Positions 1 to 64,000 of a DNA stretch of 64,000 nucleotides are shown here, in pieces. The position numbers and the translations under genes were made by a program. Origin of the DNA: Psilocybe cubensis. Its lineage: Eukaryota. The notes under the pieces were generated by a model. It worked only from the letters and a program-made list of their open reading frames with translations, was not told where the DNA came from and searched no databases. The stretch is from positions 3,348,001-3,412,000 of the forward strand of contig CM038999.1 in the NCBI GenBank assembly GCA_017499595.2, read 5' to 3'. Position 1 is the stretch's first letter, and the number at the start of each line of letters is the position of its first letter.

Positions 1-1103
1 ATCCATCCATGCTGCACTTGCACTTACATTTTTTTTTTACTCTATCTCTCCCCCTTTTAATAGACACCATGCCCATGACCATGAACCATGCCCCCCATGC
101 ACGACATTACCAGATTTGAATTTCTGATGTTCAGCGTTTGACTTTTCACGGTTATGTTTCCATTTCCACTTGTATATCTGGTTTACTATTACCCCCACCG
201 CAATCTATAGATGTTCTGCAATCTCCTTGGTCCGTTGCGGAATTTTCCATTTTGTGTTTGTGCTGCTTTATGGACTCCGCTGCTCTTTCCCGATTTGGGC
301 GTTTGTGCCCGTCGTCCTCTGCGTCTCTTGGAGTTGGTTGCGCTCTTTGTTCAATCCAACTTGCAATCTTCACTGGGGTATGGAACACCGCAAAGTTCAT
401 TCTTCCCTGCGTCATTAAGCGTGGTTTTTTTTTTTTGGCTATGACGTACCTTTAATTTCACGCGGAATTGGGCTCACCTTACAATATGCAAAAGTAGGAT
501 GCCCTGCGAAACACGAGTGTCTCAGACGTGTAGTACTAGTAAGTAAGGTCCGTGTAAAAACTATTAGAGTTGACTGACCTAATCTCCTTTCTCCCCGGAT
601 TTGTTTTTGGGGGAATTAGAAATCCAATGGACTCATTTTAATTTTTCAAAGATATAGGCCGTCGAACACAAAACTATCAAGGACGCTAAAGGTGCTTTGA
701 TCGACGGTTGGTCACTCTTCCCAACCTGGATGTATGCGGAAGGTGTGTTTCCCAATTTGGAAGTTCGATCCATTACCATTTTCGTCGTACTTCCTTTTTC
801 AGGCCACAAATCACACCGATTATATCTCTGCCTAGACTACTATGACAAAGTCCCTTTTCACGCTCTTTGTTTTATCTTGCGGGGTGGTGGAGACGACGCT
901 TTCCATCTCACATCTTCTCGCCGCCCCACTTGAAAAATGTAACCCTTTTTGTTTTTTTTTGTTAACGTCGCCGTTCAAACACGCCGCTCTTCATTGTTTG
1001 AGGGGATTCAAGCTAGACTGACTTTTTCATATTTAATCTTGCTATTTTTCCCCTTGTGTGAGGCTTGCTTGCTCTCTTTCGCTTTCACCGCCCATCAGTC
1101 CAG

Positions 1104-2412
1104 ATGGGGTCCAATTTCCACGCCGTGTTCTATGTCCTGGCGATTGCGCTGGTGCTATTCGAGACATGCACCGCGAACCCGCTCCCACTCCCCCAGCCTG
1201 GATCTCAATGCATTGTTGGGTATTGTCCAAAGTACTTTGCGAACTTCCCGCCGCGGGGGAGGAGGGCGCCGTCGCCTACGATCGAGTTCAAGACGAACGC
1301 CCAGCGCCTCGCGGGTGGGATCCCGCTCAACCCGCCCATCTTCCGTATGAAGAACGGTGAGCTCGTCTTCATTGCTTTTGTGCTTCTAAATCAAGTACTC
1401 ATGGTACATCTTGCTAGCCCCGCTGTGGAACCGCTCCCCTGCGCCCGCGTCACCTCCCCAACCGCGCGCGTCGCCTGATTCAGCGCGCATTTCAACCATC
1501 GAGCGCTGTGGTGTCGTCGCTCTCCGGGACGATAACGATAAATTGGTTGGATACGTTGGGAGCAACGCACCTGACTCTGCGTATATCCGCGTTCAAGAAG
1601 ATCTTTCGGACGCTGTGACGGTCTGCTTCACCACCCGCGTAGGCCGCGTGCGCGCGCGGAACGTGCCGTTCTTTTTGGCTGTATGTGTTACCTTTATTCA
1701 CTTGTTCATGCGTCTTATGTCATTGTCATTGTAGAGTGAATGGGAACTTCGCAGGGCGTTCCCTCTGCTTGGTTTGGTGCAAGGTGTGCATAATAATGAT
1801 ACTAATATTGGGCCTCAGTCTACACAGTAAGTCACCACGATTCCCTGCAAATTCCCTCCCGTAATGACTGACATCGTCGTTGTTTAGCTACCTTATCTTT
1901 GGCGGTGTGGAGCTTCCTGGAAGTATGTGCTCAATGTCATCTTATGATCAGCCTAGATTCTGATGTTCGGATTCTATAGCCCCACCATTGACCCCTGCTG
2001 TCACTCTTAACAACAGTCTCTCGAACTTTACGAGCGTCGAAAGAGGAGTAGAAACTAGCGTGGTATGTTTCGATTTTTGAGGTTGCAATTTTTCATGTCT
2101 GATGGATTTCGGCTTTAGTGGAGCGTTAACACTGAGACAGGGAACATGATCGCTCAATGGACGAATGAGGACGGAAGTAAGTCTGCTTTTGGATTCTACT
2201 ACTCAACGACACAGATTGACGTTATTATCCACAGGTCAACCTGACACATACATATATTCGTTCAGAGGCATCTTGTACGCTACAGGAGACCCCGAGGCTC
2301 TGCTTTCCTTCTTCCAAGGCGAGGCTACGCACCTTGTAAGTGATAACATGGCATTGGGAATGTCACACAGCTCATCCACAATATCTAGACCATGAAATTT
2401 ATCGAAACGTAA
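1104..2412 (+). CDS. Secreted protein, 'TNAxRLxxG(L/I)PLxPP' family (multi-exon)
   Basis: Signal peptide MGSNFHAVFYVLAIALVLFETCTA. Motif TNAQRLAGGIPLNPP. GT-AG introns; later exons (PLLGLVQG, YLIFGG, WTNEDG) match the paralogs at 41.5-46.7 kb. Last exon TMKFIET* ends at 2412. Confidence 0.75.
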
Positions 2413-2688
2413 TATTTTTTTGATCGTCGCTCAAGGACTGTAACTACAAACGGACTCGAAACGGACTTCTCAGCTATGAAGCCGTTGCCACTGTATTACT
2501 AGTGTTTGCTCATACTATAGCTCGGACCAAACGTAAAGTCAAAGAATGTATTTTTATAATTTGTAGGAGTATTTATTCAGCCTGTAACACCAAAGCCTTG
2601 ATGTAATTTGTACAAAGCGTTACCATAATCGGGATCCAATAGTAGCAATCCCAGGACATGCACGGTAATTTGACGAAATTATATATCA

Positions 2689-4616
2689 CTAGGCGCTTGA
2701 AACCAGAGCTGCAAAGTCCAGGAGTTGGGTTATATTTCCGCAGGTCGAATCCAAAATTGTTCCTTTGGTGAACTCCATCCCCGTTGGATTTACGAAATTT
2801 CCGAGAACCACCGTGGTGTTCGTCGTGGCGTCGTACAGAGGCCATCCGTAGTCGATCAACCCCCGGCCGGGATTCCTTGCAAAAGCGACCCAGGCACCTT
2901 GCATATACTTGGAAAGCGCGATTTCATTTGGCGTAATGAGAATAGATGGATTTATCGTTCTGTACGTCCCGAAAATAATAGGTATTTCGGCGAGATGATA
3001 AGCCCTAGTGTCCGGGCGTGGAGAGATATTGGGGAATACACCTGCAGCAAAAAATGAGGTAGATGAATTTTCAAACTAGAAGTAATCGTACCCTGGTATT
3101 GGTAGCGCCAGGTTCGAACGCCTGCATTGACACGATCTTGAGCGGCAGAGCCTGCAGGGCACGTAAAATTGACCTGCCGAATTTTATAGTAGGTCTTTGC
3201 AATAGTCAAACGATGGCATATGCTGGTGGCTTACCTGGGTTTGCACATCTGAAAGTATCTCAGAAACGAAGGGGGAAGCTGGCGGAGACAGTCCAGCCAC
3301 TTCAGCGGCTACGGTGAGAATATCCCCCTCGTTAGCGGTGCTGCCTCCCAACAACGGCACTTTCAAAAACTTTCCAGCTTTGGCGCGCTCTGGGATGTCC
3401 GAGAAAATGGTAATGTCTAGAAATTTGAATGAATTCCATCATACTTGGATAGTATAGTAACAATACACGTACTATCGAAGAGCAGATTGAACGTTAATCC
3501 CGATTGTATAATTATATCTTCCAATGTACGGAAGGGTACAGCTTTCATACAAGCCAGCTGAGCGGCATCAGGAACTATCAGAGATTCAGTCATAGTGATT
3601 GACATCCTGTCATTTCATAACGTACCGGCTCCACACCCAACTTTTGAGGCTAAAGTATTCCATGTTCCGTCAATGGCTGGACTGACGAGTAAACCACTTG
3701 TCGCGAATCCAAGACTAAAAGGAAGACTTAGATGAAATCGTTTATGTGAATATTCACTCACTTTCCAGATTGTTCGATGGCACCTAATGTTAATTAACCT
3801 GTGTGTATGGTATGGAGACAAACGACGACCAACCTTTCACGATGGTGTCATTAAGATGGGCGTATGTATAAGCCTCGACTGCAAAGGCTCCGGCACTCTG
3901 CCCAAAGATGGTGATACGGTCTGGATCGCCCCCAAAGGCACCAATATTTGCATATACCCAATGAATAGCTGCATTGATATCAAGCAGGCCAAAGTTTTGC
4001 GTTAACGTCCTGTTCGCAAGCTGTGGCGAGTTTGGTTGGCCGAATATGTTCATACGATAGTTGAATGTCACCACGGTGATGTCGTCGTGATCATTTACGA
4101 AGTGTTCACCACCGTACTCAGGTAGATTGCTCTACATAGAATACGTATAAGTTAGCGATCGCTTGAATAAGTTGTATAAAAAATATTTACTGAGCCAAAT
4201 TGAAACCCGCCACCGTATATCCAGATGAGTACTGCCGTTTTTTGCTGCCTCTTTACACTTGGAGCCCATATGTTGACCGTCAGGCAATCCTCTGATTCTG
4301 GTACATCAATACCTTGCCCTCCCGCGACCAATAAGATCCCTTTATAGATCGGAGAAAGATTCTGTGGGCAGGTAAAACTGTAATTTGTGGCCTTGAGAAC
4401 AGATGTGCGGTTAGGTGGGTTATTCGGTGCTTCCCAGCGTTGCGCTACTGCATACGGTATTCCTAGGAATTGGCGAACACTTGGGGTGACCAATGTACCT
4501 GAAACTGGCCCCTGTGCTGTCTGGACAGTCAGGCCATCTGATGTCGCTGTAACGTCCACGCGGACGGTGTGATATATTGCTAACAACGATTTCGAGAGGA
4601 TCTGGAGGAAGTGCAT
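2689..4616 (-). CDS. Type-B carboxylesterase (alpha/beta hydrolase), copy 1
   Basis: Motifs FLGIPYA, SEDCLTVNIWAP, WIYGGGF, NYRMNIFG, NFGLLD, FGGDPDRITIFGQSAG (nucleophile elbow) and GSTANEG. Multi-exon. Confidence 0.92.
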
Positions 4617-5190
4617 ACGGAAACCAATGATACTGTGAACTTCATTTTGGCCCCACATTTATACCTTTACTATACAACGTATAGGGTGCTATATTTAGCA
4701 CCGATTTAATGAACAAGGTCAGGGAACATTTGAACCCTTGAGTAATTGTCTCAATTTGAAGGAAACACTAGACTGAATATATTGACATATCGCTCACCAC
4801 TTGAATAGGTTATCGTCGAGGTGGTAGCCTGTTCAATCCTTCGAATGTATAACCGATTCCTCGATCCAGGAACAATGTGCCGTACACATCATGATCCTTG
4901 TGAGATGGGGGCCTGGTATCGGCGAGAAAATGCAGATAGATTTACCTTCAATGTGAGCACATCAAGCAAGTCTTATCTTATCTATTACATAGGATGTTAC
5001 TGAAGTCGTCGAGGGGGTATGATCTTGACAAGGTTCTAGAATCGTGGAGAATATTGAAATTAGAATACTTTTTTGGCCTGTAACGAAGACATTGTAGGTG
5101 ATTTTCGGCCCGACACATGGCGTTAGAGACTGTTGCATCCATTGTTGTTGGGTTTGCTGGATGATGGGCCAGCATCATGTCTTTGAGATT

Positions 5191-5243
5191 CGTGGGAAAT
5201 CCTAGAGGCACCCTCACGTGCAACAACTTTGGCGGCTACGCGT
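5191..5243 (+). promoter_or_regulatory. FunK1 promoter module CGTGRGAA + CACGTG (+ACGCG); also at 10019-10065, 29133-29178(-), 33665-33714(-), 58862-58891
   Basis: Same order and near-constant spacing upstream of five kinase starts. Confidence 0.7.
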
Positions 5244-5310
5244 TTGATCAGGTGTGGGACACTACTTGATCTGGCTTAACTGCTTCCCCAGTTTCTGCTA
5301 CAACCTACAA

Positions 5311-8117
5311 ATGACACCCAAAAACGAGAACAAGTAAATTTCTTACCAATTTCTCTATCTTGATGCTGAACGTACCTTCTTCAGGTCCAACTTGCAAGGC
5401 CCTTCCGATAGTCCCATCACCAGTGGCAACCACAGTGCAAATATTTCAAACTTAGAGGCAGGAATCCTGTAAGCTTGGAGCATGCTTTACTTGTCTCGTA
5501 GTTTAAACTAATAAGCCAAACAATTTGTAGATTTCCAGACACTCCCTGTAGCCTTACATCATTTGGAAGTGATGTAGAACTGATGGATCCCACAACGATT
5601 GCCCGAGAGATGGTCGGCGAGTTTGTGGAGTGTTCAGTTATAGACTTCATAAAGACGTATCTTCCTTTCGCTCCGAATAAAGCACAGACCCAGTGTATCG
5701 TCCAGAGGCTTCTTCAGGAGTCCCCTTTAGCAGGAGGAAGCCCTGACATTACTGCATTCAATGGATGGGCAGATATTACAAAGGCAATTGCATCGGCGGC
5801 CCCAGAAGTAGGGCGACAGGTCAACCAATTTAAATATCATAACATGCCTAACAAAAGGCTTGCTTCGGGAATACGGGGTTTAAATAACAGAATTGATGCT
5901 GGATTTATTCGAAAAGGGGGGGAGGGCTGTAAAGAGCTCAGTACAACAGATATAGCTGTCGTCATAGAGCACAGACCCTTACCCAAGTTATATCAACATG
6001 TTAGTTTTCAAACATTTCTTTAGAACTTTCAAACTGATTGCTGCCATAGAACGCCCTCAAGGCCGTTTCTGCAAATGTTCAAATCATGAACGACGATGCT
6101 CGTCGCATGTTCACATTTGGTGTCAGTGTTGTAGTATGACTTTGCAAATAAACCTCAAGCTAACAAAATTCAAAGATAACTGTTGAATCCTCTGAAGTCA
6201 TTCTCTGGTATCATTGTCGTTCCCACTCTGCGGTATCGAAGCGTTTTAATTTAGTCAAGGTAAGACGATTTTTGACTCTGATACGTCCGCCTGTTTACTT
6301 ATCTGAAAATAGAAACCGCATCTCTTGCTCAGGGTGCTCGCAGCTTTCTCGTTTGCCACAGAAGAGCAACTCGGTTATGACCCCATGATTACTAGAGAGC
6401 AAGATGGGCGCTATACCTTCAAGCTACCTGATCCTACCTCATCTGGTTTTCAAAACTTCAGAACTATTAAGACACTCTCTGAGTATCGTACGAATAACAT
6501 TACTGGCCGCATGACTCGTGTGTACACAGTCAACAAGCTCGATGGCGAAGGAAAAGTTGTCGGAGGACCACTCGTTCTTAAGGATGTCTGGCTAGACAAA
6601 TCTGCGAAAACGGAGGGGGAAATTCAAAAAGAAATATTCAAAGATATTGAAGAATTTTGGGCCCGCCCAACAGACATACAGGAGATGAAAAAAATTCAGG
6701 ACACCCACAAACATCTCGTTAACAGCGGAGAATACAAGAAATATTTTCTCGAAATCGTCCTCGATCATGTGGGTACCGTCACCACCGAGCGTCCTAGAGC
6801 GTCTACCCTTAGACGGGGGCTACTTCTTGACTCCATATGGGAAACAGATATTCCAAAGCTCTCTAGCACCAGCACCGTTACGTCTCAGGGTACCGGCACC
6901 AGCTCTACCAGCGTTTTTTCCGAGACGCGAAACACCAACGCTGGAACTCATCCCATAGAATTTGAAAATATTGATAAAGTTCCCGTTTCGCATCGCCCTT
7001 TTGATCCTAAAAAGCGTTATCAAGTAATTTTCAAAGATGTTTGCCGGACCGTGGGGCAGCTTAAATTTCTTGGCGAAGTGGTGGAGGTGCTACGCCAGAC
7101 CCTCATTCGTTAGTGCCACATTGATTCGCTCTCAGATCCTGATATCATACTTACACATTGTCACGCACTAGCTCTTCAATTATTACTCTGTGCTGGATGG
7201 GTCCACCGCGACATCAGTTCGGGGAACATATTGGCACACAGGGCCAATTTAAAGGCCAATCAACAACCCTGGCAGGCCAAACTGGCCGATTTCGAATACG
7301 CGAAGAAGTTTTCCCATAGTTATTTGACACCCCGTGACCCTAAAACGGTATGTTCTGAATGGAATCACTACAAGATCGTTGTTGATCTAGTATCCAATAG
7401 GGAACCCCTTATTTTATGCCACTTGAGGTTATGTTCAATAGTTACCTTTACGATCCAAGGTTACAAGCTGCTGCAAGGGGAGAATATGATATCAAACAAC
7501 CACTTGAAGATTTTATCCGTGAAAGGAAGAAACAAAGAGCTGCTTTGTTGCAGTCGAAATCTCCTAAATACGTGATTCACAACTTCCAACACGATCTTGA
7601 GTCTGTATGGTGGATTCTCCTCTGGACTGTTACTTGCCGTATCTATTCCAATGCTGCGTTTGCTTATGGGAGGCGAATCTTTGTTAACCAGAATGAACGA
7701 CGACTATGCTTCACTGCTGTCAGCATTTTGGACGAGCTGGAGAAATTCTTGCCTACACCCAAATCAGAGGATGACCACACGTTTGCAGAGATGATTGAAA
7801 ATCTACGAGACTTCATGAATAGCCACTACATTTCGCGCGTCGCAGGAGACAATCAAGGCAAACCCGAGCATTATGTTGGAATATTCAACATCTTCACTAT
7901 TTGCTTCAATACCATGGAGAGGACTGCGTCTGATTGGGCAGGAATACATTTAATTGTTGATATATCGACCCAAAATCAGCCAGTATCTGTGGTTCCGGGA
8001 CGACGAAAACGCACACGCGAGGAAGAAAGCATTGCCGATGCGCGCCAGGTTGACGGAGAGGAAAGATCTGAGGCGAAGATGCCAAAGATAGAAGAGACTC
8101 TGGAAGACAGGAAATAG
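5311..8117 (+). CDS. FunK1-type fungal protein kinase (K1), with in-frame deletions relative to paralogs
   Basis: Motifs IMNDDARRMFTFG, QLGYDP, VLKDVW, GWVHRDISSGN, KLADFEYAK, GTPYFMPLE and HNFQHDLESVWW. Exons 1-3 splice in frame from ATG 5311. Confidence 0.85.
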
Positions 8118-8559
8118 GAATAAAGTTTCAATATCAACACGGTGGTTTGTTGCCTCTTTTATGTTGGTGCTCGTGTGTCTAAGATATGAATCAATTCGAG
8201 CTACTACTTTAATCTGTACTCGTACCCTTAGTATTTGCGATTTAGTTGTATCAACATTGGATCAGCGACGATTTGATATTGAATGAAATGAAAGCTGACT
8301 TGAAGCCAGTGTCCGACATTTTTTCTAGGAGGGCACCCCTTTAAACTTCAAAACAAAAAAAAGAATGCAATGATACCGTGGTCAGGAGGCTGCACAAAGC
8401 AAATAGTCACACCAAATCATACCATTGCTGACAACGCACCTCAGGATTTATTGCAAGTTCGATATATTATGGTTTTAGTAGAATACGATGAAAAGCATTG
8501 TTGTGTACCTTAAAATGGCACAGGGGCCGTTGCTGTGCGAGTGGCAACTACTGCACAGT

Positions 8560-9627
8560 TTTTGATGTTCTACATCAGTGCCTCGTAAGTTACAATCTCA
8601 TGAGCTGTGGTCTGTCTGAACTGACAATTATACCAAGCCCTCGAGTTGTTGCTCTGCGCCGGATGAGTCCATTGCAATATCAGTGGGGAAAACGGGGAAA
8701 CATCATGGGTTATTGCAAGAATCTTGACGACGATAATCAACCTTGGAGGGTCATTCTTGCTGACCTTGAATATGCAAAAAAATTTCCACCTGGAGAGGAC
8801 TATTTGCCATCGCTGGATCCCAAAACTGTAGGTCGTATATAAGTTTCAATGTCTAGACACTCCCTAAAGATTAATATGCATTTTAGGGTACACCGTATTT
8901 CATGCCCGTCGAGATTATGACGATGATGACACTCTTTTCTGGCAATGTTTGTCGGGAACTAGTGGCGTCCAGCACCAATAAAAGCAGCGCTGGTGGTTGT
9001 ACAGGTATATTTGAATCTTCGTCTTCAGTTTCACAGGAGGAAGACATATACCTCCGCGCGCAGAGGAAAAGACAAGCAGCACGGGAAAAGAAAGAGAAAG
9101 AGAAAGACGTTGAACGCCCTAAAGGCGTCGCTCATAACTTCCAGCACGACCTCGAGTCCACTTGGAGGCTCGTACTTTGGTTGATAACTTCTCGCACTGG
9201 AGACAAACCTGCCCAAGAATATAGCCGACAGATCTTTCAGAATACCATGCAGTTCGTCCCCGAACGATGGCAGGCGGTAATTTGCGAAATCGAAGAAGAA
9301 CTCAGGAAATGTATGGGTCCCCTGGGCGATTATTTTGCGGGACAGCTGGAAGATCTACGAAGTGCGATGCTCCTCACCTACATAGAGCGAGAGCGCGATG
9401 ACAAAACGAAGGAAGTTTCCTCCTATGTGCCGATCTCTCAAGCCTTCCGGACTTTCTTCCAGGATATTGAAAAGACTAAAGATATTTGGGCGAATATTCC
9501 GTTGATCGCTCAAAACCATTACATTGATCCAGCTGAACGCAAGCGACCCCGTCCGGATGACGACGAAGGCTTTCCGGGGCTCATTGACGACGGAGCAGAA
9601 CCCAAGATGAAGTTGCCTAAAACATGA
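8560..9627 (+). pseudogene. 5'-truncated FunK1 kinase fragment
   Basis: The catalytic loop is degenerate: G-TGA-VHCNISG replaces GWVHRDISSG, followed by a GGGGAAAC duplication that shifts frame. LADLEYAKK, GTPYFMPVE and HNFQHDLES are retained. No N-terminal half. Confidence 0.85.
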
Positions 9628-9975
9628 GAATCGTGATTGCCAAACTCTAGTTCAAGTGTATTTCTTAAGCTATCTATATTATAGTAACAAATAAAATACT
9701 ATGGCAGTAACATCAATGACCGTTAAAAAAGAGCGCAAATCTCAAGGAAAGGTGTAGCAGTGACTATAATTGCAGAGGTTCGACGAACTTTGACTTGAGG
9801 GTGTTACTGAGACGTCATCGTTGAAAGGGGTACTATTGATCTTGACAAGGTTCTAGAATCGCGAAGAATAATGAAATTAGAATACTTTTTAGTCCCGTAA
9901 CGAAGACATTGTGGATCGTTTTTGGCTCGACACATGGCATTAGAGACTGGCCTCCTTTGTCATTGGGTTTGGATA

Positions 9976-12086
9976 ATGTCGCCGAGATGATGGGCCAACA
10001 AAAAGACAATGGGAGATCCGTGAGAAATCTAAAAGGCACCCTCACGTGCATCTGATTAAACGCGTCGCGGACATAACGCCAAGGCCTTACAGAACACTAC
10101 TTAAAGAGCAGCCAAAATTCGGGTTGACATTCGCTTTTCCACCAGTTTTCGCCACAAATGACCAGCAAGAACGAACACGAGTAAGTTTATGGCAACTCTT
10201 TTCATCTTGATGCTCAACATATCTTCTTCAGTCTAGGTTCCTTGAAGAACTTGAACCCTTCTAACCCTATCACCAACCATAGTGCCATGTCAAACTCAAA
10301 GTCGGGCGTCGTGTAAGTCAGAGCCTCTTTTACTTGTCTCGTACTTTAAACTAACCATATAAATTTATAGAATACCAGACACTCCTCGTAGCCTTAGATC
10401 ATTTGGAGGCGATGCTGGATTGGTGGATCTACGCCCCACGATTGCCAAAGAAATGGACGGCGAAATTGTGGAGTGCTCCGTTGAAGACTTCATAACTACT
10501 TACCTTCCTTTCGCGCCAAATGAAGAGCAGACCCAGCGTCTTGTGCAACAGCTTCTTCAGGAACAACCTCCAGCAGGAGGAAAGGTGGCAACTCGCAGTA
10601 CTAAGGCTCCTAGGCCCTCGATTTTAGTGGGCAACAAGGATCAGTATACCTTCCGTTCATACCCTAATGAGAAGGGAGATGTCAAGCTATCCTCACACGG
10701 CTCTGAGAATGTAGCATTCCGTGGATGGTCAGCTATTGCTGAGGCCATCGCAGCCGCGGCGCCAGCCATAGGACGCCAGGTCACCCAATTCAAGTACCAC
10801 GATATCCCGAACAAAAGGATTGCTTCGGACATCTTGGGTTCTAATAACAGGATTGATGCAGGATTCATTCGTAATTTTGCGGGTACCTCATCTGAGCCCA
10901 GGACCACAGACATAGCCGTCGTCGTAGAGTTCAAACTCGCCACCAATTTGAAACAAGCTGTGAGTTTTCAACCATCTGCTTGGGCACCTCCAAATACTGA
11001 CCTCTGCCATAGAATGCTCGGCAGGCTGTTTCGGCAAACGTTCAAATTATGAACGACGATGTTCGTCGTATGTTCACCTTTGGTGTCAGTGTTGTAGTAT
11101 GACCGTATGAATTTGAAGCAAAACTGACCATTTCCAAAGATCACTGCTGAGTCCTCCGAAGTGACTCTCTGGTATCATTGTCGTTCGCACTCTGCGGTAT
11201 CGAAGCGATTTAATTTTGTCAAGGCAAGGCGAATTTGACAATGGGACTGCTTTTTTCATGTTTACTTATCTGGCCATAGGAACCGCATCTCTTAATCAAA
11301 GTGCTCGCCGCTTTCACCTTTGCCACCGAAGAACAACTTGGTTACGACCCTCTGATTACTAGAGAGCAAGATGGTCGTTATACCTTCAACCTGCCTGATC
11401 CTACCTCATCTGGTCCTCTTCAACAGTTCAGAACTATTGGAACCCTCTCCGAATATCGTACGAACAACATCACCGGTCGCATGGCTCGTGTATACACAGT
11501 CAACAAACTGGACCCCGAAGGGAAACCTGTCGGAGAACCTCTCGTTCTCAAGGACGTTTGGCTGGATGAATCAGCCCAAACTGAGTGGGAAATTCAAAAA
11601 GAAATATTCAAAGATATCGAAAAATTTTGGGCCAGCTCGACGGATATACAGGGGATGAAAGAACTTCACGACACCCACAAGCGTCTTGTTACCAGCGGAG
11701 AATACAAGAAATACTTTCTCGAAATTGTCCTCGATCATGTTGGTACCGTCACTACGAGCCGTCCGGCAGCATCAACCCCTAAACCAGGGCTACTCTTCAG
11801 CTCCACAATGAAAACGCATAATCCGAACATTTCCAGCACCAACAACGTTACGCCTCAGGGTACCGGCACCAGCTCTACCAGCGTTTTTTCCGGGACGCGA
11901 AATACAAACGCTGGAACTCATCCCATAGAATTTGACAATGTCACTCCAGTTCCCGTTGCGGAGCGCCCTTTCAAGCCTAAAAAGCGTTATCAAGTGGTGT
12001 TCAAAGATGTTTGCCTAACCGTGGGGCAACTTACAACCCTTGGTGAAGTTGTGCGTGTGCTGCGCCAGACCCTCATTCGTAAGTGA
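9976..12086. repeat. Left arm of ~2.1-kb near-identical inverted repeat (partner 31647-33757)
   Basis: ORFs 10420-11052 and 11301-12086 mirror 32681-33313 and 31647-32432; the coordinate sums are all 43733. Only scattered substitutions. Confidence 0.95.
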
Positions 12087-13106
12087 CCGACTCGGCACCA
12101 TATTTTGATATCATGCTTATATATCGTCACGCACCAGCTCTTCATCTGCTGCTATGTGCCGGATGGGTACACCGCGACATCAGTTCGGGAAACATTATGG
12201 CACATAGGGCGGATTTAAAGGCTGCCAAACAGCCCTGGCAGGCCAAACTGGCCGATCTCGAATACGCGAAGAAGTTTCCTTCGCTAAACGATCGTGAAGC
12301 TGGTGATCCAAAGACGGTGAGTTGTGCATGACAACGTCTATTCAACATACCATTGTTGATGTGGTGTGCAATAGGGGACCCCATATTTTATGCCACTTGA
12401 AATTATGCTCAAGCACTACCTTTTCGATCCGAGGACACAGGAACATAGGGATGCTGTGGCAAGGGGAGACAAGCCTAAACCATCCAAAGACAAGGTTCGA
12501 GACAAGAAAAAGCAGAAGGGGGACGTTTCTTCACAGCCGGATCCAACCAGACATGTAATTCACAATTTCCAACACGATCTCGAGTCTCTTTGGTGGATTC
12601 TCCTTTGGACTGTTACTTGCCGCATCGATTCTGAAGCTGCTTTCGCTTATGGGAGGCCAATCTTTGTTAATCAAATCATTCCAACCCACGAACGACGAAA
12701 ATGCTTCAAAGCCAAAAGTATTGTGAAGGAGCTAGAGCGGTTCTTGCCACTACCCAAAACAGAGGACGACGACACCCTCGCAGAGATGATCGACAATCTC
12801 AGAGACTTCATGAATGACGCATACGTTGCACGCATCTCCGAAGGCAATGAAGACAAACCCGAGCATTACGTTGAAATATTCGACAACTTCACCTTTTGCT
12901 TCAATGTCATAGAGAACACTGCGTCTGATTGGGCCGATATACCTTTGATTGTACGTACAGCGACCCAAGCTCAACCAGAATCCGTGGTTCCGGGACGACG
13001 CAAACGCACACGCGAGGAAGAAAGCATCGATGCGCGTCAGGTTGACGGGGATGAGAGATCTGAGGCAAAGCTGCCAAAAACGGAGGAATCTGATGAAGAA
13101 GAATAA
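10158..13106 (+). CDS. FunK1-type fungal protein kinase (K-A)
   Basis: ATG at 10158, two short 5' exons spliced in frame, and all FunK1 motifs present (HRDISSGN, LADLEYAK, GTPYFMPLE, HNFQHDLES). Basic C-terminal tail. Confidence 0.9.
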
Positions 13107-13395
13107 AATGTCAATGTAATTTACTCATTTTCGAACACGCGGTTTGTGATTTCAACGTCTCCGAGTCGATAATACTAAATCATAGGTTGGTACTCTATGT
13201 TTACCATACAAATTAATTACTATTTTAGAACAAAATGAATGCAAGGCCTCCCTGTTTAATCCGCCAGAAAAGCAACTAAAACCCACATTCATTCCGGACA
13301 TGGCGAGCTTGACCTTCAAGCATTTTCCGAAACGAAAAAATTGAACGCACCTATGTCGCTCAAGCTAAAAGGTGATAGCGTGTGGTAGGTAGCAA

Positions 13396-13566
13396 ATTTG
13401 TGGGACCGTGGGACATCCACAATCACAAAGGTCCAGTGCTCGATGTTTTTTCGCTTTCGCCTTACCAGTGCCCACTCGTGGTTCTACTTGCTTGATCTGT
13501 GTTCTGCGCTACAAAGTGTACTCAGCCCTCCCGACGTTGCTCTGCGCCGGATGGGTCCATCGGGGA
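13396..13566 (+). pseudogene. Small FunK1 kinase remnant
   Basis: Encodes C-GTVGH and LLCAGWVHRG, matching the paralog exons around LLCAGWVHRD. Truncated shortly before the repeat at 13.6 kb. Confidence 0.6.
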
Positions 13567-13604
13567 GCCTTGACTTGTGTGAGGCATACAATTGGATGGG
13601 TGTT

Positions 13605-13852
13605 AGGTGCGAGGTCGAGGTCGAGGTCGAGGGACAGTCCAAGCTCTGGTATTCAACAGCGTAGAGGGGGAGGGCATGAGCAGTGCTTCTTGCTGAGGAG
13701 GGATGCATGACTTGAGGAGTGTTATGGTTGCTTATCGACGACGGGATGAACGACGGAAACGGAGAGCAAGACAACCAACGAGGAGGGAGTGGGCGGAGGG
13801 CATCATAAGCTACTCTGTGGGACGGTGAAGGGTGCCGGTGGTGGGGAATGAG
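13605..13852. repeat. ~250-bp purine-rich repeat, inverted copy at 30131-30381
   Basis: GAGGTCGAGGGACAGTCCAAGCTCTGG...GGTGCCGGTGGTGGGGAATGAG aligns with the reverse complement of 30131-30381. Confidence 0.85.
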
Positions 13853-14198
13853 ATGGTCACAATCGACAACAAACAGGATCTCAACATCTCACATGCCGCC
13901 GGTTGCAACTTGCCCACCAACTTCCAATTGTCGCTTTGTTGTGGTTGACAATTGCATCTTCACCCGGAAAGCATGCCTCTGACTTCATTTACATTAGACG
14001 AGAACCTTCCTTGACTCCAATGGGTATCCGCGTTTGGTTTATCGAATCCTAGTCGAAATTCCTTTTGGCCTCAGGCGTAGACCCGGGTTGGCCGATACTG
14101 GGTTCCGTTTGCTTATTGAAAGCAGACATGTAGTTTTCTTAATATGGACTTGATATTTAACCAGCACTTGGAATTCCTGCATTACCCCCTTGACGAAT

Positions 14199-16710
14199 AT
14201 GGCTATCCTGCAGATCATATCCGCTCTTACAGTTCTATGGATCTCCTTGGGTTTCCTCAGGCGGCGTCTCTATCCAACAGTACTAGAAAATGTTCCGGGG
14301 CCTCCTGGCGAGTCTTGGATTGCAGGTAAGCCCTAAAGCCGACATTTCTCTTTGTTACATTGTCATGTTTTTTTTTTTTTTTTTGAATATGTTCAGGCTC
14401 TTTGAATTATGTGCGGAACCACAAATGATGGGATTATCACCAAAATCTTGCTGATACATGTAAGCGCTCGCATCTTCGCTAAACATCTTTTAATTATCAT
14501 TATCAAGTTGGGAAGGTTGTTCGTCTGAAAGGAGCATAGAAGTCGGATAGGCTCCTCGTATTCGATCAGAAGGCCATGTACCATGTTTTGGTCAAGGTGT
14601 GTAGGATTTTTCTAGCCCGCAGTATTTCATGTAATGATACAACGGACGTCAAGGACTATAACATCTATGAAGAAACAGACTCTTTTATCGAGTAAGAGCT
14701 GTCACTGCTTGGATTGACATCTTATATCTCATCTTGACTTGAAGGGGAAATAAAATTATGTTTGGACATGGCATATTCACTTCGCTAGGTTCGTACGCCG
14801 CAATCTTGACGAATCATGGCTCATATTAACTCATTGTAGGGGACGAACATAGGCGCCATAGGAGGATGTTGAACCCTGTCTTCTCAAGTGCTCATATGCG
14901 ACAAATGGGTGCGCATACTTTTACCTTGCGTGATGCTTCCGTTAGGTATTTATTAATATACAATTCCAATATTTTACGAGGTTGCACACAAGGTAAACAC
15001 CTCTCCTATACCAAACCCTCGCCATTTCCTAATCAATTCTTTTCTTAGGTAAAAGACGTGTTCCTCAACAAGGTTCAGAATGGGCCACAAGAGGTAGATA
15101 CTTCTGTACTCTACTTCGTCCACAGTGTGCTCAAGTGTTTACAGGTGGACGTTGTCAATTGGATGACACGCCTGGCGTTGGAACTCATTGGGCAAAGCGG
15201 TCTCGGTTACTCGTTCGACGAATTAACCGAAACCAGCCCTCAACATAAATATGGTTTGATGTCGAAGAAACTTGTGTGAGTTATTTTTCAGATGCATGTC
15301 GCCTCATAGACACTCAAAATCTGGTTGCGCTTAGTACCATGCAAGGGGACGAATTTGTCCGAGACTGGGTTATGCCGAGGCTCACTAGAATTGGCACACC
15401 TGCGTTCCGTAAATTTCTGGTCGATTTGATGCCGTTTGAGGCAATTGCTGGCATGAAAGAGATCGTGAATGTCTTGCACGATACCTCCGTGCTGATCTTT
15501 GAAACGAAGAAAAAGGCATTAGCTGAGGGAGATGAAGCCGTGCAAAACCAGGTCGGCAGAGGGAAGGATATCATCAGCATCTTGAGTGGGTATTCTAGAT
15601 TACTTTTACTATATTCGTTAATCCTCTTTCCATGAAACGAAACGTCCTGGCGTCAGATGAAGACAAGCTCTCTGACGAGGAGGTTTTGGCACAAATCACG
15701 TATGGGTTTTAGCCTGCACTATATTGCATAGCCTCTGACAATCGGCTTGTAGCTCGTTGACGTTCGCTGCAACTGATACTACCTCCGGGGCTCTGTCCCG
15801 TATTCTTCACCAGTTGGCTATCCACAAAGACGCCCAAGACAGGGTCAGAGAAGAAATCAAAGAAGCGAGACGGGAGAATGGTGGACAAGACATTGGCTAT
15901 GACGAATTGGCTACACTACCCTACCTTGACGCGGTATGCAGAGAGACTCTCCGGCTGTACGTATGCACTGGCACTACCTGGTGAGATAGAAAAAACATTG
16001 ATTTGCCTCTACCTACAGTTATCCCCCGATTTCATGGGTTCCAAGAGAGTAAGTATCGTTCTCTAACAAGGTCGCGTTGTTGCTTATACACTCTCAGGGC
16101 CAATGAAGATGTTATACTTCCTCTATCCAAGCCGATCAGAGGTTTGAATGGCGAAGAAATTCGGGAAATACCTGTTCCCAAGGGGACCAATGTCAGCGTC
16201 TCACTTCTAGCAGCTAACAGAGACCCAGATCTGTGGGGACCTGACGCACTTGAATGGAAACCTGAGAGGTGGTTGAACCCTCTTCCTGAAGCTTTGGTCG
16301 AAGCCCATGTACCCGGAATATACTCACATTTGTAAGTCAAGTATGCGAGATATGATATGCAGCGTTAATCCTGTGACGCTTTCTTCTGCAGGATGACATT
16401 CCTGGGAGGCGGTCGGTCCTGTCTGTGAGTATCCTTCTTTGCAATATTCCTCAAGCACACTGATATCTTCCCCAGTGGATTCAAATTTTCCCAACTGGAG
16501 ATGAGTACGTAGTTTGGTCCCAACACTATCTATACTCTTGATAATCTGACGAATTCTTCAGAGGTTGTCCTCACTTTGTTGCTGGAAAATCTTGAATTTT
16601 CGCTCAGCAAACAACCGATTATCTGGCAAATGTTTGCCATATCCACACCCAACGTCGATCCCGACAGTGTGATACCCACCATGCCGATGATCATCAGCAT
16701 GGCTAAGTAG
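14199..16710 (+). pseudogene. Cytochrome P450 (CYP5150-like) pseudogene
   Basis: I-helix FAATDTTS, ETLR, KPERW and heme loop FLGGGRSCxG are present. In-frame stops TGA 14426 and TAG 14537, and two splice acceptors lacking AG (~14963, ~15632), relative to the intact neighbour. Confidence 0.8.
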
Positions 16711-17289
16711 CCGACTCCAAAGATCTTGCGCCCACTTCTCTTGCCATGCTCGAAACGCCTCGTTTGTCCCTACAGTCTAATTTTTCCTTTACATGTATAT
16801 AGATATAATTGTATGACCTTTTATCAAATCATGCTGCGGAAACGAAAGGCCTTCTCGATGAATGTTTCGGTATGGTACCCGCGACTGTATTATTTCGCTC
16901 ATCATGGTAGACTAATATTGTCACTTGGGTGATGCAGTGCACGTCGATAAGGGGTTTGATTGGTCAATCAATGCCATCATGACCCACAGCCAAGACCGGA
17001 TAGAGCGCTTCCTTCCAGCCGTACCACATCTCCCCACTTGAGCTCCGCGCCTCGTCTGAAGTTTTCGTTCGATTACTCTCTGGAGGCATGTATCCTCTTA
17101 AATTCGATAAATGATACGGCCTCGGACCATGAGAGGTATGATCAAACTCCCCGATGTTCTCAAAATTCCTAGAAAATATAGAGTACGCTTGGGATGACGA
17201 GCCAATGCGCGCTTGTGGATACCGCCGTGCCCGAAATAGAGCGCAATTTAAAAAGAGCCTTGGGATTGGAGATGAAATTATCCGACGTG

Positions 17290-19920
17290 ATGCCTCCCCT
17301 TCCGACTATCATCACCTCTCTCGCCATTTTGTGGCTCTCATTTCGCCTTATCCGTCGTCGTCTGTTTCCAACTGCCCTCGAGAGAATTCGTGGTCCACCT
17401 GGAGAGTCGTGGATCACAGGTATGTTGTCCATGTGTTTCTGCAAATTGTCGACTTGAATTCTTTCCTGAAACGCTATATATAGGATCTCTCAGCCAATTG
17501 CAGCATCATAAAGCCTGGAATTTTCACCAGCATATTGTCGATACATGTTCGTGCATTTCGATTCTTGCTAGTAGTAGCACTGATTAACCATTTGCACGAA
17601 GATGGGAGCGTCGTGAGGACTAAGGGTGCATTCGGGGTAAAGTTGTTGTGGTAAACCGATGGTCATTAACTGAAAGAGACGTTTGTTACTCACAGGCGGA
17701 TAATCTCTATCTTTTCGACCCGAAAGCCATGCACCATATTCTTGTCAAGGTATGCATCAGGCCACAAGCGCTTTGTGACCCTTATATTCTCACTGAGAAT
17801 TATATCACATCAAGGATCAGCACATTTACGAAGAAACTGACTCTTTCATCGAGTGAGTATAGAATATGCTGTTTTGCGCTCAGTATATTTATGTCCACTC
17901 TGTAGAGGAAATAAAATCATGTTTGGTTCTGGAATTTTCACGTCGTTGGGTGAGTTTTCAAACCTGTAACGGATTGGACAGGCGGACAACTCGGTTCTGA
18001 TTACAATAGGAGACGAACATCGGAGACATCGAAAAATGCTCAATCCCGTCTTCTCTAGCGCTCACATGCGCCATATGGGTATGGTGATCCTTTCTCTCTC
18101 ACAGTACTCTTTGCCATTAAATCGCTGTTCTCAATAACAGTCCCCATATTCTATGATGTTACACGGAAGGTACAGTTGACAGGCGGTATATCCATCTCAC
18201 TACGGACTTACATCTACTCAATGCAGGTGAAAAATCTCCTAGTCGCCAAGACTCAGACAGGACCGCAAGAGGTGGGTTTTAAATAACAAATGAATTGGCT
18301 AGACTCCAATGATTGTCCGCTGGCAGATTGACGTCGTAAGTTGGATGACACGTCTTGCGATGGAGATTATAGGTCAAAGTGGGCTTGGCTACACATTCGA
18401 CGACCTAACCGAAAATGGTGTCCAACACGAGTACGTCGTTGTCTCTAAACGGTTGGTGTAAGTATTGGTCCCCCGCAATCCGTGTTGTACCCTATTTAAA
18501 AATTTCTAATGCTCTGATTCCAGCACAATGCAAGGAAACGAGTTCATACGCGATTTTGTAATGCCCAAAATAGCCAGAATTGGGACTCGTTCGTTCCGAA
18601 AGTTCGTTGTCGACATCATGCCATTTGCAGCCGTCAAAGAGATGAAAAATATTATTGATGTGCTGTACCGAACTTCTGTGGAAATCTTTGAATCAAAGAA
18701 AGAGGCCATTGCGAAGGGAGACGAAGCACTTGCAGCCCAGGTGGGAAAGGGAAAAGACATCATTAGCATTCTGAGTAAGATGGTCAACTTAAAAAAGAAA
18801 ATCATGTTTTAACTGGACGTTTTGTAGTGAAAGCAAATATGCTGGCCGACGAAGGGGAGAAGCTTTCGGACGCCGAGGTCATCGCTCAGATAACGTCCTT
18901 CTTCTCTTCTATTGACAAGAGGCAATTTGAAACTCATTTTCTCTTCCAGGTCTTTGACATTTGCGGCCACTGATACAACCTCAGGTGCCCTGTCTCGAAT
19001 CTTACACCAGCTTGCCATGCACCCGGATGTTCAGGCTAAACTGCGTCAGGAATTGAACGACGCGAGAAAGGCCAACGGAGCTGAAGACCTTGATTACGAT
19101 CAACTTGTGTCCCTGCCATTCTTGGATGCAGTATGCAGAGAAACGCTTCGCCTGTGAGTTTATCACCTTTTCTCAGTCCTACGCCAGAGTGCTGATCTGA
19201 CCATTTACTCCTAGATATCCCCCAGTATCTATGGTTCAAAGAGTGTACGAAATTATTCCCCATGATAGCTCCAACAGCAACTAATCCTCAGCTTAGCACC
19301 CGTCAGGACGCCGTATTGCCCCTGCTTAATCCTATCAAAGATTGTAATAACAACGAAATCCGAGAAATCCCCCTACCAAAAGGTACCACCGTACTTGTAT
19401 CAATTCTCGCATCAAACAGAGATCCAAATATTTGGGGGCCGGACGCTCACGAGTGGAAACCCGAGAGATGGCTTAACCCACTTCCCGAAAATTTGATTGC
19501 TGCCCATGTCCCTGGTATATATTCGCACTTGTAAGTGGAAAGAACAAGCTGGTTGAAAATAGTAACCACAATATATTGCAACAGAATGACTTTCCTCGGC
19601 GGAGGAAGATCCTGCATGTAAGAGAATTTGCAGCGTCTAATACCATGTTAATTTATTGCTCACATATCTATTTTTCTTAGCGGATTCAAGTTTTCTCAAT
19701 TGGAAATGAGTAAGTGGATTGACTACATGTATACAACGGAGTTCTATAACACCTATTTGTAGAGGCCGTCATCTCTTTACTCTTACAAAACCTGGAGTTC
19801 TCTCTTGGGCGGAAAAAGATTATTTGGCAGATGTTTGGAATTGCTCAGCCCAACATTGATCCGGATAGCGTGAATCCAACTATGCCCATGATGATATCAA
19901 GTGTTCAATGTGAGGCATAA
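17290..19920 (+). CDS. Cytochrome P450, CYP5150-like (multi-exon)
   Basis: N-terminal anchor plus RGPPGESW; motifs FAATDTTSGALSR, CRETLR, WKPERW and MTFLGGGRSCIGFKFSQLEM; stop TAA at 19918-19920. Family assigned from motif recall only. Confidence 0.88.
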
Positions 19921-20905
19921 TTCATTAGTGAGAAAAGAATCACCCTTACAGATACTATTATTTACAGAATCAGTAGATATACATAGCTTAACTCGCTAAG
20001 TAAATTTGCTCTGTAACTATAACTCGCGTTCGGATTCCGGAATGACCCCTATGCAACTCAAGTCGCGTCAGTCGCGTCGCTCCTGTGATCGAGATTCTAG
20101 GGTCATGTGATCAGAAGTTACTGTCGGCCACCAGCTCGAAGGGTTGTCAATGCTCTCTGAACTGCACTCCAAGCATCGTACCTGATCTTAACCCGCGCGA
20201 ATCTGACCTTCTAGTTTATCCTGCAACTCCGACATATCCCACCAATGCTCCATCCTGCAGAATGACAGTCGCTTTATAACTCTCCTTTCTTTTCGGCGTT
20301 ATACGTCATGTCAGGCTATTCATTTATGCAAATTTTTGGCCAGGTCATGGAATCACAACCGTCGGAGCTGCAAGATGACGACGACAAATCTTGTCCCAGT
20401 GCTGAGTTGACAACAAACTATCCCGCTCGCATCTTTCGAGACTTGGAAGGACTGGGGATAGCGGGGTTCTTCCAGAATTTACTCTCAAAGTAGTTGGTGT
20501 TGGATGAAAGCAAAGTTTTGACCTCATCCCGGTAAGTACGCCTCGCACGCTACCCATTTTCTTTGAGGCCAAGCAACAACAAAATGTTTAGTCGGTCGCT
20601 CGAACGTTACGCCATGCAAGCGCTCTGTTGTTATACCCCCGTTCATCATGTCATTTCACAGGGTACCATATCCAACACTCTCCGTGCCATACTTCGACAA
20701 TTGTGCCATCAAATATGGTTGATAAACCCCTTCCGAATGACTAATGATACACCTCGGTTATACATTCTGTCGTTGGTTCCATGAACTTATGAGTCACTCC
20801 AACTATAAGTGGCTTATTAATATGTATGCCAGGCGACGTCTTCACAGCTGCTTATCGCTGTATAAATAAGGGAAGGAATGAGTCCCGTTCAAGTTGTGTT
20901 AAAGC

Positions 20906-22836
20906 ATGAAATACTTTCCGATATTTTCGACGACATTGTTGATTATATCTTCTAGCTTGCCTCTGGCCGCTACTGCAAGGGTAGATGGCTTGACAGTCCA
21001 AACGGTACAGGGACCTGTATCTGGCACATTGGTCTCCCAAAATGTTCGCCAATTTCTCGGGGTACCCTATGCAGTGGCTCAGCGTTGGGAGGCGCCTGCC
21101 AACCCACCGAATCGAACATCTGTCTTCAAAGCCAGCAATTTCAGTGCTACATGTCCGCAGAATCTCACTCCGATTTTTAAAGAAGCCCTGGTACTTGCGG
21201 GAGGACAAGGAATAGATATTCCAGAGTCAGAGGACTGCCTGACAGTCAATATTTGGGCACCGAGCATAAAGCGACAGCAACAAACGGCGGTTCTCGTCTG
21301 GATTTATGGTGGAGGTTTCCAATTTGGCTCGGTAAAGGTGTTTTTGTACTACAGTGGTTAATGTCGCTAACCTATACATATTTCATGTAGAGCAATCTAC
21401 CTCAGTACAGTGGTGAGAACTTCGTAAACGATCACGACGACATCACGGTCGTGACATTCAACTATCGTTTGAACATATTCGGCCAACCAAACTCACCCCA
21501 GCTTGCAAACACAACGTCTTCTCAGAACTTTGGTCTACTTGATATCAATGCAGCTATTCATTGGGTCCACGCGAACATTGGTGCATTCGGGGGCGACCCA
21601 GATCGTATCACCATATTTGGGCAAAGTGCTGGAGGTCTCGCAGTCGATGCTTATACGTATGCGCACCCGAACGATACAGTGGTGAAAGGTTGGCTCTGTT
21701 TCTTCTATCCATTTAGAAACGGTTAAATAACACTTCAAGAAATGTAGGTGCCATCGAACAGTCTGGAAAGTAAGTTACACACCACTCAAACGCGAATGAT
21801 AAATTTTGATTTTTCATCATAGTCTTGGATTTGCGACAAGTGGTTTCATTGCCAGTTCAACCATAGACGGGACATGGAACACTTTGGCGTCGAGCGTTGG
21901 GTGTGGAAATGGTAAGTTGAAGGAATATGACCCGTTCCGACCACTAATTGTTCCTCGCAGTTTCTGATTCCGCTCAATTGGCTTGCATGAAAGCCGTACC
22001 CTTCCGCACATTGAGGGATGTAGTCAGCGAATCGGGATTAACATTCAATCTCCTCTTTGATAGTATGTCCTCATTTCTACGCTATTAGACTACAGCTTAT
22101 CGAAGTATCTAGATATCACTATATTCTCCGATATCCAGGAGCGCGCAAAAGCAGGAAACTTTTTGCAAGTACCGCTTTTGGGTGGTAGCACCCTTAACGA
22201 AGCAAACGTTCTCACAGTGGCTGCTGACGTGGCAGGGCTGTCTCCACCCACTTCCCCCTTCGTTTCCGAGGTAGTTTCTGATGTACAGACTCAGGTAAGC
22301 ACCTCCACTTTTTGGCTAGCAAAAATATTTACACATCACCTTAGGTGAATTGGACGTGCCCGGCAGGCTCTGCAGCCCAAGATCGTGTGAATGCGGGTGT
22401 ACCTACATGGCGCTACCAGTATCAGGGTAAGGATACAATATGTCTCGTTCAAGCTTCCGTTTAGTTTATTGGATTTTCTTTAGCTGTCTTCTCCAATATC
22501 TCACCACGTCCAGACCTTGGATCCTATCATCTCTCCGAAATCCCTATAGTATTTGGCACATATAAAACGGTGAACCCTTCCATCCCGGTGACGCCCAACG
22601 AAAGAGCCCTATCCAAGTATATTCAAGGCGCTTGGGTTGCTTTTGCGAAAAATCCCAGACGGGGATTAATTGACTACGGGTGGCCCTTGTACAACGCTAC
22701 GACAAACAGCACAGTGGTTCTTGGAAATTTCATGAATTCGACAGGGACAGTATTCACCAAAGGAGCAACTCTCGATTCGACATGTGGAAGTGTTACACAG
22801 CTCCTCGACTTTGCGGCCTTTGTCACACAAGTCTAA
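20906..22836 (+). CDS. Secreted type-B carboxylesterase, copy 2
   Basis: Signal peptide; motifs SEDCL, YGGGF, GQSAG, GSTLNEA and SYHLSEI (Ser/Glu/His triad candidates). Confidence 0.92.
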
Positions 22837-24090
22837 GGATGCATACTTTTGCACTCTGGGATTTCCGTCGATTTCCTTCCTATGATATCGCATTTATATA
22901 TAATATCTTCGAATGTTTTTCGTATTGCTATGTAAACACTTCAATAGTTTATCTGAATAAACTTCTGTGAGCTTACGTTGAAAGCACTGGCAAATGGTCG
23001 GAAAATTTCCATTTACACCAGTTTACTTGCGAGGCTGGCAGCGTATTATACGCAGATGTGCCATAGCTTCAGAAACCGATAGAACTATTCTGTTCTTTGC
23101 GCGCTATTGATGTTTTCGTCTGTACACAGAAACGTGTATTCTCTTGATATCAGCAGGAACGCAATGCTCAAGACCTTGATTCACCTATCAAGACACGTAT
23201 TTCCGTTTCTCAGGTTCATCAACTCGAGTGTACATCCTCTCATTTTAGTTGAAAACGCTTTGAAGTACCATACCCAGACGGTGGGTTATATCCTGTAATA
23301 CCCCTTTTTTATGTGATAGTTTGATCAAAGACCATGTGAAGCCCCTAATTTCATTAATTTTCAATCACGCGATCGCGATTTAACGTTGAAAATTCGGCGG
23401 GAACCGCTTCCTTTCCCTCCGCTCACACTTTGCTGCTTCAGTAATTCATACCGGCATATTTCAAGGATCTGACACTCTTGACAGAACGTTCATCCTGAAG
23501 TACGCTATGGTGCACTAACGAGATTCGCTTGGGAAACTTCTCATTCAATTTCTATTCAAAGTTCACAGACGGAGGACGAGCCGCGCCATCGGAAGCGGTC
23601 CCGACCATTGCACTGGATGACAAGACCCTCTCAGTTTGTCAACAACGCATTACTGGCACAAAATTGTTTTCCAGTGGCCTGTTTATTAATTCACATCGAG
23701 GGCGGATTCGCGCTCCACCCTGACTTGGGCTGGACACCAAGGGCTCACAGGGATGTGGACGGCAGGTTGTTCTCCTTGACTGTGCAAATTGACCTCTGAA
23801 GGTACCACCATAATCACCCGGACAAAAATCTATTCAAACAGTGGGGGATATGTTGATATCTTCTGTGCATCTGCCTGCTAAAAATCAAAGTATTACACAG
23901 GAGGCGACATCTCATCCAGGGATTGTCCAACAATTGCGGACTAAATATAGCATCGTATGCAACCTCGGCTGCATGAAATTGTGAGTCACCCCAACCACCA
24001 CCGAGTGTGCTTTGTAAAAGATATTCACCGACATTTGAAAAGGTATAAAAGCGGGCCCAAAATGGCGTCTACAAAATCATCTGTTTCCGT

Positions 24091-26017
24091 ATGATCCTCT
24101 CGACCTTATTCTTGGTTATATCTTGCAGCTTCTGTGTGGCCATTGGGTTGAAGTCGGACGGCCTGATCATCCACACAGCACAGGGACCGGTATCAGGCAC
24201 ACTGGCTACCCCAAATGTTCGCCAGTTCCTTGGAATTCCTTACGCAGTGGCTGAACGCTGGGAGGCGCCCACCAACCCACCTAATCATACATCTATTTTC
24301 AAGGCCAGCAATTACAGTGATACATGTCCTCAGAATCTTTCCCCACTCAATAAGGGCGTGTTATTGGTTGCGGGAGGGCAAGGCATCAATGTATCAGAAT
24401 CAGAGGACTGCCTCACGGCCAACATATGGGCACCAAGCATAGGGAGACAACAAAAAACGGCAGTCCTCATCTGGATATATGGTGGAGGAATTCAATTTGG
24501 CTCGGTAATAAAATTTTCTTTTCTTTTGGATGACCGCTGACTGGTGCTAATTAATGTACACCCGTCTATGTAGAGCAATTTACCGCAGTATAATGGGGAA
24601 CACTTCGTAAATGATCACGATGACATTACTGTGGTGACATTTAACTATCGTTTGAACGTATTCGGCCAACCGAACTCGCCACAGCTTGCGAACAGGATGT
24701 TAACGCAGAACTTCGGCCTACTTGATATCGATGCAGCTATTCATTGGGTGCATGCAAACATTGGTGCGTTTGGAGGCGACCCAGAGCGTATCACTATCTT
24801 TGGGCAGAGTGCCGGAGCTCTTGCCGTTGAAGCTTATACATACGCGCACCCTAATGACACCATCGTGAAAGGTTAGTCATCGCTTATTTTATGCCACAGA
24901 CATGGGTAATTCACATTTCAATGAGCTTAGGCGCTATCGAACAATCTGGAAAGTGAGTCAACCTTCACATAAATGAATTCTTTTAAATCTTTCTTTTAGT
25001 CTTGGATTCGCAACAAGTGGTTTACTCAGCAGTCCAACCATTGACGGAACATGGAATACTTTAGCCTCAAAGGTTGGGTGTGGAGCAGGTAAGATGTCGA
25101 ATGACCGGATACCAATTATCATGACGAATTATTTGCAGTTCCAGATGCCGCTCAGCTGGCTTGTATGAGAGCTGTACCTTTCCGTACATTGGAAGATACA
25201 GTCATCCGATCAGGATTGATGTTCAATCTCCTCTTCGATAGTACGTGTATGTCACTATACTATCCAAGTATGATGGAACTCATTAAAATTTCTAGACATT
25301 ACCCTTTTCTCGGACATCCCAGAACGCGCCAAAGCTGGAAAGTTTTTGAAAGTGCCGTTGTTGGGCGGCAGCACCGCTAACGAGGGGGATATTCTCACCG
25401 TGGCTGCTGAAGTGGCTGGGCTGTCTCCGCCTGCCTCTCCCTTTGTTTCTGAGATACTCTCAGATGTACTAACCCAGGTAACCTGCTTCCCTATTACTAC
25501 CTTTTGCCTGCTTCCAACTTATACAATCTACAGGTCAATTTTACGTGCCCTGCAGGTTCTGCCGCTCAAGATCGTGTCAATGCAGGCGTTCGAACCTGGC
25601 GCTACCAATACCAAGGTAAGGTTTCTCTAACTTAAAAGCACTTATCTCACATTTCATGCTGCAGCTGTATTTCCCAACATATCTCCACGCCCCGATATCA
25701 GGTCTTACCATCTCTCCGAAATCCCATTAATTTTCGGGACGTACAAAACGATCAATCCCTCCATTCCCATTACGACCAACGAAATCTCTCTTTCTAAGTA
25801 TATGCAAGGTGCTTGGGTTGCCTTTGCAAGGAATCCAGACCGGGGGCTGGTCGATTATGGATGGCCTCTGTACGATGCTGCGACGAACAGCACGGTTGTT
25901 CTGGGAAATTTCTTAAATCCAACGGGGATCGTGTTTACCAAAGGAACAATTTTGGATTCGACTTGTGGGAACGCGACACAACTCTTCGACTTTGCAGCAC
26001 AGATTTCCAAAGCCTAG
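24091..26017 (+). CDS. Secreted type-B carboxylesterase, copy 3
   Basis: Signal peptide; motifs SEDCL, GQSAG, GSTANEG and SYHLSEI. Closest to copy 1, including the 3' flank. Confidence 0.92.
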
Positions 26018-26179
26018 TGATGTATAATACAAGGCTCAAATTACCGTGTCCATCCTCGAAGTCGGATTGTTACTATTGAATACATTCAAATGGTTCTATC
26101 TAGCATTGGTGTTACAGGCTGAGTAAATATTCCAACAAACTATTACACAGATATATTCCTTCACTCTCATTCGAAGAAT

Positions 26180-29043
26180 TTACTTTTTCTTCTTGTTCGG
26201 CTTGGATTGGGCTGCATCCCCTCTCTTATCACCCTGAGACTCGACATTCTCTTCCGAATCAGCTCGTTGTCGTTTACGAATCGGTGCTACAGATTCCTCC
26301 TCGACACTATCGGTACTTTTCCGTGTGATTAATTCAATGGACGACCATTCCGTTGCGGTCGCCTTCATGGTATCGAAGACGAGATCGAAGTCGTTGTAGA
26401 TAGAGCAGTATTGTTCGGGGTTAAAGTGAGTCCGTGTACCCACTCGTTTGACGTAATGCAAGTTCATGAGATATCTCAAGACATTCACCAACTCGGGTAG
26501 GCTGTTCTCTGAAGTTGAAGGCGGGAGAAAACCTATGAGCTTCTCAAGAAGCTCTGCGTCATCCGTGAAGCATTCAGCTCTTGCATATGATGGCTTCATC
26601 TGATTCACGAAGATAGTTCTCCCGTATGCGAAGGCGGCGTCTGACCCAATGCGACAGGTGAGAGTCCAGACCAAAATCCACCAAAGAGACTCTAGATCAT
26701 GCTGAAAATTGTGCACGACTATCTTGGAGGACGCATCCAGCCCATCGGATTTTCTGGTGGCCCTCAATGCCCCGCCTACGATGTCTGACGCACTGACCAT
26801 GGGAGCTGCCCACAGTGTAGCTTGCTTTGCATTGAACAGATAGCTTTTTTGCATTACTTCAAGAGGCATGAAGTATGGTGTTCCCTAGAATTCAAAAACG
26901 TTAACTGCGTTGCTTTCATCTCGCAGAATGTCAAACCTACCGTCTTGGGGTCGGCTGCTGGTTCACAACGCGGCATGGGAAATTTCTTTGCATATTCCAA
27001 GTCTGAAAGTTTCACGACCCAAGGTTGGTCGCCGTTTTCCAGGTCTTGACGATATGCCATAATATTTCCTGAGCTGATGTCTCGGTGAACCCAGCCAGCA
27101 CAAAAGAGAAGTTGAAGTGCTTTGTGTTGAGCACGTAAGTAAGCGTACGATCGTTTATATGAATATCTAATGAATGCTCACGGATGAGTGCTTGTCGCAA
27201 AACATCAACGACTTCGCCCAGTGTTTCAAGTTTACCCACTGTCTTACAAACCTCGTTATATATTACGCGATATTGCTTTTTGGGTTCAAATCCTCGAATA
27301 GGCCTAGGTTCGACTTCAGAATCCACCGGGGGTCGCGTATCCTCGCCAACGTCGCGGACGAGAGAGGATGGAGTCGCTGTTCCACTCCTCGGATTGGGAG
27401 GTGCTGATTTTTGAGATGGGTCGAAAAGAATCTTCTTCTCTATTCTGGCACTTTTGGGATATTCTTGGGTAGTTTCCCCAGAGAAGCTGAGGACTATTTG
27501 AAGAAAATATTGTTTGTATTCCTGATTTTCGATCAAGTGTTTGAACTTTTCCTTGAGCTTTTTCATTTCCACACTCGGTGCCTTTTCATTTTTCCAAAAC
27601 GTTTCGATGTCATCGAAGATAGATTCCTGGATTTTTTCTTCTGTGCATGCAGAAGTGTCAAGCCAAACATCCTTGAGAACAAGGTGATTCCCATAGGGCG
27701 CGCCTTGATCATCAAGCCTTGTAACTGTATAAACGCGAGCCATACGTCCAGTTATGTTGTTCGAACGATACTCTGAGAGTGTGTTGATGGTGCGATAGAG
27801 TAGGGAATGATTCTCTCGTTTCGGGTCAGGGAATTTGAAAGTGTAATGGCCATCTGGCTCCCGAACGATTGTGGGATCGTACCCAAGCTCTGCCTCTTTC
27901 GCAAACAAGAAGGCGGCAAATACTCGAATTAATACCCCAGGGTCCTAACTACAGCGTCAGTTCACAGTCAAAAATATGCTTGTCAATTAACATGCCGTGA
28001 TGAAATTGAAGGGCTTGGAGACAGCAGAGTGCGAGCGGCAGTGATACCAAAGGGTAACATAATCACACTCGACAGTTATCTATGAACAGTATAGCGGTTA
28101 ATTACCATCAACTCAAACAAACAGAGCATATCTGACCCCAAATGTAAACATTCGTCGCACATCGTCATTCATAATCTGCGCATTTGCAGAAACAGCCTGT
28201 AATGCATTCTGACGCAGAATCATTTAATTAAGGGAGAGCATGCCGCAAGTAGCAAAGAGAAACATACCTCTCGCCTCTTGGAAGCAGTCTTCAACCGCTT
28301 CTGTTCGATGACAACAGCTATATCCGTGGTACGCAGTTCTTTTGAATGTGCATTCTGCCTTAAAAACGCAGCATCGATCATGTTGTTGGACCCCTTGATA
28401 TCTGATGCGATCTCTTTATTAGGCATGTTCCGATATTCAAAATTGTTAGCTGCGCGATTATCGTTGTAAAATTTGAGGTTCCGAATGGCATGAGCGATAT
28501 CAAGCCAACCCTTATATGCAGAACTTTCGCTGTCATGAGAAGATTGTGTGATCATGCCCGGTTTTGGATAGTTGCGGAAGCGGAAGGCTTTCTCGTCTCC
28601 AACCAAGATGGAAGACTTTGGTTTCGCGGCATTACGAGTGATTCTGGCGCCGTCCGCAACAGGCGAGGGATTTATCTCTTTGAGTAATTTCTCAACGAGA
28701 ACAGCCATCTCGGCGTCATTGGGAGCAAAAGGAAGGTATGTTTCAATGAAATCCGTAACTGGACACCTGACAAGTTCAGCGTCCATTTCTTGTGCAATTG
28801 CCGGACGAAGTTGGACGACACCAACATCGCGCCCGAAAGACTTCTGGCTACGAGGGGTGTCTGGAACACTGGTAAACCATTCAACTTTAGCTCGCTGATT
28901 ATCAAGCGTTAAATAATCTGGAGCACATACAGAGTTGTGCCTCGGACAACATTGTTAGTAGGAGTAGGAATACTAATTATATCTCAGTGTCGGCGAAGTG
29001 AAAGAGTGTGGAAGCCTCACCTTGGGTTTGTGTTCTTCACCAT
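26180..29043 (-). CDS. FunK1-type fungal protein kinase (K3)
   Basis: ATG at 29043 with the same 5' short-exon layout. Motifs IMNDDVRRMFTFG, ELGYDP, VLKDVW, GWVHRDISSGN, LSDLEYAKK and HNFQHDLES. C-terminal RKRQR...KPNKKKK. Confidence 0.9.
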
Positions 29044-29432
29044 GATGCAGTATTGGGGAGAGGGGGTTGAGGATACCCTCCAGATGGCAGGCCAGTTTAA
29101 GTAGTTTATCGTAAAGAGCTTGGCAATGGATTCGCGACGCGCTCAAACTTGCACGTGATGGTGCCCTTGATTCTCACGAATTACCACTGTCTTTCTGCTG
29201 AATATTGCTTTTGGCACTGGATGGCCCATAAAATGCCACACTCAAGCCTTCCATTGTTTGAATTCGCCAAAAAGACTCACCTAAATATTGTGCTTCATGA
29301 CCTTAGAATTGGCAGTATGCCACATAAGCTTTGTTTGAGACTACACTGAGTAGGGCCTTAGGCCCTTAATCATAACTCGAACACAGATAAATGGCACAAG
29401 TTGCGAAGCAGGATAAAGGACGAAGGAAAAAC

Positions 29433-29510
29433 TTCGGGTACGGGGAATCGAACCCCGAGCTGCCGCGATCACGTGAGAGGCGGCAATGTTAGCCGTTACA
29501 CCATACCCGA
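29433..29510 (-). tRNA. tRNA-Glu(CTC) with 6-nt intron
   Basis: TCGGGTA...TACCCGA acceptor stem, GCCGC/GCGGC anticodon stem with CTC, GGTTCGATTCC T-arm, and a downstream T5 terminator. Length 72+6 nt. Confidence 0.92.
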
Positions 29511-29896
29511 CGATAACCAGAACGCCTGGTGTGCACAGTTTCAATTCACCGTGGCATTAGTCAATGAATTCGGAGTTTTCAGTGCGATTGACGCGGCACT
29601 ATGGCGGTCCATCTGGGAATTTAATTCATCATAGGGAACTAGATAGCCCAAGAGATAGCCACAAAGGTTTTTTTTGCAAGGTACATCGGTGGAAACGTGG
29701 TAACACATACTCTTCTAGTATATTTCATCTGGTTTTTAACCAGAAAATTACCAGCCAAGCGACTAAATTCAAAGTCGTGTTTGGCCTGCCATAAACCCAA
29801 ACCGGAATGAACCAAAGTATACTCAGGATACGGTCCGTCAACGTTCAGGCCCAGGCCCCAAGACTTGCAATAACATGTTTATGAAAGAGTGAATTT

Positions 29897-30088
29897 TTGT
29901 TCAACACGACTAGAATACAGGGAGTGGCAACGCGGACTGCATACATCCAACAAAACCGGCGAGTTGGTAGTTCTGATGAAGACCGTCTCATTGCTTCGGT
30001 TTTCGTCATATTTACCCCAATATATATCACCACGAACTTCGTTTCGCCTCCCTATAGCATGACTTTCTCTTGGCCTGCCTTTACCAGA
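29897..30088 (-). pseudogene. Duplicated 3' end of the gene at 34646-36278
   Basis: SGKGRPRESHAIGRRNEVRGDIYWG...TTNSPVLLDV plus 3' flank match 34600-34797. Confidence 0.9.
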
Positions 30089-30130
30089 TGCGTTCGATGT
30101 CGCGGAAGATGGCATCCTGCAACTGTCTCT

Positions 30131-30381
30131 CCTCATTCCCCACCACCGGCACCCTTCACCTTCCCGCAGAGTAGCTTATCATGCCATCCGCCCATTCCCT
30201 CCTCGTTGGTCGTCTTGCTCTCCGTTCCCGTCGTTCATCCCATCGTCGATAAGCAACCATAACCCTCCTCAAGTCATGCACTCATCCATCCCTCCTCAGC
30301 AAGAAGCACTGTTCGTCACGTCCTCCCCCCTCTAAGCTGTTGAATCCCAGAGCTTGGACCGTCCCTCGACCTCGACCTTGC
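30131..30381. repeat. ~250-bp repeat, inverted copy of 13605-13852
   Basis: Direct visual alignment with the reverse complement. Confidence 0.85.
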
Positions 30382-30626
30382 ACGTACGGAATGAATGTTT
30401 TGTTTTACATATTTTTGTGGCGGATCAGAAAGGTAGGCCTTGTGTTCATCATTTGCCTTCTTCGAGACTTCAAGACGACAGCACGATAATGTACTAGTTC
30501 ATAAGTAGTAGTTAATTTGTATGGTAGACACATGAATACCTACATACGATGTAGGAATGTATATATACATTGAAGGTACAAGCCGCGTATTTAAAAGTAA
30601 ACAAATGAGTAGTAGACATTAAAATT

Positions 30627-33575
30627 TTACTCCTCTTCCTCATTGTCTTCCATCTTTGGCAGCTTTGCCTCAGATCTCTCCTCGCCGTCAACCAGGCGCG
30701 CATCAGCGATGCTTTCTTCCTCGCGTGTGCGTTTTCGTCGTCCCGGAACCACAGATTGTGGCTGACCTTGGGTTGCTGAACGAGTAATCAAAGGTAGTCC
30801 AGCCCAATCAGACGCAGTCTCCAGCATTGTATCGAAGCAAACATTGAAGTTTGCGAATATTTCAACATAATGCTCGGGTTTGTTTTGATTCCCTTCGGAG
30901 ACGCGGGCAACGTAGGCGTCATTCATGAAGTTCCTGAGATTGTCAATCATCTCTGCGAAGGTGTCCTCATCCTCTGATTTGGGTGCCGGCAAGAACTGCT
31001 CCAGCTCGTCCAGAATGCTCTCGGCGTTGAAGCAGTCTTGTCGTTCGTCGGTTGGAATGATTTGATTGACAAATATTGGCCTCCCATAAGCGTAAGCAGC
31101 TTCAGAATCGATGCGGCAAGTAACAGTCCAAAGGAGAATCCACCAAAGAGATTCGAGATCGTGTTGGAAGTTGTGAATTACATGTCTAGTCGAAGCCGGC
31201 TTTGAGGAAACGCCTCTCAGCTTTTTCCTGTCGCGGAACACAACTTTGGCTGGTTTAGCCTTTTCTCCCCTTTCCAGAGCAGTGGTGTGTTTCCGTGTTC
31301 TCGGATGGTAAAGGTAGCGCTTGAGCATAATTTCCAGTGGCATAAAATATGGGGTTCCCTATTAGACGCCACATCAATGATGGTCCGGTAATTGAGCCTT
31401 TTCATGCAAAACGTACCGTCTTCGGGTCAACAGATTTTTCATGAGCATCGTGTTGAGGAAACTTCTTTGCATATTCGAGATCCGCCAACTTGGCCTGCCA
31501 GGGCTCTTTATCGTTCTCTAATTCGACCTTGTGTGCCATAATGTTTCCCGAACTGATGTCACGGTGGACCCAATTGGCACAGAGCAACAGCTGAAGAGCT
31601 AGTGCGTGACAAAGCGTAAGCATAATGTCGAGATATGGCGAGTCAATCACTTACGAATGAGGGTCTGGCGCAGCACACGCACAACTTCACCAAGGGTTGT
31701 ATGTTGCCCCACGGTTAGGCAAACATCTTTGAACACCACTTGATAACGCTTTTTAGGTTTGAAAGGGCGCTCCGCAACGGGAACTGGAGTGACATTGTCA
31801 AATTCTATGGGATGAGTTCCAGCGTTTGTATTTCGCGTCCCGGAAAAAACGCTGGTAGAGCTGGTGCCGGTACCCTGAGGCGTAACGTTGTTGGTGCTGG
31901 AAATGTTCGGATTATGCGTTTTCATTGTGGAGCTGAAGAGTAGCCCTGGTTTAGGGGTTGATGCTGCCGGACGGCTCGTAGTGACGGTACCAACATGATC
32001 GAGGACAATTTCGAGAAAGTATTTCTTGTATTCTCCGCTGGTAACAAGACGCTTGTGGGTGTCGTGAAGTTCTTTCATCCCCTGTATATCCGTCGAGCTG
32101 GCCCAAAATTTTTCGATATCTTTGAATATTTCTTTTTGAATTTCCCACTCAGTTTGGGCTGATTCATCCAGCCAAACGTCCTTGAGAACGAGAGGTTCTC
32201 CGACGGGTTTCCCTTCGGGGTCCAGTTTGTTGACTGTGTATACACGAGCCATGCGACCGGTGATGTTGTTCGTACGATATTCGGAGAGGGTTCCAATAGT
32301 TCTGAACTGTTGAAGAGGACCAGATGAGGTAGGATCAGGCAGGTTGAAGGTATAACGACCATCTTGCTCTCTAGTAATCAGAGGGTCGTAACCAAGTTGT
32401 TCTTCGGTGGCAAAGGTGAAAGCGGCGAGCACTTTGATTAAGAGATGCGGTTCCTATGGCCAGATAAGTAAACATGAAAAAAGCAGTCCCATTGTCAAAT
32501 TCGCCTTGCCTTGACAAAATTAAATCGCTTCGATACCGCAGAGTGCGAACGACAATGATACCAGAGAGTCACTTCGGAGGACTCAGCAGTGATCTTTGGA
32601 AATGGTCAGTTTTGCTTCAAATTCATACGGTCATACTACAACACTGACACCAAAGGTGAACATACGACGAACATCGTCGTTCATAATTTGAACGTTTGCT
32701 GAAACAGCCTGCCGAGCATTCTATGGCAGAGGTCAGTATTTGGAGGTACCCAAGCAGATGGTTGAAAACTCACAGCTTGTTTCAAATTGGTGGCGAGTTT
32801 GAACTCTACGACGACGGCTATGTCTGTGGTCCTGGGCTCAGATGAGGTACCCGGAAAATTACGAATGAATCCTGCATCAATCCTGTTATTAGAACCCAAG
32901 ATGTCCGAAGCAATCCTTTTGTTCGGGATATCGTGGTACTTGAATTGGGTGACCTGGCGTCCTATGGCTGGCGCCGCGGCTGCGATGGCCTCAGCAATAG
33001 CTGACCATCCACGGAATGCTACATTCTCAGAGCCGTGTGAGGATAGCTTGACATCTCCCTTCTCATTAGGGTATGAACGGAAGGTATACTGATCCTTGTT
33101 GCCCACTAAAATCGAGGGCCTAGGAGCCTTAGTACTGCGAGTTGCCACCTTTCCTCCTGCTGGAGGTTGTTCCTGAAGAAGCTGTTGCACAAGACGCTGG
33201 GTCTGCTCTTCATTTGGCGCGAAAGGAAGGTAAGTAGTTATGAAGTCTTCAACGGAGCACTCCACAATTTCGCCGTCCATTTCTTTGGCAATCGTGGGGC
33301 GTAGATCCACCAATCCAGCATCGCCTCCAAATGATCTAAGGCTACGAGGAGTGTCTGGTATTCTATAAATTTATATGGTTAGTTTAAAGTACGAGACAAG
33401 TAAAAGAGGCTCTGACTTACACGACGCCCGACTTTGAGTTTGACATGGCACTATGGTTGGTGATAGGGTTAGAAGGGTTCAAGTTCTTCAAGGAACCTAG
33501 ACTGAAGAAGGTATGTTGAGCATCAAGATGAAAAGAGTTGCCATAAACTTACTCGTGTTCGTTCTTGTTGGTAAT
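30627..33575 (-). CDS. FunK1-type fungal protein kinase (K-B); first ATG changed to ATT
   Basis: 5' half near-identical to K-A. The diverged 3' half retains HRDISSGN, LADLEYAK, GTPYFMPLE and HNFQHDLES. An in-frame ATG remains in exon 2 (~33446). Confidence 0.8.
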
Positions 33576-33757
33576 TTTTGGCGAAAACTGGTGGAAAAGC
33601 GAATGTCAACCCGAATTTTGGCTGCTCTTTAAGTAGTGTTCTGTAAGGCCTTGGCGTTATGTCCGCGACGCGTTTAATCAGATGCACGTGAGGGTGCCTT
33701 TTAGATTTCTCACGGATCTCCCATTGTCTTTCTGTTGGCCCATCACCTCGGCGACAT
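31647..33757. repeat. Right arm of ~2.1-kb inverted repeat
   Basis: Reverse complement of 9976-12086. Confidence 0.95.
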
Positions 33758-33805
33758 TAGTCTCGGCCTCATCCTCTTTCGGATATTGGTGGGAGGCCGA
33801 GACTA
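33758..33805. mobile_element. 48-bp miniature inverted-repeat element
   Basis: 13-bp TIRs TAGTCTCGGCCTC / GAGGCCGAGACTA and a flanking 9-bp direct repeat CGGCGACAT (33749-33757, 33806-33814). The site is single-copy in the paralog (9976-9984). Confidence 0.85.
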
Positions 33806-34166
33806 CGGCGACATTATCCAAACCCAACGACAATGGACGCCAGTCTCTAATGTCATGTGTCGGGCCAATCACGACCTACAATATCTTCATTGCAGTCCAA
33901 ATAAGTATTCTAACTCCAATATTCTCTACGATTCCAGAACGATCAATACCCCCTTCGACGACGTCCGAGTCTCAGCAACTCTCTCTACTCCTAGGTGGAT
34001 TTGCCCTTTTAGCTTGAGCGACATAGGTGTGTTCAACTTTTTCATCTCGGAAAATGCTTGAAGGCCAAGGTCGCGCTGTCCGGAATGAATGCTGGTTTTA
34101 CTTGGTTTGGTGGTTAGGTATGCAGCACCAATCAGACCATTGTATTCCATGATGTCTGACGCAGTG

Positions 34167-34548
34167 TAATCCGCAACTGGGTTCCTTACAAGTTTCTCTT
34201 GGGCGATTGCTGGAGGAGGTTGGACAAAGACTTCGGGAGTGCTGAAATTAAAACCGACGTTAGCTTAGCTTGTTTATTTTAATTTGATGAAGCGCCGAAG
34301 CATCTTGAACACATACAACGTTGAGCAGCATCGAACAGTACTTTCAGGGAAGCAAATAATAAGAATATCTCAGAGTTGTCATGATGAAATCTAGATGTGT
34401 CTCACCTCGACGAGTTTATATCGTTTATTACTTATATGGAATGAGAGGAAGAATGCCCCAGAAAGCCGCATCATGACCGAGTAAGTAGTTCACGATTTGG
34501 AAATGGGATCTGCGGCGACGCGCTCAATCCTGCACGTGGGTGTGCCCT
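34167..34548 (-). pseudogene. Degenerate FunK1 5' remnant with promoter
   Basis: VQPPPAIAQEKLVRNPVADY (34167-34225) resembles K3 VQLRPAIAQEMDAELVRCPVTDF. The upstream GGCACACCCACGTGCA...GAGCGCGTCGC matches the K3 promoter. Confidence 0.65.
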
Positions 34549-34645
34549 AAGTATCCGCCAAAGAAAATTGGAACATTATATTCAGAAACGAATGCTAAGT
34601 TGTTCAGCGCGACTAGAAAACAGGAAGCTACCTATACTACGGACT

Positions 34646-36278
34646 TCACACATCCAACAAAACAGGTGAGTTGGTAGTTCTGATGAAGACCGTCCCATTG
34701 CTTCGGTTTTCGTCATATCTACCCCAATAAATTTCACCACGAACTTCGTTTCGGCTTCCTATAGCATGTCCTTCTCTTGGCCTGCCTTTACCAGACGGAT
34801 CCTCTGGAACGGGTACCTTATGGTGGACCCGTGCACTAAGGTACCTTGATGTGGCGATATCGTAGCTTCCTTCATAGGCTGGATCTAAAGCCACGGACGC
34901 AAATCCATTCGTAGTCTTCGAGACCAAGTGGAGCGTGGAGTCCACAGGTGACGTGAGGAAGTCAACCGACAATGGGGAATTTGTGGTCGTAGTCGAGACA
35001 AAGAATGTCCCGCCATTACCAACAGAAGAGAGTAGGTTGATTTTTGCATTAATAGGACTACGAAGAAGCTCAGTCAATTGTTCTGGATCTGACAGAAAAT
35101 TTATCAGATGGACATACCTGTTTGTCGCATGCGCAATCAAGGTGGCATTGGACTGCTCAGTGCTTGTCAAGTTGACATTGACCTTGATTGGCCCATTAGT
35201 TGTAGTTAAAACAGATTGCAGCGAGCTGTGTAGCGTTCCAGTAATGGGTCCATTAGTGGTGATGACTGAACTTGAATCGGTGACCAGCAACTGCAGCAGA
35301 TTTTTCAGTCTGCAATGGTTCTTGATAATTTTTTTTGCAAACAAACCTCCAGATTCATGGGCGCATTTGTGGCACGAAGACTTATGCGATCGAAGAGGAC
35401 GTCCGATAGGTCACCAACGTGATGAGAGGTGTTTGGTAAATCTGTTTCCAGATTGTTGATTTGAAGAGGTTTGTCGGAATCGAGCGCAGGAAGAATCACC
35501 GCAATGCTATAGCTAAGTGATCGCCTATCCCAGTGATGTCCGCTCCTTCCGATTGGTGTCTACAGGGGTAGCACGCAGCATGCGTAGGCGTGAATGTGTA
35601 TGTACGACACGCCAAACGGATTGATTTTACTCACAAAGATGCCAACACCATTTTCGCCTTGACCGCGGGAAAGCAAACACACTTTGGCCCAGTCTTGAGA
35701 CTTTTCTGTGTGGTAAAGAGAAACGACAACTTTAGCAGAATCAACCTCCTGGTCCTCGCTAGTCACAACGCTGATCGCGCCATGTAAGTTTTGTCCTCGA
35801 GATACCAAAAAGATGGTTGCAGAATCAAGCGGAAGTTGGAATGATGACCTCGACTCATAAAGATCTTGGGAAGAGTCAACGGTAGTTTCGATCCGGTCCT
35901 GGGTTCCGTCAACGCAATGAACAAGGCTAACGTTGCTCGGAATAGTATACCCAATTCCAGAAAGCGTGTGAACCACCTGATTGGATATTCAGATGTAGCA
36001 ACAAGGGACACGGTCATAGAGTAGACGCTCACATCGTGTTCTACGCTATCGCCGCAATGTCCGTGGTGGAAAATCCCAGTGTACTTAGACGCCAAGTAGA
36101 CTAAATAGCCCAGACACAGTGTTGATACAAGGGCATGCCCAAATCGTCTTGCTCGTCTTTTCTTCCTGAGTCTAACAAGGTCGTCGACTTGAGCCTGCTC
36201 TGAAGTAGGCAAAAGTGAGTAAGGCTGTTGACCTATAGGAGCCTTGATTAAGAGAGGGTTATCAGAGTAAGCTTGCAT
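34646..36278 (-). CDS. Single-pass membrane protein with repeated TTN(G/S)PI beta-strand motifs (putative adhesin/DUF4097-like), multi-exon
   Basis: Basic stretch RKKRRARR followed by a hydrophobic helix; repeats ATNAPM, TTNGPI (twice), TTNSPL, TTNGFA and TTNSPV; GT-AG introns. Confidence 0.7.
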
Positions 36279-37149
36279 GGGAGGTTAAACTAGGGATGAA
36301 TGTAAGGTTGAGTCGTAGGGATATCAAAATCGCACTTTATGTATACTCTTTGCGCGCAGCACAACTGATCACGACACATTCCATCAGTAGAGGTCAGAAG
36401 GCAAAATGGGTTACACATGCCCGATTTCCCCGCAAATGATTGACAAGAACACCAGAGAAACTTCAAAGAACAGACAATGATAATGACGATACTCACAAGA
36501 AACGTAATGCCGAATCTGCGCCTATCGAAGCCCATCAAATGTATGCTGCGCTATCCGCTGCGCATGCCAGACCATGCGCGGTGAAAGTTTGATAAGTTGT
36601 CGGTTGACCGTTGAACATTGTCGAATGCGCTGGAACATCAAATTGCTCCAGAGGCATCAGATTTTGATCTAATCGTGAAGAAAATGCAAGGATGGAGGGT
36701 CAAAAGAAAATCTTAACTAGTCGAGCTGCTTACTTATATAGCACCAACTGGTAAACGAACTACGGTGGCGAACGACTGCGCGGGAATTTCGGGAAATGCC
36801 GGACAAATAACGTAATGCTTCATTCAATCTACGCAACAGTCGCGATCGCGTGAAATGACATTCTTTGGGCTTTTATCAATCCATTATTGACTCGGACGAT
36901 ACATAGAGAAAGAGAAATATTTACTATTTTACACATTAAGGAATCTACGGCCTTTAACGTTCTAATGGAACTCTCGAGATTCAAGTTCTCAATGAAGAGC
37001 GCTAAGGCTACCACTTCTCACTCAAGTAGTTGCAAGTTGCGAAAACTGGATCCATGCTCACCACGGTTCAGCCTCAGAGTAATTTCGTTGATTCATTCTG
37101 CTCAATGCCATCTGCAAAATAGATATGCTATTTTGGCTCTCAATTATTA

Positions 37150-37229
37150 TCGGGTATGGTGTAACGGCTAACATTGCCGCCTCTCATTCATGATCGCGGC
37201 AGCTCGGGGTTCGATTCCCCGTACCCGAA
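37150..37229 (+). tRNA. tRNA-Glu(CTC) with 8-nt intron
   Basis: Mature sequence identical to the 29433-29510 copy; intron TTCATGAT; T-run terminator. Confidence 0.93.
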
Positions 37230-37799
37230 TTTTTACTCAAAATTCTGAGCCTTTCATGAACAAACGCATTTTGTCGAGTTTCAAACAAAAGCAAAAAGGT
37301 GCTCAAGAAGAGATTAAGCTCTGCTTCCGTATTGCAATGCAAGGGAATCCTATTTACATTTTATATGGGTTGCTCGCTGGAATTGGAGGGACACGACATT
37401 TTTGGAGAGAGGGACTAACGTCTGTCCTATTCAGGGCGTCTGATGGATTCTTCAAGACACTTCTTAACTTGACGGCCCTGCTTCAATATTAACGGAATTT
37501 CACTATCAAGCACTCTCCAAGATCCGGTATACCACTTCTTGTTCATTTGTACATGCTCTCATCAGGAACGAGGAACTAGCACTCAATAAAACGACGACGA
37601 GCGTCAGCAAGCGTGATAGTACTGAGGTTTTTCCTAAACGACAGTTTACATATTTGTTAAATACTGCGCGTTCTTCTTACCTCATTATCCGTGGAATCAC
37701 AACGTGTAACATCGCTCCTGGTTACACCGACCAGATTTCCATGACAGGAAATACAATTATAAGTGTCATGATTTAATTTGAAAACACGTTCTCAAACTA

Positions 37800-39576
37800 T
37801 CAAAACTCTCCAGCTCCACCCCCGAAGGATGCCTTCCTCACAGGTGAATGCGACTTTGTAGGACTCACCCTCCCACTTCCTCCGCTGGCCAAGCGAGGCG
37901 TCGAGGGCACGCGACCCAGAGTCTTGTGCGGACTCGCAGGACGCGACTCCGAGCCCTTATTCACCAACGTCGTGTCGCTTTCAGAAACGAGTGTGACAAG
38001 ATCATCGGCCTCGGAAGCAGTGTCTTTCTCCCAGAAGTTCTTCGCGCGGGGTGTAATTGGCACAGCAGCAGCGGAGACGGTGGGGCTTGAGGTCTCAGCT
38101 ACCCCAGCCCCGTCCATGTTTGTTTGCGCCTGAGCAGCGGTGCTGTTAGTCCGGGCCTCTAATATGAGCGCATCCAACGCCTTGCGGAGGGCAGCATCCC
38201 ATGCAACTGCAATCGGCCCCGCTGTCTGATTTTTGATGTTCGCTTCGATAATGAGGTCTCTGATTGTAGGTGAGACTTTTTCCAGCGCCTCGAGTGTCTG
38301 ACTCGGGGAGAGTGGGTGCATGCGTGCTAGGGTCGGGTCATGATATGGCTGCGCGGGCGTAGGTGAGTTGGAAGGCATGATTGAACGGAGAACAGTGTGC
38401 AATATGACGGAAGCTGCATTTGATGTCAACGTAAATTAGACCATATGATTTGGCCTATGGGCGTCACTGATGAGGACGTACCTTCGCGATCAGCGATGGC
38501 GAGCGTGCCATACACCCTCTCCCAAACCGCCTTCTCCAGGGCATCGAGTTGCTTCGACTCCCCGCTTCCGTCCTCACTGAACATCGTTACGAACCGTGGA
38601 TAGACCCTGCTGACAGCGACGCTCATGAACATGAAGACCTGGTGCAGGAATAGGATGTGCTGGTACGGGATGCGATTGGGGAAAATGGTTTGCAAGAACG
38701 ACCTAGGCGCCATATTTCTGGCAAGCGATAGGGCAGCGGTTTCTGATGGTTGGACAGACGAACCAAGGAAAGAGAAAAGGGATGGGGAAGGAGGATGGAT
38801 GCTTGATTGCGAAGCGGGGAATGGTGACAGGATGAAGGACAATTCGCCAGCTAGTAAAGCCGCGAATAAGACGTAGCGCCACTGTCGTAGGTTTTTAAGC
38901 TAAACTTCGGAGGAGGTGGAGTGGATTAACAGTAACTCACGAAGGAGATGACGCTAGGGCGTCCTATAGCGGACATGAAGAGCAAAATGATACCGGCCAC
39001 AATATGGTATCCAGACGATACCAAGAGACCATGCCGCACGAATTCGCGCGTTGTTTTACATTGATTCCGCCACCCTAGGACGTCGGGTCCAAACCTATCA
39101 ATTTGCAGCGAAAAGTATCAAAAACGCGTTAAAATGAATTGTAACACTGTTTCTCACCTGTCATAAGCAAAGCGCACCACAGGGTCCTTGAGTGCCTCAA
39201 AGGCATCCCTCACATACATGAACAGCAGTTCTCCGTCCTTCCCCACACCCGGCTTATCCGGATGATACCTTTTTGCAAACGCTCTGAACGCGAACTTGAG
39301 TCCGTTCTCGTCCACGTCGGGTGGGACACCCAAAATCTGGTAGAAATTTGGTGGCATCGTACGTGCAGATTGAAAGAGGGTGTAGGAGAGGTAAGAGAAA
39401 ATAACCACGGCGTATGTGATGGCATAGTGTCTTCTATGCTTTGGGCTACCTGGTGGAGGCGCAGCGACAATTCGAAATGGGGACTGATAGTACACGAAAT
39501 TGAGAAGGTGTTTAGTGGCAAAGTCGGGGATAAATGTCCACCCGAAGACTGAAAGTAGTAGGTCGGTGGTCCCCAT
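37800..39576 (-). CDS. Membrane-associated J-domain (DnaJ family) protein
   Basis: NFYQILGV...KRYHPDK...AFEALKDPVVRFAYDR (J-domain with HPD), hydrophobic segments and introns. Confidence 0.88.
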
Positions 39577-40144
39577 AGTTAGATTGTACCTTCGCCAAGC
39601 GACGAGCGTATCCTATCTTTTTGTAAAAGATTATAACTCGCTGACCAGAAACACCCTGGTTTGAATCTGAAGTTGAACGAGACCAGAAGTTGTTAGAAGC
39701 AGAAAAGGTGATAAAAGTAGAGCTCCACGTATACAGTGCCAGGGGCGCGCTAGTGGCGGCCACCTGAGAAAATGTCCACAATCCTGGCAGGTGGAAGGGT
39801 GTTGAAATCATAGGGTCCGGAGGTTGAATGGCGTGGACCAAACCTTCCTATTTCGGACGACGTGTCAAGCTTCAAGGTCTCCGGTCAGTTGGAAAGAATT
39901 TGGAAAGAGTAGCTCAAAAAGGTTTTCCCTGTGCTATTCGTGGTCGAAAGCCAAAGTCAGCACTAAATAAATGAGTACCGAGTACTGAGTATTTTCTCAG
40001 TTAAATATGAAGGGCCGATTCAAGGACATAGCCCCTATCTATGTCGCCAGCTGTGGGCGGCAGGTGACTAGCCTTCTCCACTCTTCCAGCATAGCATGAA
40101 GATTGCCTCTTCCACCCCCATATTCACAGTTGCCAGGTGCGAAT

Positions 40145-41261
40145 ATGCCCTCAGATCCTATAACTGTGCTGCCTGCCAGTGACTCAATGGTTACTTTGAC
40201 CCATCGTATGTCTGTTTGTCACAACAGCCCTTGTGTATATAGATAGAAGCCTTGAGGTTACTAACGCGGGGAGAATTGTACAGCGACGACTACTTTATGG
40301 ATTCTAGAGCTCCACAACGGAGTAGATAATCGTCTTTCGCATACGCTCATTAACAAGGGCATAAAGCCTGCTCTTGATGTTGTCGAAAGAGAATGGCGAG
40401 AGCAACGGCAGGCGGGTCGCGAAGACGCCGGTCATGGTGCGCTCATCGTAGTTGGGAGGAGAGACCAAGATAAATTCTTCAGCAACGGTGCGTAATGCGC
40501 CCTGCGTTACGCGCTGATATGTACTTATACTTACTATCCTTAGGTTTGAACTATGAAGAGTCGTTGGCGGACCCCAACTTCTTTCAACAAACCTTCAATC
40601 CTATGTTGACTAGGTTATTAACATTCCCGAGTGTGTTTCCTTGATTTCTTCTTTGTGACTCGGTACTTATACCTCGAGAACATAGTTCCAACTATCGCAG
40701 CAATCAATGGGCACTGCTTTGCAGGTGGTTTCGTACTCGCGCAAGCATGCGACTACAGAGTAATGACCGACGGCTCAACACGTAATGCATGGCTCTGTAT
40801 GAACGAGGTATGTACCTCCAAGGAACGCATGAATGCTGTGGCAATTTTTTCAGCTTTGAGTTAATTAAAGATCCACTTCGGAGCTCCATATCCTCTTTCC
40901 GTGGCCTCGCTCCTAACCTCCAAATATGGGAACACCAATCTGCACCGTAAAATTGCTCTCGAAGGTCACCGTTTTACTCCTCCCGAGGCTCTAAAAGATG
41001 GTGTTATAGACTACATTGTTAAGGGCACAACTAAAGATATCTTGAAAGCAGCCGAGGAGGTCGCAAATCGAGTTTCTGTGAATGCAAAGGCCGGATGTTG
41101 GGGGCTAATCAAGGTAAGATATTCGTTTTCTACAGGTTGGCAGTACTGAGAGCATGTATATATAGCGAAATATATACAAGAAGCTTCTGGACGATGTCAT
41201 ACAAGATATTAGGCTGATAAATCCACTGATAGACGCTGCTGCTGCTAAAGCAAGGCTTTAA
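40145..41261 (+). CDS. Crotonase-fold enoyl-CoA isomerase/hydratase, probably peroxisomal
   Basis: Motifs KFFSNGL, PTIAAINGHCFAGGFVLAQACDYRVM, LCMNE and LEGHRFTPPEAL; C-terminus ...AKARL* (PTS1-like). Confidence 0.88.
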
Positions 41262-41543
41262 GCTCTAAAATGAACGGCAATCGGTCGTACGGATTTGTGC
41301 AGACTGCAGAATAAATTTGTTTGTTATTCCTTTCCCTTGAGGTCCGCAAATTTTGGTTAACACGTGGGTTCCATGCGAATTCTCTGGAAGATGCCCTTGA
41401 AATTCAGCAGATGATGAGGAAATAGAGGGTCCGTTGACTACATCGTCTGTATCCTATAGTACGAATGATCGTGTAAAGTGGCTAGTGAATTAGTTCTAAT
41501 AGTAAATGTCCAATGCTGGTGTAAAAGCAATAGTTGTGCAACA

Positions 41544-42861
41544 TCAGGTCGACGATTGATCATCAACGACGAAGTGAAGCGTCTAATGGTCATGTTATAG
41601 TGGGTTTGTGTATATCAAATATATATGCACTCACCAATGGGGTCACTGCGGAAGGATACTTCGCAAGGAAGGCAGCGGGGTCGGCACCGGCATACAGGAA
41701 GTTACTTTGACTCCAAAGCTTGGTAACAGGAGAAGCTGAAGAGTGTCGTGTTAATTCAAGTACTATGCAAAATTGGTCATGGAGAACAAGGATGGCTTAC
41801 ATCCGTCAGAGTTGATCCATTGAGGGGAAAGATCCCCTGTAGTCAGATCCAAGTTCCACTGTGAAACAGATAGAATAATGTTAGTCCAGTGAAAGAACGG
41901 CATTCAAGGGAACGCACAATATGTGACTCTGCCGCCCTGTTTGATGAATAGCCATTGGGCATAGTTATGGGTACGCTTCCAGGTGATGCTAAAAGCTAAT
42001 CAGCATCCGTATTTCCCAAAGTTTTTCAAATTTACACCCAGGAAGTTCGATCCCGTTGATGTATAGATAGCTGAAACGAAATGTTTAATTCTCTCGGTTT
42101 AATGTCTGACATCCAATAGGATCTTACTTGAATGAACCGGTTGCAATATCAACAGTGGTACTGTCGCGACCTTGAACAAGTCCAAGCAAGGGGCCATCGG
42201 AGTTCTAGCGCAAGATGTTAGGTAGATAAACCAATATTGAAGCCATTCAACTCACGAGCATAGTAATGGCCAGATTTGTGCCAGAGGTGACGCCTTCGTT
42301 CAACGAAAAAGAGATTGTGAGAGCAGATCCCTCAACAGTTCCATAGGTGAACAGCCCACTAGCCCTGTTAGTGGCGTAGATATATCCAAGCGACGTTCCA
42401 TCTGTTTTACGAACTTCAATTTTACCCTGGTAAACAACTTCTTTGGGCTCAGGCTCAGTGGTGGGAGGTTCTGGTTCCTCGGGCTCGGGGACTTGAGGGA
42501 TTGGTGACACTTGTGAACGTGCGGCATGTCCTGTTTAAAATGGGAATAACGAACTGAGAACTTTTTGGAAAAGGAGTACATGAGTTTTCGACTGACCACG
42601 ACGAACGGGAGGCTTGAGAGGAAGACCGCGGCCGAGCCGTTCGGCATTCGTGAGATCCCTATGTTTGAGGGTGGCTGTAGCGGAAGGACACGGCTTTTGC
42701 GGTGTGCTTCGCGCAACCAAGGAGGATTCCACACCAAAGAGTGGCTCTCCACAGATCTCAGCAAGGCATTGAGAGCTATCCGATGCGACGGCTGCATTTG
42801 CAGTCGACAGACCCGCTAAAATCGCCAGAGTCCATAGAGCATATGAAGTGAACAGGCGCAT
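41544..42861 (-). CDS. Secreted protein, TNAxRL family
   Basis: Signal peptide; motifs CLAEIC, LTNAERLGRGLPLKPP, YQGKIEV..SLGYI, PLLGLVQG and WNLDLTTGDLSPQWINSDG. Confidence 0.8.
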
Positions 42862-44229
42862 AGTACTGTAACGTTAAAAGAGTGTGGATGGATAGTCGCT
42901 GTGTCGTGGGCTCTGAACCCGACGAAAAAAGAGTGAGAGTATCAGAAGAAAACCGTGGAGTAAGACTGAACCGGTGGTGTTCAAATGAACTCGCGGCCAT
43001 TATATGAATTTAACAAGGAACAGATTTGATATCGGAGAGTGATGCATCACCAATCTTTTCCGAGTAATCGGTGGAACGAACTGAATCGCAAAATCCGTTG
43101 GATCTGGTATGATAGCCGCTGATAGCCTCTGATAGCCGTCCCAAAGGGAAGCCTGATTAGGAAAGTAATACCATATATATAATATAGACATCCATCACCG
43201 ATTTACCAACACCCACAGTAAACAAAGACATATGGCTTTGCGTTTGATGGATGCCGTCGATCGTGCCTTGAGTAGATGAAAATTAAATTTTTGCCGAATA
43301 TTTGAAGATATTTGACTACCTCGATAAGTACCCTTGAGCACCCTTGAGCACCAGACTGGAATATTCTCGTATGACGCTCGTTGAATTACGTTGGAGGAAG
43401 CTATCGTTGGCGTATTGGGCCTCTTCACGCAGTTCATAAAAGTCAAGCTGAAGGTGGAACGCCCTGTCACATTAAAGGGTGAGTATACCTGGCATAATGC
43501 AAACATCAAAGCATTTCATCTACCTCTAGACATTTCTTTGTACTTACGGTAAGATAATTATAACCCCTGGGACCCAATTAAAGTACTTAGGCGACCCCTG
43601 GCGCTCACCAAGCGCTCACTTGGCATCTGCACTTCGACTCCCTGAAGTAGCTGTACGTATGTATCACAATACACATCAAAGGTAAGTTGTAAGGTTTGCG
43701 CCAAATACAGTCAAATTTTCACGGCACCGCTATCCACTTCACTCAGGAGAGAATATCATTGCTCCTGAGTTCTGATATGGTTGAAGACAATCGCACCACA
43801 CTTATTAAGCTTCATAATGTGCTTATGTGACAGGGGAAATGTGATCCTGTTCATAAATAATGCCGTTCTCAATTGGTATAGTGATATACCAAATGGAACT
43901 ATATGGAACTGGATTTGACCAGAACAACATGGAAGGACAACTATACAAAGAAAATCAGTTGACGATGATTCCAGATAAACCAAAGTGACTTATAAATAGA
44001 AAAATTGCACTGGATACCTTTCCTTAAAGCTCAGAACTTCCTCCTGCGGAAATATAACCTGATTGACCCCAGGTTTTGTTTGTTAACGTGGCTTACAAAC
44101 AAACCAACGCGTTATGGGAATTCTAGACATGAAAACAAGGATTGTAACGAAACTCACTTCCATCATTATTTGTCTATTGGAGGGTGAATATACCACTAAA
44201 TGGAATATTAACTTTCTTCGATAAGAAAA

Positions 44230-44780
44230 CTCAAGCAAGCGGTGGGCGCGCTTCCTAGCGGATACGATATTATAGCTGGAGCTGACTATTGGATATGCAG
44301 TTTTTCTTACCGTCATGGTCAACGACACCCAAGTCTCAGTCTTACTCCCAACATCCATCGGAAAGGCGGCATTCACAGCATCCGTTGCTTCCGCTCCATG
44401 TTGGAACATGCTGTAAATCTTACGGTAGAACTATAGCCAAGACTCCGGCCGTTTGACAGCTGAACGACTTCAATCATCGCTTCGCAGGTCTCTTGCGGAG
44501 TGGATGATCAGGGTTATCTGATTACAGGCGCGGTAAGTACCCGGAAGTGAATAATGCACGAAAGTACGCGTACTCTTCATCGCGACGAACAGGTGAGTTG
44601 AGGCAGGCCCCAGGTGCTACGCTGGACTACGGTGATGTGAGGGTGTGCAATATCTTCACAGATCTCTGCCAAGCATTCCGTGCCCGTCATGAAGCTGACC
44701 CTAGGTCGAAGGGCGGAAGTGGTGCTGATGTTGCTGAATGAGATGGCTATAAACCAATAAGAAAAGATGCAAAGGAGTGA
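44230..44780 (-). pseudogene. Degenerate paralog of the TNAxRL secreted family
   Basis: CLAEICE and PQETCEAMIEVVQLSNGRSLGY match the neighbours. In-frame TGA at 44577, no ATG at the signal-like segment, TNAxRL motif absent. 3' extent uncertain. Confidence 0.6.
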
Positions 44781-45171
44781 TGCTAAAAGGGATGTGGGCT
44801 GTAACAGGATCGGTAGGGGAAAAACACGATAATGGAGGGTTAAAAGACCACCTTTGAGCCTTTTATACATGGATATACAAGCTTGTTATTTGACCTCGTA
44901 TTTTTCAAATTATCAAAGCAAATAGGTGATATATTTGTCAGGAAGGATACCGAACCATTGGGTCATGCGGTGAAGACGCCTATATACCAAAAAGAAATCA
45001 ACATCGTCATAGAGGACACCAAAAATCACATACCTTGGAGAACATTGCCCTCCGACCATGAAGAACACCAGCGTAGAAAGTCAACACTAGTAACAAGAAA
45101 TAAAACGGCTTGTTTCCCTAGTTTCAAACCAAAACACTCAATGCCAGATGTGCTAAGTCAATAATCATCTT

Positions 45172-45213
45172 TGAAGAAGTCATGATTGAGCGTGAAGAAG
45201 TCATGATTGAGCG
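45172..45213. repeat. 21-bp tandem duplication
   Basis: TGAAGAAGTCATGATTGAGCG occurs twice. Confidence 0.95.
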
Positions 45214-45433
45214 AGAAAATCGGGTCCATTCGTAAATATTGGTTTTAAGAAACAATACATTCAATACAAAATGATCTTGAAAATCATAAATATATGCTTA
45301 TCGAACCTACAACTGTACTTGTAAACAATCAATACAAATGCCTAAGACACGGCGTCGCACCGTATCAGGTGGTGAAATGGTATACAGTAGAACTTGTAAA
45401 CCACACATATTATAACTTTAAGCACGAGAAGGT

Positions 45434-46702
45434 CTATGAGGGTGTTTGAGGAACGAAGTGAAGAGACTGTTGTGCCATCGTCAACTGTCGATGTCGATAG
45501 TCAATGAACCCAAGAAATACTCACGATTAACGACAAAGGATATATGGGAAACAAATCTTGGTAAAGGTCGGGGTTGCCTCCTGCGTACAGGAAGTTAAAT
45601 TGCACCCAAGTGTGAATTGGGGTGGCCGGTTCTGCGACGCGCTCAGTGCTTTAGAGACAGGGAGCATACGGATAAGTGAACTTACTTCCATCTGAATTAG
45701 TCCAAACAACAGAAAGCTGACCCGTGACAAGGTCAACGGTCCACTGAGTCAAAGCAAGAATTAGCCATAACGATATTGTAATGGTAGAAAATCCGAAACA
45801 AACCACACTAGACTCTGCCGTCCTGGGTTCCCCTGTCCTTAACGTGAATGTATTGGGCAATTCTGTGGGAACACTCCCAGGAGGAGCTGAAGACATGTAA
45901 TTAACACGGTGATAAGGTGACTTGACTCGGAGGTAGGCTTACATCCTGGAAGACCGATTCCATTAAAATACAAGTAGCTGCTCGAAGTGATCAATGGCGC
46001 ATTCAGAGTCACTAGGAACAAAATTACTTAGCGCTGCCGGAACTAAGATCAGAACCGTTGTTCTCTCGCCCTTGAACCAGGCCCAATAATGGGCCATCTG
46101 CATTCTATGGAATCAAACCGTCATTGGACTGCGATAGAACAGCAAACAAGAAAATCGCACATTCATTTCGAACCCGATTCCAGAACCAAAAGTTGCACCA
46201 ACATCCAAAGAGAAAGTTACAATCAGGGCATGCTCAACCTCTGGCCTAATCCTGAATACGCCGCTGGCTCTTTGTCGAAAGGATATGTAACCTAGAGAAC
46301 TTGAATCCGTCAAATTTCTGACTTCGATGAGACCTTCGTAGGTGGTTTGCGGCACGGGGGATACCTGCGGCCGAGCTACAAGCAGGAGCTGTGAATCCAA
46401 GAGAAGATAGAGTGTATTCGTTATTTACCATCGGCGCGACGCGATTTTGGAGGGTTGAGGGGAAGTCCGAGGGCGAGCCGCATTGCGTTTGTCAATCGTC
46501 GTGTGGTGCGAGTGGGCCTTTTAGCTTCAGAGGAGTAGTGGCGGATTGCAGCCGGGTTCATTAATTGCTCGTCGCAGATTTCCGCTGGACAAAGGTCACC
46601 GTCATCGTCGTCAAACATCGTTGAGTAAAGGGATAACGCATTGGTTGCGATAGAACCCAACAACAAACCGACGAGCCACAAGGAGAGTGGGAAAATGCGC
46701 AT
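45434..46702 (-). CDS. Secreted protein, TNAxRL family
   Basis: Signal peptide; motifs CPAEIC, LTNAMRLALGLPLNPP, YEGLIEV..SLGYI, PLLGLVQG, YLYFNG and WTVDLVTGQLSVVWTNSDG. Confidence 0.8.
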
Positions 46703-47312
46703 GGTGTAGAGCAATGGGGTATTGGATTAAAGTCGCGGAGGACTTTAAATTTCCCAAGTTGGTACATCGTCGGACAGATCCTAGATAGGAATATCACGGT
46801 CGCAGAACACTCATGCTCCACTCTGGTTCTGAGACAGTAGGACCATGACGCTGGAGAGAATCCGCAGAGAATAAAAGTAGGTATGGAGGGGGAAAACATC
46901 TGAGATCAATGGATAGTCCAAGGTACAGTCGGGGGATAACTGATACCACTGCAATGAACCACTACGGAATGCATGATATAGGTATAGTTAAGTGAGACAC
47001 TGTGGAGGACGACCAAATCTGAGAACCCACTGCGTTGGTAGAGACAAGTGTCCTTGGATAGATACAGAAGTCAAGAGTTTTTTATTTATCTTTCTTCTTT
47101 AAAGGGTTTTGAGTATGTATGTGGCCACCAGGGAGCAAAGAAGAAAGCCATCAGTCGTTACTTCACCAATGCGACCGTTTGTCGTGGGAAAGAATGTCAA
47201 CGCGGGGTGGTGATCTGCCAACAAGCACAAACAACGCGTACCTTGACCATGAACCACGACAACGATCCTACGACCTGAATACCGCATTTCCAGGAGTACC
47301 TTGCGTGCTAAC

Positions 47313-48745
47313 ATGGAACAACAAGTGCATGCATCTTCACAGTCACGATTATCCACCATTTTAGAACCCCAGGGCACACTCACCCCATCAAAGATCGCAA
47401 ATGTACCGCCTTCTTACCGTCTTCTTTACCGCGGGGCCTTATCGTTACCTGACTCTCTACTTGTTCTTGACGGTCTTACCTTTGCAGCTCGGCTAGACTC
47501 GCCTTCCAAACAAAGCACATCTCATCTCTTAGAAAACCCACTGGCGTTGGCGTTGGAAAGTATGCGTGGACGGCCGACTTTACGTTTGATGGGCACGATC
47601 GCATTGAAGGATGTGTATATGGATGAAAGTGGGAAGGTAGAAATGTGCGTCGTATGGAAAACGATGTAACGCAGGTGTTTACTATGACCTAGGGACATTC
47701 ACCCACTTGCTACCTTGTCGCAAATCTATTTCGAGAATATGTTTTGTTTGCAACCATTCTCTTCGGCTTCGACGTCAAAAGATCCGCTTCCAGAACGGTC
47801 TGTTATTGGCGTTAAAGTTGCTCTCGGAGACAGCAGTATGTAAATTAATCCTACAAGTCATATTTCGCTCATGCCTTTACAGATGGACCTGAAACAACTC
47901 AGGTCGTTATTTTTGCACAAGTTTCTCGATTTTCCGACGAGAAAAAGGTCATCAGATTACAAGTAGGACGCATCGCACCGCGGCCATTACCTCAACATTC
48001 CCTACCACGTCCTCCGAGACCAGATGACCCAATACCTCGCAAACCTCCGGCATTCTTTATTCGCGACCTTAAGCGAGGTGGCAGTCTAGGCAACCTCAAG
48101 CGCGTGGCGAGCGGCAGTACAGTTGGTGGAGGGCCTTTGAAAAGGCAAAAAACTGCTGGAATAGCAGCCGATCTGGGAAGTGGGGTACGGTTGGGTGCTG
48201 TTGACGTCGAAGGGGACAGGGTCTTCAAAGTTCCGGAGCTACCGAAGCAGGTTAAACCTACCGCGAAAGGCAAGGAAAAAGAACGAGACGTGTTCGGAGA
48301 CGTTTCAGAGGTTCAACGTGCAACTGTTGTGAAAGGCAAAACAAAGTCAGACGATACCCAAAACGAGGCGGCGTTCGAGAAGGCAAATAAAAACGTAAGC
48401 AACCCGCTTAATCGCTTCTTTTTTGTTTCTTTTTACTAATCGACCGACAGGCCATAAAGAAATCTACGACGGAATATCTTGCTCGTACGAAGGACCCCAC
48501 TGGTTTCATTGTCAAAAGCCACCCCGACTTCAAGGAGCTCTTCAACTTTGTCTATCGCGGGGTCTGCTTTGCATTAGTGAGTTATGCTCCGAACATCATA
48601 TCATTTTCCTTACTGTTTTTAATTCCAGCGTGTGAAGATGCGTTCGTGCACCGTCGACGCAGCCCTCATAAATCGCCTCATTGACGTGCATGCTGTGATG
48701 TACTTAGGGGGTCATGGCGGTTCAGCCGATGGACAAGGAACTTGA
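47313..48745 (+). CDS. Conserved fungal protein, C-terminus resembling the Sld7 C-terminal domain
   Basis: Spliced ORF with PRPPRPDDPIPRKPP and C-terminal EKANKN..HPDFKELFNFVYRGVCFAL..INRLIDVHAVMY. The domain call is from recall only. Confidence 0.55.
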
Positions 48746-49105
48746 GACCTCCTCTGATTTGCCTCGACTTTGACTTCCTTGGACAAACTAATTTATCGTA
48801 GCACTCAATTTTTCTAAACACATGCCCGTTGCTCCATGATCAGAATCGTCAAATTATTTCAACTAATGAAACTGGAGGGGGACTAATTATAAATGAATGT
48901 TCCTGAGAGCCTGACGTCTTCTCCATCAAGCGAGCGTATTTTCCCATGTAGAGGCGCTCATCACTGCTTTATAAGTTGGACCCCAACTACACCTCTACTC
49001 GTATTTCTCTATTGTCGTTGAGACCGTTATCGTGCCCCTACTCTATCCATCCCGTCCGTATACCTAATCACACACCGGTGTGCCAACGCTACTCAGGACC
49101 AGATC

Positions 49106-52100
49106 ATGGTCTCGCCAACTGTAAAGTTGAACAATAGGTCCTCCTTCAATTCCATGCAAGCGACACCGAGTCATATGCTGGTTCCCATCGACACCCTCAC
49201 CAGTTCACCAACGTCGAGCACCGGGTCGGCCTCCATCTTGGACTGGAATTCTAACTCTGACGGCGAGCTGCTCCAGCTATCGTCTCCGGGCACCTTAACA
49301 GCGACGCCCTCGCCTCCACCTGGTACCCTCTCGCCCTCAATTGTCTTTTCGTTGCCTCTGGCAGACGATAGCAGGCTCGAGACGCCGTCGGACCTAGAAG
49401 ACCCCTTCCTGGAACAGTGGGAGATGACTGCCCCCTTCTTCAACGAGGAGGCGGGAGCAGCGCCCATCATCCGTAGAGGTGACAGCGGTGCTGTGGCTGA
49501 TGACGACAACACTGCCCCTGTTGATTCGGAGGCAGTGAAGCCAATCAACTCTATCCTCCCTCAGCCTTGGGAACAATTATTTCGAATCAGAACTGCTTTA
49601 GAATCATTGTCGTTCTCTTCCTCAGATGGAAATCACTCCCCGCGGTTTGTTGATGATGATGGTGAAAGCGCCCCGACCCCAAGCTACACAAATCCAGATT
49701 CCTCCATTGCCAGTACCATAATTATGCCTCACTTGCCGGATTCGTTGGGTTCGGCTTCCATGGCAACTACCACAAAGACGAGAAATGGAGGTGTGATCGA
49801 AACCCCGTCAATTCCTCATAGTCCAGTGATTGAAGTGGCCCACCCCACCGTACCCAACCATAACATTTCTTCTGCCATGTCTTCCGACCCCTCCACCACA
49901 ACTCCAGCTGTAGCGCTGTCCACGGAGGAAGTTGAACCAGAGGCTATCTCTATCGGCGAATACCTCCAACGTAAAGCTCTGTCTGCCGACGACCTGGCTA
50001 TTAGAGCACCAAGCCCTGGTGTGGAACCCTCAACGAGGCCCTCAAGTACTAACTCTGGTTTGAGCTACTTCAGTCAGCCCATCTCTCCCGTCATCCAAAG
50101 TGTGCATGCCTCTACAGTTGAGGTAAACCAAGGAAATGACCAGAACCATAGTAACCACGCCGATGCCGAAGAAGTCGCCCAGTCATCCCCTCGCACTACA
50201 GAAAGGGCGGCCACGCCCACAGAGCACAGTATTCTTTCATGGAAACCTGCTCAGGTTTCACCTATCTCGGAGAGAGGACAGATGCCCTATCACTGCGTAA
50301 ACAATCTGCTTTGTCGATTAACCAGGGAAGAGAATGCTCCTATGGTACACTCAAATAGACCGCCGGTATGGCCACCTTCTCCTCCACTGTTGTATCCTAA
50401 CAGTCCAAATGATGATCTTCCGGCAAAATTGAGCCCAAGGAATAGTCCTACAGAGGGTTCTGCTCCTGCTTCTGTGTCCAGTTCTCCTGCAAGCACTCGT
50501 CGGGCGCCTATTCTACCTAGTGTTAACTACGCGATTCGCAGTGCACCCATTCCTAGGGTGTCAAAGCCATCAATTTCTCGAGGTTCCCGATTCTCCTTGT
50601 CGCCTGAATTCCCCCGCCACACCATGCCCGACTTTGAAATCCTTTCTGTTCAATCTGAACAGAATCCAATGCGCTCGCAATCTGAGATGTCGGATATCAT
50701 ATCATCGTTTAGGAACTCGGTTAACATTTCTGCACCTCATGAGGAACATGGGTCACCTGTTGGCGTCTCGCGTCCCTTGCCTCGTTCCGCATTCTCCGCT
50801 AGTCCGGAATCCTTTCATCAAGAGTTGGAGGTTCCTCAGAGTCCTGTTTCTAGCATCCCTCAGTGGTTGGCTGATTCTTCCAGGTCGAGCCATTTCCGCG
50901 CTTCGGAGACGACACCGGCCACTAATCATGTACCGAGATCGAGACCGCCATTGCCTCCTGTTCCTGTCTCGAAAGTGGAAACTGAACCCACACCACAATT
51001 TGCCCTCCGTTCTGACCTGGCGAGGAGTCCGCAAACTCAACATGAGTACTTTGCAGAGGCGATGCCCTCGGGATGGGGTGTTCGTATTCTACCTACTCCA
51101 CCTCCGCCACCTTTCAGTCCTCAGATAACTGTGGACGAAGCGGTTTGGCATTCTCCAGCAACGTCAGCCGACACCCCCATTTCCCCTCCGCCCCCTGCCT
51201 TACCTTCTGTTACTTCATATATGCCCTCTGGAACAAATGATTGGCAATGGCCATCCACTAACCCTCCGCTGAACAACCCTGCTCCTCCACCGAGACCGCC
51301 ACCTGTTTTTTGTAGCCCCACTTGGCAGCGCACTCCATTCCAAGGCGGTCAGGGTTCTTCTGCTCAGTATACAGGCTCAACATTGCCTCGAGACCGTAAG
51401 TTGCCCGCTCCAGCATCTCCAAACTGGGAGCTACCTCCTCGCAGACTAAGATTCGCGCCTTTGCCTACGCCATCCCAAGGGGCGGGCCGGGTTGGCCTCG
51501 GTATCGGACCCACTCCAGTAGCAGTGTCGTTTGGCACCCTACCGTCCTCCAACTTTTACAGCAATCCGAGTTATATATACCACGGACCATATGCGCATTC
51601 GCCTGTAATACCTCAGCTCTACCCTAACCCCCCTTTGCCCAATGTGAATCCGCAGCCAGCTATCCCATTGAATGTTTTCTCCAATAATACATATCCTTCA
51701 AGTAAGAAGTACTGGTTTTCCGATGCCACCGTTGTCTTCCGAGTAAGTCCAATCATGGTTTATTTGTTACAAATCAAAGTCTAATTCGCTCGCAGGTTGA
51801 GGACTGTTTATATAGGGTTCATCGCCACTTCTTTGATCGTCATTCGGACACGTTGAGTAGAATGTTGGCTACGTATTGGTTTGACCCGACGAACCATGTT
51901 TTCCTTCCTGACGTTAAGAAGATCGAGTTCGAACGGCTGCTTTCTATTTTCTATCCTACGTAAGTTTTGCTTTTCGTCTTGATTTTTCTTCCATCTGACA
52001 ATATCTTTCGGGAATGCAGCGACCTTACAAAACCTGATATAACGACTGTGTCTGGCTGGACATCTATTCTAGCTCTGGGACAGAAGTGGCAAATGATCCA

Positions 52101-52434
52101 AATTAAAGCACTTGCAATTCAGAAGCTTGGGCCACTGACTACTGCAGTTGAGAAAATTGCAATTGCAAAGAAATACTCATTCGGTTCGAACCACGAATGG
52201 CTTCTTCCTGCCTACACCGAACTCTGTTCGAGACGTTCGCCTCTTACATTAGAGGAGGCCGAAGAGCTGGACCTTCCTACCGTCATCAAGGTCTGGGAAG
52301 TACAGAACAGCATTCTCAATTTGACATACAGAGGCATATGCAACGACACACGGATCTCTGATTTGGTCAAGGAAAAGTTCGGCTTTACCAGTTATTCCTT
52401 CTGGGAATTTGGGCCCGACGGAACCCACATGTAA
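49106..52434 (+). CDS. Long Ser/Pro-rich protein with C-terminal BTB/POZ-like domain
   Basis: ~870 aa of low complexity, then YWFSDATVVFR|VEDCLYRVHRHFF, FERLLSIFYP, WTSILALGQKW and WLLPAYTELCSR, typical of agaric BTB proteins. Confidence 0.8.
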
Positions 52435-52816
52435 CAGCCCAGCCTCGTCTAAGCCTCCTCTGCTTTCTTCGTTCTTCATTGTGGATTTATGCTTTCTTGC
52501 TCGACACGCTCAACACTTTGGACATTAAAGATTTTTCCTTTGTTATCACGATATTCTATGCTTCTCGCTCTCTCTTTCTGACTTATATATTCACTCCACC
52601 GTCCATTCAACACCGCCCAAATCGAATATTTGTACAATATACATTTGATATGCATTGTAACACCACTGCTCTTGGCTACTTTGTACTCGCCCTAATCTCT
52701 TTCTGTCAGCTGGGTTCAATTTATACATTAGGGATACAGACAGTATACAGACCAAAAATGTCAAGAATTTCTGGGTTCCGCATTGTATGGTACACTTGCG
52801 GCTACATATTAATCGC

Positions 52817-53115
52817 TGGAAGGCTGTCGGGATCGGCAGCCTCACTCGCTGAAACAGAAGGGACAACGCTCTCTTCGTTGCGTAGCGTTCTAGTCAATAC
52901 ATGATGTGTAGTAAATTACTATAATATATTTACCTTCGTTGCGTAGCGTTCTAGTCAAGCAACGAAGGTCATTTGTTTCCCTTTTGTCTTTCGGTCTCAA
53001 TATCTTTGTAAGTTGATTAGCGAGACCCAATCTGGGCTCGCGTTTGTGCGCCGTTTTGTTGTGCGCGTCCGCCTGCGGTGCGTGTTTGCGTGTGTGGTAA
53101 GTCTCCAGGCTTACA
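52817..53115 (-). repeat. 3' LTR
   Basis: Identical by eye to 58161-58459. Confidence 0.96.
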
Positions 53116-53167
53116 CCCCTCCCCCCTCTGAAGAATTCCATCGTGAAAGGGTCTGTTCTCTATGGCG

Positions 53168-56100
53168 TTATTCGTCTTCTTTGTCCTCGGCCTCTTCCTC
53201 TTCCCATCTATCCAGTGCTTCATTCTCTTCAAGCATACGCCCTGGAAGCCACTCATCATGCTCCTTCCCAAATCCAGCCCATCGTACCAGATATTGCATC
53301 CCTCTACCACGTTTTCTCGCATCCACAATTTTCTCTATCACTGTCTCTTCCACCCCGTCCTCGGTTATCACTGTTGGTGGTCGTACCAATTCTCTGTCCG
53401 GAAATTTCTCTGGATCATTCGGCACGAATGGTTTTAAAAGGCTGGCATGGAACCCCGGGAACGTCTTTGGGTTGTTTGGTAACCTCAGTGTATATTCTGA
53501 TCGTTCGGGGAAGGCAGCCTCTACAACGTACGGTCCATCAAACCGTGGCATGAACTTTGCCACCCTTTTCTTCCCCTTCCGTTTGTAGTTGCGTCGCCGG
53601 TTCTTTGTAGAGAGCATTACCATATCGCCTGGTTGGTACACGATCTCGTTACCTCGCTGCTCATTTGCCTGAGCTGCTTGTCGGATCTTGGCTGTATGTA
53701 AGGCATCCTGCGCTTCCTTCACATCGATCTCAATTTTCCGAATGATCTCTCTTGCTGATGTTTCCACCATTGGTGCATCCTTGTTTGCCTTTGCCATTGT
53801 AGGAATAATCCGTGGAGATCGACCTGTCTTCAGTTGGAAACCCGAGTATCCTGTCGATGCATTTACTGTGTTCATCATTGCGAACCGAATGCGAGGGAGC
53901 TTGTCTAACCAGCCTTTTTGGTTTCTATCCACATAGTATCGTATTGCTTGATTGACGGTTTTATTTGTTCTCTCGCTCGCTCCATCGGTTTCTGGATGAT
54001 AGGCGGTCGACATCTTGATCTTTACATTCAAAATCTTGCATATTGCAGTCCATAGATCTGATGTAAAGATTGTGTCGCGATCACAGATTAATTCTTCCAT
54101 CAATCCATTTTCGCAAATCCAGTGGTCAACAACTTTGTGCGCAATTTGTTCTGTGGTCCATGAGGAGTGAGTTGCAATCAGTTGTATATCAGTACCTAAA
54201 CGGCAAGTCATCGTGAGTATTGTGTCGCGTTCCTTCTCCTCGGGCAATGGTCCAATAAAGTCCAATGCAACTGACGTGAGTCGTTTGTCTGGGACAGGAA
54301 GTGGGTGAAGTGGTCCTGTAGGTTTGGTTGTTCGGTCTTTGTTTCGCTGACATTCCGTGCACGAAGGAATATATGCCTTTTCGAGATCTCTTCGCATGTT
54401 AGGCCAGTAGTACGACCCGTGTAATGCTTCATACGATTTGTCAAATCCAAAATGACCCAAAACATCGTGAGCCAGATAATACAGTCGTTCTCGGATCTTC
54501 CTATCGTTTGGGATTACTAGTCTTTGTCCAAGATAAATCAGCCCTTCTTCTTCTCGTGCTCCTGTTAGACTGTGCTTTTGCATTCCATCTCGAAATTGCT
54601 TAACAAACGGATCGGCATCATACCCATCCTTTATTGCCTGTACAAACTCCTGGTCAATTTCAATAGATAACACTGATCCCACAAATCCTCTTGGGGCGCG
54701 ATTAGGGTTCCGTGTATAGGCCAATGCACAGGCTGCAAATCTTGAATTTGGCTCTTCGTCCGGCATCCTTGATAGGGCATCTGCTGCTACATTTTCCTCC
54801 CCTCGGATGTAACATATCTCGAAATCGAAATCTGCCATGTACATCGACCATCTCATCTGCCGACGTGACATCTCTTTCTGCGCCTGAAAATATTCCAATG
54901 TTCGGTGGTCAGTGTAGACTTCAAATTTGACCCCTAAAAGACTGCTGCGCCACTTTTTCAATGCTTTCACAATTGCCAGGAGTTCTTTTTCGTGTGTTGG
55001 ATAGTTCTTTTCTGCGTCTTTCAGCTGATATGAATCGTATGCAACTGGTCTTGCTGATTCCCAATCTTTTCCAAAACTCAAGACTGCACCTGTTCGCCTA
55101 TCGCTTGCATCTGTTGTCACGTAGATCTTCCCTTCAGGGTCATCGTAATCAATGACAGTGAGGCATTCCGCCCCTGTAACCAGTTCCTTGATTGCGTTAA
55201 AGGCTCGATCATGATCGGCGGTCCATTTGGGGAAGTCGCGATCGCATTCTTTGCTTGTCAGTGGTGATAAGATGCTAGTATGTTCCGCGAGCGCAGGGAG
55301 AAAGACAGCCAGATATCTTGTGAGTCCTAGAAATCCACGTACATTTGTTGCGTTTGTTGGTCGTGGCCATTTCTTGATTCGGTCTGTCTTTGCAGGGTCT
55401 GCGTGAATGCCGTTTGCGGAAATAACATGTCCCAGAAAGATAATTTCAGTTGCAAAAAGGACTGATTTCTTCGCATTACAATAAAGTCCCGCTTTCCGAA
55501 GCGCTTTCAAGACCTTTTCTACTCGTTCTGATAGTTGTTCCAAGGTGTCTGCCCAGATCACAATATCGTCTAGATAGACGTGACATACTTGTGCAATGAG
55601 TTCCCGTAATGCATCTGTCATTCGCCGTTGATGTGTAGCTGGCGCATTCTTCCCGCCCATTGGCATCACAACCCATTCGTATAGGCCCCATGGTGTACGC
55701 ACAGCTGTCAAGTGAATGTCGTCTGGGTGTACTCGTGTTTGGAAGAAACTGTTGGTCATGTCTAATTTTGCAAAGAATTTGCCTTTTCCACAGTCTGCAA
55801 GAATGTCATCTACTCGTGGAAGTGGAAATTTGTCAGATATAGTGTTCTTATTGATCTCCCGATAATCGTTTACCCATCGTGGTGGTACTGACAGGTCAGG
55901 TACTCCGTTTTTATACTTTGGAATGCAGAATGCTGGCGATGCATATTCAGATGAGGATGGTCGGATACGTCCCGCGGCCAGATGCTCGTCAAGAAGCTTC
56001 TTCCATGCATCGTGATATTTCTTTGGAGCAGCGTATCCTCGACCCGCATGTATCTTGTCTTTGTCCACCAATCGTATCCGGTGATATATGTGATCAGGAA

Positions 56101-57796
56101 TATCTACGTTGTCTGGTAGGCGGTCAGGAAAGCGATCTCGATATTTCTCTTTCATTTCTTTGTCCATGCGCAATAGCTTCTGCTGAAATTGAATGTTGCT
56201 GATTTGCTCATTAATCGCTGCTACCAACTGTTTTGCACGCTCTGGTTCGACCTGTGATCGCAGATGTTGTTCCTTTGCCATGGCCGATCTTCTCTGTTTG
56301 TCCTGATCTATCCCTGCGTCCGTCTTTAATCCCTCACAGATAGCAGTGCTCTTTGCAGCAAGAGTATCTCTTGTTGGTGGATTCATTAAATCATATCCAG
56401 AACGCTTATCAATAGCCGTTCGTTTCCGAGTATCAATGACTATATTTTCTGGGGAAAGAAATGACAATCCAAGTAGCAGCGGTATAGATAGGTTTTGATG
56501 AATCTTTGCTTTATGTGTCCGTGATATCCAGCTCCCGTTTCCTGATGCAACCCGAATCTTAACATACTCCCTGCATTCTAGCGGTGTATTGTCAATCGAT
56601 GACAAATTGTCCTCGGCGGGTGGTAGTGGATATCGGGGGAGGCCGAGCTGGGTGACGAGTGTCTCGTCAATCACTGTGGAAGGAGATCCCGTATCAAGCA
56701 TTGGTCGAATGCGAAGAGGAAAATCCACAACCGCTGGCCCCTCAATCTCCATAACTGGAAAGAGGTGCGGAACGGTCATAGACATGGTAGGGACGTACGA
56801 ATCAGAATCTGTCTCCTCGTCATGCACGGTATATGAGGAGGAAGCATTGATTTGCCCCACGGGCAAGGACTTCCTAGTGCCCTGCTCTTTGGCATCCTTC
56901 TCACGTTGTGCCTTTAATGCCATCTCTTCTGTAAGGGTCTTGTATCCGTTTGCTGTTGGCCATCCATTTGGGCAGTTCCTTGCGCGGTGGTTGACGTAAA
57001 ATCGACGGCATTTGGTACAGCCATTGTGATTGTCGAGTAATGTACGTTCTTCTGCTGTGATTTTAGGTAACAGTGGCCTTCGCACCCCATTATCGAACTC
57101 GCTGTTTGATGGTCGAGGGTTGGGATTTGGACTATCCGAGAGACGCAATAACAAGGATTTCTTGTCAAGCCTGCGTGCAGCCACTCGTGTTGCGTAGCTC
57201 GCATCGATTTGACGTTGGGTGCGTGCACGTTCCTCACGAAGGCGGTCGTCACGGTCCTTTACTTCCAGTGACCAGGCGGCTAATTCGGTGGCCTTGACTG
57301 GCTCGAATCCGAGCGACTCACGAAGCTCCTGGTTCAAGTGTGACTCGAGCTGTATCTTCAATGCTTCATTGGGGAAGGCGTACCCCTCTGGTGCCATCGT
57401 CTTCAAGATCGCATTCAAATTCTCCATTTCGATCTTCCAGTCGATGAAAATACGGTCGCCCTGATAGGACGTTAGGATCTGTTCACGGACTTTGTGAGCC
57501 CACTTCTTCTCCAACACGAGCACTTGAAGCTCCTCCAGATATTTCTCCAGCGGCAGTTCATCAATCCGTGTGGAATCTGCTTGATACCAAGCCACCAGTC
57601 TTGGTTCTTGCATTCCATCGGCCACAAACTTCACAACTTCTTTTGGCGACTTCGCTGCATGCTTCATGTATTTGCGGCAAGCAACCGCCCACTGCTGCAT
57701 TACCAGAGGATCAATCTTCCCTGGTGTGAGAATCGGTACGTCCTTCATCTTATTTTGGACAACCGTAGCGAGCGGTTTATCGTCATCGTTTGGCAT
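53168..57796 (-). CDS. Gag-Pol polyprotein (Gag, protease, RT, RNase H, integrase, chromodomain)
   Basis: CTKC..H..C knuckle, LDTGS protease, YLDD RT, TDAS RNase H, H-H-C-C and D,D-E integrase, GPY, and YLVRWAGFG chromodomain. First ATG at 57796; the frame is open to 58102. Confidence 0.95.
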   Translation of the reverse strand: MPNDDDKPLATVVQNKMKDVPILTPGKIDPLVMQQWAVACRKYMKHAAKSPKEVVKFVADGMQEPRLVAWYQADSTRIDELPLEKYLEELQVLVLEKKWAHKVREQILTSYQGDRIFIDWKIEMENLNAILKTMAPEGYAFPNEALKIQLESHLNQELRESLGFEPVKATELAAWSLEVKDRDDRLREERARTQRQIDASYATRVAARRLDKKSLLLRLSDSPNPNPRPSNSEFDNGVRRPLLPKITAEERTLLDNHNGCTKCRRFYVNHRARNCPNGWPTANGYKTLTEEMALKAQREKDAKEQGTRKSLPVGQINASSSYTVHDEETDSDSYVPTMSMTVPHLFPVMEIEGPAVVDFPLRIRPMLDTGSPSTVIDETLVTQLGLPRYPLPPAEDNLSSIDNTPLECREYVKIRVASGNGSWISRTHKAKIHQNLSIPLLLGLSFLSPENIVIDTRKRTAIDKRSGYDLMNPPTRDTLAAKSTAICEGLKTDAGIDQDKQRRSAMAKEQHLRSQVEPERAKQLVAAINEQISNIQFQQKLLRMDKEMKEKYRDRFPDRLPDNVDIPDHIYHRIRLVDKDKIHAGRGYAAPKKYHDAWKKLLDEHLAAGRIRPSSSEYASPAFCIPKYKNGVPDLSVPPRWVNDYREINKNTISDKFPLPRVDDILADCGKGKFFAKLDMTNSFFQTRVHPDDIHLTAVRTPWGLYEWVVMPMGGKNAPATHQRRMTDALRELIAQVCHVYLDDIVIWADTLEQLSERVEKVLKALRKAGLYCNAKKSVLFATEIIFLGHVISANGIHADPAKTDRIKKWPRPTNATNVRGFLGLTRYLAVFLPALAEHTSILSPLTSKECDRDFPKWTADHDRAFNAIKELVTGAECLTVIDYDDPEGKIYVTTDASDRRTGAVLSFGKDWESARPVAYDSYQLKDAEKNYPTHEKELLAIVKALKKWRSSLLGVKFEVYTDHRTLEYFQAQKEMSRRQMRWSMYMADFDFEICYIRGEENVAADALSRMPDEEPNSRFAACALAYTRNPNRAPRGFVGSVLSIEIDQEFVQAIKDGYDADPFVKQFRDGMQKHSLTGAREEEGLIYLGQRLVIPNDRKIRERLYYLAHDVLGHFGFDKSYEALHGSYYWPNMRRDLEKAYIPSCTECQRNKDRTTKPTGPLHPLPVPDKRLTSVALDFIGPLPEEKERDTILTMTCRLGTDIQLIATHSSWTTEQIAHKVVDHWICENGLMEELICDRDTIFTSDLWTAICKILNVKIKMSTAYHPETDGASERTNKTVNQAIRYYVDRNQKGWLDKLPRIRFAMMNTVNASTGYSGFQLKTGRSPRIIPTMAKANKDAPMVETSAREIIRKIEIDVKEAQDALHTAKIRQAAQANEQRGNEIVYQPGDMVMLSTKNRRRNYKRKGKKRVAKFMPRFDGPYVVEAAFPERSEYTLRLPNNPKTFPGFHASLLKPFVPNDPEKFPDRELVRPPTVITEDGVEETVIEKIVDARKRGRGMQYLVRWAGFGKEHDEWLPGRMLEENEALDRWEEEEAEDKEDE

Positions 57797-58160
57797 CTTG
57801 ACTCTGACAACGGTGGGATACCTAGGGTTGCGGCGATTGCGTCGATCTCTGATCGGATTGCTGATCGCGGTGGGAGTGTGTGTGTCGGTATGGTCTTCGT
57901 CCTCTGAGTTAGAGGTCGCTGAATCTGAGAAGCTGAGATTCACTGATGAGGCAGACGGTGACGGCGGTGGACCTTGGGGTTCAGTTCGTGGTTTGCGGAA
58001 AACAGTAAGGCCTGGAACAAGCTCTGAGGGTAATCCAAGCTCTTCTCGTCGTTGGGTCGACGCTCGAGTGGTCCGCGACGATTCGGTATACAGTGTGGGC
58101 AATTTACGGTAACGGTAACAGTGTGCGGCGGTGGTACGTAGTCGGCTTCAAAAAAAAAAG

Positions 58161-58459
58161 TGGAAGGCTGTCGGGATCGGCAGCCTCACTCGCTGAAACA
58201 GAAGGGACAACGCTCTCTTCGTTGCGTAGCGTTCTAGTCAATACATGATGTGTAGTAAATTACTATAATATATTTACCTTCGTTGCGTAGCGTTCTAGTC
58301 AAGCAACGAAGGTCATTTGTTTCCCTTTTGTCTTTCGGTCTCAATATCTTTGTAAGTTGATTAGCGAGACCCAATCTGGGCTCGCGTTTGTGCGCCGTTT
58401 TGTTGTGCGCGTCCGCCTGCGGTGCGTGTTTGCGTGTGTGGTAAGTCTCCAGGCTTACA
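58161..58459 (-). repeat. 5' LTR
   Basis: Identical by eye to 52817-53115. Confidence 0.96.
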
Positions 58460-58517
58460 ATCGCTAGCATTGGCAATGGGGCTGGAAGGGTGTGCGCCCT
58501 TCATCACAAATTCAACA

Positions 58518-58603
58518 TCGGGTATGGTGTAACGGCTAACATTGCCGCCTCTCATGATTTATCCAGATCGCGGCAGCTCGGGGTTCGATTCCCCGTATCC
58601 GAA
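58518..58603 (+). tRNA. tRNA-Glu(CTC) with 14-nt intron
   Basis: Same mature sequence except one acceptor-stem C>T (G:U pair); intron TGATTTATCCAGAT; followed by T4. Confidence 0.92.
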
Positions 58604-59015
58604 TTTTGCTAGTAAGGTATCCGGTTCAAACCATGTTTTTAAATATTCTTTGAGTGGATCAAGTGAGGTCAAGTGGGTGGTGGGGCATTGAAGTTATATA
58701 TGTGGTACCGTGCAGGATATACTACCTTTGAGATTTCCTCATCTTTTTCTGCTACTAGCTAGACCACTCAGAGTTACGCAGAATAAGTAATAACATTGGA
58801 GAGTCTGCGGTATATTTTCAACAATATGTGTATGTAACGTCCTTTTCACCAGTGATCAGGTCGTGAGAAATGTTGTTGACACCACCACGTGTCAAAATTC
58901 AACTTATTGTGTCAGGAGGCACGCCGTCATCTCAACGTATCCAAAATTCAATTCAGTCTTGATACATGCACGCAGCACAACTACATAGTTTCAACTCTGA
59001 TATTCTCTCCCCGTG

Positions 59016-61658
59016 ATGAATTCCATCCCACCGTGGTATGTTGAGTTTCACTCTCCTCTGGTGATTTGCTTGACCTGGACCCGGGTTGATTTTGTTTCCT
59101 CTTAAGCATGAACTCAACCACTGGCAACCACATCGGAGAGCAGACGAACTGGTGTGTAATCGTAGAGAAAGGCTTTAAAAGGAGAATTGCTGAAGCGATA
59201 TCTTATAGCTATGAAAGAAATTCTAATGGCACCGATCTGAGACCCATTATTTCAATCAAGATGGACAGGGAGACCGTTAAAGTGCCAATTGACTCCTTTA
59301 TCAAGTCATATCTACCTTTTGTTCCAAGTCAGGAGGCCATTGATCTCATTAAAAAGAATTTCGCACTTCCATCCAGTGGGGCATTTACGACTACATCAAA
59401 TGGGTCCCAGCAAGTTGCTTGTTTATTTTTGCAAAAAATTGCTCAGTATGTTTCTTCGATTGATAATCTCATTCCAGGACGTGAACACAATGAATATCAT
59501 TATCGACAAGTCTCTTCGAACACAATGAAGTCAGAAATCGATGGGTCCACTAACAGCCTCGACGCCTGCTTAATGCAGGGGGAGGAGTCTGCGACGCCGT
59601 CCACACATAACATTGCAGTCGTTATAGAGCCCAACCACCGACAGGCAATCTTGGCCAACATTCAGATTATGAACGATGACATCCGTCGAATGTTCACATA
59701 TGCGGTTCGCCCGTGTCTTTCTACTGCACCTGCTGTGATTCTTACATTTTACAGATCATCATTGAGGCAGATTTGGTTACTTTGTGGTACCACTCACGAT
59801 CTCACTCCGCTGTGTCTGAACCGTTCAGTGTAGTCAAAGTAAGTGTTGGCAAATGTGTACCTGATCCTCGCATTCAAGGACATAATTTTCATAGGAACCA
59901 CAGCTGCTGCTCAAGGTTTTTATCTTGTTCCTATTTGCAAGTAGAGAGGAGCTGGGGTATGACCCAAAAGTCGTGCACATTTCGAAAGAGCAGTATGTTT
60001 TCCGCGGTATCCCCAACGTCAAAGATCGGAATGTTCTCGAGACTTACAAAATTGTTGGCACAATTTCGAAAGCTGGAGTCAACAGCTTCACAGGTCAAAT
60101 GACCCGCCTCTTCAAGGTCGTCAAACTCAATCCCATTACGGGCAAATATGGAACCAAAATATACGTGCTCAAAGATGTTTGGATAGATGAAACCGTTCAA
60201 ACAGAAAAGGCACTCCAAGATGCAATTTTCAGCAATATCAAAAAATTTTGGTCTACTAGGAGGACCCCTCGAGCACTAAGTATTTTCTTTCCATCGAGAA
60301 TGAATACGAGGGGGCTCTAACCAAACCTTTTGCGGAGGGCTTTTATCCTATAAGACTGGAAGACAACAGTATTGAGACCTCAGCAAGTCATGCAAATGCC
60401 TCTCTTCGGACCCATGTAATGGACAATGCATTCCGCAGAAGCTCGGTTTACGATAAGTTCTCCCAAATCGATTATACTCCCAAAAAGCAGTGTCGACTGG
60501 TGTTCAACGAGCTGTGTACCACAGTCGGACACCTCCAGACTTTAGGAGAAGTGATTGATGTTTTGTTCCAAGCCTTGATTCGTATGTTGCCCTCACTTTT
60601 AATTCGCAATCTTTATGCTCATTGTTGCCTTAGCACTCGAAATGATGCTCTGTGCCGGTTGGGTTCACCGGGATATTAGTTCAGGCAATGTATTGGCATA
60701 TCGAAAGAATCTCGATAATCCCAAACAGCCTTGGAGCATGGTACTAGGCGATCTTGAATATGCAAAGAAGTACCCGCCTCTCAAACAGTTGTCCAGCTCT
60801 TCTGACTTCAGGGTAGTACGTTATATCTCAATATTTGAAATTGAGTATACATGTCGATTAATAATTGGTTGTAAGCAGGGCACCCCGTACTTCATGCCTA
60901 TTGAAATCATGATGCAACGTAGTCTGTTCGACCGTAATCAAGAAAACGTTGTAACCAAGGCCATTAAAAAATCGAACGCCAGGAAGTCCCACCTTGAGCA
61001 AGTTTCCCCTCTGGATCTTGGATCGTCCGATAGTGATGACTACGATGACTATGCTCGGTTCAAAGAGGATACACTTTCTGGCCCTAAAAATGCGACCACC
61101 GTCACTTGGAATGGTATTGTGCATAATTTCCAACATGACTGGGAATCTATATGGTGGCTCATTCTCTGGACCATTACTTCTCGTGTCAATGATGCACCTG
61201 AAGATACAAAATCCTATGCTCGACAAATATTTCAGAACAGCGTTGAGGCCTCTCCACGAAGACAAAAGGTATTCATGGAATCAATCCAACCGGATCTCGA
61301 AGAGCATCTGGGCCCGCTGGCAAGTTATTTTGCAGGACCAATGGATCATATGCGCAAGGCCATGTACAAGCAATACGTACTTTGTGAAATGAGAGAAGAA
61401 CTTGCCAATGTATCTTCCTATACCCCAGTTACGGTTTCTTTCAGATCATTTTTCATTGATATACTTGAACATAAAGACAAATGGTCATCTACTAGATTGG
61501 ACATGCAAGATCAGTATATCGAGCTGTTGGATCGTAAACGACCTCTTCCGGATGATATCGACAATAATGCTGTACGTGACGCCACCAGCAAGAGATATAA
61601 GGCAAAATATTACAACTCGCAAGGATCCAGCAGTGGCGGCGATGGGTCTGCCAAATAA
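59016..61658 (+). pseudogene. Diverged FunK1 kinase (K59) with deletion/frameshift near 60277
   Basis: Motifs IMNDDIRRMFT, ELGYDP, VLKDVW, GWVHRDISSGN, LGDLEYAKK, GTPYFMPIE and HNFQHDWES. The frame changes between KKFWSTRRTPRA and KYFLSIE with no evident intron. Confidence 0.75.
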
Positions 61659-62431
61659 TCCTCCTTCTGCCACCCTCTTAGCCAAATGGATGGGCTCCTT
61701 TTGCTCTCACACTTCTTTTGCATACTACATGGCGCATGGCTTCGTTATGTCTTCAAACGTAGACAATCTTAAAGTTGCAAAAGAGATTGATTTTTCTTAA
61801 TTTATACAGATCACAGTGGCATTTATCATTGATACACTGATACTACCAATTGTATTTGACGCCTTGTTCCCCTAGCACATACATGAATACGTGAACAGCT
61901 AGTATACTTTGAGTGCATCAATTTGTCTACCAACGGACAACGGCTTTGTTTGGGTCAGAATGCTTACGTTTTACGGTTTCATGCGGGTAGGTTACTGGTT
62001 TGTTCAAGTGGTTTAATCGCTCTAATGATCAAAATTGTCTTCACTGGTGCGGTGACCTGCAACGCAGCAACCCTCAGTTAAATGAAATCCTCAGTCTAAA
62101 TGGTTAGACTCCTTGCAGTTCGTCCCTATAAATTGTATCACATCGCCTCCTACGTACTTGGATTTGTATCTAAAGTTGGCCTTGTGGTTGTTCGCTTGTT
62201 GACACTTGCACACCAATTGAATCTTCTTTTTCAAAAGTAACGTTGTTTGGGCATGCCAGTGCGAAGAACAGGCTGCGCAATATCTTGAAGAAGCCGTTCT
62301 CCGTTTTGTCATTATGATTTATGAAGAGACGTTTTGGATATAAAGGTGCACACTTTGATTTCTAGTTCAATATTCCTCGACCACACCTGATCGGTGTCCC
62401 TTGTTTTTTGTTGGCATTTTTTGTGATTTTG

Positions 62432-62714
62432 ATGGCCAATTTTCCTGTACCAGTGGGAGGCATAGTATACCCATCGGACTTTGTGCCTTCGCTTGTTTTC
62501 ATTGCACTTTATGCCTTTTTGCTCCCTCTTATGTTATACCGAATGCTTAACAGGAGGTCTCGGACAATACTGCTGATAGCAGCGTCTTTCAGCTGCGTGG
62601 AGCGGTAGGAGATGTCTTGACCTAACAGCTAGAAAATAACTGACACTCTGTAATGATCCAGAATGGCCGTATTCGTCATACGGGCAATACAGTCGCGCAA
62701 TGAGGCGCAACGTT
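62432..62714 (+). pseudogene. 5' part of a multi-pass membrane protein gene, apparently interrupted
   Basis: MANFPVPVGG..DFVPSLVFIALY..SCVER, an intron, then MAVFVIRAIQSRNEAQR, followed by an abrupt switch to AT-rich non-coding sequence. Confidence 0.6.
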
Positions 62715-64000
62715 CACATAAGACAGTTTATTTATAACGTACATTACCTAAGATTTAATAATAAGGATATTACGTGAGACACGGTGGATTTACTCCCGCT
62801 ACCTAATTAGGAGATTAGCGTGATGTACGTGTGATTTATCCTGGCAAATCATAGCGTACATGACGTGCCATTTAGCACTAAATGGAGCCGCCGGGTGGCA
62901 TGCGGGATCCGCGTGTCGGGCTGCACGGGAAAAACACGGGCCGCAAATGAACCGGACGGGTCCATCTACATCCCGTGTATTGCAAGCAGACGGATCCGTT
63001 TTGACCCGTGTTGTGCTGAGACGGGTCCATTCATCCACCCGCTTCTGTATTCCGACAAATATCCGCCTTGAAGAATCATACATCGGATGACCGTTAATAT
63101 ATGTAATAAGGTGTATAGATTATACTGGCAGCACATTCCTTTCCACATACCCTGATAGCATGGATTATGCCTTTGAGCTAACCCAATCCCTCTCAAACTA
63201 CATGAAGGCACAAATAGCTAGTCGTCTTTGGCATGCAGAACTGCCTAATCAAATCCGGGAAAACTTCAGTGCTGAGACCATGTTTGAGTGCAATCTAGCT
63301 GTGGAGGTGATTTTGCAGGCATTTGAAAATCAAGGTATGCAATCAATAAGCTTTGAAAATTGAGATTAAATAATGTGTGAATGGCAGAATATACGACGTG
63401 GGATGCAGAAGAATATTTGACTCATCTCAGTGCACGTTGCACGGGTCAGAATTTTACCGTTGAGGCTCGCCTGAAAGACAAGTTTTCTCCAGTGCATTCC
63501 GCGTTACAGTACCAAACCCTGCCCGGAACTGTGGTCGATAGTGCAGGCAACATATTGGTGTAGTACCTGCCAGGTATTTTGTCAGAGACAAGGGTGGTGA
63601 GTTTTAGAAACAGACCAATTAATTCATATATTATGCTTTCTAAAGAGTAACAGGAGAGTGTGTGGAATTCATTACGGGATATTGAAACAATGATTCACAA
63701 GGCGGTACCTTTGGCCACAAGCTGGAGGGTCAATGACAGTTACTTTCAACATGAGCCAGGTTGGGTTCAACCTGGAAATATTAACTTCTCCCCGGCATGG
63801 TTTCAGCAAGGCCATGAGGTGAGAAACTTGTATGCTAATTATTATACTGCCTCATATTTTCCTCAGACGTCCAACCCGCTTGAGGTCTCCTTGGACTTGT
63901 GTAATCCAATTGGACAGGAGTTTATACGAGACACGACGACATCTTCGGCTTTGCTGGGAGCCATCTTGAGCATTATACATCCCGAGCAGTACCGGGCGGG
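62715..64000 (+). mobile_element. Putative DNA transposon end with cargo gene (runs off window)
   Basis: Junction inside a gene, CAC start, clustered palindromes and ACGGG/CCCGT repeats at 62860-63040, and a TET/JBP-like gene inside. The other end is not visible. Confidence 0.45.
63160..64000 (+). pseudogene. TET/JBP-like 2OG-Fe(II) dioxygenase (N-terminal part), with premature stop
   Basis: Spliced product PGTVVDSAGNILV*YLPGIL, SWR...F...PGNINFSPAWFQQGHE and LLGAILSIIHPEQYRAG resembles basidiomycete TET/JBP proteins. TAG at 63561 sits where W is expected. The HxD motif would lie beyond the window. Confidence 0.62.

Follow-up and report, generated by a model that had tools for sequence, protein, structure and literature searches.

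Why do the FunK1 kinase genes in one stretch of the Psilocybe cubensis genome share a pair of short motifs just ahead of their start codons, and which proteins might read them? The stretch that we analysed, hereafter the window, is 64 kb long and holds five full-length FunK1 genes (K1 to K5). Few gene expansions specific to Agaricomycetes are as large as that of the FunK1 kinases, for which a link with fruiting-body development has been reported, to judge from the accessible parts of two reports (10.1101/349894, 10.1101/2025.09.11.675558). Our literature search for the control of these kinases found no account of it. A preliminary description of the window proposed that a regulon of CSL and bHLH proteins controls the kinase family through the two motifs. 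We argue that the motifs probably belong to a compact proximal-promoter module, of fixed order and orientation, that characterizes one clade of FunK1 genes in mushroom-forming fungi.

Five FunK1 promoters in the window

Our motif scan placed all five motif pairs exactly where the preliminary description had them. The features that matter here are as follows.

5191..5243, + strand: K1 module, with box A CGTGGGAA at 5191-5198, box B CACGTG at 5215-5220 and box C ACGCGT at 5238-5243; ATG at 5311
5311..8117, + strand: FunK1 gene K1, protein JR316_0002595 by its source
10019..10069, + strand: K2 module, with box A CGTGAGAA at 10019-10026, box B at 10043-10048 and box C ACGCGTCGCG at 10060-10069; ATG at 10158
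10158..13106, + strand: FunK1 gene K2, JR316_0002597
26180..29043, - strand: FunK1 gene K3, JR316_0002602, diverged
29133..29178, - strand: K3 module, with box A at 29178-29171, box B at 29157-29152 (spacing 21) and box C GCGCGTCGCG at 29142-29133; ATG at 29043
29433..29510, - strand: tRNA-Glu(CTC), 255 bp upstream of the K3 box A
30627..33575, - strand: FunK1 gene K4, JR316_0002604, inverted duplicate of K2
33664..33714, - strand: K4 module, a 99% copy of the K2 module, with box A at 33714-33707, box B at 33690-33685 and box C at 33673-33664
34514..34547, - strand: promoter remnant, GGGCACACC-CACGTG-CAGGATTGA-GCGCGTCGCC, nearest to the K3 version, without box A and with no FunK1 gene after it
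58518..58603, + strand: tRNA-Glu-like gene, 258 bp upstream of the K5 box A, not called by ARAGORN
58862..58891, + strand: K5 module, with box A at 58862-58869 and box B at 58886-58891, without box C; ATG at 59016
59016..61658, + strand: FunK1 gene K5, the most diverged of the five

In the window, CGTGRGAA lies at 5191+, 10019+, 29178-, 33714- and 58862+, with unpaired extras at 47183+ and 56898-. CACGTG starts at 5215, 10043, 29152, 33685 and 58886, and also at 29470 (within the tRNA gene), 34533 (in the promoter remnant) and 41361. Neither motif is enriched singly (7 CGTGRGAA versus 4.5 expected; 8 CACGTG versus 12.8). The combination CGTGRGAA-N10-20-CACGTG occurs five times versus 0.01 expected, a count that none of 100 shuffles reached, and at most four of these copies are independent, since those at 10019 and 33714 are one 99% inverted duplication. 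All five full-length FunK1 genes carry the module and no other place does; with one mismatch permitted, no further copy appeared across the 64 kb. Exact k-mers common to four of the copies miss box A, where K1 has G at the R position.

The modules lie 120-154 bp upstream of the gene starts and their CACGTG 96-130 bp before the ATG. (At the K4 start, position 33575 reads ATT; the K2 equivalent is ATG.) Downstream, K1 to K4 have a box C (ACGCGT or GCGCGTCGCG) and K5 has none, in agreement with the earlier report of an ACGCG-type element in four copies, and in K2 a TACTTAA-type box D lies beyond box C. It was also right about the remnant at 34.5 kb, which has its CACGTG and has lost the first motif; in minus orientation it retains GGGCAC..CACGTGCA..GAGCGCGTCGCC. 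Transcript contigs ending at 34554 and 34557 were considered as a start beside the remnant E-box and rejected: they belong to the 3' end of a gene on the minus strand, with its stop at 34646.

The genes themselves are clear members of the family. Against a curated cut-off of 24.1 bits for PF17667 (Pkinase_fungal), K1, K2, K3 and K5 score 54.8, 39.1, 49.6 and 38.5 bits, and K4 is identical to K2 in the matched exon. K1 is about 70-77% identical to K2 and K4 over promoter and gene. The similarity of K3 to these three (64% DNA identity) is confined to coding sequence, and K5 has no DNA similarity to the other window FunK1 genes at E<1e-10; its sister in our tree is JR316_0008468.

The module outside the window

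To look beyond the window we used metagenome loci that were chosen by coding sequence, not by motif: an alignment of 13 FunK1 proteins retrieved 79 loci. (An earlier scan with an N-terminal exon alignment gave 125 pattern matches and no relatives.) The N-terminus is covered in 61 of 87 FunK1 gene clusters, and 43 of these have at least 500 bp upstream, giving 31 distinct upstream regions. CGTGRGAA-N4-40-CACGTG is present in forward orientation in 7 of the 31 and in reverse orientation in none; another locus, L004, also bears the module and was left out of the count for having too little upstream DNA. Over 461,194 bp, both strands, there are 10 strict modules versus 0.19 expected (100 shuffles, largest 1), several of them in promoters of close paralogues, and the gene that follows is a FunK1 gene in 8 cases and an HMG-box gene in 2. 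Every positive outside the window (7 FunK1 genes, or 8 with L004, plus the HMG-box genes) is on a contig with the prefix Ga0247779, and to be safe we count two organisms only.

Unbiased words tell a similar story. Across 10 mutually diverged upstream regions, in whose choice box C played no part, the best-covering words were CACGTG (10 regions), CACGTGC (8), TGGGAA (7), GTGAGAA and CGTGAGA (6 each), and GCGTCGC, CGTCGCG and TCGCGAA (5 each). In shuffled controls the best coverage by any 7-mer averaged 4.2 and was at most 6.

The spacing of about 24 bp that the preliminary description emphasized holds in the window (24, 24, 21, 24 and 24 bp start to start, K1 to K5) but is not a constant of the module: across lineages it is 16, 19, 21, 24 or 31 bp. 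This variation argues against a rigid protein-protein geometry of two readers.

One FunK1 clade, and HMG-box genes

In a FastTree run, which gave long-branch warnings, all 12 module-bearing rows fall in one 36-row group with support of 100. Outside this clade the module precedes 0 of 29 scorable FunK1 rows. It is a property of one FunK1 subfamily, not of the whole kinase family. So of the proposed regulon for the family, a selectively maintained promoter module tied to FunK1 genes stands, and family-wide control does not. Within the clade, box A is degenerate in L011, GTGAGAA is inverted in L005 and L006, and L020 lacks the module.

Nor is the module confined to FunK1 genes. In the other (metagenome) organism it also precedes HMG-box genes that lie beside FunK1 genes, which argues for a trans-acting regulon; this link comes from three copies that are paralogues of one another, a truncated one in L001 and two, in L017 and L018, with 87-92% identity. 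Among named relatives of the HMG-box protein there is one weak match only, to an HMG-box protein of Mycena citricolor (40% identity). The 64-kb window has no HMG-box gene (best tblastn E-value 2.9).

The module runs from box A (YGTGRGAA) through 8 to 23 nt to box B (CACGTG, usually CACGTGCA), then through 8 to 21 nt to a CGCG-rich box C (ACGCGT, GCGCGT or GCGTCGCGAA), box D (TACTTAA) and the ATG, and takes up about 100-155 bp ahead of the start codon. Selection has retained it across many gene duplications and in two organisms or more, and it would also drive the HMG-box family, which is unrelated and sits beside FunK1 genes. Most likely two or three sequence-specific transcription factors dock on it and would switch these genes on or off jointly. 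With its three or four defined boxes in about 100 bp, conserved over paralogues and organisms, the module is directly testable.

Candidate readers of the boxes

Box A fits YGTGRGAA in all 16 modules (15 CGTGRGAA and one TGTGGGAA), with only A or G at position 5. The preliminary description held that the degenerate R is the sole variable base; this is true of nearly all modules, the exception being a single one that begins with T instead of C. The strict site is single, with a weak direct TGGGA(A/G) repeat 10-12 bp upstream. The match to the CSL element (RBP-J/Su(H)/LAG-1; Cbf11/Cbf12 in Schizosaccharomyces pombe) is exact, and the variation falls at R. On the other hand, many consensus sequences are known, and some match to a conserved 8-mer is not rare, which weakens the fit. 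We put forward a fungal CSL protein of the Cbf11/Cbf12 type as a plausible but tentative reader of box A.

The literature backs both premises of the CSL proposal. According to the available part of PMC1973085, the CSL element is GTG(G/A)GAA, CSL genes with conserved DNA-contact residues are present in Coprinus cinereus, Phanerochaete, Cryptococcus and Ustilago, and fungi lack the Notch pathway. Cbf11 and Cbf12 of S. pombe recognize the canonical element both in vitro and in vivo, and fungal CSL proteins use this element without Notch; the Cbf11 targets that are known are lipid-metabolism genes, whereas box A here precedes kinases (PMC1973085 and PMC4569565, the portions at hand). In Pleurotus eryngii the expression of a cbf11 homologue changes when primordia form (PMC8700867, as far as its accessible text goes). 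The searchable literature describes no basidiomycete CSL target, our search on the role of fungal CSL proteins yielded fission yeast only, and what turned up on GTGGGAA in fungi was mainly primer listings. Neither CSL nor cbf11 nor LAG1 is mentioned in the first 300,000 characters of PMC10282164.

Alternatively, the promoter element may be real and box A not a CSL site. Another protein could read CGTGRGAA, or one factor that recognizes CACG/CACGTG could bind boxes A and B as inverted half-sites; candidates for such a single factor would be a bZIP or a bHLH-zipper like SREBP or Cbf1. CGTG is indeed common to box A and the E-box, and box A forms a short inverted repeat with the E-box or a nearby TCACG: CGTG(A/G)G and CTCACG in K1, K2, K4 and the type-2 modules, and CGTGA-GAAT-TCACG, which contains box A and adjoins the E-box, in type-1 modules. 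But the partner in the repeat differs by lineage while the distance between A and B ranges from 16 to 31 bp, and a CACG half-site leaves the GAA of box A, invariant in 16 of 16 modules, unexplained. For a CSL site one would expect just this, an exact YGTGRGAA with variation at R. We consider a non-CSL box A possible, though unlikely. A heat-shock element in the GAATTC-rich flank of type-1 modules was rejected on inspection, as its GAA and TTC directly abut, without the 2 nt that should separate them.

Box B is easier to assign. The CACGTG palindrome is present in 16 of 16 modules, often as TCACGTG. This class B E-box is the site of fungal bHLH proteins of the Cbf1, Pho4 and SREBP/Sre1 type. 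The modules differ from such sites in their flank preference, CACGTGCA (7 or 8 of 10 sequences), and in that box A is always paired upstream. A bHLH or bHLH-zipper protein is the probable reader.

Box C varies more: ACGCGT in K1, K2, K4 and L017h, GCGCGT in K3, the remnant and type-2 modules, TCGCGAA in K3 and type-1 modules, other CGCG-rich forms such as GCGTCGCGAA, and nothing in K5. This pattern was composed after the sequences were seen; the unbiased counterparts are GCGTCGC and TCGCGAA, each in 5 of 10 sequences. The G1-S elements MCB and SCB (ACGCGT, CRCGAAA), read by MBF and SBF, come to mind. In the modules there are just one or two copies per promoter, and K5 does without. It is possible, though less likely than not, that an MBF/SBF-type or other CGCG-binding factor reads box C.

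A known code that pairs CSL and bHLH sites is that of the Drosophila E(spl) genes, in which Su(H) paired sites (two inverted CSL sites 15-17 bp apart) accompany a class A site (CAGSTG) for proneural bHLH proteins. Here too a clustered gene family has a CSL-type site and an E-box close together in its proximal regulatory region, and their order and orientation do not change. Unlike that code, the module has one strict CSL-type site, a class B E-box and a spacing that varies by lineage, and fungi have no Notch pathway; the paired-site plus A-site architecture is not what we find. Joint reading of boxes A and B by fungal CSL and bHLH proteins seems to us rather doubtful. If it were true, the module could give the CSL factors of mushroom-forming fungi, and of basidiomycetes, their first in vivo targets, and it would define a set in which a kinase subfamily is co-regulated with a fast-evolving HMG-box regulator. 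It would also mean that the combined control of clustered genes by CSL and bHLH factors, familiar from animal Notch targets, occurs without Notch and may be older than the split between fungi and animals.

DNA element or transcript element

In type-1 genes the ATG comes just 98 bp or so after box A, and the transcript could therefore include some of the module. Might the conserved block then work at the RNA level, affecting stability or translation as a hairpin or other 5' UTR element? The module lies 98-154 bp before the ATG, and the mean 5' UTR in Coprinopsis cinerea is 148 nt, but the median is 68 nt, which would leave boxes A to C upstream of the transcription start (PMC12230235, in the part available). 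The folds of the K2 and L001 modules do contain a stem that joins boxes A and B, but only 2 of 6 modules pair in this way, z-scores are -0.28 to -2.0 and no common structure emerges; a hairpin between the two boxes is not supported. Furthermore, a palindromic E-box and CGCG elements make up the conserved words, as is typical of DNA sites. We find a role in the transcript very improbable and think it quite likely that the module functions at the DNA level, ahead of the transcription start.

Flanking sequence and duplication

That the motifs are a functionless residue of duplication, or of short-tract gene conversion between paralogues, is hardly credible and already disfavoured: ancestry alone suffices for K1, K2 and K4, given their identities, but the boxes persist in K3, K5 and the metagenome promoters amid flanks at chance identity (48.5-53% versus 50.6% in shuffles), order and orientation are fixed with none reversed, independent loci hold the strict modules far above expectation, and an unrelated HMG-box gene is preceded by the module as well. 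Contigs from two transcriptome-like and two DNA sequencing runs, compared over 15000-34999, leave the K3 and K4 promoter bins uncovered, and the DNA strains differ by about 0.3% (13 of 3870 letters), which is insufficient to test constraint on a 30-bp block.

The words GTAACG and ACATTG, common to the regions upstream of K1, K2 and K4, had raised the idea of a decayed tRNA-Glu there; we rejected it, as 287, 363 and 472 of 500 shuffles score at least as high as the local alignments. K3 and K5 (K59 in the preliminary description) do have a common tRNA-Glu anchor, which lies 255 bp (K3) and 258 bp (K5) upstream of box A and shows that the two intergenic regions are homologous. These regions align at 48.6% versus 50.7% when shuffled, with the boxes alone kept, which bears out the earlier remark that the flanks of these diverged modules cannot be aligned. 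Relative to the K3 copy, the tRNA-Glu-like copy at K5 has an 8-nt insertion and 2 substitutions.

A promoter module upstream of FunK1 kinases

Neither of the two main motifs is enriched in the window on its own: box A (CGTGRGAA) occurs 7 times, versus 4.5 expected, and box B (CACGTG) occurs 8 times, versus 12.8 expected. As an ordered pair (CGTGRGAA-N10-20-CACGTG), they are present 5 times, versus 0.01 in shuffled sequence, and none of 100 shuffles reached 5. These are the five pairs of the preliminary description, and all of them were confirmed exactly. We found no further modules in the 64 kb when one mismatch was allowed. Each module precedes the start of a gene by 120–154 bp. The first exon of these genes has 8 codons and is followed by an intron, and the genes match Pfam's Pkinase_fungal (PF17667, or FunK1) at 38.5–54.8 bits, versus a cut-off of 24.1. 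We refer to them as K1 to K5, and four have an identical protein in the database, under names that point to Psilocybe cubensis as the source:

K1, start at 5311, plus strand, JR316_0002595
K2, start at 10158, plus strand, JR316_0002597
K3, start at 29043, minus strand, JR316_0002602
K4, start at 33575, minus strand, JR316_0002604
K5, start at 59016, plus strand

The five copies are not all independent. Those at 10019 (K2) and 33714 (K4) are part of an inverted duplication with 99% identity over 2.1 kb (a second comparison gave 90% over 3.5 kb), so there are four independent copies.

Conservation beyond shared ancestry

K1 is about 70–77% identical in DNA to K2 and K4, K3 can be aligned in the coding sequence only (64% DNA identity), and for K5 we found no DNA similarity to the other K genes at E < 1e-10. 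Upstream of K3 and of K5 lies a tRNA-Glu(CTC)-type gene, at a distance from box A of 255 and 258 bp, respectively:

29433–29510, minus strand, upstream of K3
58518–58603, plus strand, upstream of K5

This shared arrangement, at about 255 bp, implies that a tRNA and FunK1 unit was duplicated and that the two intergenic regions are homologous. Their alignment reaches just 48.6% identity, versus 50.7 ± 1.6% for shuffled sequence, and the boxes alone are conserved, so the module is indeed retained where the flanks do not align, as first proposed. The K2–K3 upstream alignment has 53.0% identity. Across eight diverged promoters, windows of 10–11 nt centered on boxes A and B have mean pairwise identities of 78% and 80%.

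The module in metagenomes

Searching metagenomes with the N-terminal exon yielded no relatives. When 13 aligned full-length FunK1 proteins served as the query, with loci chosen by coding sequence only, we obtained 79 loci, which tblastn resolved into 87 FunK1 gene clusters. Of these, 61 extend to the N-terminus, and 43 of the 61 have 500 bp or more of DNA upstream; merging at 95% identity or more left 31 distinct upstream regions. The forward arrangement CGTGRGAA-N4-40-CACGTG was present within 800 bp in 7 of the 31 and the reversed arrangement in 0 of 31. An eighth positive (L004) has too little upstream DNA to be counted among the 31. In all 461,194 bp, on both strands, there were 10 strict modules versus 0.19 expected (100 shuffles, maximum 1). 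All of the positive loci are from one contig prefix (Ga0247779), and their FunK1 proteins are 33–42% identical to K2 over the best segment. The safe statement is that they represent one further organism with several paralogues.

The preliminary description had also emphasized a near-constant spacing of 24 bp between the starts of boxes A and B. This holds within the window (24 bp in K1, K2, K4, and K5; 21 bp in K3) but not across lineages, where the range is 16–31 bp. Of the two versions of the metagenome module, seven type-1 modules have 16 bp; L027 has 19 bp; among type-2 modules, L001 has 24 bp and the remaining two have 31 bp. The L001 module resembles K1's, spacer included: CGTGGGAA-nnnn-TAGAGG-nnnn-CTCACGTGC.

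Which genes carry the module

A FastTree tree built on the kinase-core exon (86 rows; the run gave long-branch warnings) places all 12 module-bearing rows in a single group of 36 rows, with support of 100. This group also includes Psilocybe and Pleurotus proteins whose promoters were not scored, among them JR316_0010521, 0010643, 0010655, 0008468, and 0012975, CVT25_005108 and 006359, and the Pleurotus relatives P0012–P0016. The module's distribution on the tree requires 3 changes, versus 10.6 for shuffled labels. Outside the group, 0 of 29 scorable rows carry the module (near-identical contigs are among these), so the module marks a subfamily, and the suggestion that it controls FunK1 kinases as a whole must be narrowed to one clade.

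Within the group, the strict module is missing from four scorable rows. Box A is degenerate in L011, and L020 has no module. L005/L006, a sister lineage that groups with Pleurotus proteins, have an inverted GTGAGAA (ctttctcac) 16 bp before CACGTG, followed by a GGTCGCGTCGG box, all about 275 bp before the first coding match. From these sequences, box A may have been flipped rather than lost.

The three type-2 modules precede genes that are not FunK1. Both of the complete ones match Pfam's HMG_box (E = 5e-11 and 7e-10), and the module lies 215–226 bp before the first coding match. HMG-box genes adjoin FunK1 genes in four metagenome loci:

L001:4368–4978
L017:7533–8568
L018:4316–2816, minus strand
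L003:1752–2069, minus strand

This family is fast-evolving in the metagenome organism, and it shares the FunK1 module. The copy in L001 is missing its first ~167 residues, with the module directly against the HMG-box exon. Among named proteins, the sole relative is an HMG-box protein of Mycena (40% identity). There is no HMG-box gene within the window.

Anatomy of the boxes

We lined up 16 modules from the window and the metagenome. Box A is YGTGRGAA in 16 of 16; its 5' neighbor is mostly T or C and its 3' neighbor is A, T, or C. Box B is CACGTG, usually as CACGTGCA. Downstream, the ACGCGT/GCGCGTCGCG element is present in four window copies, as originally described, and a pattern for this CGCG-rich box C, composed after the sequences were inspected, occurs in 15 of 16 modules (K5 lacks it).

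Forms of box C and box D (TACTTAA)
Box C, K1: ACGCGT
Box C, K2 and K4: ACGCGTCGCG
Box C, K3: GCGCGTCGCGAA
Box C, metagenome type 1: GCGTCGCGAAT
Box C, metagenome type 2: GCGCGT(TCAC..GCGA)
Box D, K2, K4, and K3: TACTTAA (K3 form CTACTTAA)
Box D, K1: one mismatch to TACTTAA
Box D, L002, L004, L017, L019, L008, L011, and L013: ATACTTAA

An unbiased count of words in 10 mutually diverged upstream regions (between-group flank identity 44–53%) ranked words from boxes B, A, and C at the top: CACGTG in 10 of 10 and CACGTGC in 8, TGGGAA in 7 and GTGAGAA in 6, and GCGTCGC and TCGCGAA in 5 each. In shuffles, the best coverage by any 7-mer averaged 4.2, with a maximum of 6.

Two weaker elements can also be seen. 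Many modules have a TGGGA(A/G)-type word 10–12 bp upstream of box A, perhaps a further direct repeat of box A with low affinity:

10008–10018, K2, atgggagatcCGTGAGAA
29189–29179, minus strand
L019:1256–1266, type 1, ttgggaattatCGTGAGAA

And 3' of box C, the promoters of K2, K4, and K3 have GCCAAG (acGCCAAGgcc, ttGCCAAGctc), at ~10078–10083 and, on the minus strand, ~29122–29117. This word fits the PacC/Rim101 core, GCCARG. K1, K5, and the metagenome modules lack it.

How the module might work

The module is real and extends beyond what was first described. It is very probably a selected cis-regulatory module. The fixed order and orientation of the boxes, their place before the ATG, their survival amid randomized flanks, and their presence before two unrelated gene families fit a composite promoter acting at the DNA level. 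In Coprinopsis cinerea, 5' UTRs are reported to have a median length of 68 nt and a mean of 148 (PMC12230235); by analogy, transcription would start downstream of boxes A–C, close to box D. We consider it likely that the module acts as DNA upstream of the start site. An RNA hairpin between boxes A and B is not supported, as it formed in just 2 of 6 modules (z-scores of -0.28 to -2.0).

As to which proteins read the boxes, box B is a class B E-box, and a bHLH protein is the somewhat favored candidate there. Box C presumably resembles MCB/SCB elements. Box A matches the CSL element exactly. Passages of PMC1973085 describe the CSL consensus as very tightly defined, report that Coprinus cinereus, Phanerochaete, Cryptococcus, and Ustilago have the two classes of fungal CSL protein, and state that the sequence-specific contact residues are conserved. 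The fission-yeast proteins Cbf11 and Cbf12 are described as binding the canonical element in vitro and in vivo (PMC4569565), and a cbf11 homologue in Pleurotus eryngii as differentially expressed at primordium formation (PMC8700867). A CSL protein is a tentative candidate for box A. CGTG is common to box A and the E-box, so a factor that reads CACG could play a part. This overlap and the variable A–B spacing both weaken a specific CSL–bHLH pairing, and we use that label as a hypothesis.

The module would work like known composite promoters, and its nearest analogue is in flies, where Notch targets carry a code of CSL sites plus bHLH sites. It lacks the defining features of that code: it has no inverted pair of CSL sites, and its E-box is class B. 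In the main texts searched, we found no paper on FunK1 promoter motifs and no description of CSL targets in basidiomycetes. The finding is directly open to experimental test.

Neighborhood of the window

Segmental duplications have made the region a patchwork. Three carboxylesterase (PF00135) paralogues with 73–80% DNA identity are interspersed among the FunK1 genes, and a 5'-truncated FunK1 fragment between K1 and K2 has only the C-terminal half (…LADLEYAKKF…, GTPYFMP…HNFQHDLES…) and no module:

2537–4668, 20983–22817, and 24039–26165, carboxylesterases
8492–9627, plus strand, FunK1 fragment
52817–58459, chromodomain Gypsy-type LTR retroelement with one 1644-aa ORF on the minus strand
34554–36278, minus strand, well-covered transcript

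K4 has ATT at 33575 (minus strand) where its 99% identical duplicate K2 has an ATG start codon. The database proteins have 825 aa for K4 versus 816 aa for K2, so K4 was modeled with a different start; it may be losing its function.

In the tRNA-Glu copy near K5, 8 nt are inserted after the anticodon region and two bases are substituted, and ARAGORN does not call it; its sequence would suit either a tRNA with an intron or a pseudogene. The retroelement ends 59 bp before this copy, a position that is reminiscent of tRNA-targeted integration. Its ORF encodes RT, RNase H, integrase, and chromo domains, and its two 299-bp LTRs are 100% identical, so it must have inserted very recently.

The transcript was assembled in two runs (contigs of 1489 and 1626 nt). 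The contigs end at 34554 and 34557, about 90 nt past the stop codon of a gene on the minus strand that has no match in Pfam. Just beyond this 3' end lies the promoter remnant at 34.5 kb, which, as previously noted, has kept its E-box and is missing the first motif.

Follow-up and report, generated by a model that had tools for sequence, protein, structure and literature searches.

The window, by which we mean the whole 64-kb stretch of Psilocybe cubensis DNA that was analysed, contains several FunK1 genes, of which K-A and K-B, putative kinases of the FunK1 family as judged from their sequence, form a convergent pair (Table 1). Stop-to-stop reading frames and splice sites place seven introns in K-A, with an ATG at 10158 and a stop codon at 13104-13106, and K-B mirrors this structure on the minus strand from 33575 down to 30627. 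A preliminary description of this DNA had proposed that K-A (plus strand) and K-B (minus strand) converge on an interior holding P450, esterase and K3 genes. The gene coordinates and strands agree with the convergence, and the interior does hold P450 and carboxylesterase genes, two of each, along with a third FunK1 gene. The K-A exon at 12129-12308, which we call the HRD exon, carries the motif VHRDISSGN, and the last exon at 12375-13106 carries GTPYFMP. VHRDISSGN occurs in both of the diverged 3' halves (P0014 and P0002), and the 3' halves of K-A and K-B both look intact. At the other end of the genes the pair is less uniform: opposite the ATG of K-A, K-B has ATT at 33573-33575, with 10160/33573 as the differing site, and P0002 is annotated as starting from the following in-frame ATG, at about 33445.

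The assignment to the FunK1 family is based on Pfam and on protein searches. PF17667 (Pkinase_fungal, FunK1) matches three of the four K-A exon translations scanned, two of them above the gathering cut-off. The exon at 11280-12083 scores 46.1 bits (cut-off 24.1), the HRD exon 28.6 bits and the K3 exon 59.6 bits. The same family is precomputed for P0001 and P0002, and altogether it is matched or annotated in K-A, K-B, K0 and K3 as well as in another copy, at 59.1-61.7 kb, the FunK1 copies in the window being clustered and rich in paralogues. The family is greatly expanded in Coprinopsis, and to our knowledge the rapid expansion of FunK1 in mushrooms has no explanation. When the exon at 11280-12083 was used as a protein query, it found the 100%-identical JR316_0002597 (816 aa) and JR316_0002604 (825 aa), both from Psilocybe cubensis and on one contig, and it also matched JR316_0002595 (K0, 79%) and JR316_0002602 (K3, 50%). 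This search was made against longer proteins only and gave 13 matches at E <= 1e-10 among 3490 candidates. The protein search and the cluster look-up yielded only the JR316 models plus a second UniProt model set, in which front and back both come from K-A in P0014 and both from K-B in P0015, so that the 5'/3' pairings are the same as in the JR316 models. This second set appears to be a re-annotation of the same assembly, without an independent view of orientation. K0, which is 60-85% identical to K-A and K-B alike, was used as the unconverted comparison.

Table 1. Features of the K-A/K-B locus, in positions of the window.
Feature	Position	Strand	Content or basis
Left arm	9974..12097	+	184 nt 5' of the ATG, then K-A as far as 18 nt into intron 6 (with exons 1-6 and introns 1-5)
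Right arm	31636..33759	-	K-B counterpart of the left arm; 14 substitutions against the left arm
57-bp insertion 5' of K-B	33760..33816	-	With an 11-nt direct repeat at its bounds; the high-identity tract ends here on its outer side
K-A intron 6	12080..12128	+	Inner tract edge: 12087 and 12088 substituted, 3-nt indel at 12095-12097, identity of 71% from there on
K-A, putative FunK1 kinase, JR316_0002597 (P0001; alternative model P0014)	10158..13106	+	Frames, splice sites, Pfam, protein search
K-B, putative FunK1 kinase, JR316_0002604 (P0002; alternative model P0015)	30627..33575	-	Frames, protein search
K0, FunK1 paralogue, JR316_0002595 (P0003)	5290..8117, start approximate	+	In tandem with K-A at a spacing of about 4.97 kb
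Segment between the arms	12098..31635		19.5 kb: K-A 3' half, two P450, two carboxylesterase, K3, K-B 3' half
Two P450 genes	about 14.2-16.4 and 17.2-19.6 kb	+	Inside the segment
Two carboxylesterase genes	about 20.9-22.9 and 24.05-26.03 kb	+	Inside the segment
K3, FunK1 gene, JR316_0002602	28954-26183	-	Inside the segment

A repeat search found a single long inverted pair in the window, with arms of 2124 nt that are 99% complementary and are separated by 19,538 nt. In a MAFFT alignment of arm against arm, 2107 of 2121 columns are identical (99.3%). The remaining 14 columns are substitutions, which lie in left-arm numbering at 9987, 10001, 10155, 10160, 10165, 10222 and 10879 and, further inward, at 10985, 11033, 11528, 11975, 12031, 12087 and 12088, and a 3-nt indel at 12095-12097 closes the inner end of the tract. 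The arms had earlier been placed at 9976-12086 and 31647-33757, within 2-11 nt of the computed coordinates, and the substitutions between them had been put at about a dozen, near the 14 that the alignment gives.

The homology between the two genes extends past the arms on both sides. Inward of the arm it is collinear at 826/1012 matches (81.6%) over 12098-13103, in line with the clear divergence of the 3' halves that had been described, and outward it is collinear at about 80% in 9870-9969. Given the 81.6% background, the binomial probability of at least 2107 matches in 2121 columns is 10^-160. As Jukes-Cantor distances, the arm gives about 0.007 and the 3' part about 0.21, which makes the last homogenisation younger, by a factor of some thirty, than the divergence of the remainder.

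One conceivable source of the arm identity is purifying selection on the protein. The comparison by region rules this out. The upstream 184 nt are 98.4% identical between K-A and K-B, introns 1-3 inside the tract are 98-100% identical, and the exons inside the tract are 99.6-100% identical, with the exception of the 23-nt exon 1 (21/23). Outside the tract the values are 71% for introns and 78-84% for exons. The identity from arm to arm is therefore independent of coding constraint, and since introns and upstream DNA are as alike as exons, protein selection cannot be its cause. Both edges of the tract coincide with heterologies, the 57-bp insertion on the outside and the indel-bearing intron 6 on the inside, where the arm ends 7-18 nt into the intron. 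A sharp stop of identity before the HRD exon and an insertion on the right side were both part of the preliminary description, and both are present: the stop falls within the intron that precedes this exon, and the insertion measures 57 bp. If the tract was copied from one gene to the other, an ending at such heterologies would be the expected behaviour.

Near-identical repeats commonly arise from the mis-assembly of dikaryons, and the preliminary description had named an assembly or haplotype artefact among the outcomes that would refute it. Twelve sequencing runs from four studies are listed, none of them long-read, and four of these are flagged as runs from which the window may derive. We examined four of the twelve runs, none of them flagged as source and together from three studies: contigs were used for X5 and X10 (two studies), and raw 151-nt pairs for X11 and X12, which belong to the same study and may be related. 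All four were aligned to positions 8600-14000 at 90% likeness. For the means of raw-read depth the bin 10953-11133 was excluded, as a short motif common to other paralogues inflates the counts there. The ratio of depth in the arm to depth in the left flank is 1.89 in X5, 2.07 in X10, 2.30 in X11 and 2.11 in X12. In X5 and X10 a single-copy contig ends at 9967, a contig of double depth runs from 9938 or 9988 to 11616, and a single-copy contig picks up again at 12057. Contigs stop at the arm edges (9967/9988 and 12086) in both contig runs. Among the raw reads, 9 in X11 and 3 in X12 run from the K-B-specific insertion into the arm with the matching 11-nt step-back joint. Two arm copies and the tract edges are real and are common to other samples. 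It is hardly conceivable to us that the second arm stems from an assembly or haplotype duplication, or the identity from purifying selection. The depth is doubled over exactly the arm in four of four runs, reads cross from the insertion into the arm, single-copy contigs adjoin each arm edge, and introns and upstream DNA match as closely as exons do.

The raw reads also show how the letters that distinguish the arms are distributed in other samples. In the single-copy flank both X11 and X12 prove heterozygous: the minor-type fractions at 8931, 9166, 9876 and 9927 lie at 0.27-0.74, which means four arm copies per sample. Letter ratios cover six of the 14 arm sites in these two samples. The K-B letter was read in 41/49 (X11) and 64/75 (X12) cases at 10001, in 37/51 and 66/82 at 10160, in 35/48 and 66/82 at 10165, in 33/49 and 58/72 at 10222, in 58/69 and 41/49 at 11528, and in 65/65 and 41/41 at 11975. 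The K-B letter thus has a share of 67-85% at each of the first five sites, and at 11975 it is the only letter read (100%). A ratio of 1:1 is rejected in all 12 site-by-run tests, and 3:1 is acceptable in nine of the ten tests at 10001, 10160, 10165, 10222 and 11528. None of the four runs showed the G that the K-A of the window has at 11975. Under a reciprocal crossover or inversion the ratio stays at 1:1, and for the letters of one paralogue to be in excess, non-reciprocal transfer or a new mutation is required. Ordinary point differences between haplotypes, without conversion, are another possible source of the 3:1 pattern.

The start-codon site is among those that vary. The preliminary description had contrasted a left side with ATG and a right side with ATT. 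This contrast is present in the window, but it is no fixed property of the loci: the ATT letter at 10160 makes up 73% of the reads in X11 and 80% in X12. The ATG/ATT difference is polymorphic, with ATT the commoner state in these two samples, and is not fixed to either locus. ATG looks like the ancestral state, because the homologous N-terminus of K0 is also started by ATG (MTPKNE vs MTSKNE).

Taken together, these observations make it probable that the 5' 2.1 kb of an old, inverted pair of FunK1 paralogues, about 18% diverged, have been homogenised by interlocus gene conversion that is recent and still recurs. We favour this reading because a tract of 99.3% identity sits inside collinear homology of 80-82% on both sides, because the identity ignores coding status, because both edges fall at indels, and because the letter ratios are about 3:1 or fixed. 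Recent gene conversion had been mentioned in the preliminary description as the simpler alternative, and the flanking homology, the intron identity and the non-reciprocal ratios now back it. In such a process a copy with a break would be repaired with its partner on the same chromosome as the template, and the copied tract would extend until it meets a heterology, which would be the 57-bp insertion on the outside and the diverged, indel-bearing intron 6 on the inside. The outcome would be concerted evolution of the promoter-proximal region and of the non-catalytic N-terminal half. The homogenised part would also take in the front of the kinase fold, up to position 295 of the 387 in the profile, and the C-terminal halves with the HRD motif would remain different. 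A crossover in the arms would be an occasional by-product of this process, with no programmed switch involved. Comparison with K0 and K3 gave no clear donor or direction of transfer, as their divergence is too great for most of the 14 sites to be polarised and the alignment shifts close to the start codon. A trace of an old crossover was sought in the upstream flanks, where the three flanks are roughly equidistant over only about 150 nt, too short a length to use.

Arms of this length and likeness are a good substrate for non-allelic crossover. The preliminary description had reasoned that an inversion would swap the catalytic halves of the two genes. The geometry is consistent with this, as the arms are the outer 5' halves of convergent genes: wherever in the arms a crossover fell, it would turn 12098-31635 around and swap the diverged, HRD-bearing 3' halves between the genes, and both products would stay intact in-frame genes. 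Occasional crossovers of this kind might have left both orientations, and with them both 5'/3' kinase combinations, among P. cubensis strains, as an unprogrammed inversion polymorphism that would add to conversion and would resemble the flip/flop region of Saccharomyces chromosome XIV. Such a polymorphism is in keeping with 2.1-kb arms that are 99.3% identical and 19.5 kb apart, with the signs of repeated exchange that the arms show, and with the expected intactness of both crossover products. However, both annotation versions carry the same 5'/3' combinations, though apparently they describe one assembly, and we regard the polymorphism as possible but rather unlikely. Since reads of 151 nt cannot span 2.1 kb and the contigs end at the arm edges, the short-read data give no orientation.

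A more far-reaching proposal is a programmed flip-flop, in which a regulated inversion, for example at starvation or fruiting, would put either catalytic half behind a given upstream context. The proposal was made by analogy with Ogataea polymorpha, and the dimensions on which it was founded are accurate. The region that inverts in that yeast spans 19 kb and lies between two 2-kb inverted repeats that are identical (PMC5720833), and the P. cubensis locus is a near match, with inverted repeats of about 2 kb around about 19 kb on one chromosome. It would also suit a switch that the outer flanks differ farther than 184 nt upstream of the start codon. Several observations speak against it. The data consist of short reads and of contigs ending at the arm edges, neither of which spans an arm, and they hold no positive evidence for a switch. 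The arm edges lie at indels within continuing homology, which fits a conversion tract and not a dedicated repeat. The ATG/ATT difference, which would have made the two sides unequal in function, is polymorphic, at about 3:1 in X11 and X12, and similar but older paralogues surround the pair in a freely duplicating family. The GC content is 0.43-0.51 throughout, with no AT-rich or otherwise distinct block adjoining either arm, which is weak evidence against a switch based on silencing. [quoted passage not shown] Starvation induction and centromeric silencing are thus features of the yeast system, whereas the P. cubensis locus is likened to it by its dimensions alone. The O. polymorpha repeats are also identical and do not splice gene halves, whereas the P. 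cubensis arms differ at 14 sites and end inside genes. We therefore consider a programmed flip-flop highly improbable. If it were true, the locus would be an inversion switch that recombines the halves of protein kinases in a mushroom.

Under the favoured reading of recurring interlocus conversion, the finding is mostly ordinary, as conversion between inverted paralogues is a known process. Its value is that it would provide a clean eukaryotic case of concerted evolution confined to one gene half, and this in the FunK1 kinases. There are also practical consequences. Short-read assemblies of P. cubensis collapse or break at the locus, which makes gene models and strain comparisons there unreliable. 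The letters that distinguish the paralogues, including the one in the start codon, are polymorphic, and the annotated difference between K-A and K-B is therefore no fixed feature. Should crossovers take place, a non-recombining block of 19.5 kb, with two P450 and two esterase genes in it, would be present in heterozygotes, and the pairing of catalytic half and flank would vary from strain to strain. Our literature search found no paper that joins FunK1 with gene conversion, and among papers on P. cubensis genome assembly and inversion, judged by their titles and the beginnings of their abstracts, there was none on this locus.

Concerted evolution of inverted paralogues by gene conversion is known from the tufA and tufB genes of Salmonella. 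The inverted repeats of mammalian X chromosomes are a second example of inverted paralogues homogenised by conversion, as cited in PMC9731477. The P. cubensis pair resembles both in having a tract of high identity in older inverted paralogues, with inversion as a possible by-product. Unlike tufA and tufB, it is a eukaryotic pair of intron-bearing kinase genes in which the tract stops at an intron and the HRD half stays diverged.

The closest analogue is the unprogrammed flip/flop region of 24 kb on Saccharomyces chromosome XIV. This region has 4-kb inverted repeats formed by paralogous genes (YNL018C/YNL034W, Centroid), which are continually homogenised by gene conversion, and about 4% of these conversions have a crossover as their outcome (PMC9731477). 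The same text reports that both orientations recur in every species, and that about 53,800 mitoses and 950 meioses passed without an observed change of orientation (PMC9731477). The two loci have in common paralogous inverted repeats around about 20 kb of unrelated genes, kept alike by recurrent conversion, and in both the repeats are beyond the resolution of short-read assemblies. They differ in what the repeats contain. Whole genes lie in the 4.2-kb repeats of Saccharomyces, whereas only the 5' 2.1 kb are homogenised in P. cubensis, where an inversion would make reciprocal kinase chimeras. And while the account documents both orientations in many Saccharomyces strains, the P. cubensis locus is known here in one assembled orientation.

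The 64-kb window contains no fewer than five FunK1 genes, together with one fragment. K0, a close FunK1 paralogue of the convergent kinase genes K-A and K-B, forms a tandem duplicate with K-A at a spacing of about 4.97 kb. Between the two lies an open frame that starts with GTPYFMP. Its only resemblance is to a FunK1 gene's C-terminal exon, and Pfam gives no match to it at E <= 0.001; the frame looks like a truncated FunK1 copy. The additional FunK1 gene is located directly past the retrotransposon.

Features of the window, with position and strand
Feature	Position	Strand	Remark
K0/K-A tandem units	5020-9800 and 9837-13900		block identity 77-88%
FunK1-like open frame, 246 aa	8887-9624	+	between K0 and K-A
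Additional FunK1 gene	59090-61655	+	PF17667 match on 60603-61655
Arm difference	10155		position -3 relative to start codon
Arm difference	10160		ATG>ATT
Arm difference	10165		Ser>Asn
Short read-attracting stretch	11046-11083		coding ...MNDDVRRMFTFG...
Short read-attracting stretch	12564-12596		coding ...NFQHDLESLWW...
Repeats of ~156 nt	13697-13852, 30132-30287, 29933-30088, 34640-34795		92% alike
Carboxylesterase paralogue	2678-4658	-	
Carboxylesterase paralogue	20903-22900	+	
Carboxylesterase paralogue	24049-26030	+	
Open frame, 920 aa	49022-51781	+	
Ty3/gypsy-type LTR retrotransposon	52788-58431		

Three of the 14 differences between the arms, the inverted 5' parts of K-A and K-B, follow one another at intervals of exactly 5 nt in the region of the start codon. 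The second and third of these have equal read fractions in the raw read runs X11 and X12, as if their letters were linked on one copy. At the two short read-attracting stretches, 39-56 reads per run carry flanks unlike the window; these stretches are conserved motifs of FunK1 copies elsewhere in the genome, which cross-map at 90% likeness. The repeats of about 156 nt are found downstream of K-A and K-B and also upstream of K-B. The raw reads show elevated depth over 13668-13848, where loose ends are numerous at both 13722 and 13766, and part of this stretch is therefore a dispersed genomic repeat.

The LTRs of the retrotransposon (52788-53087 and 58132-58431) are 300 nt each and 96% alike, and it has a single open frame of 1659 aa on the minus strand, with matches to protease, RT, RNase H, integrase and chromodomain. 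The 920-aa frame, which falls where the GC content of the window peaks (0.51), has no Pfam match whatever at E <= 0.01. The three carboxylesterase paralogues form an identity mosaic of 74-93% depending on the block, with 93%, for instance, between 3231-3462 and 25250-25481, a pattern that may reflect older exchange among them.
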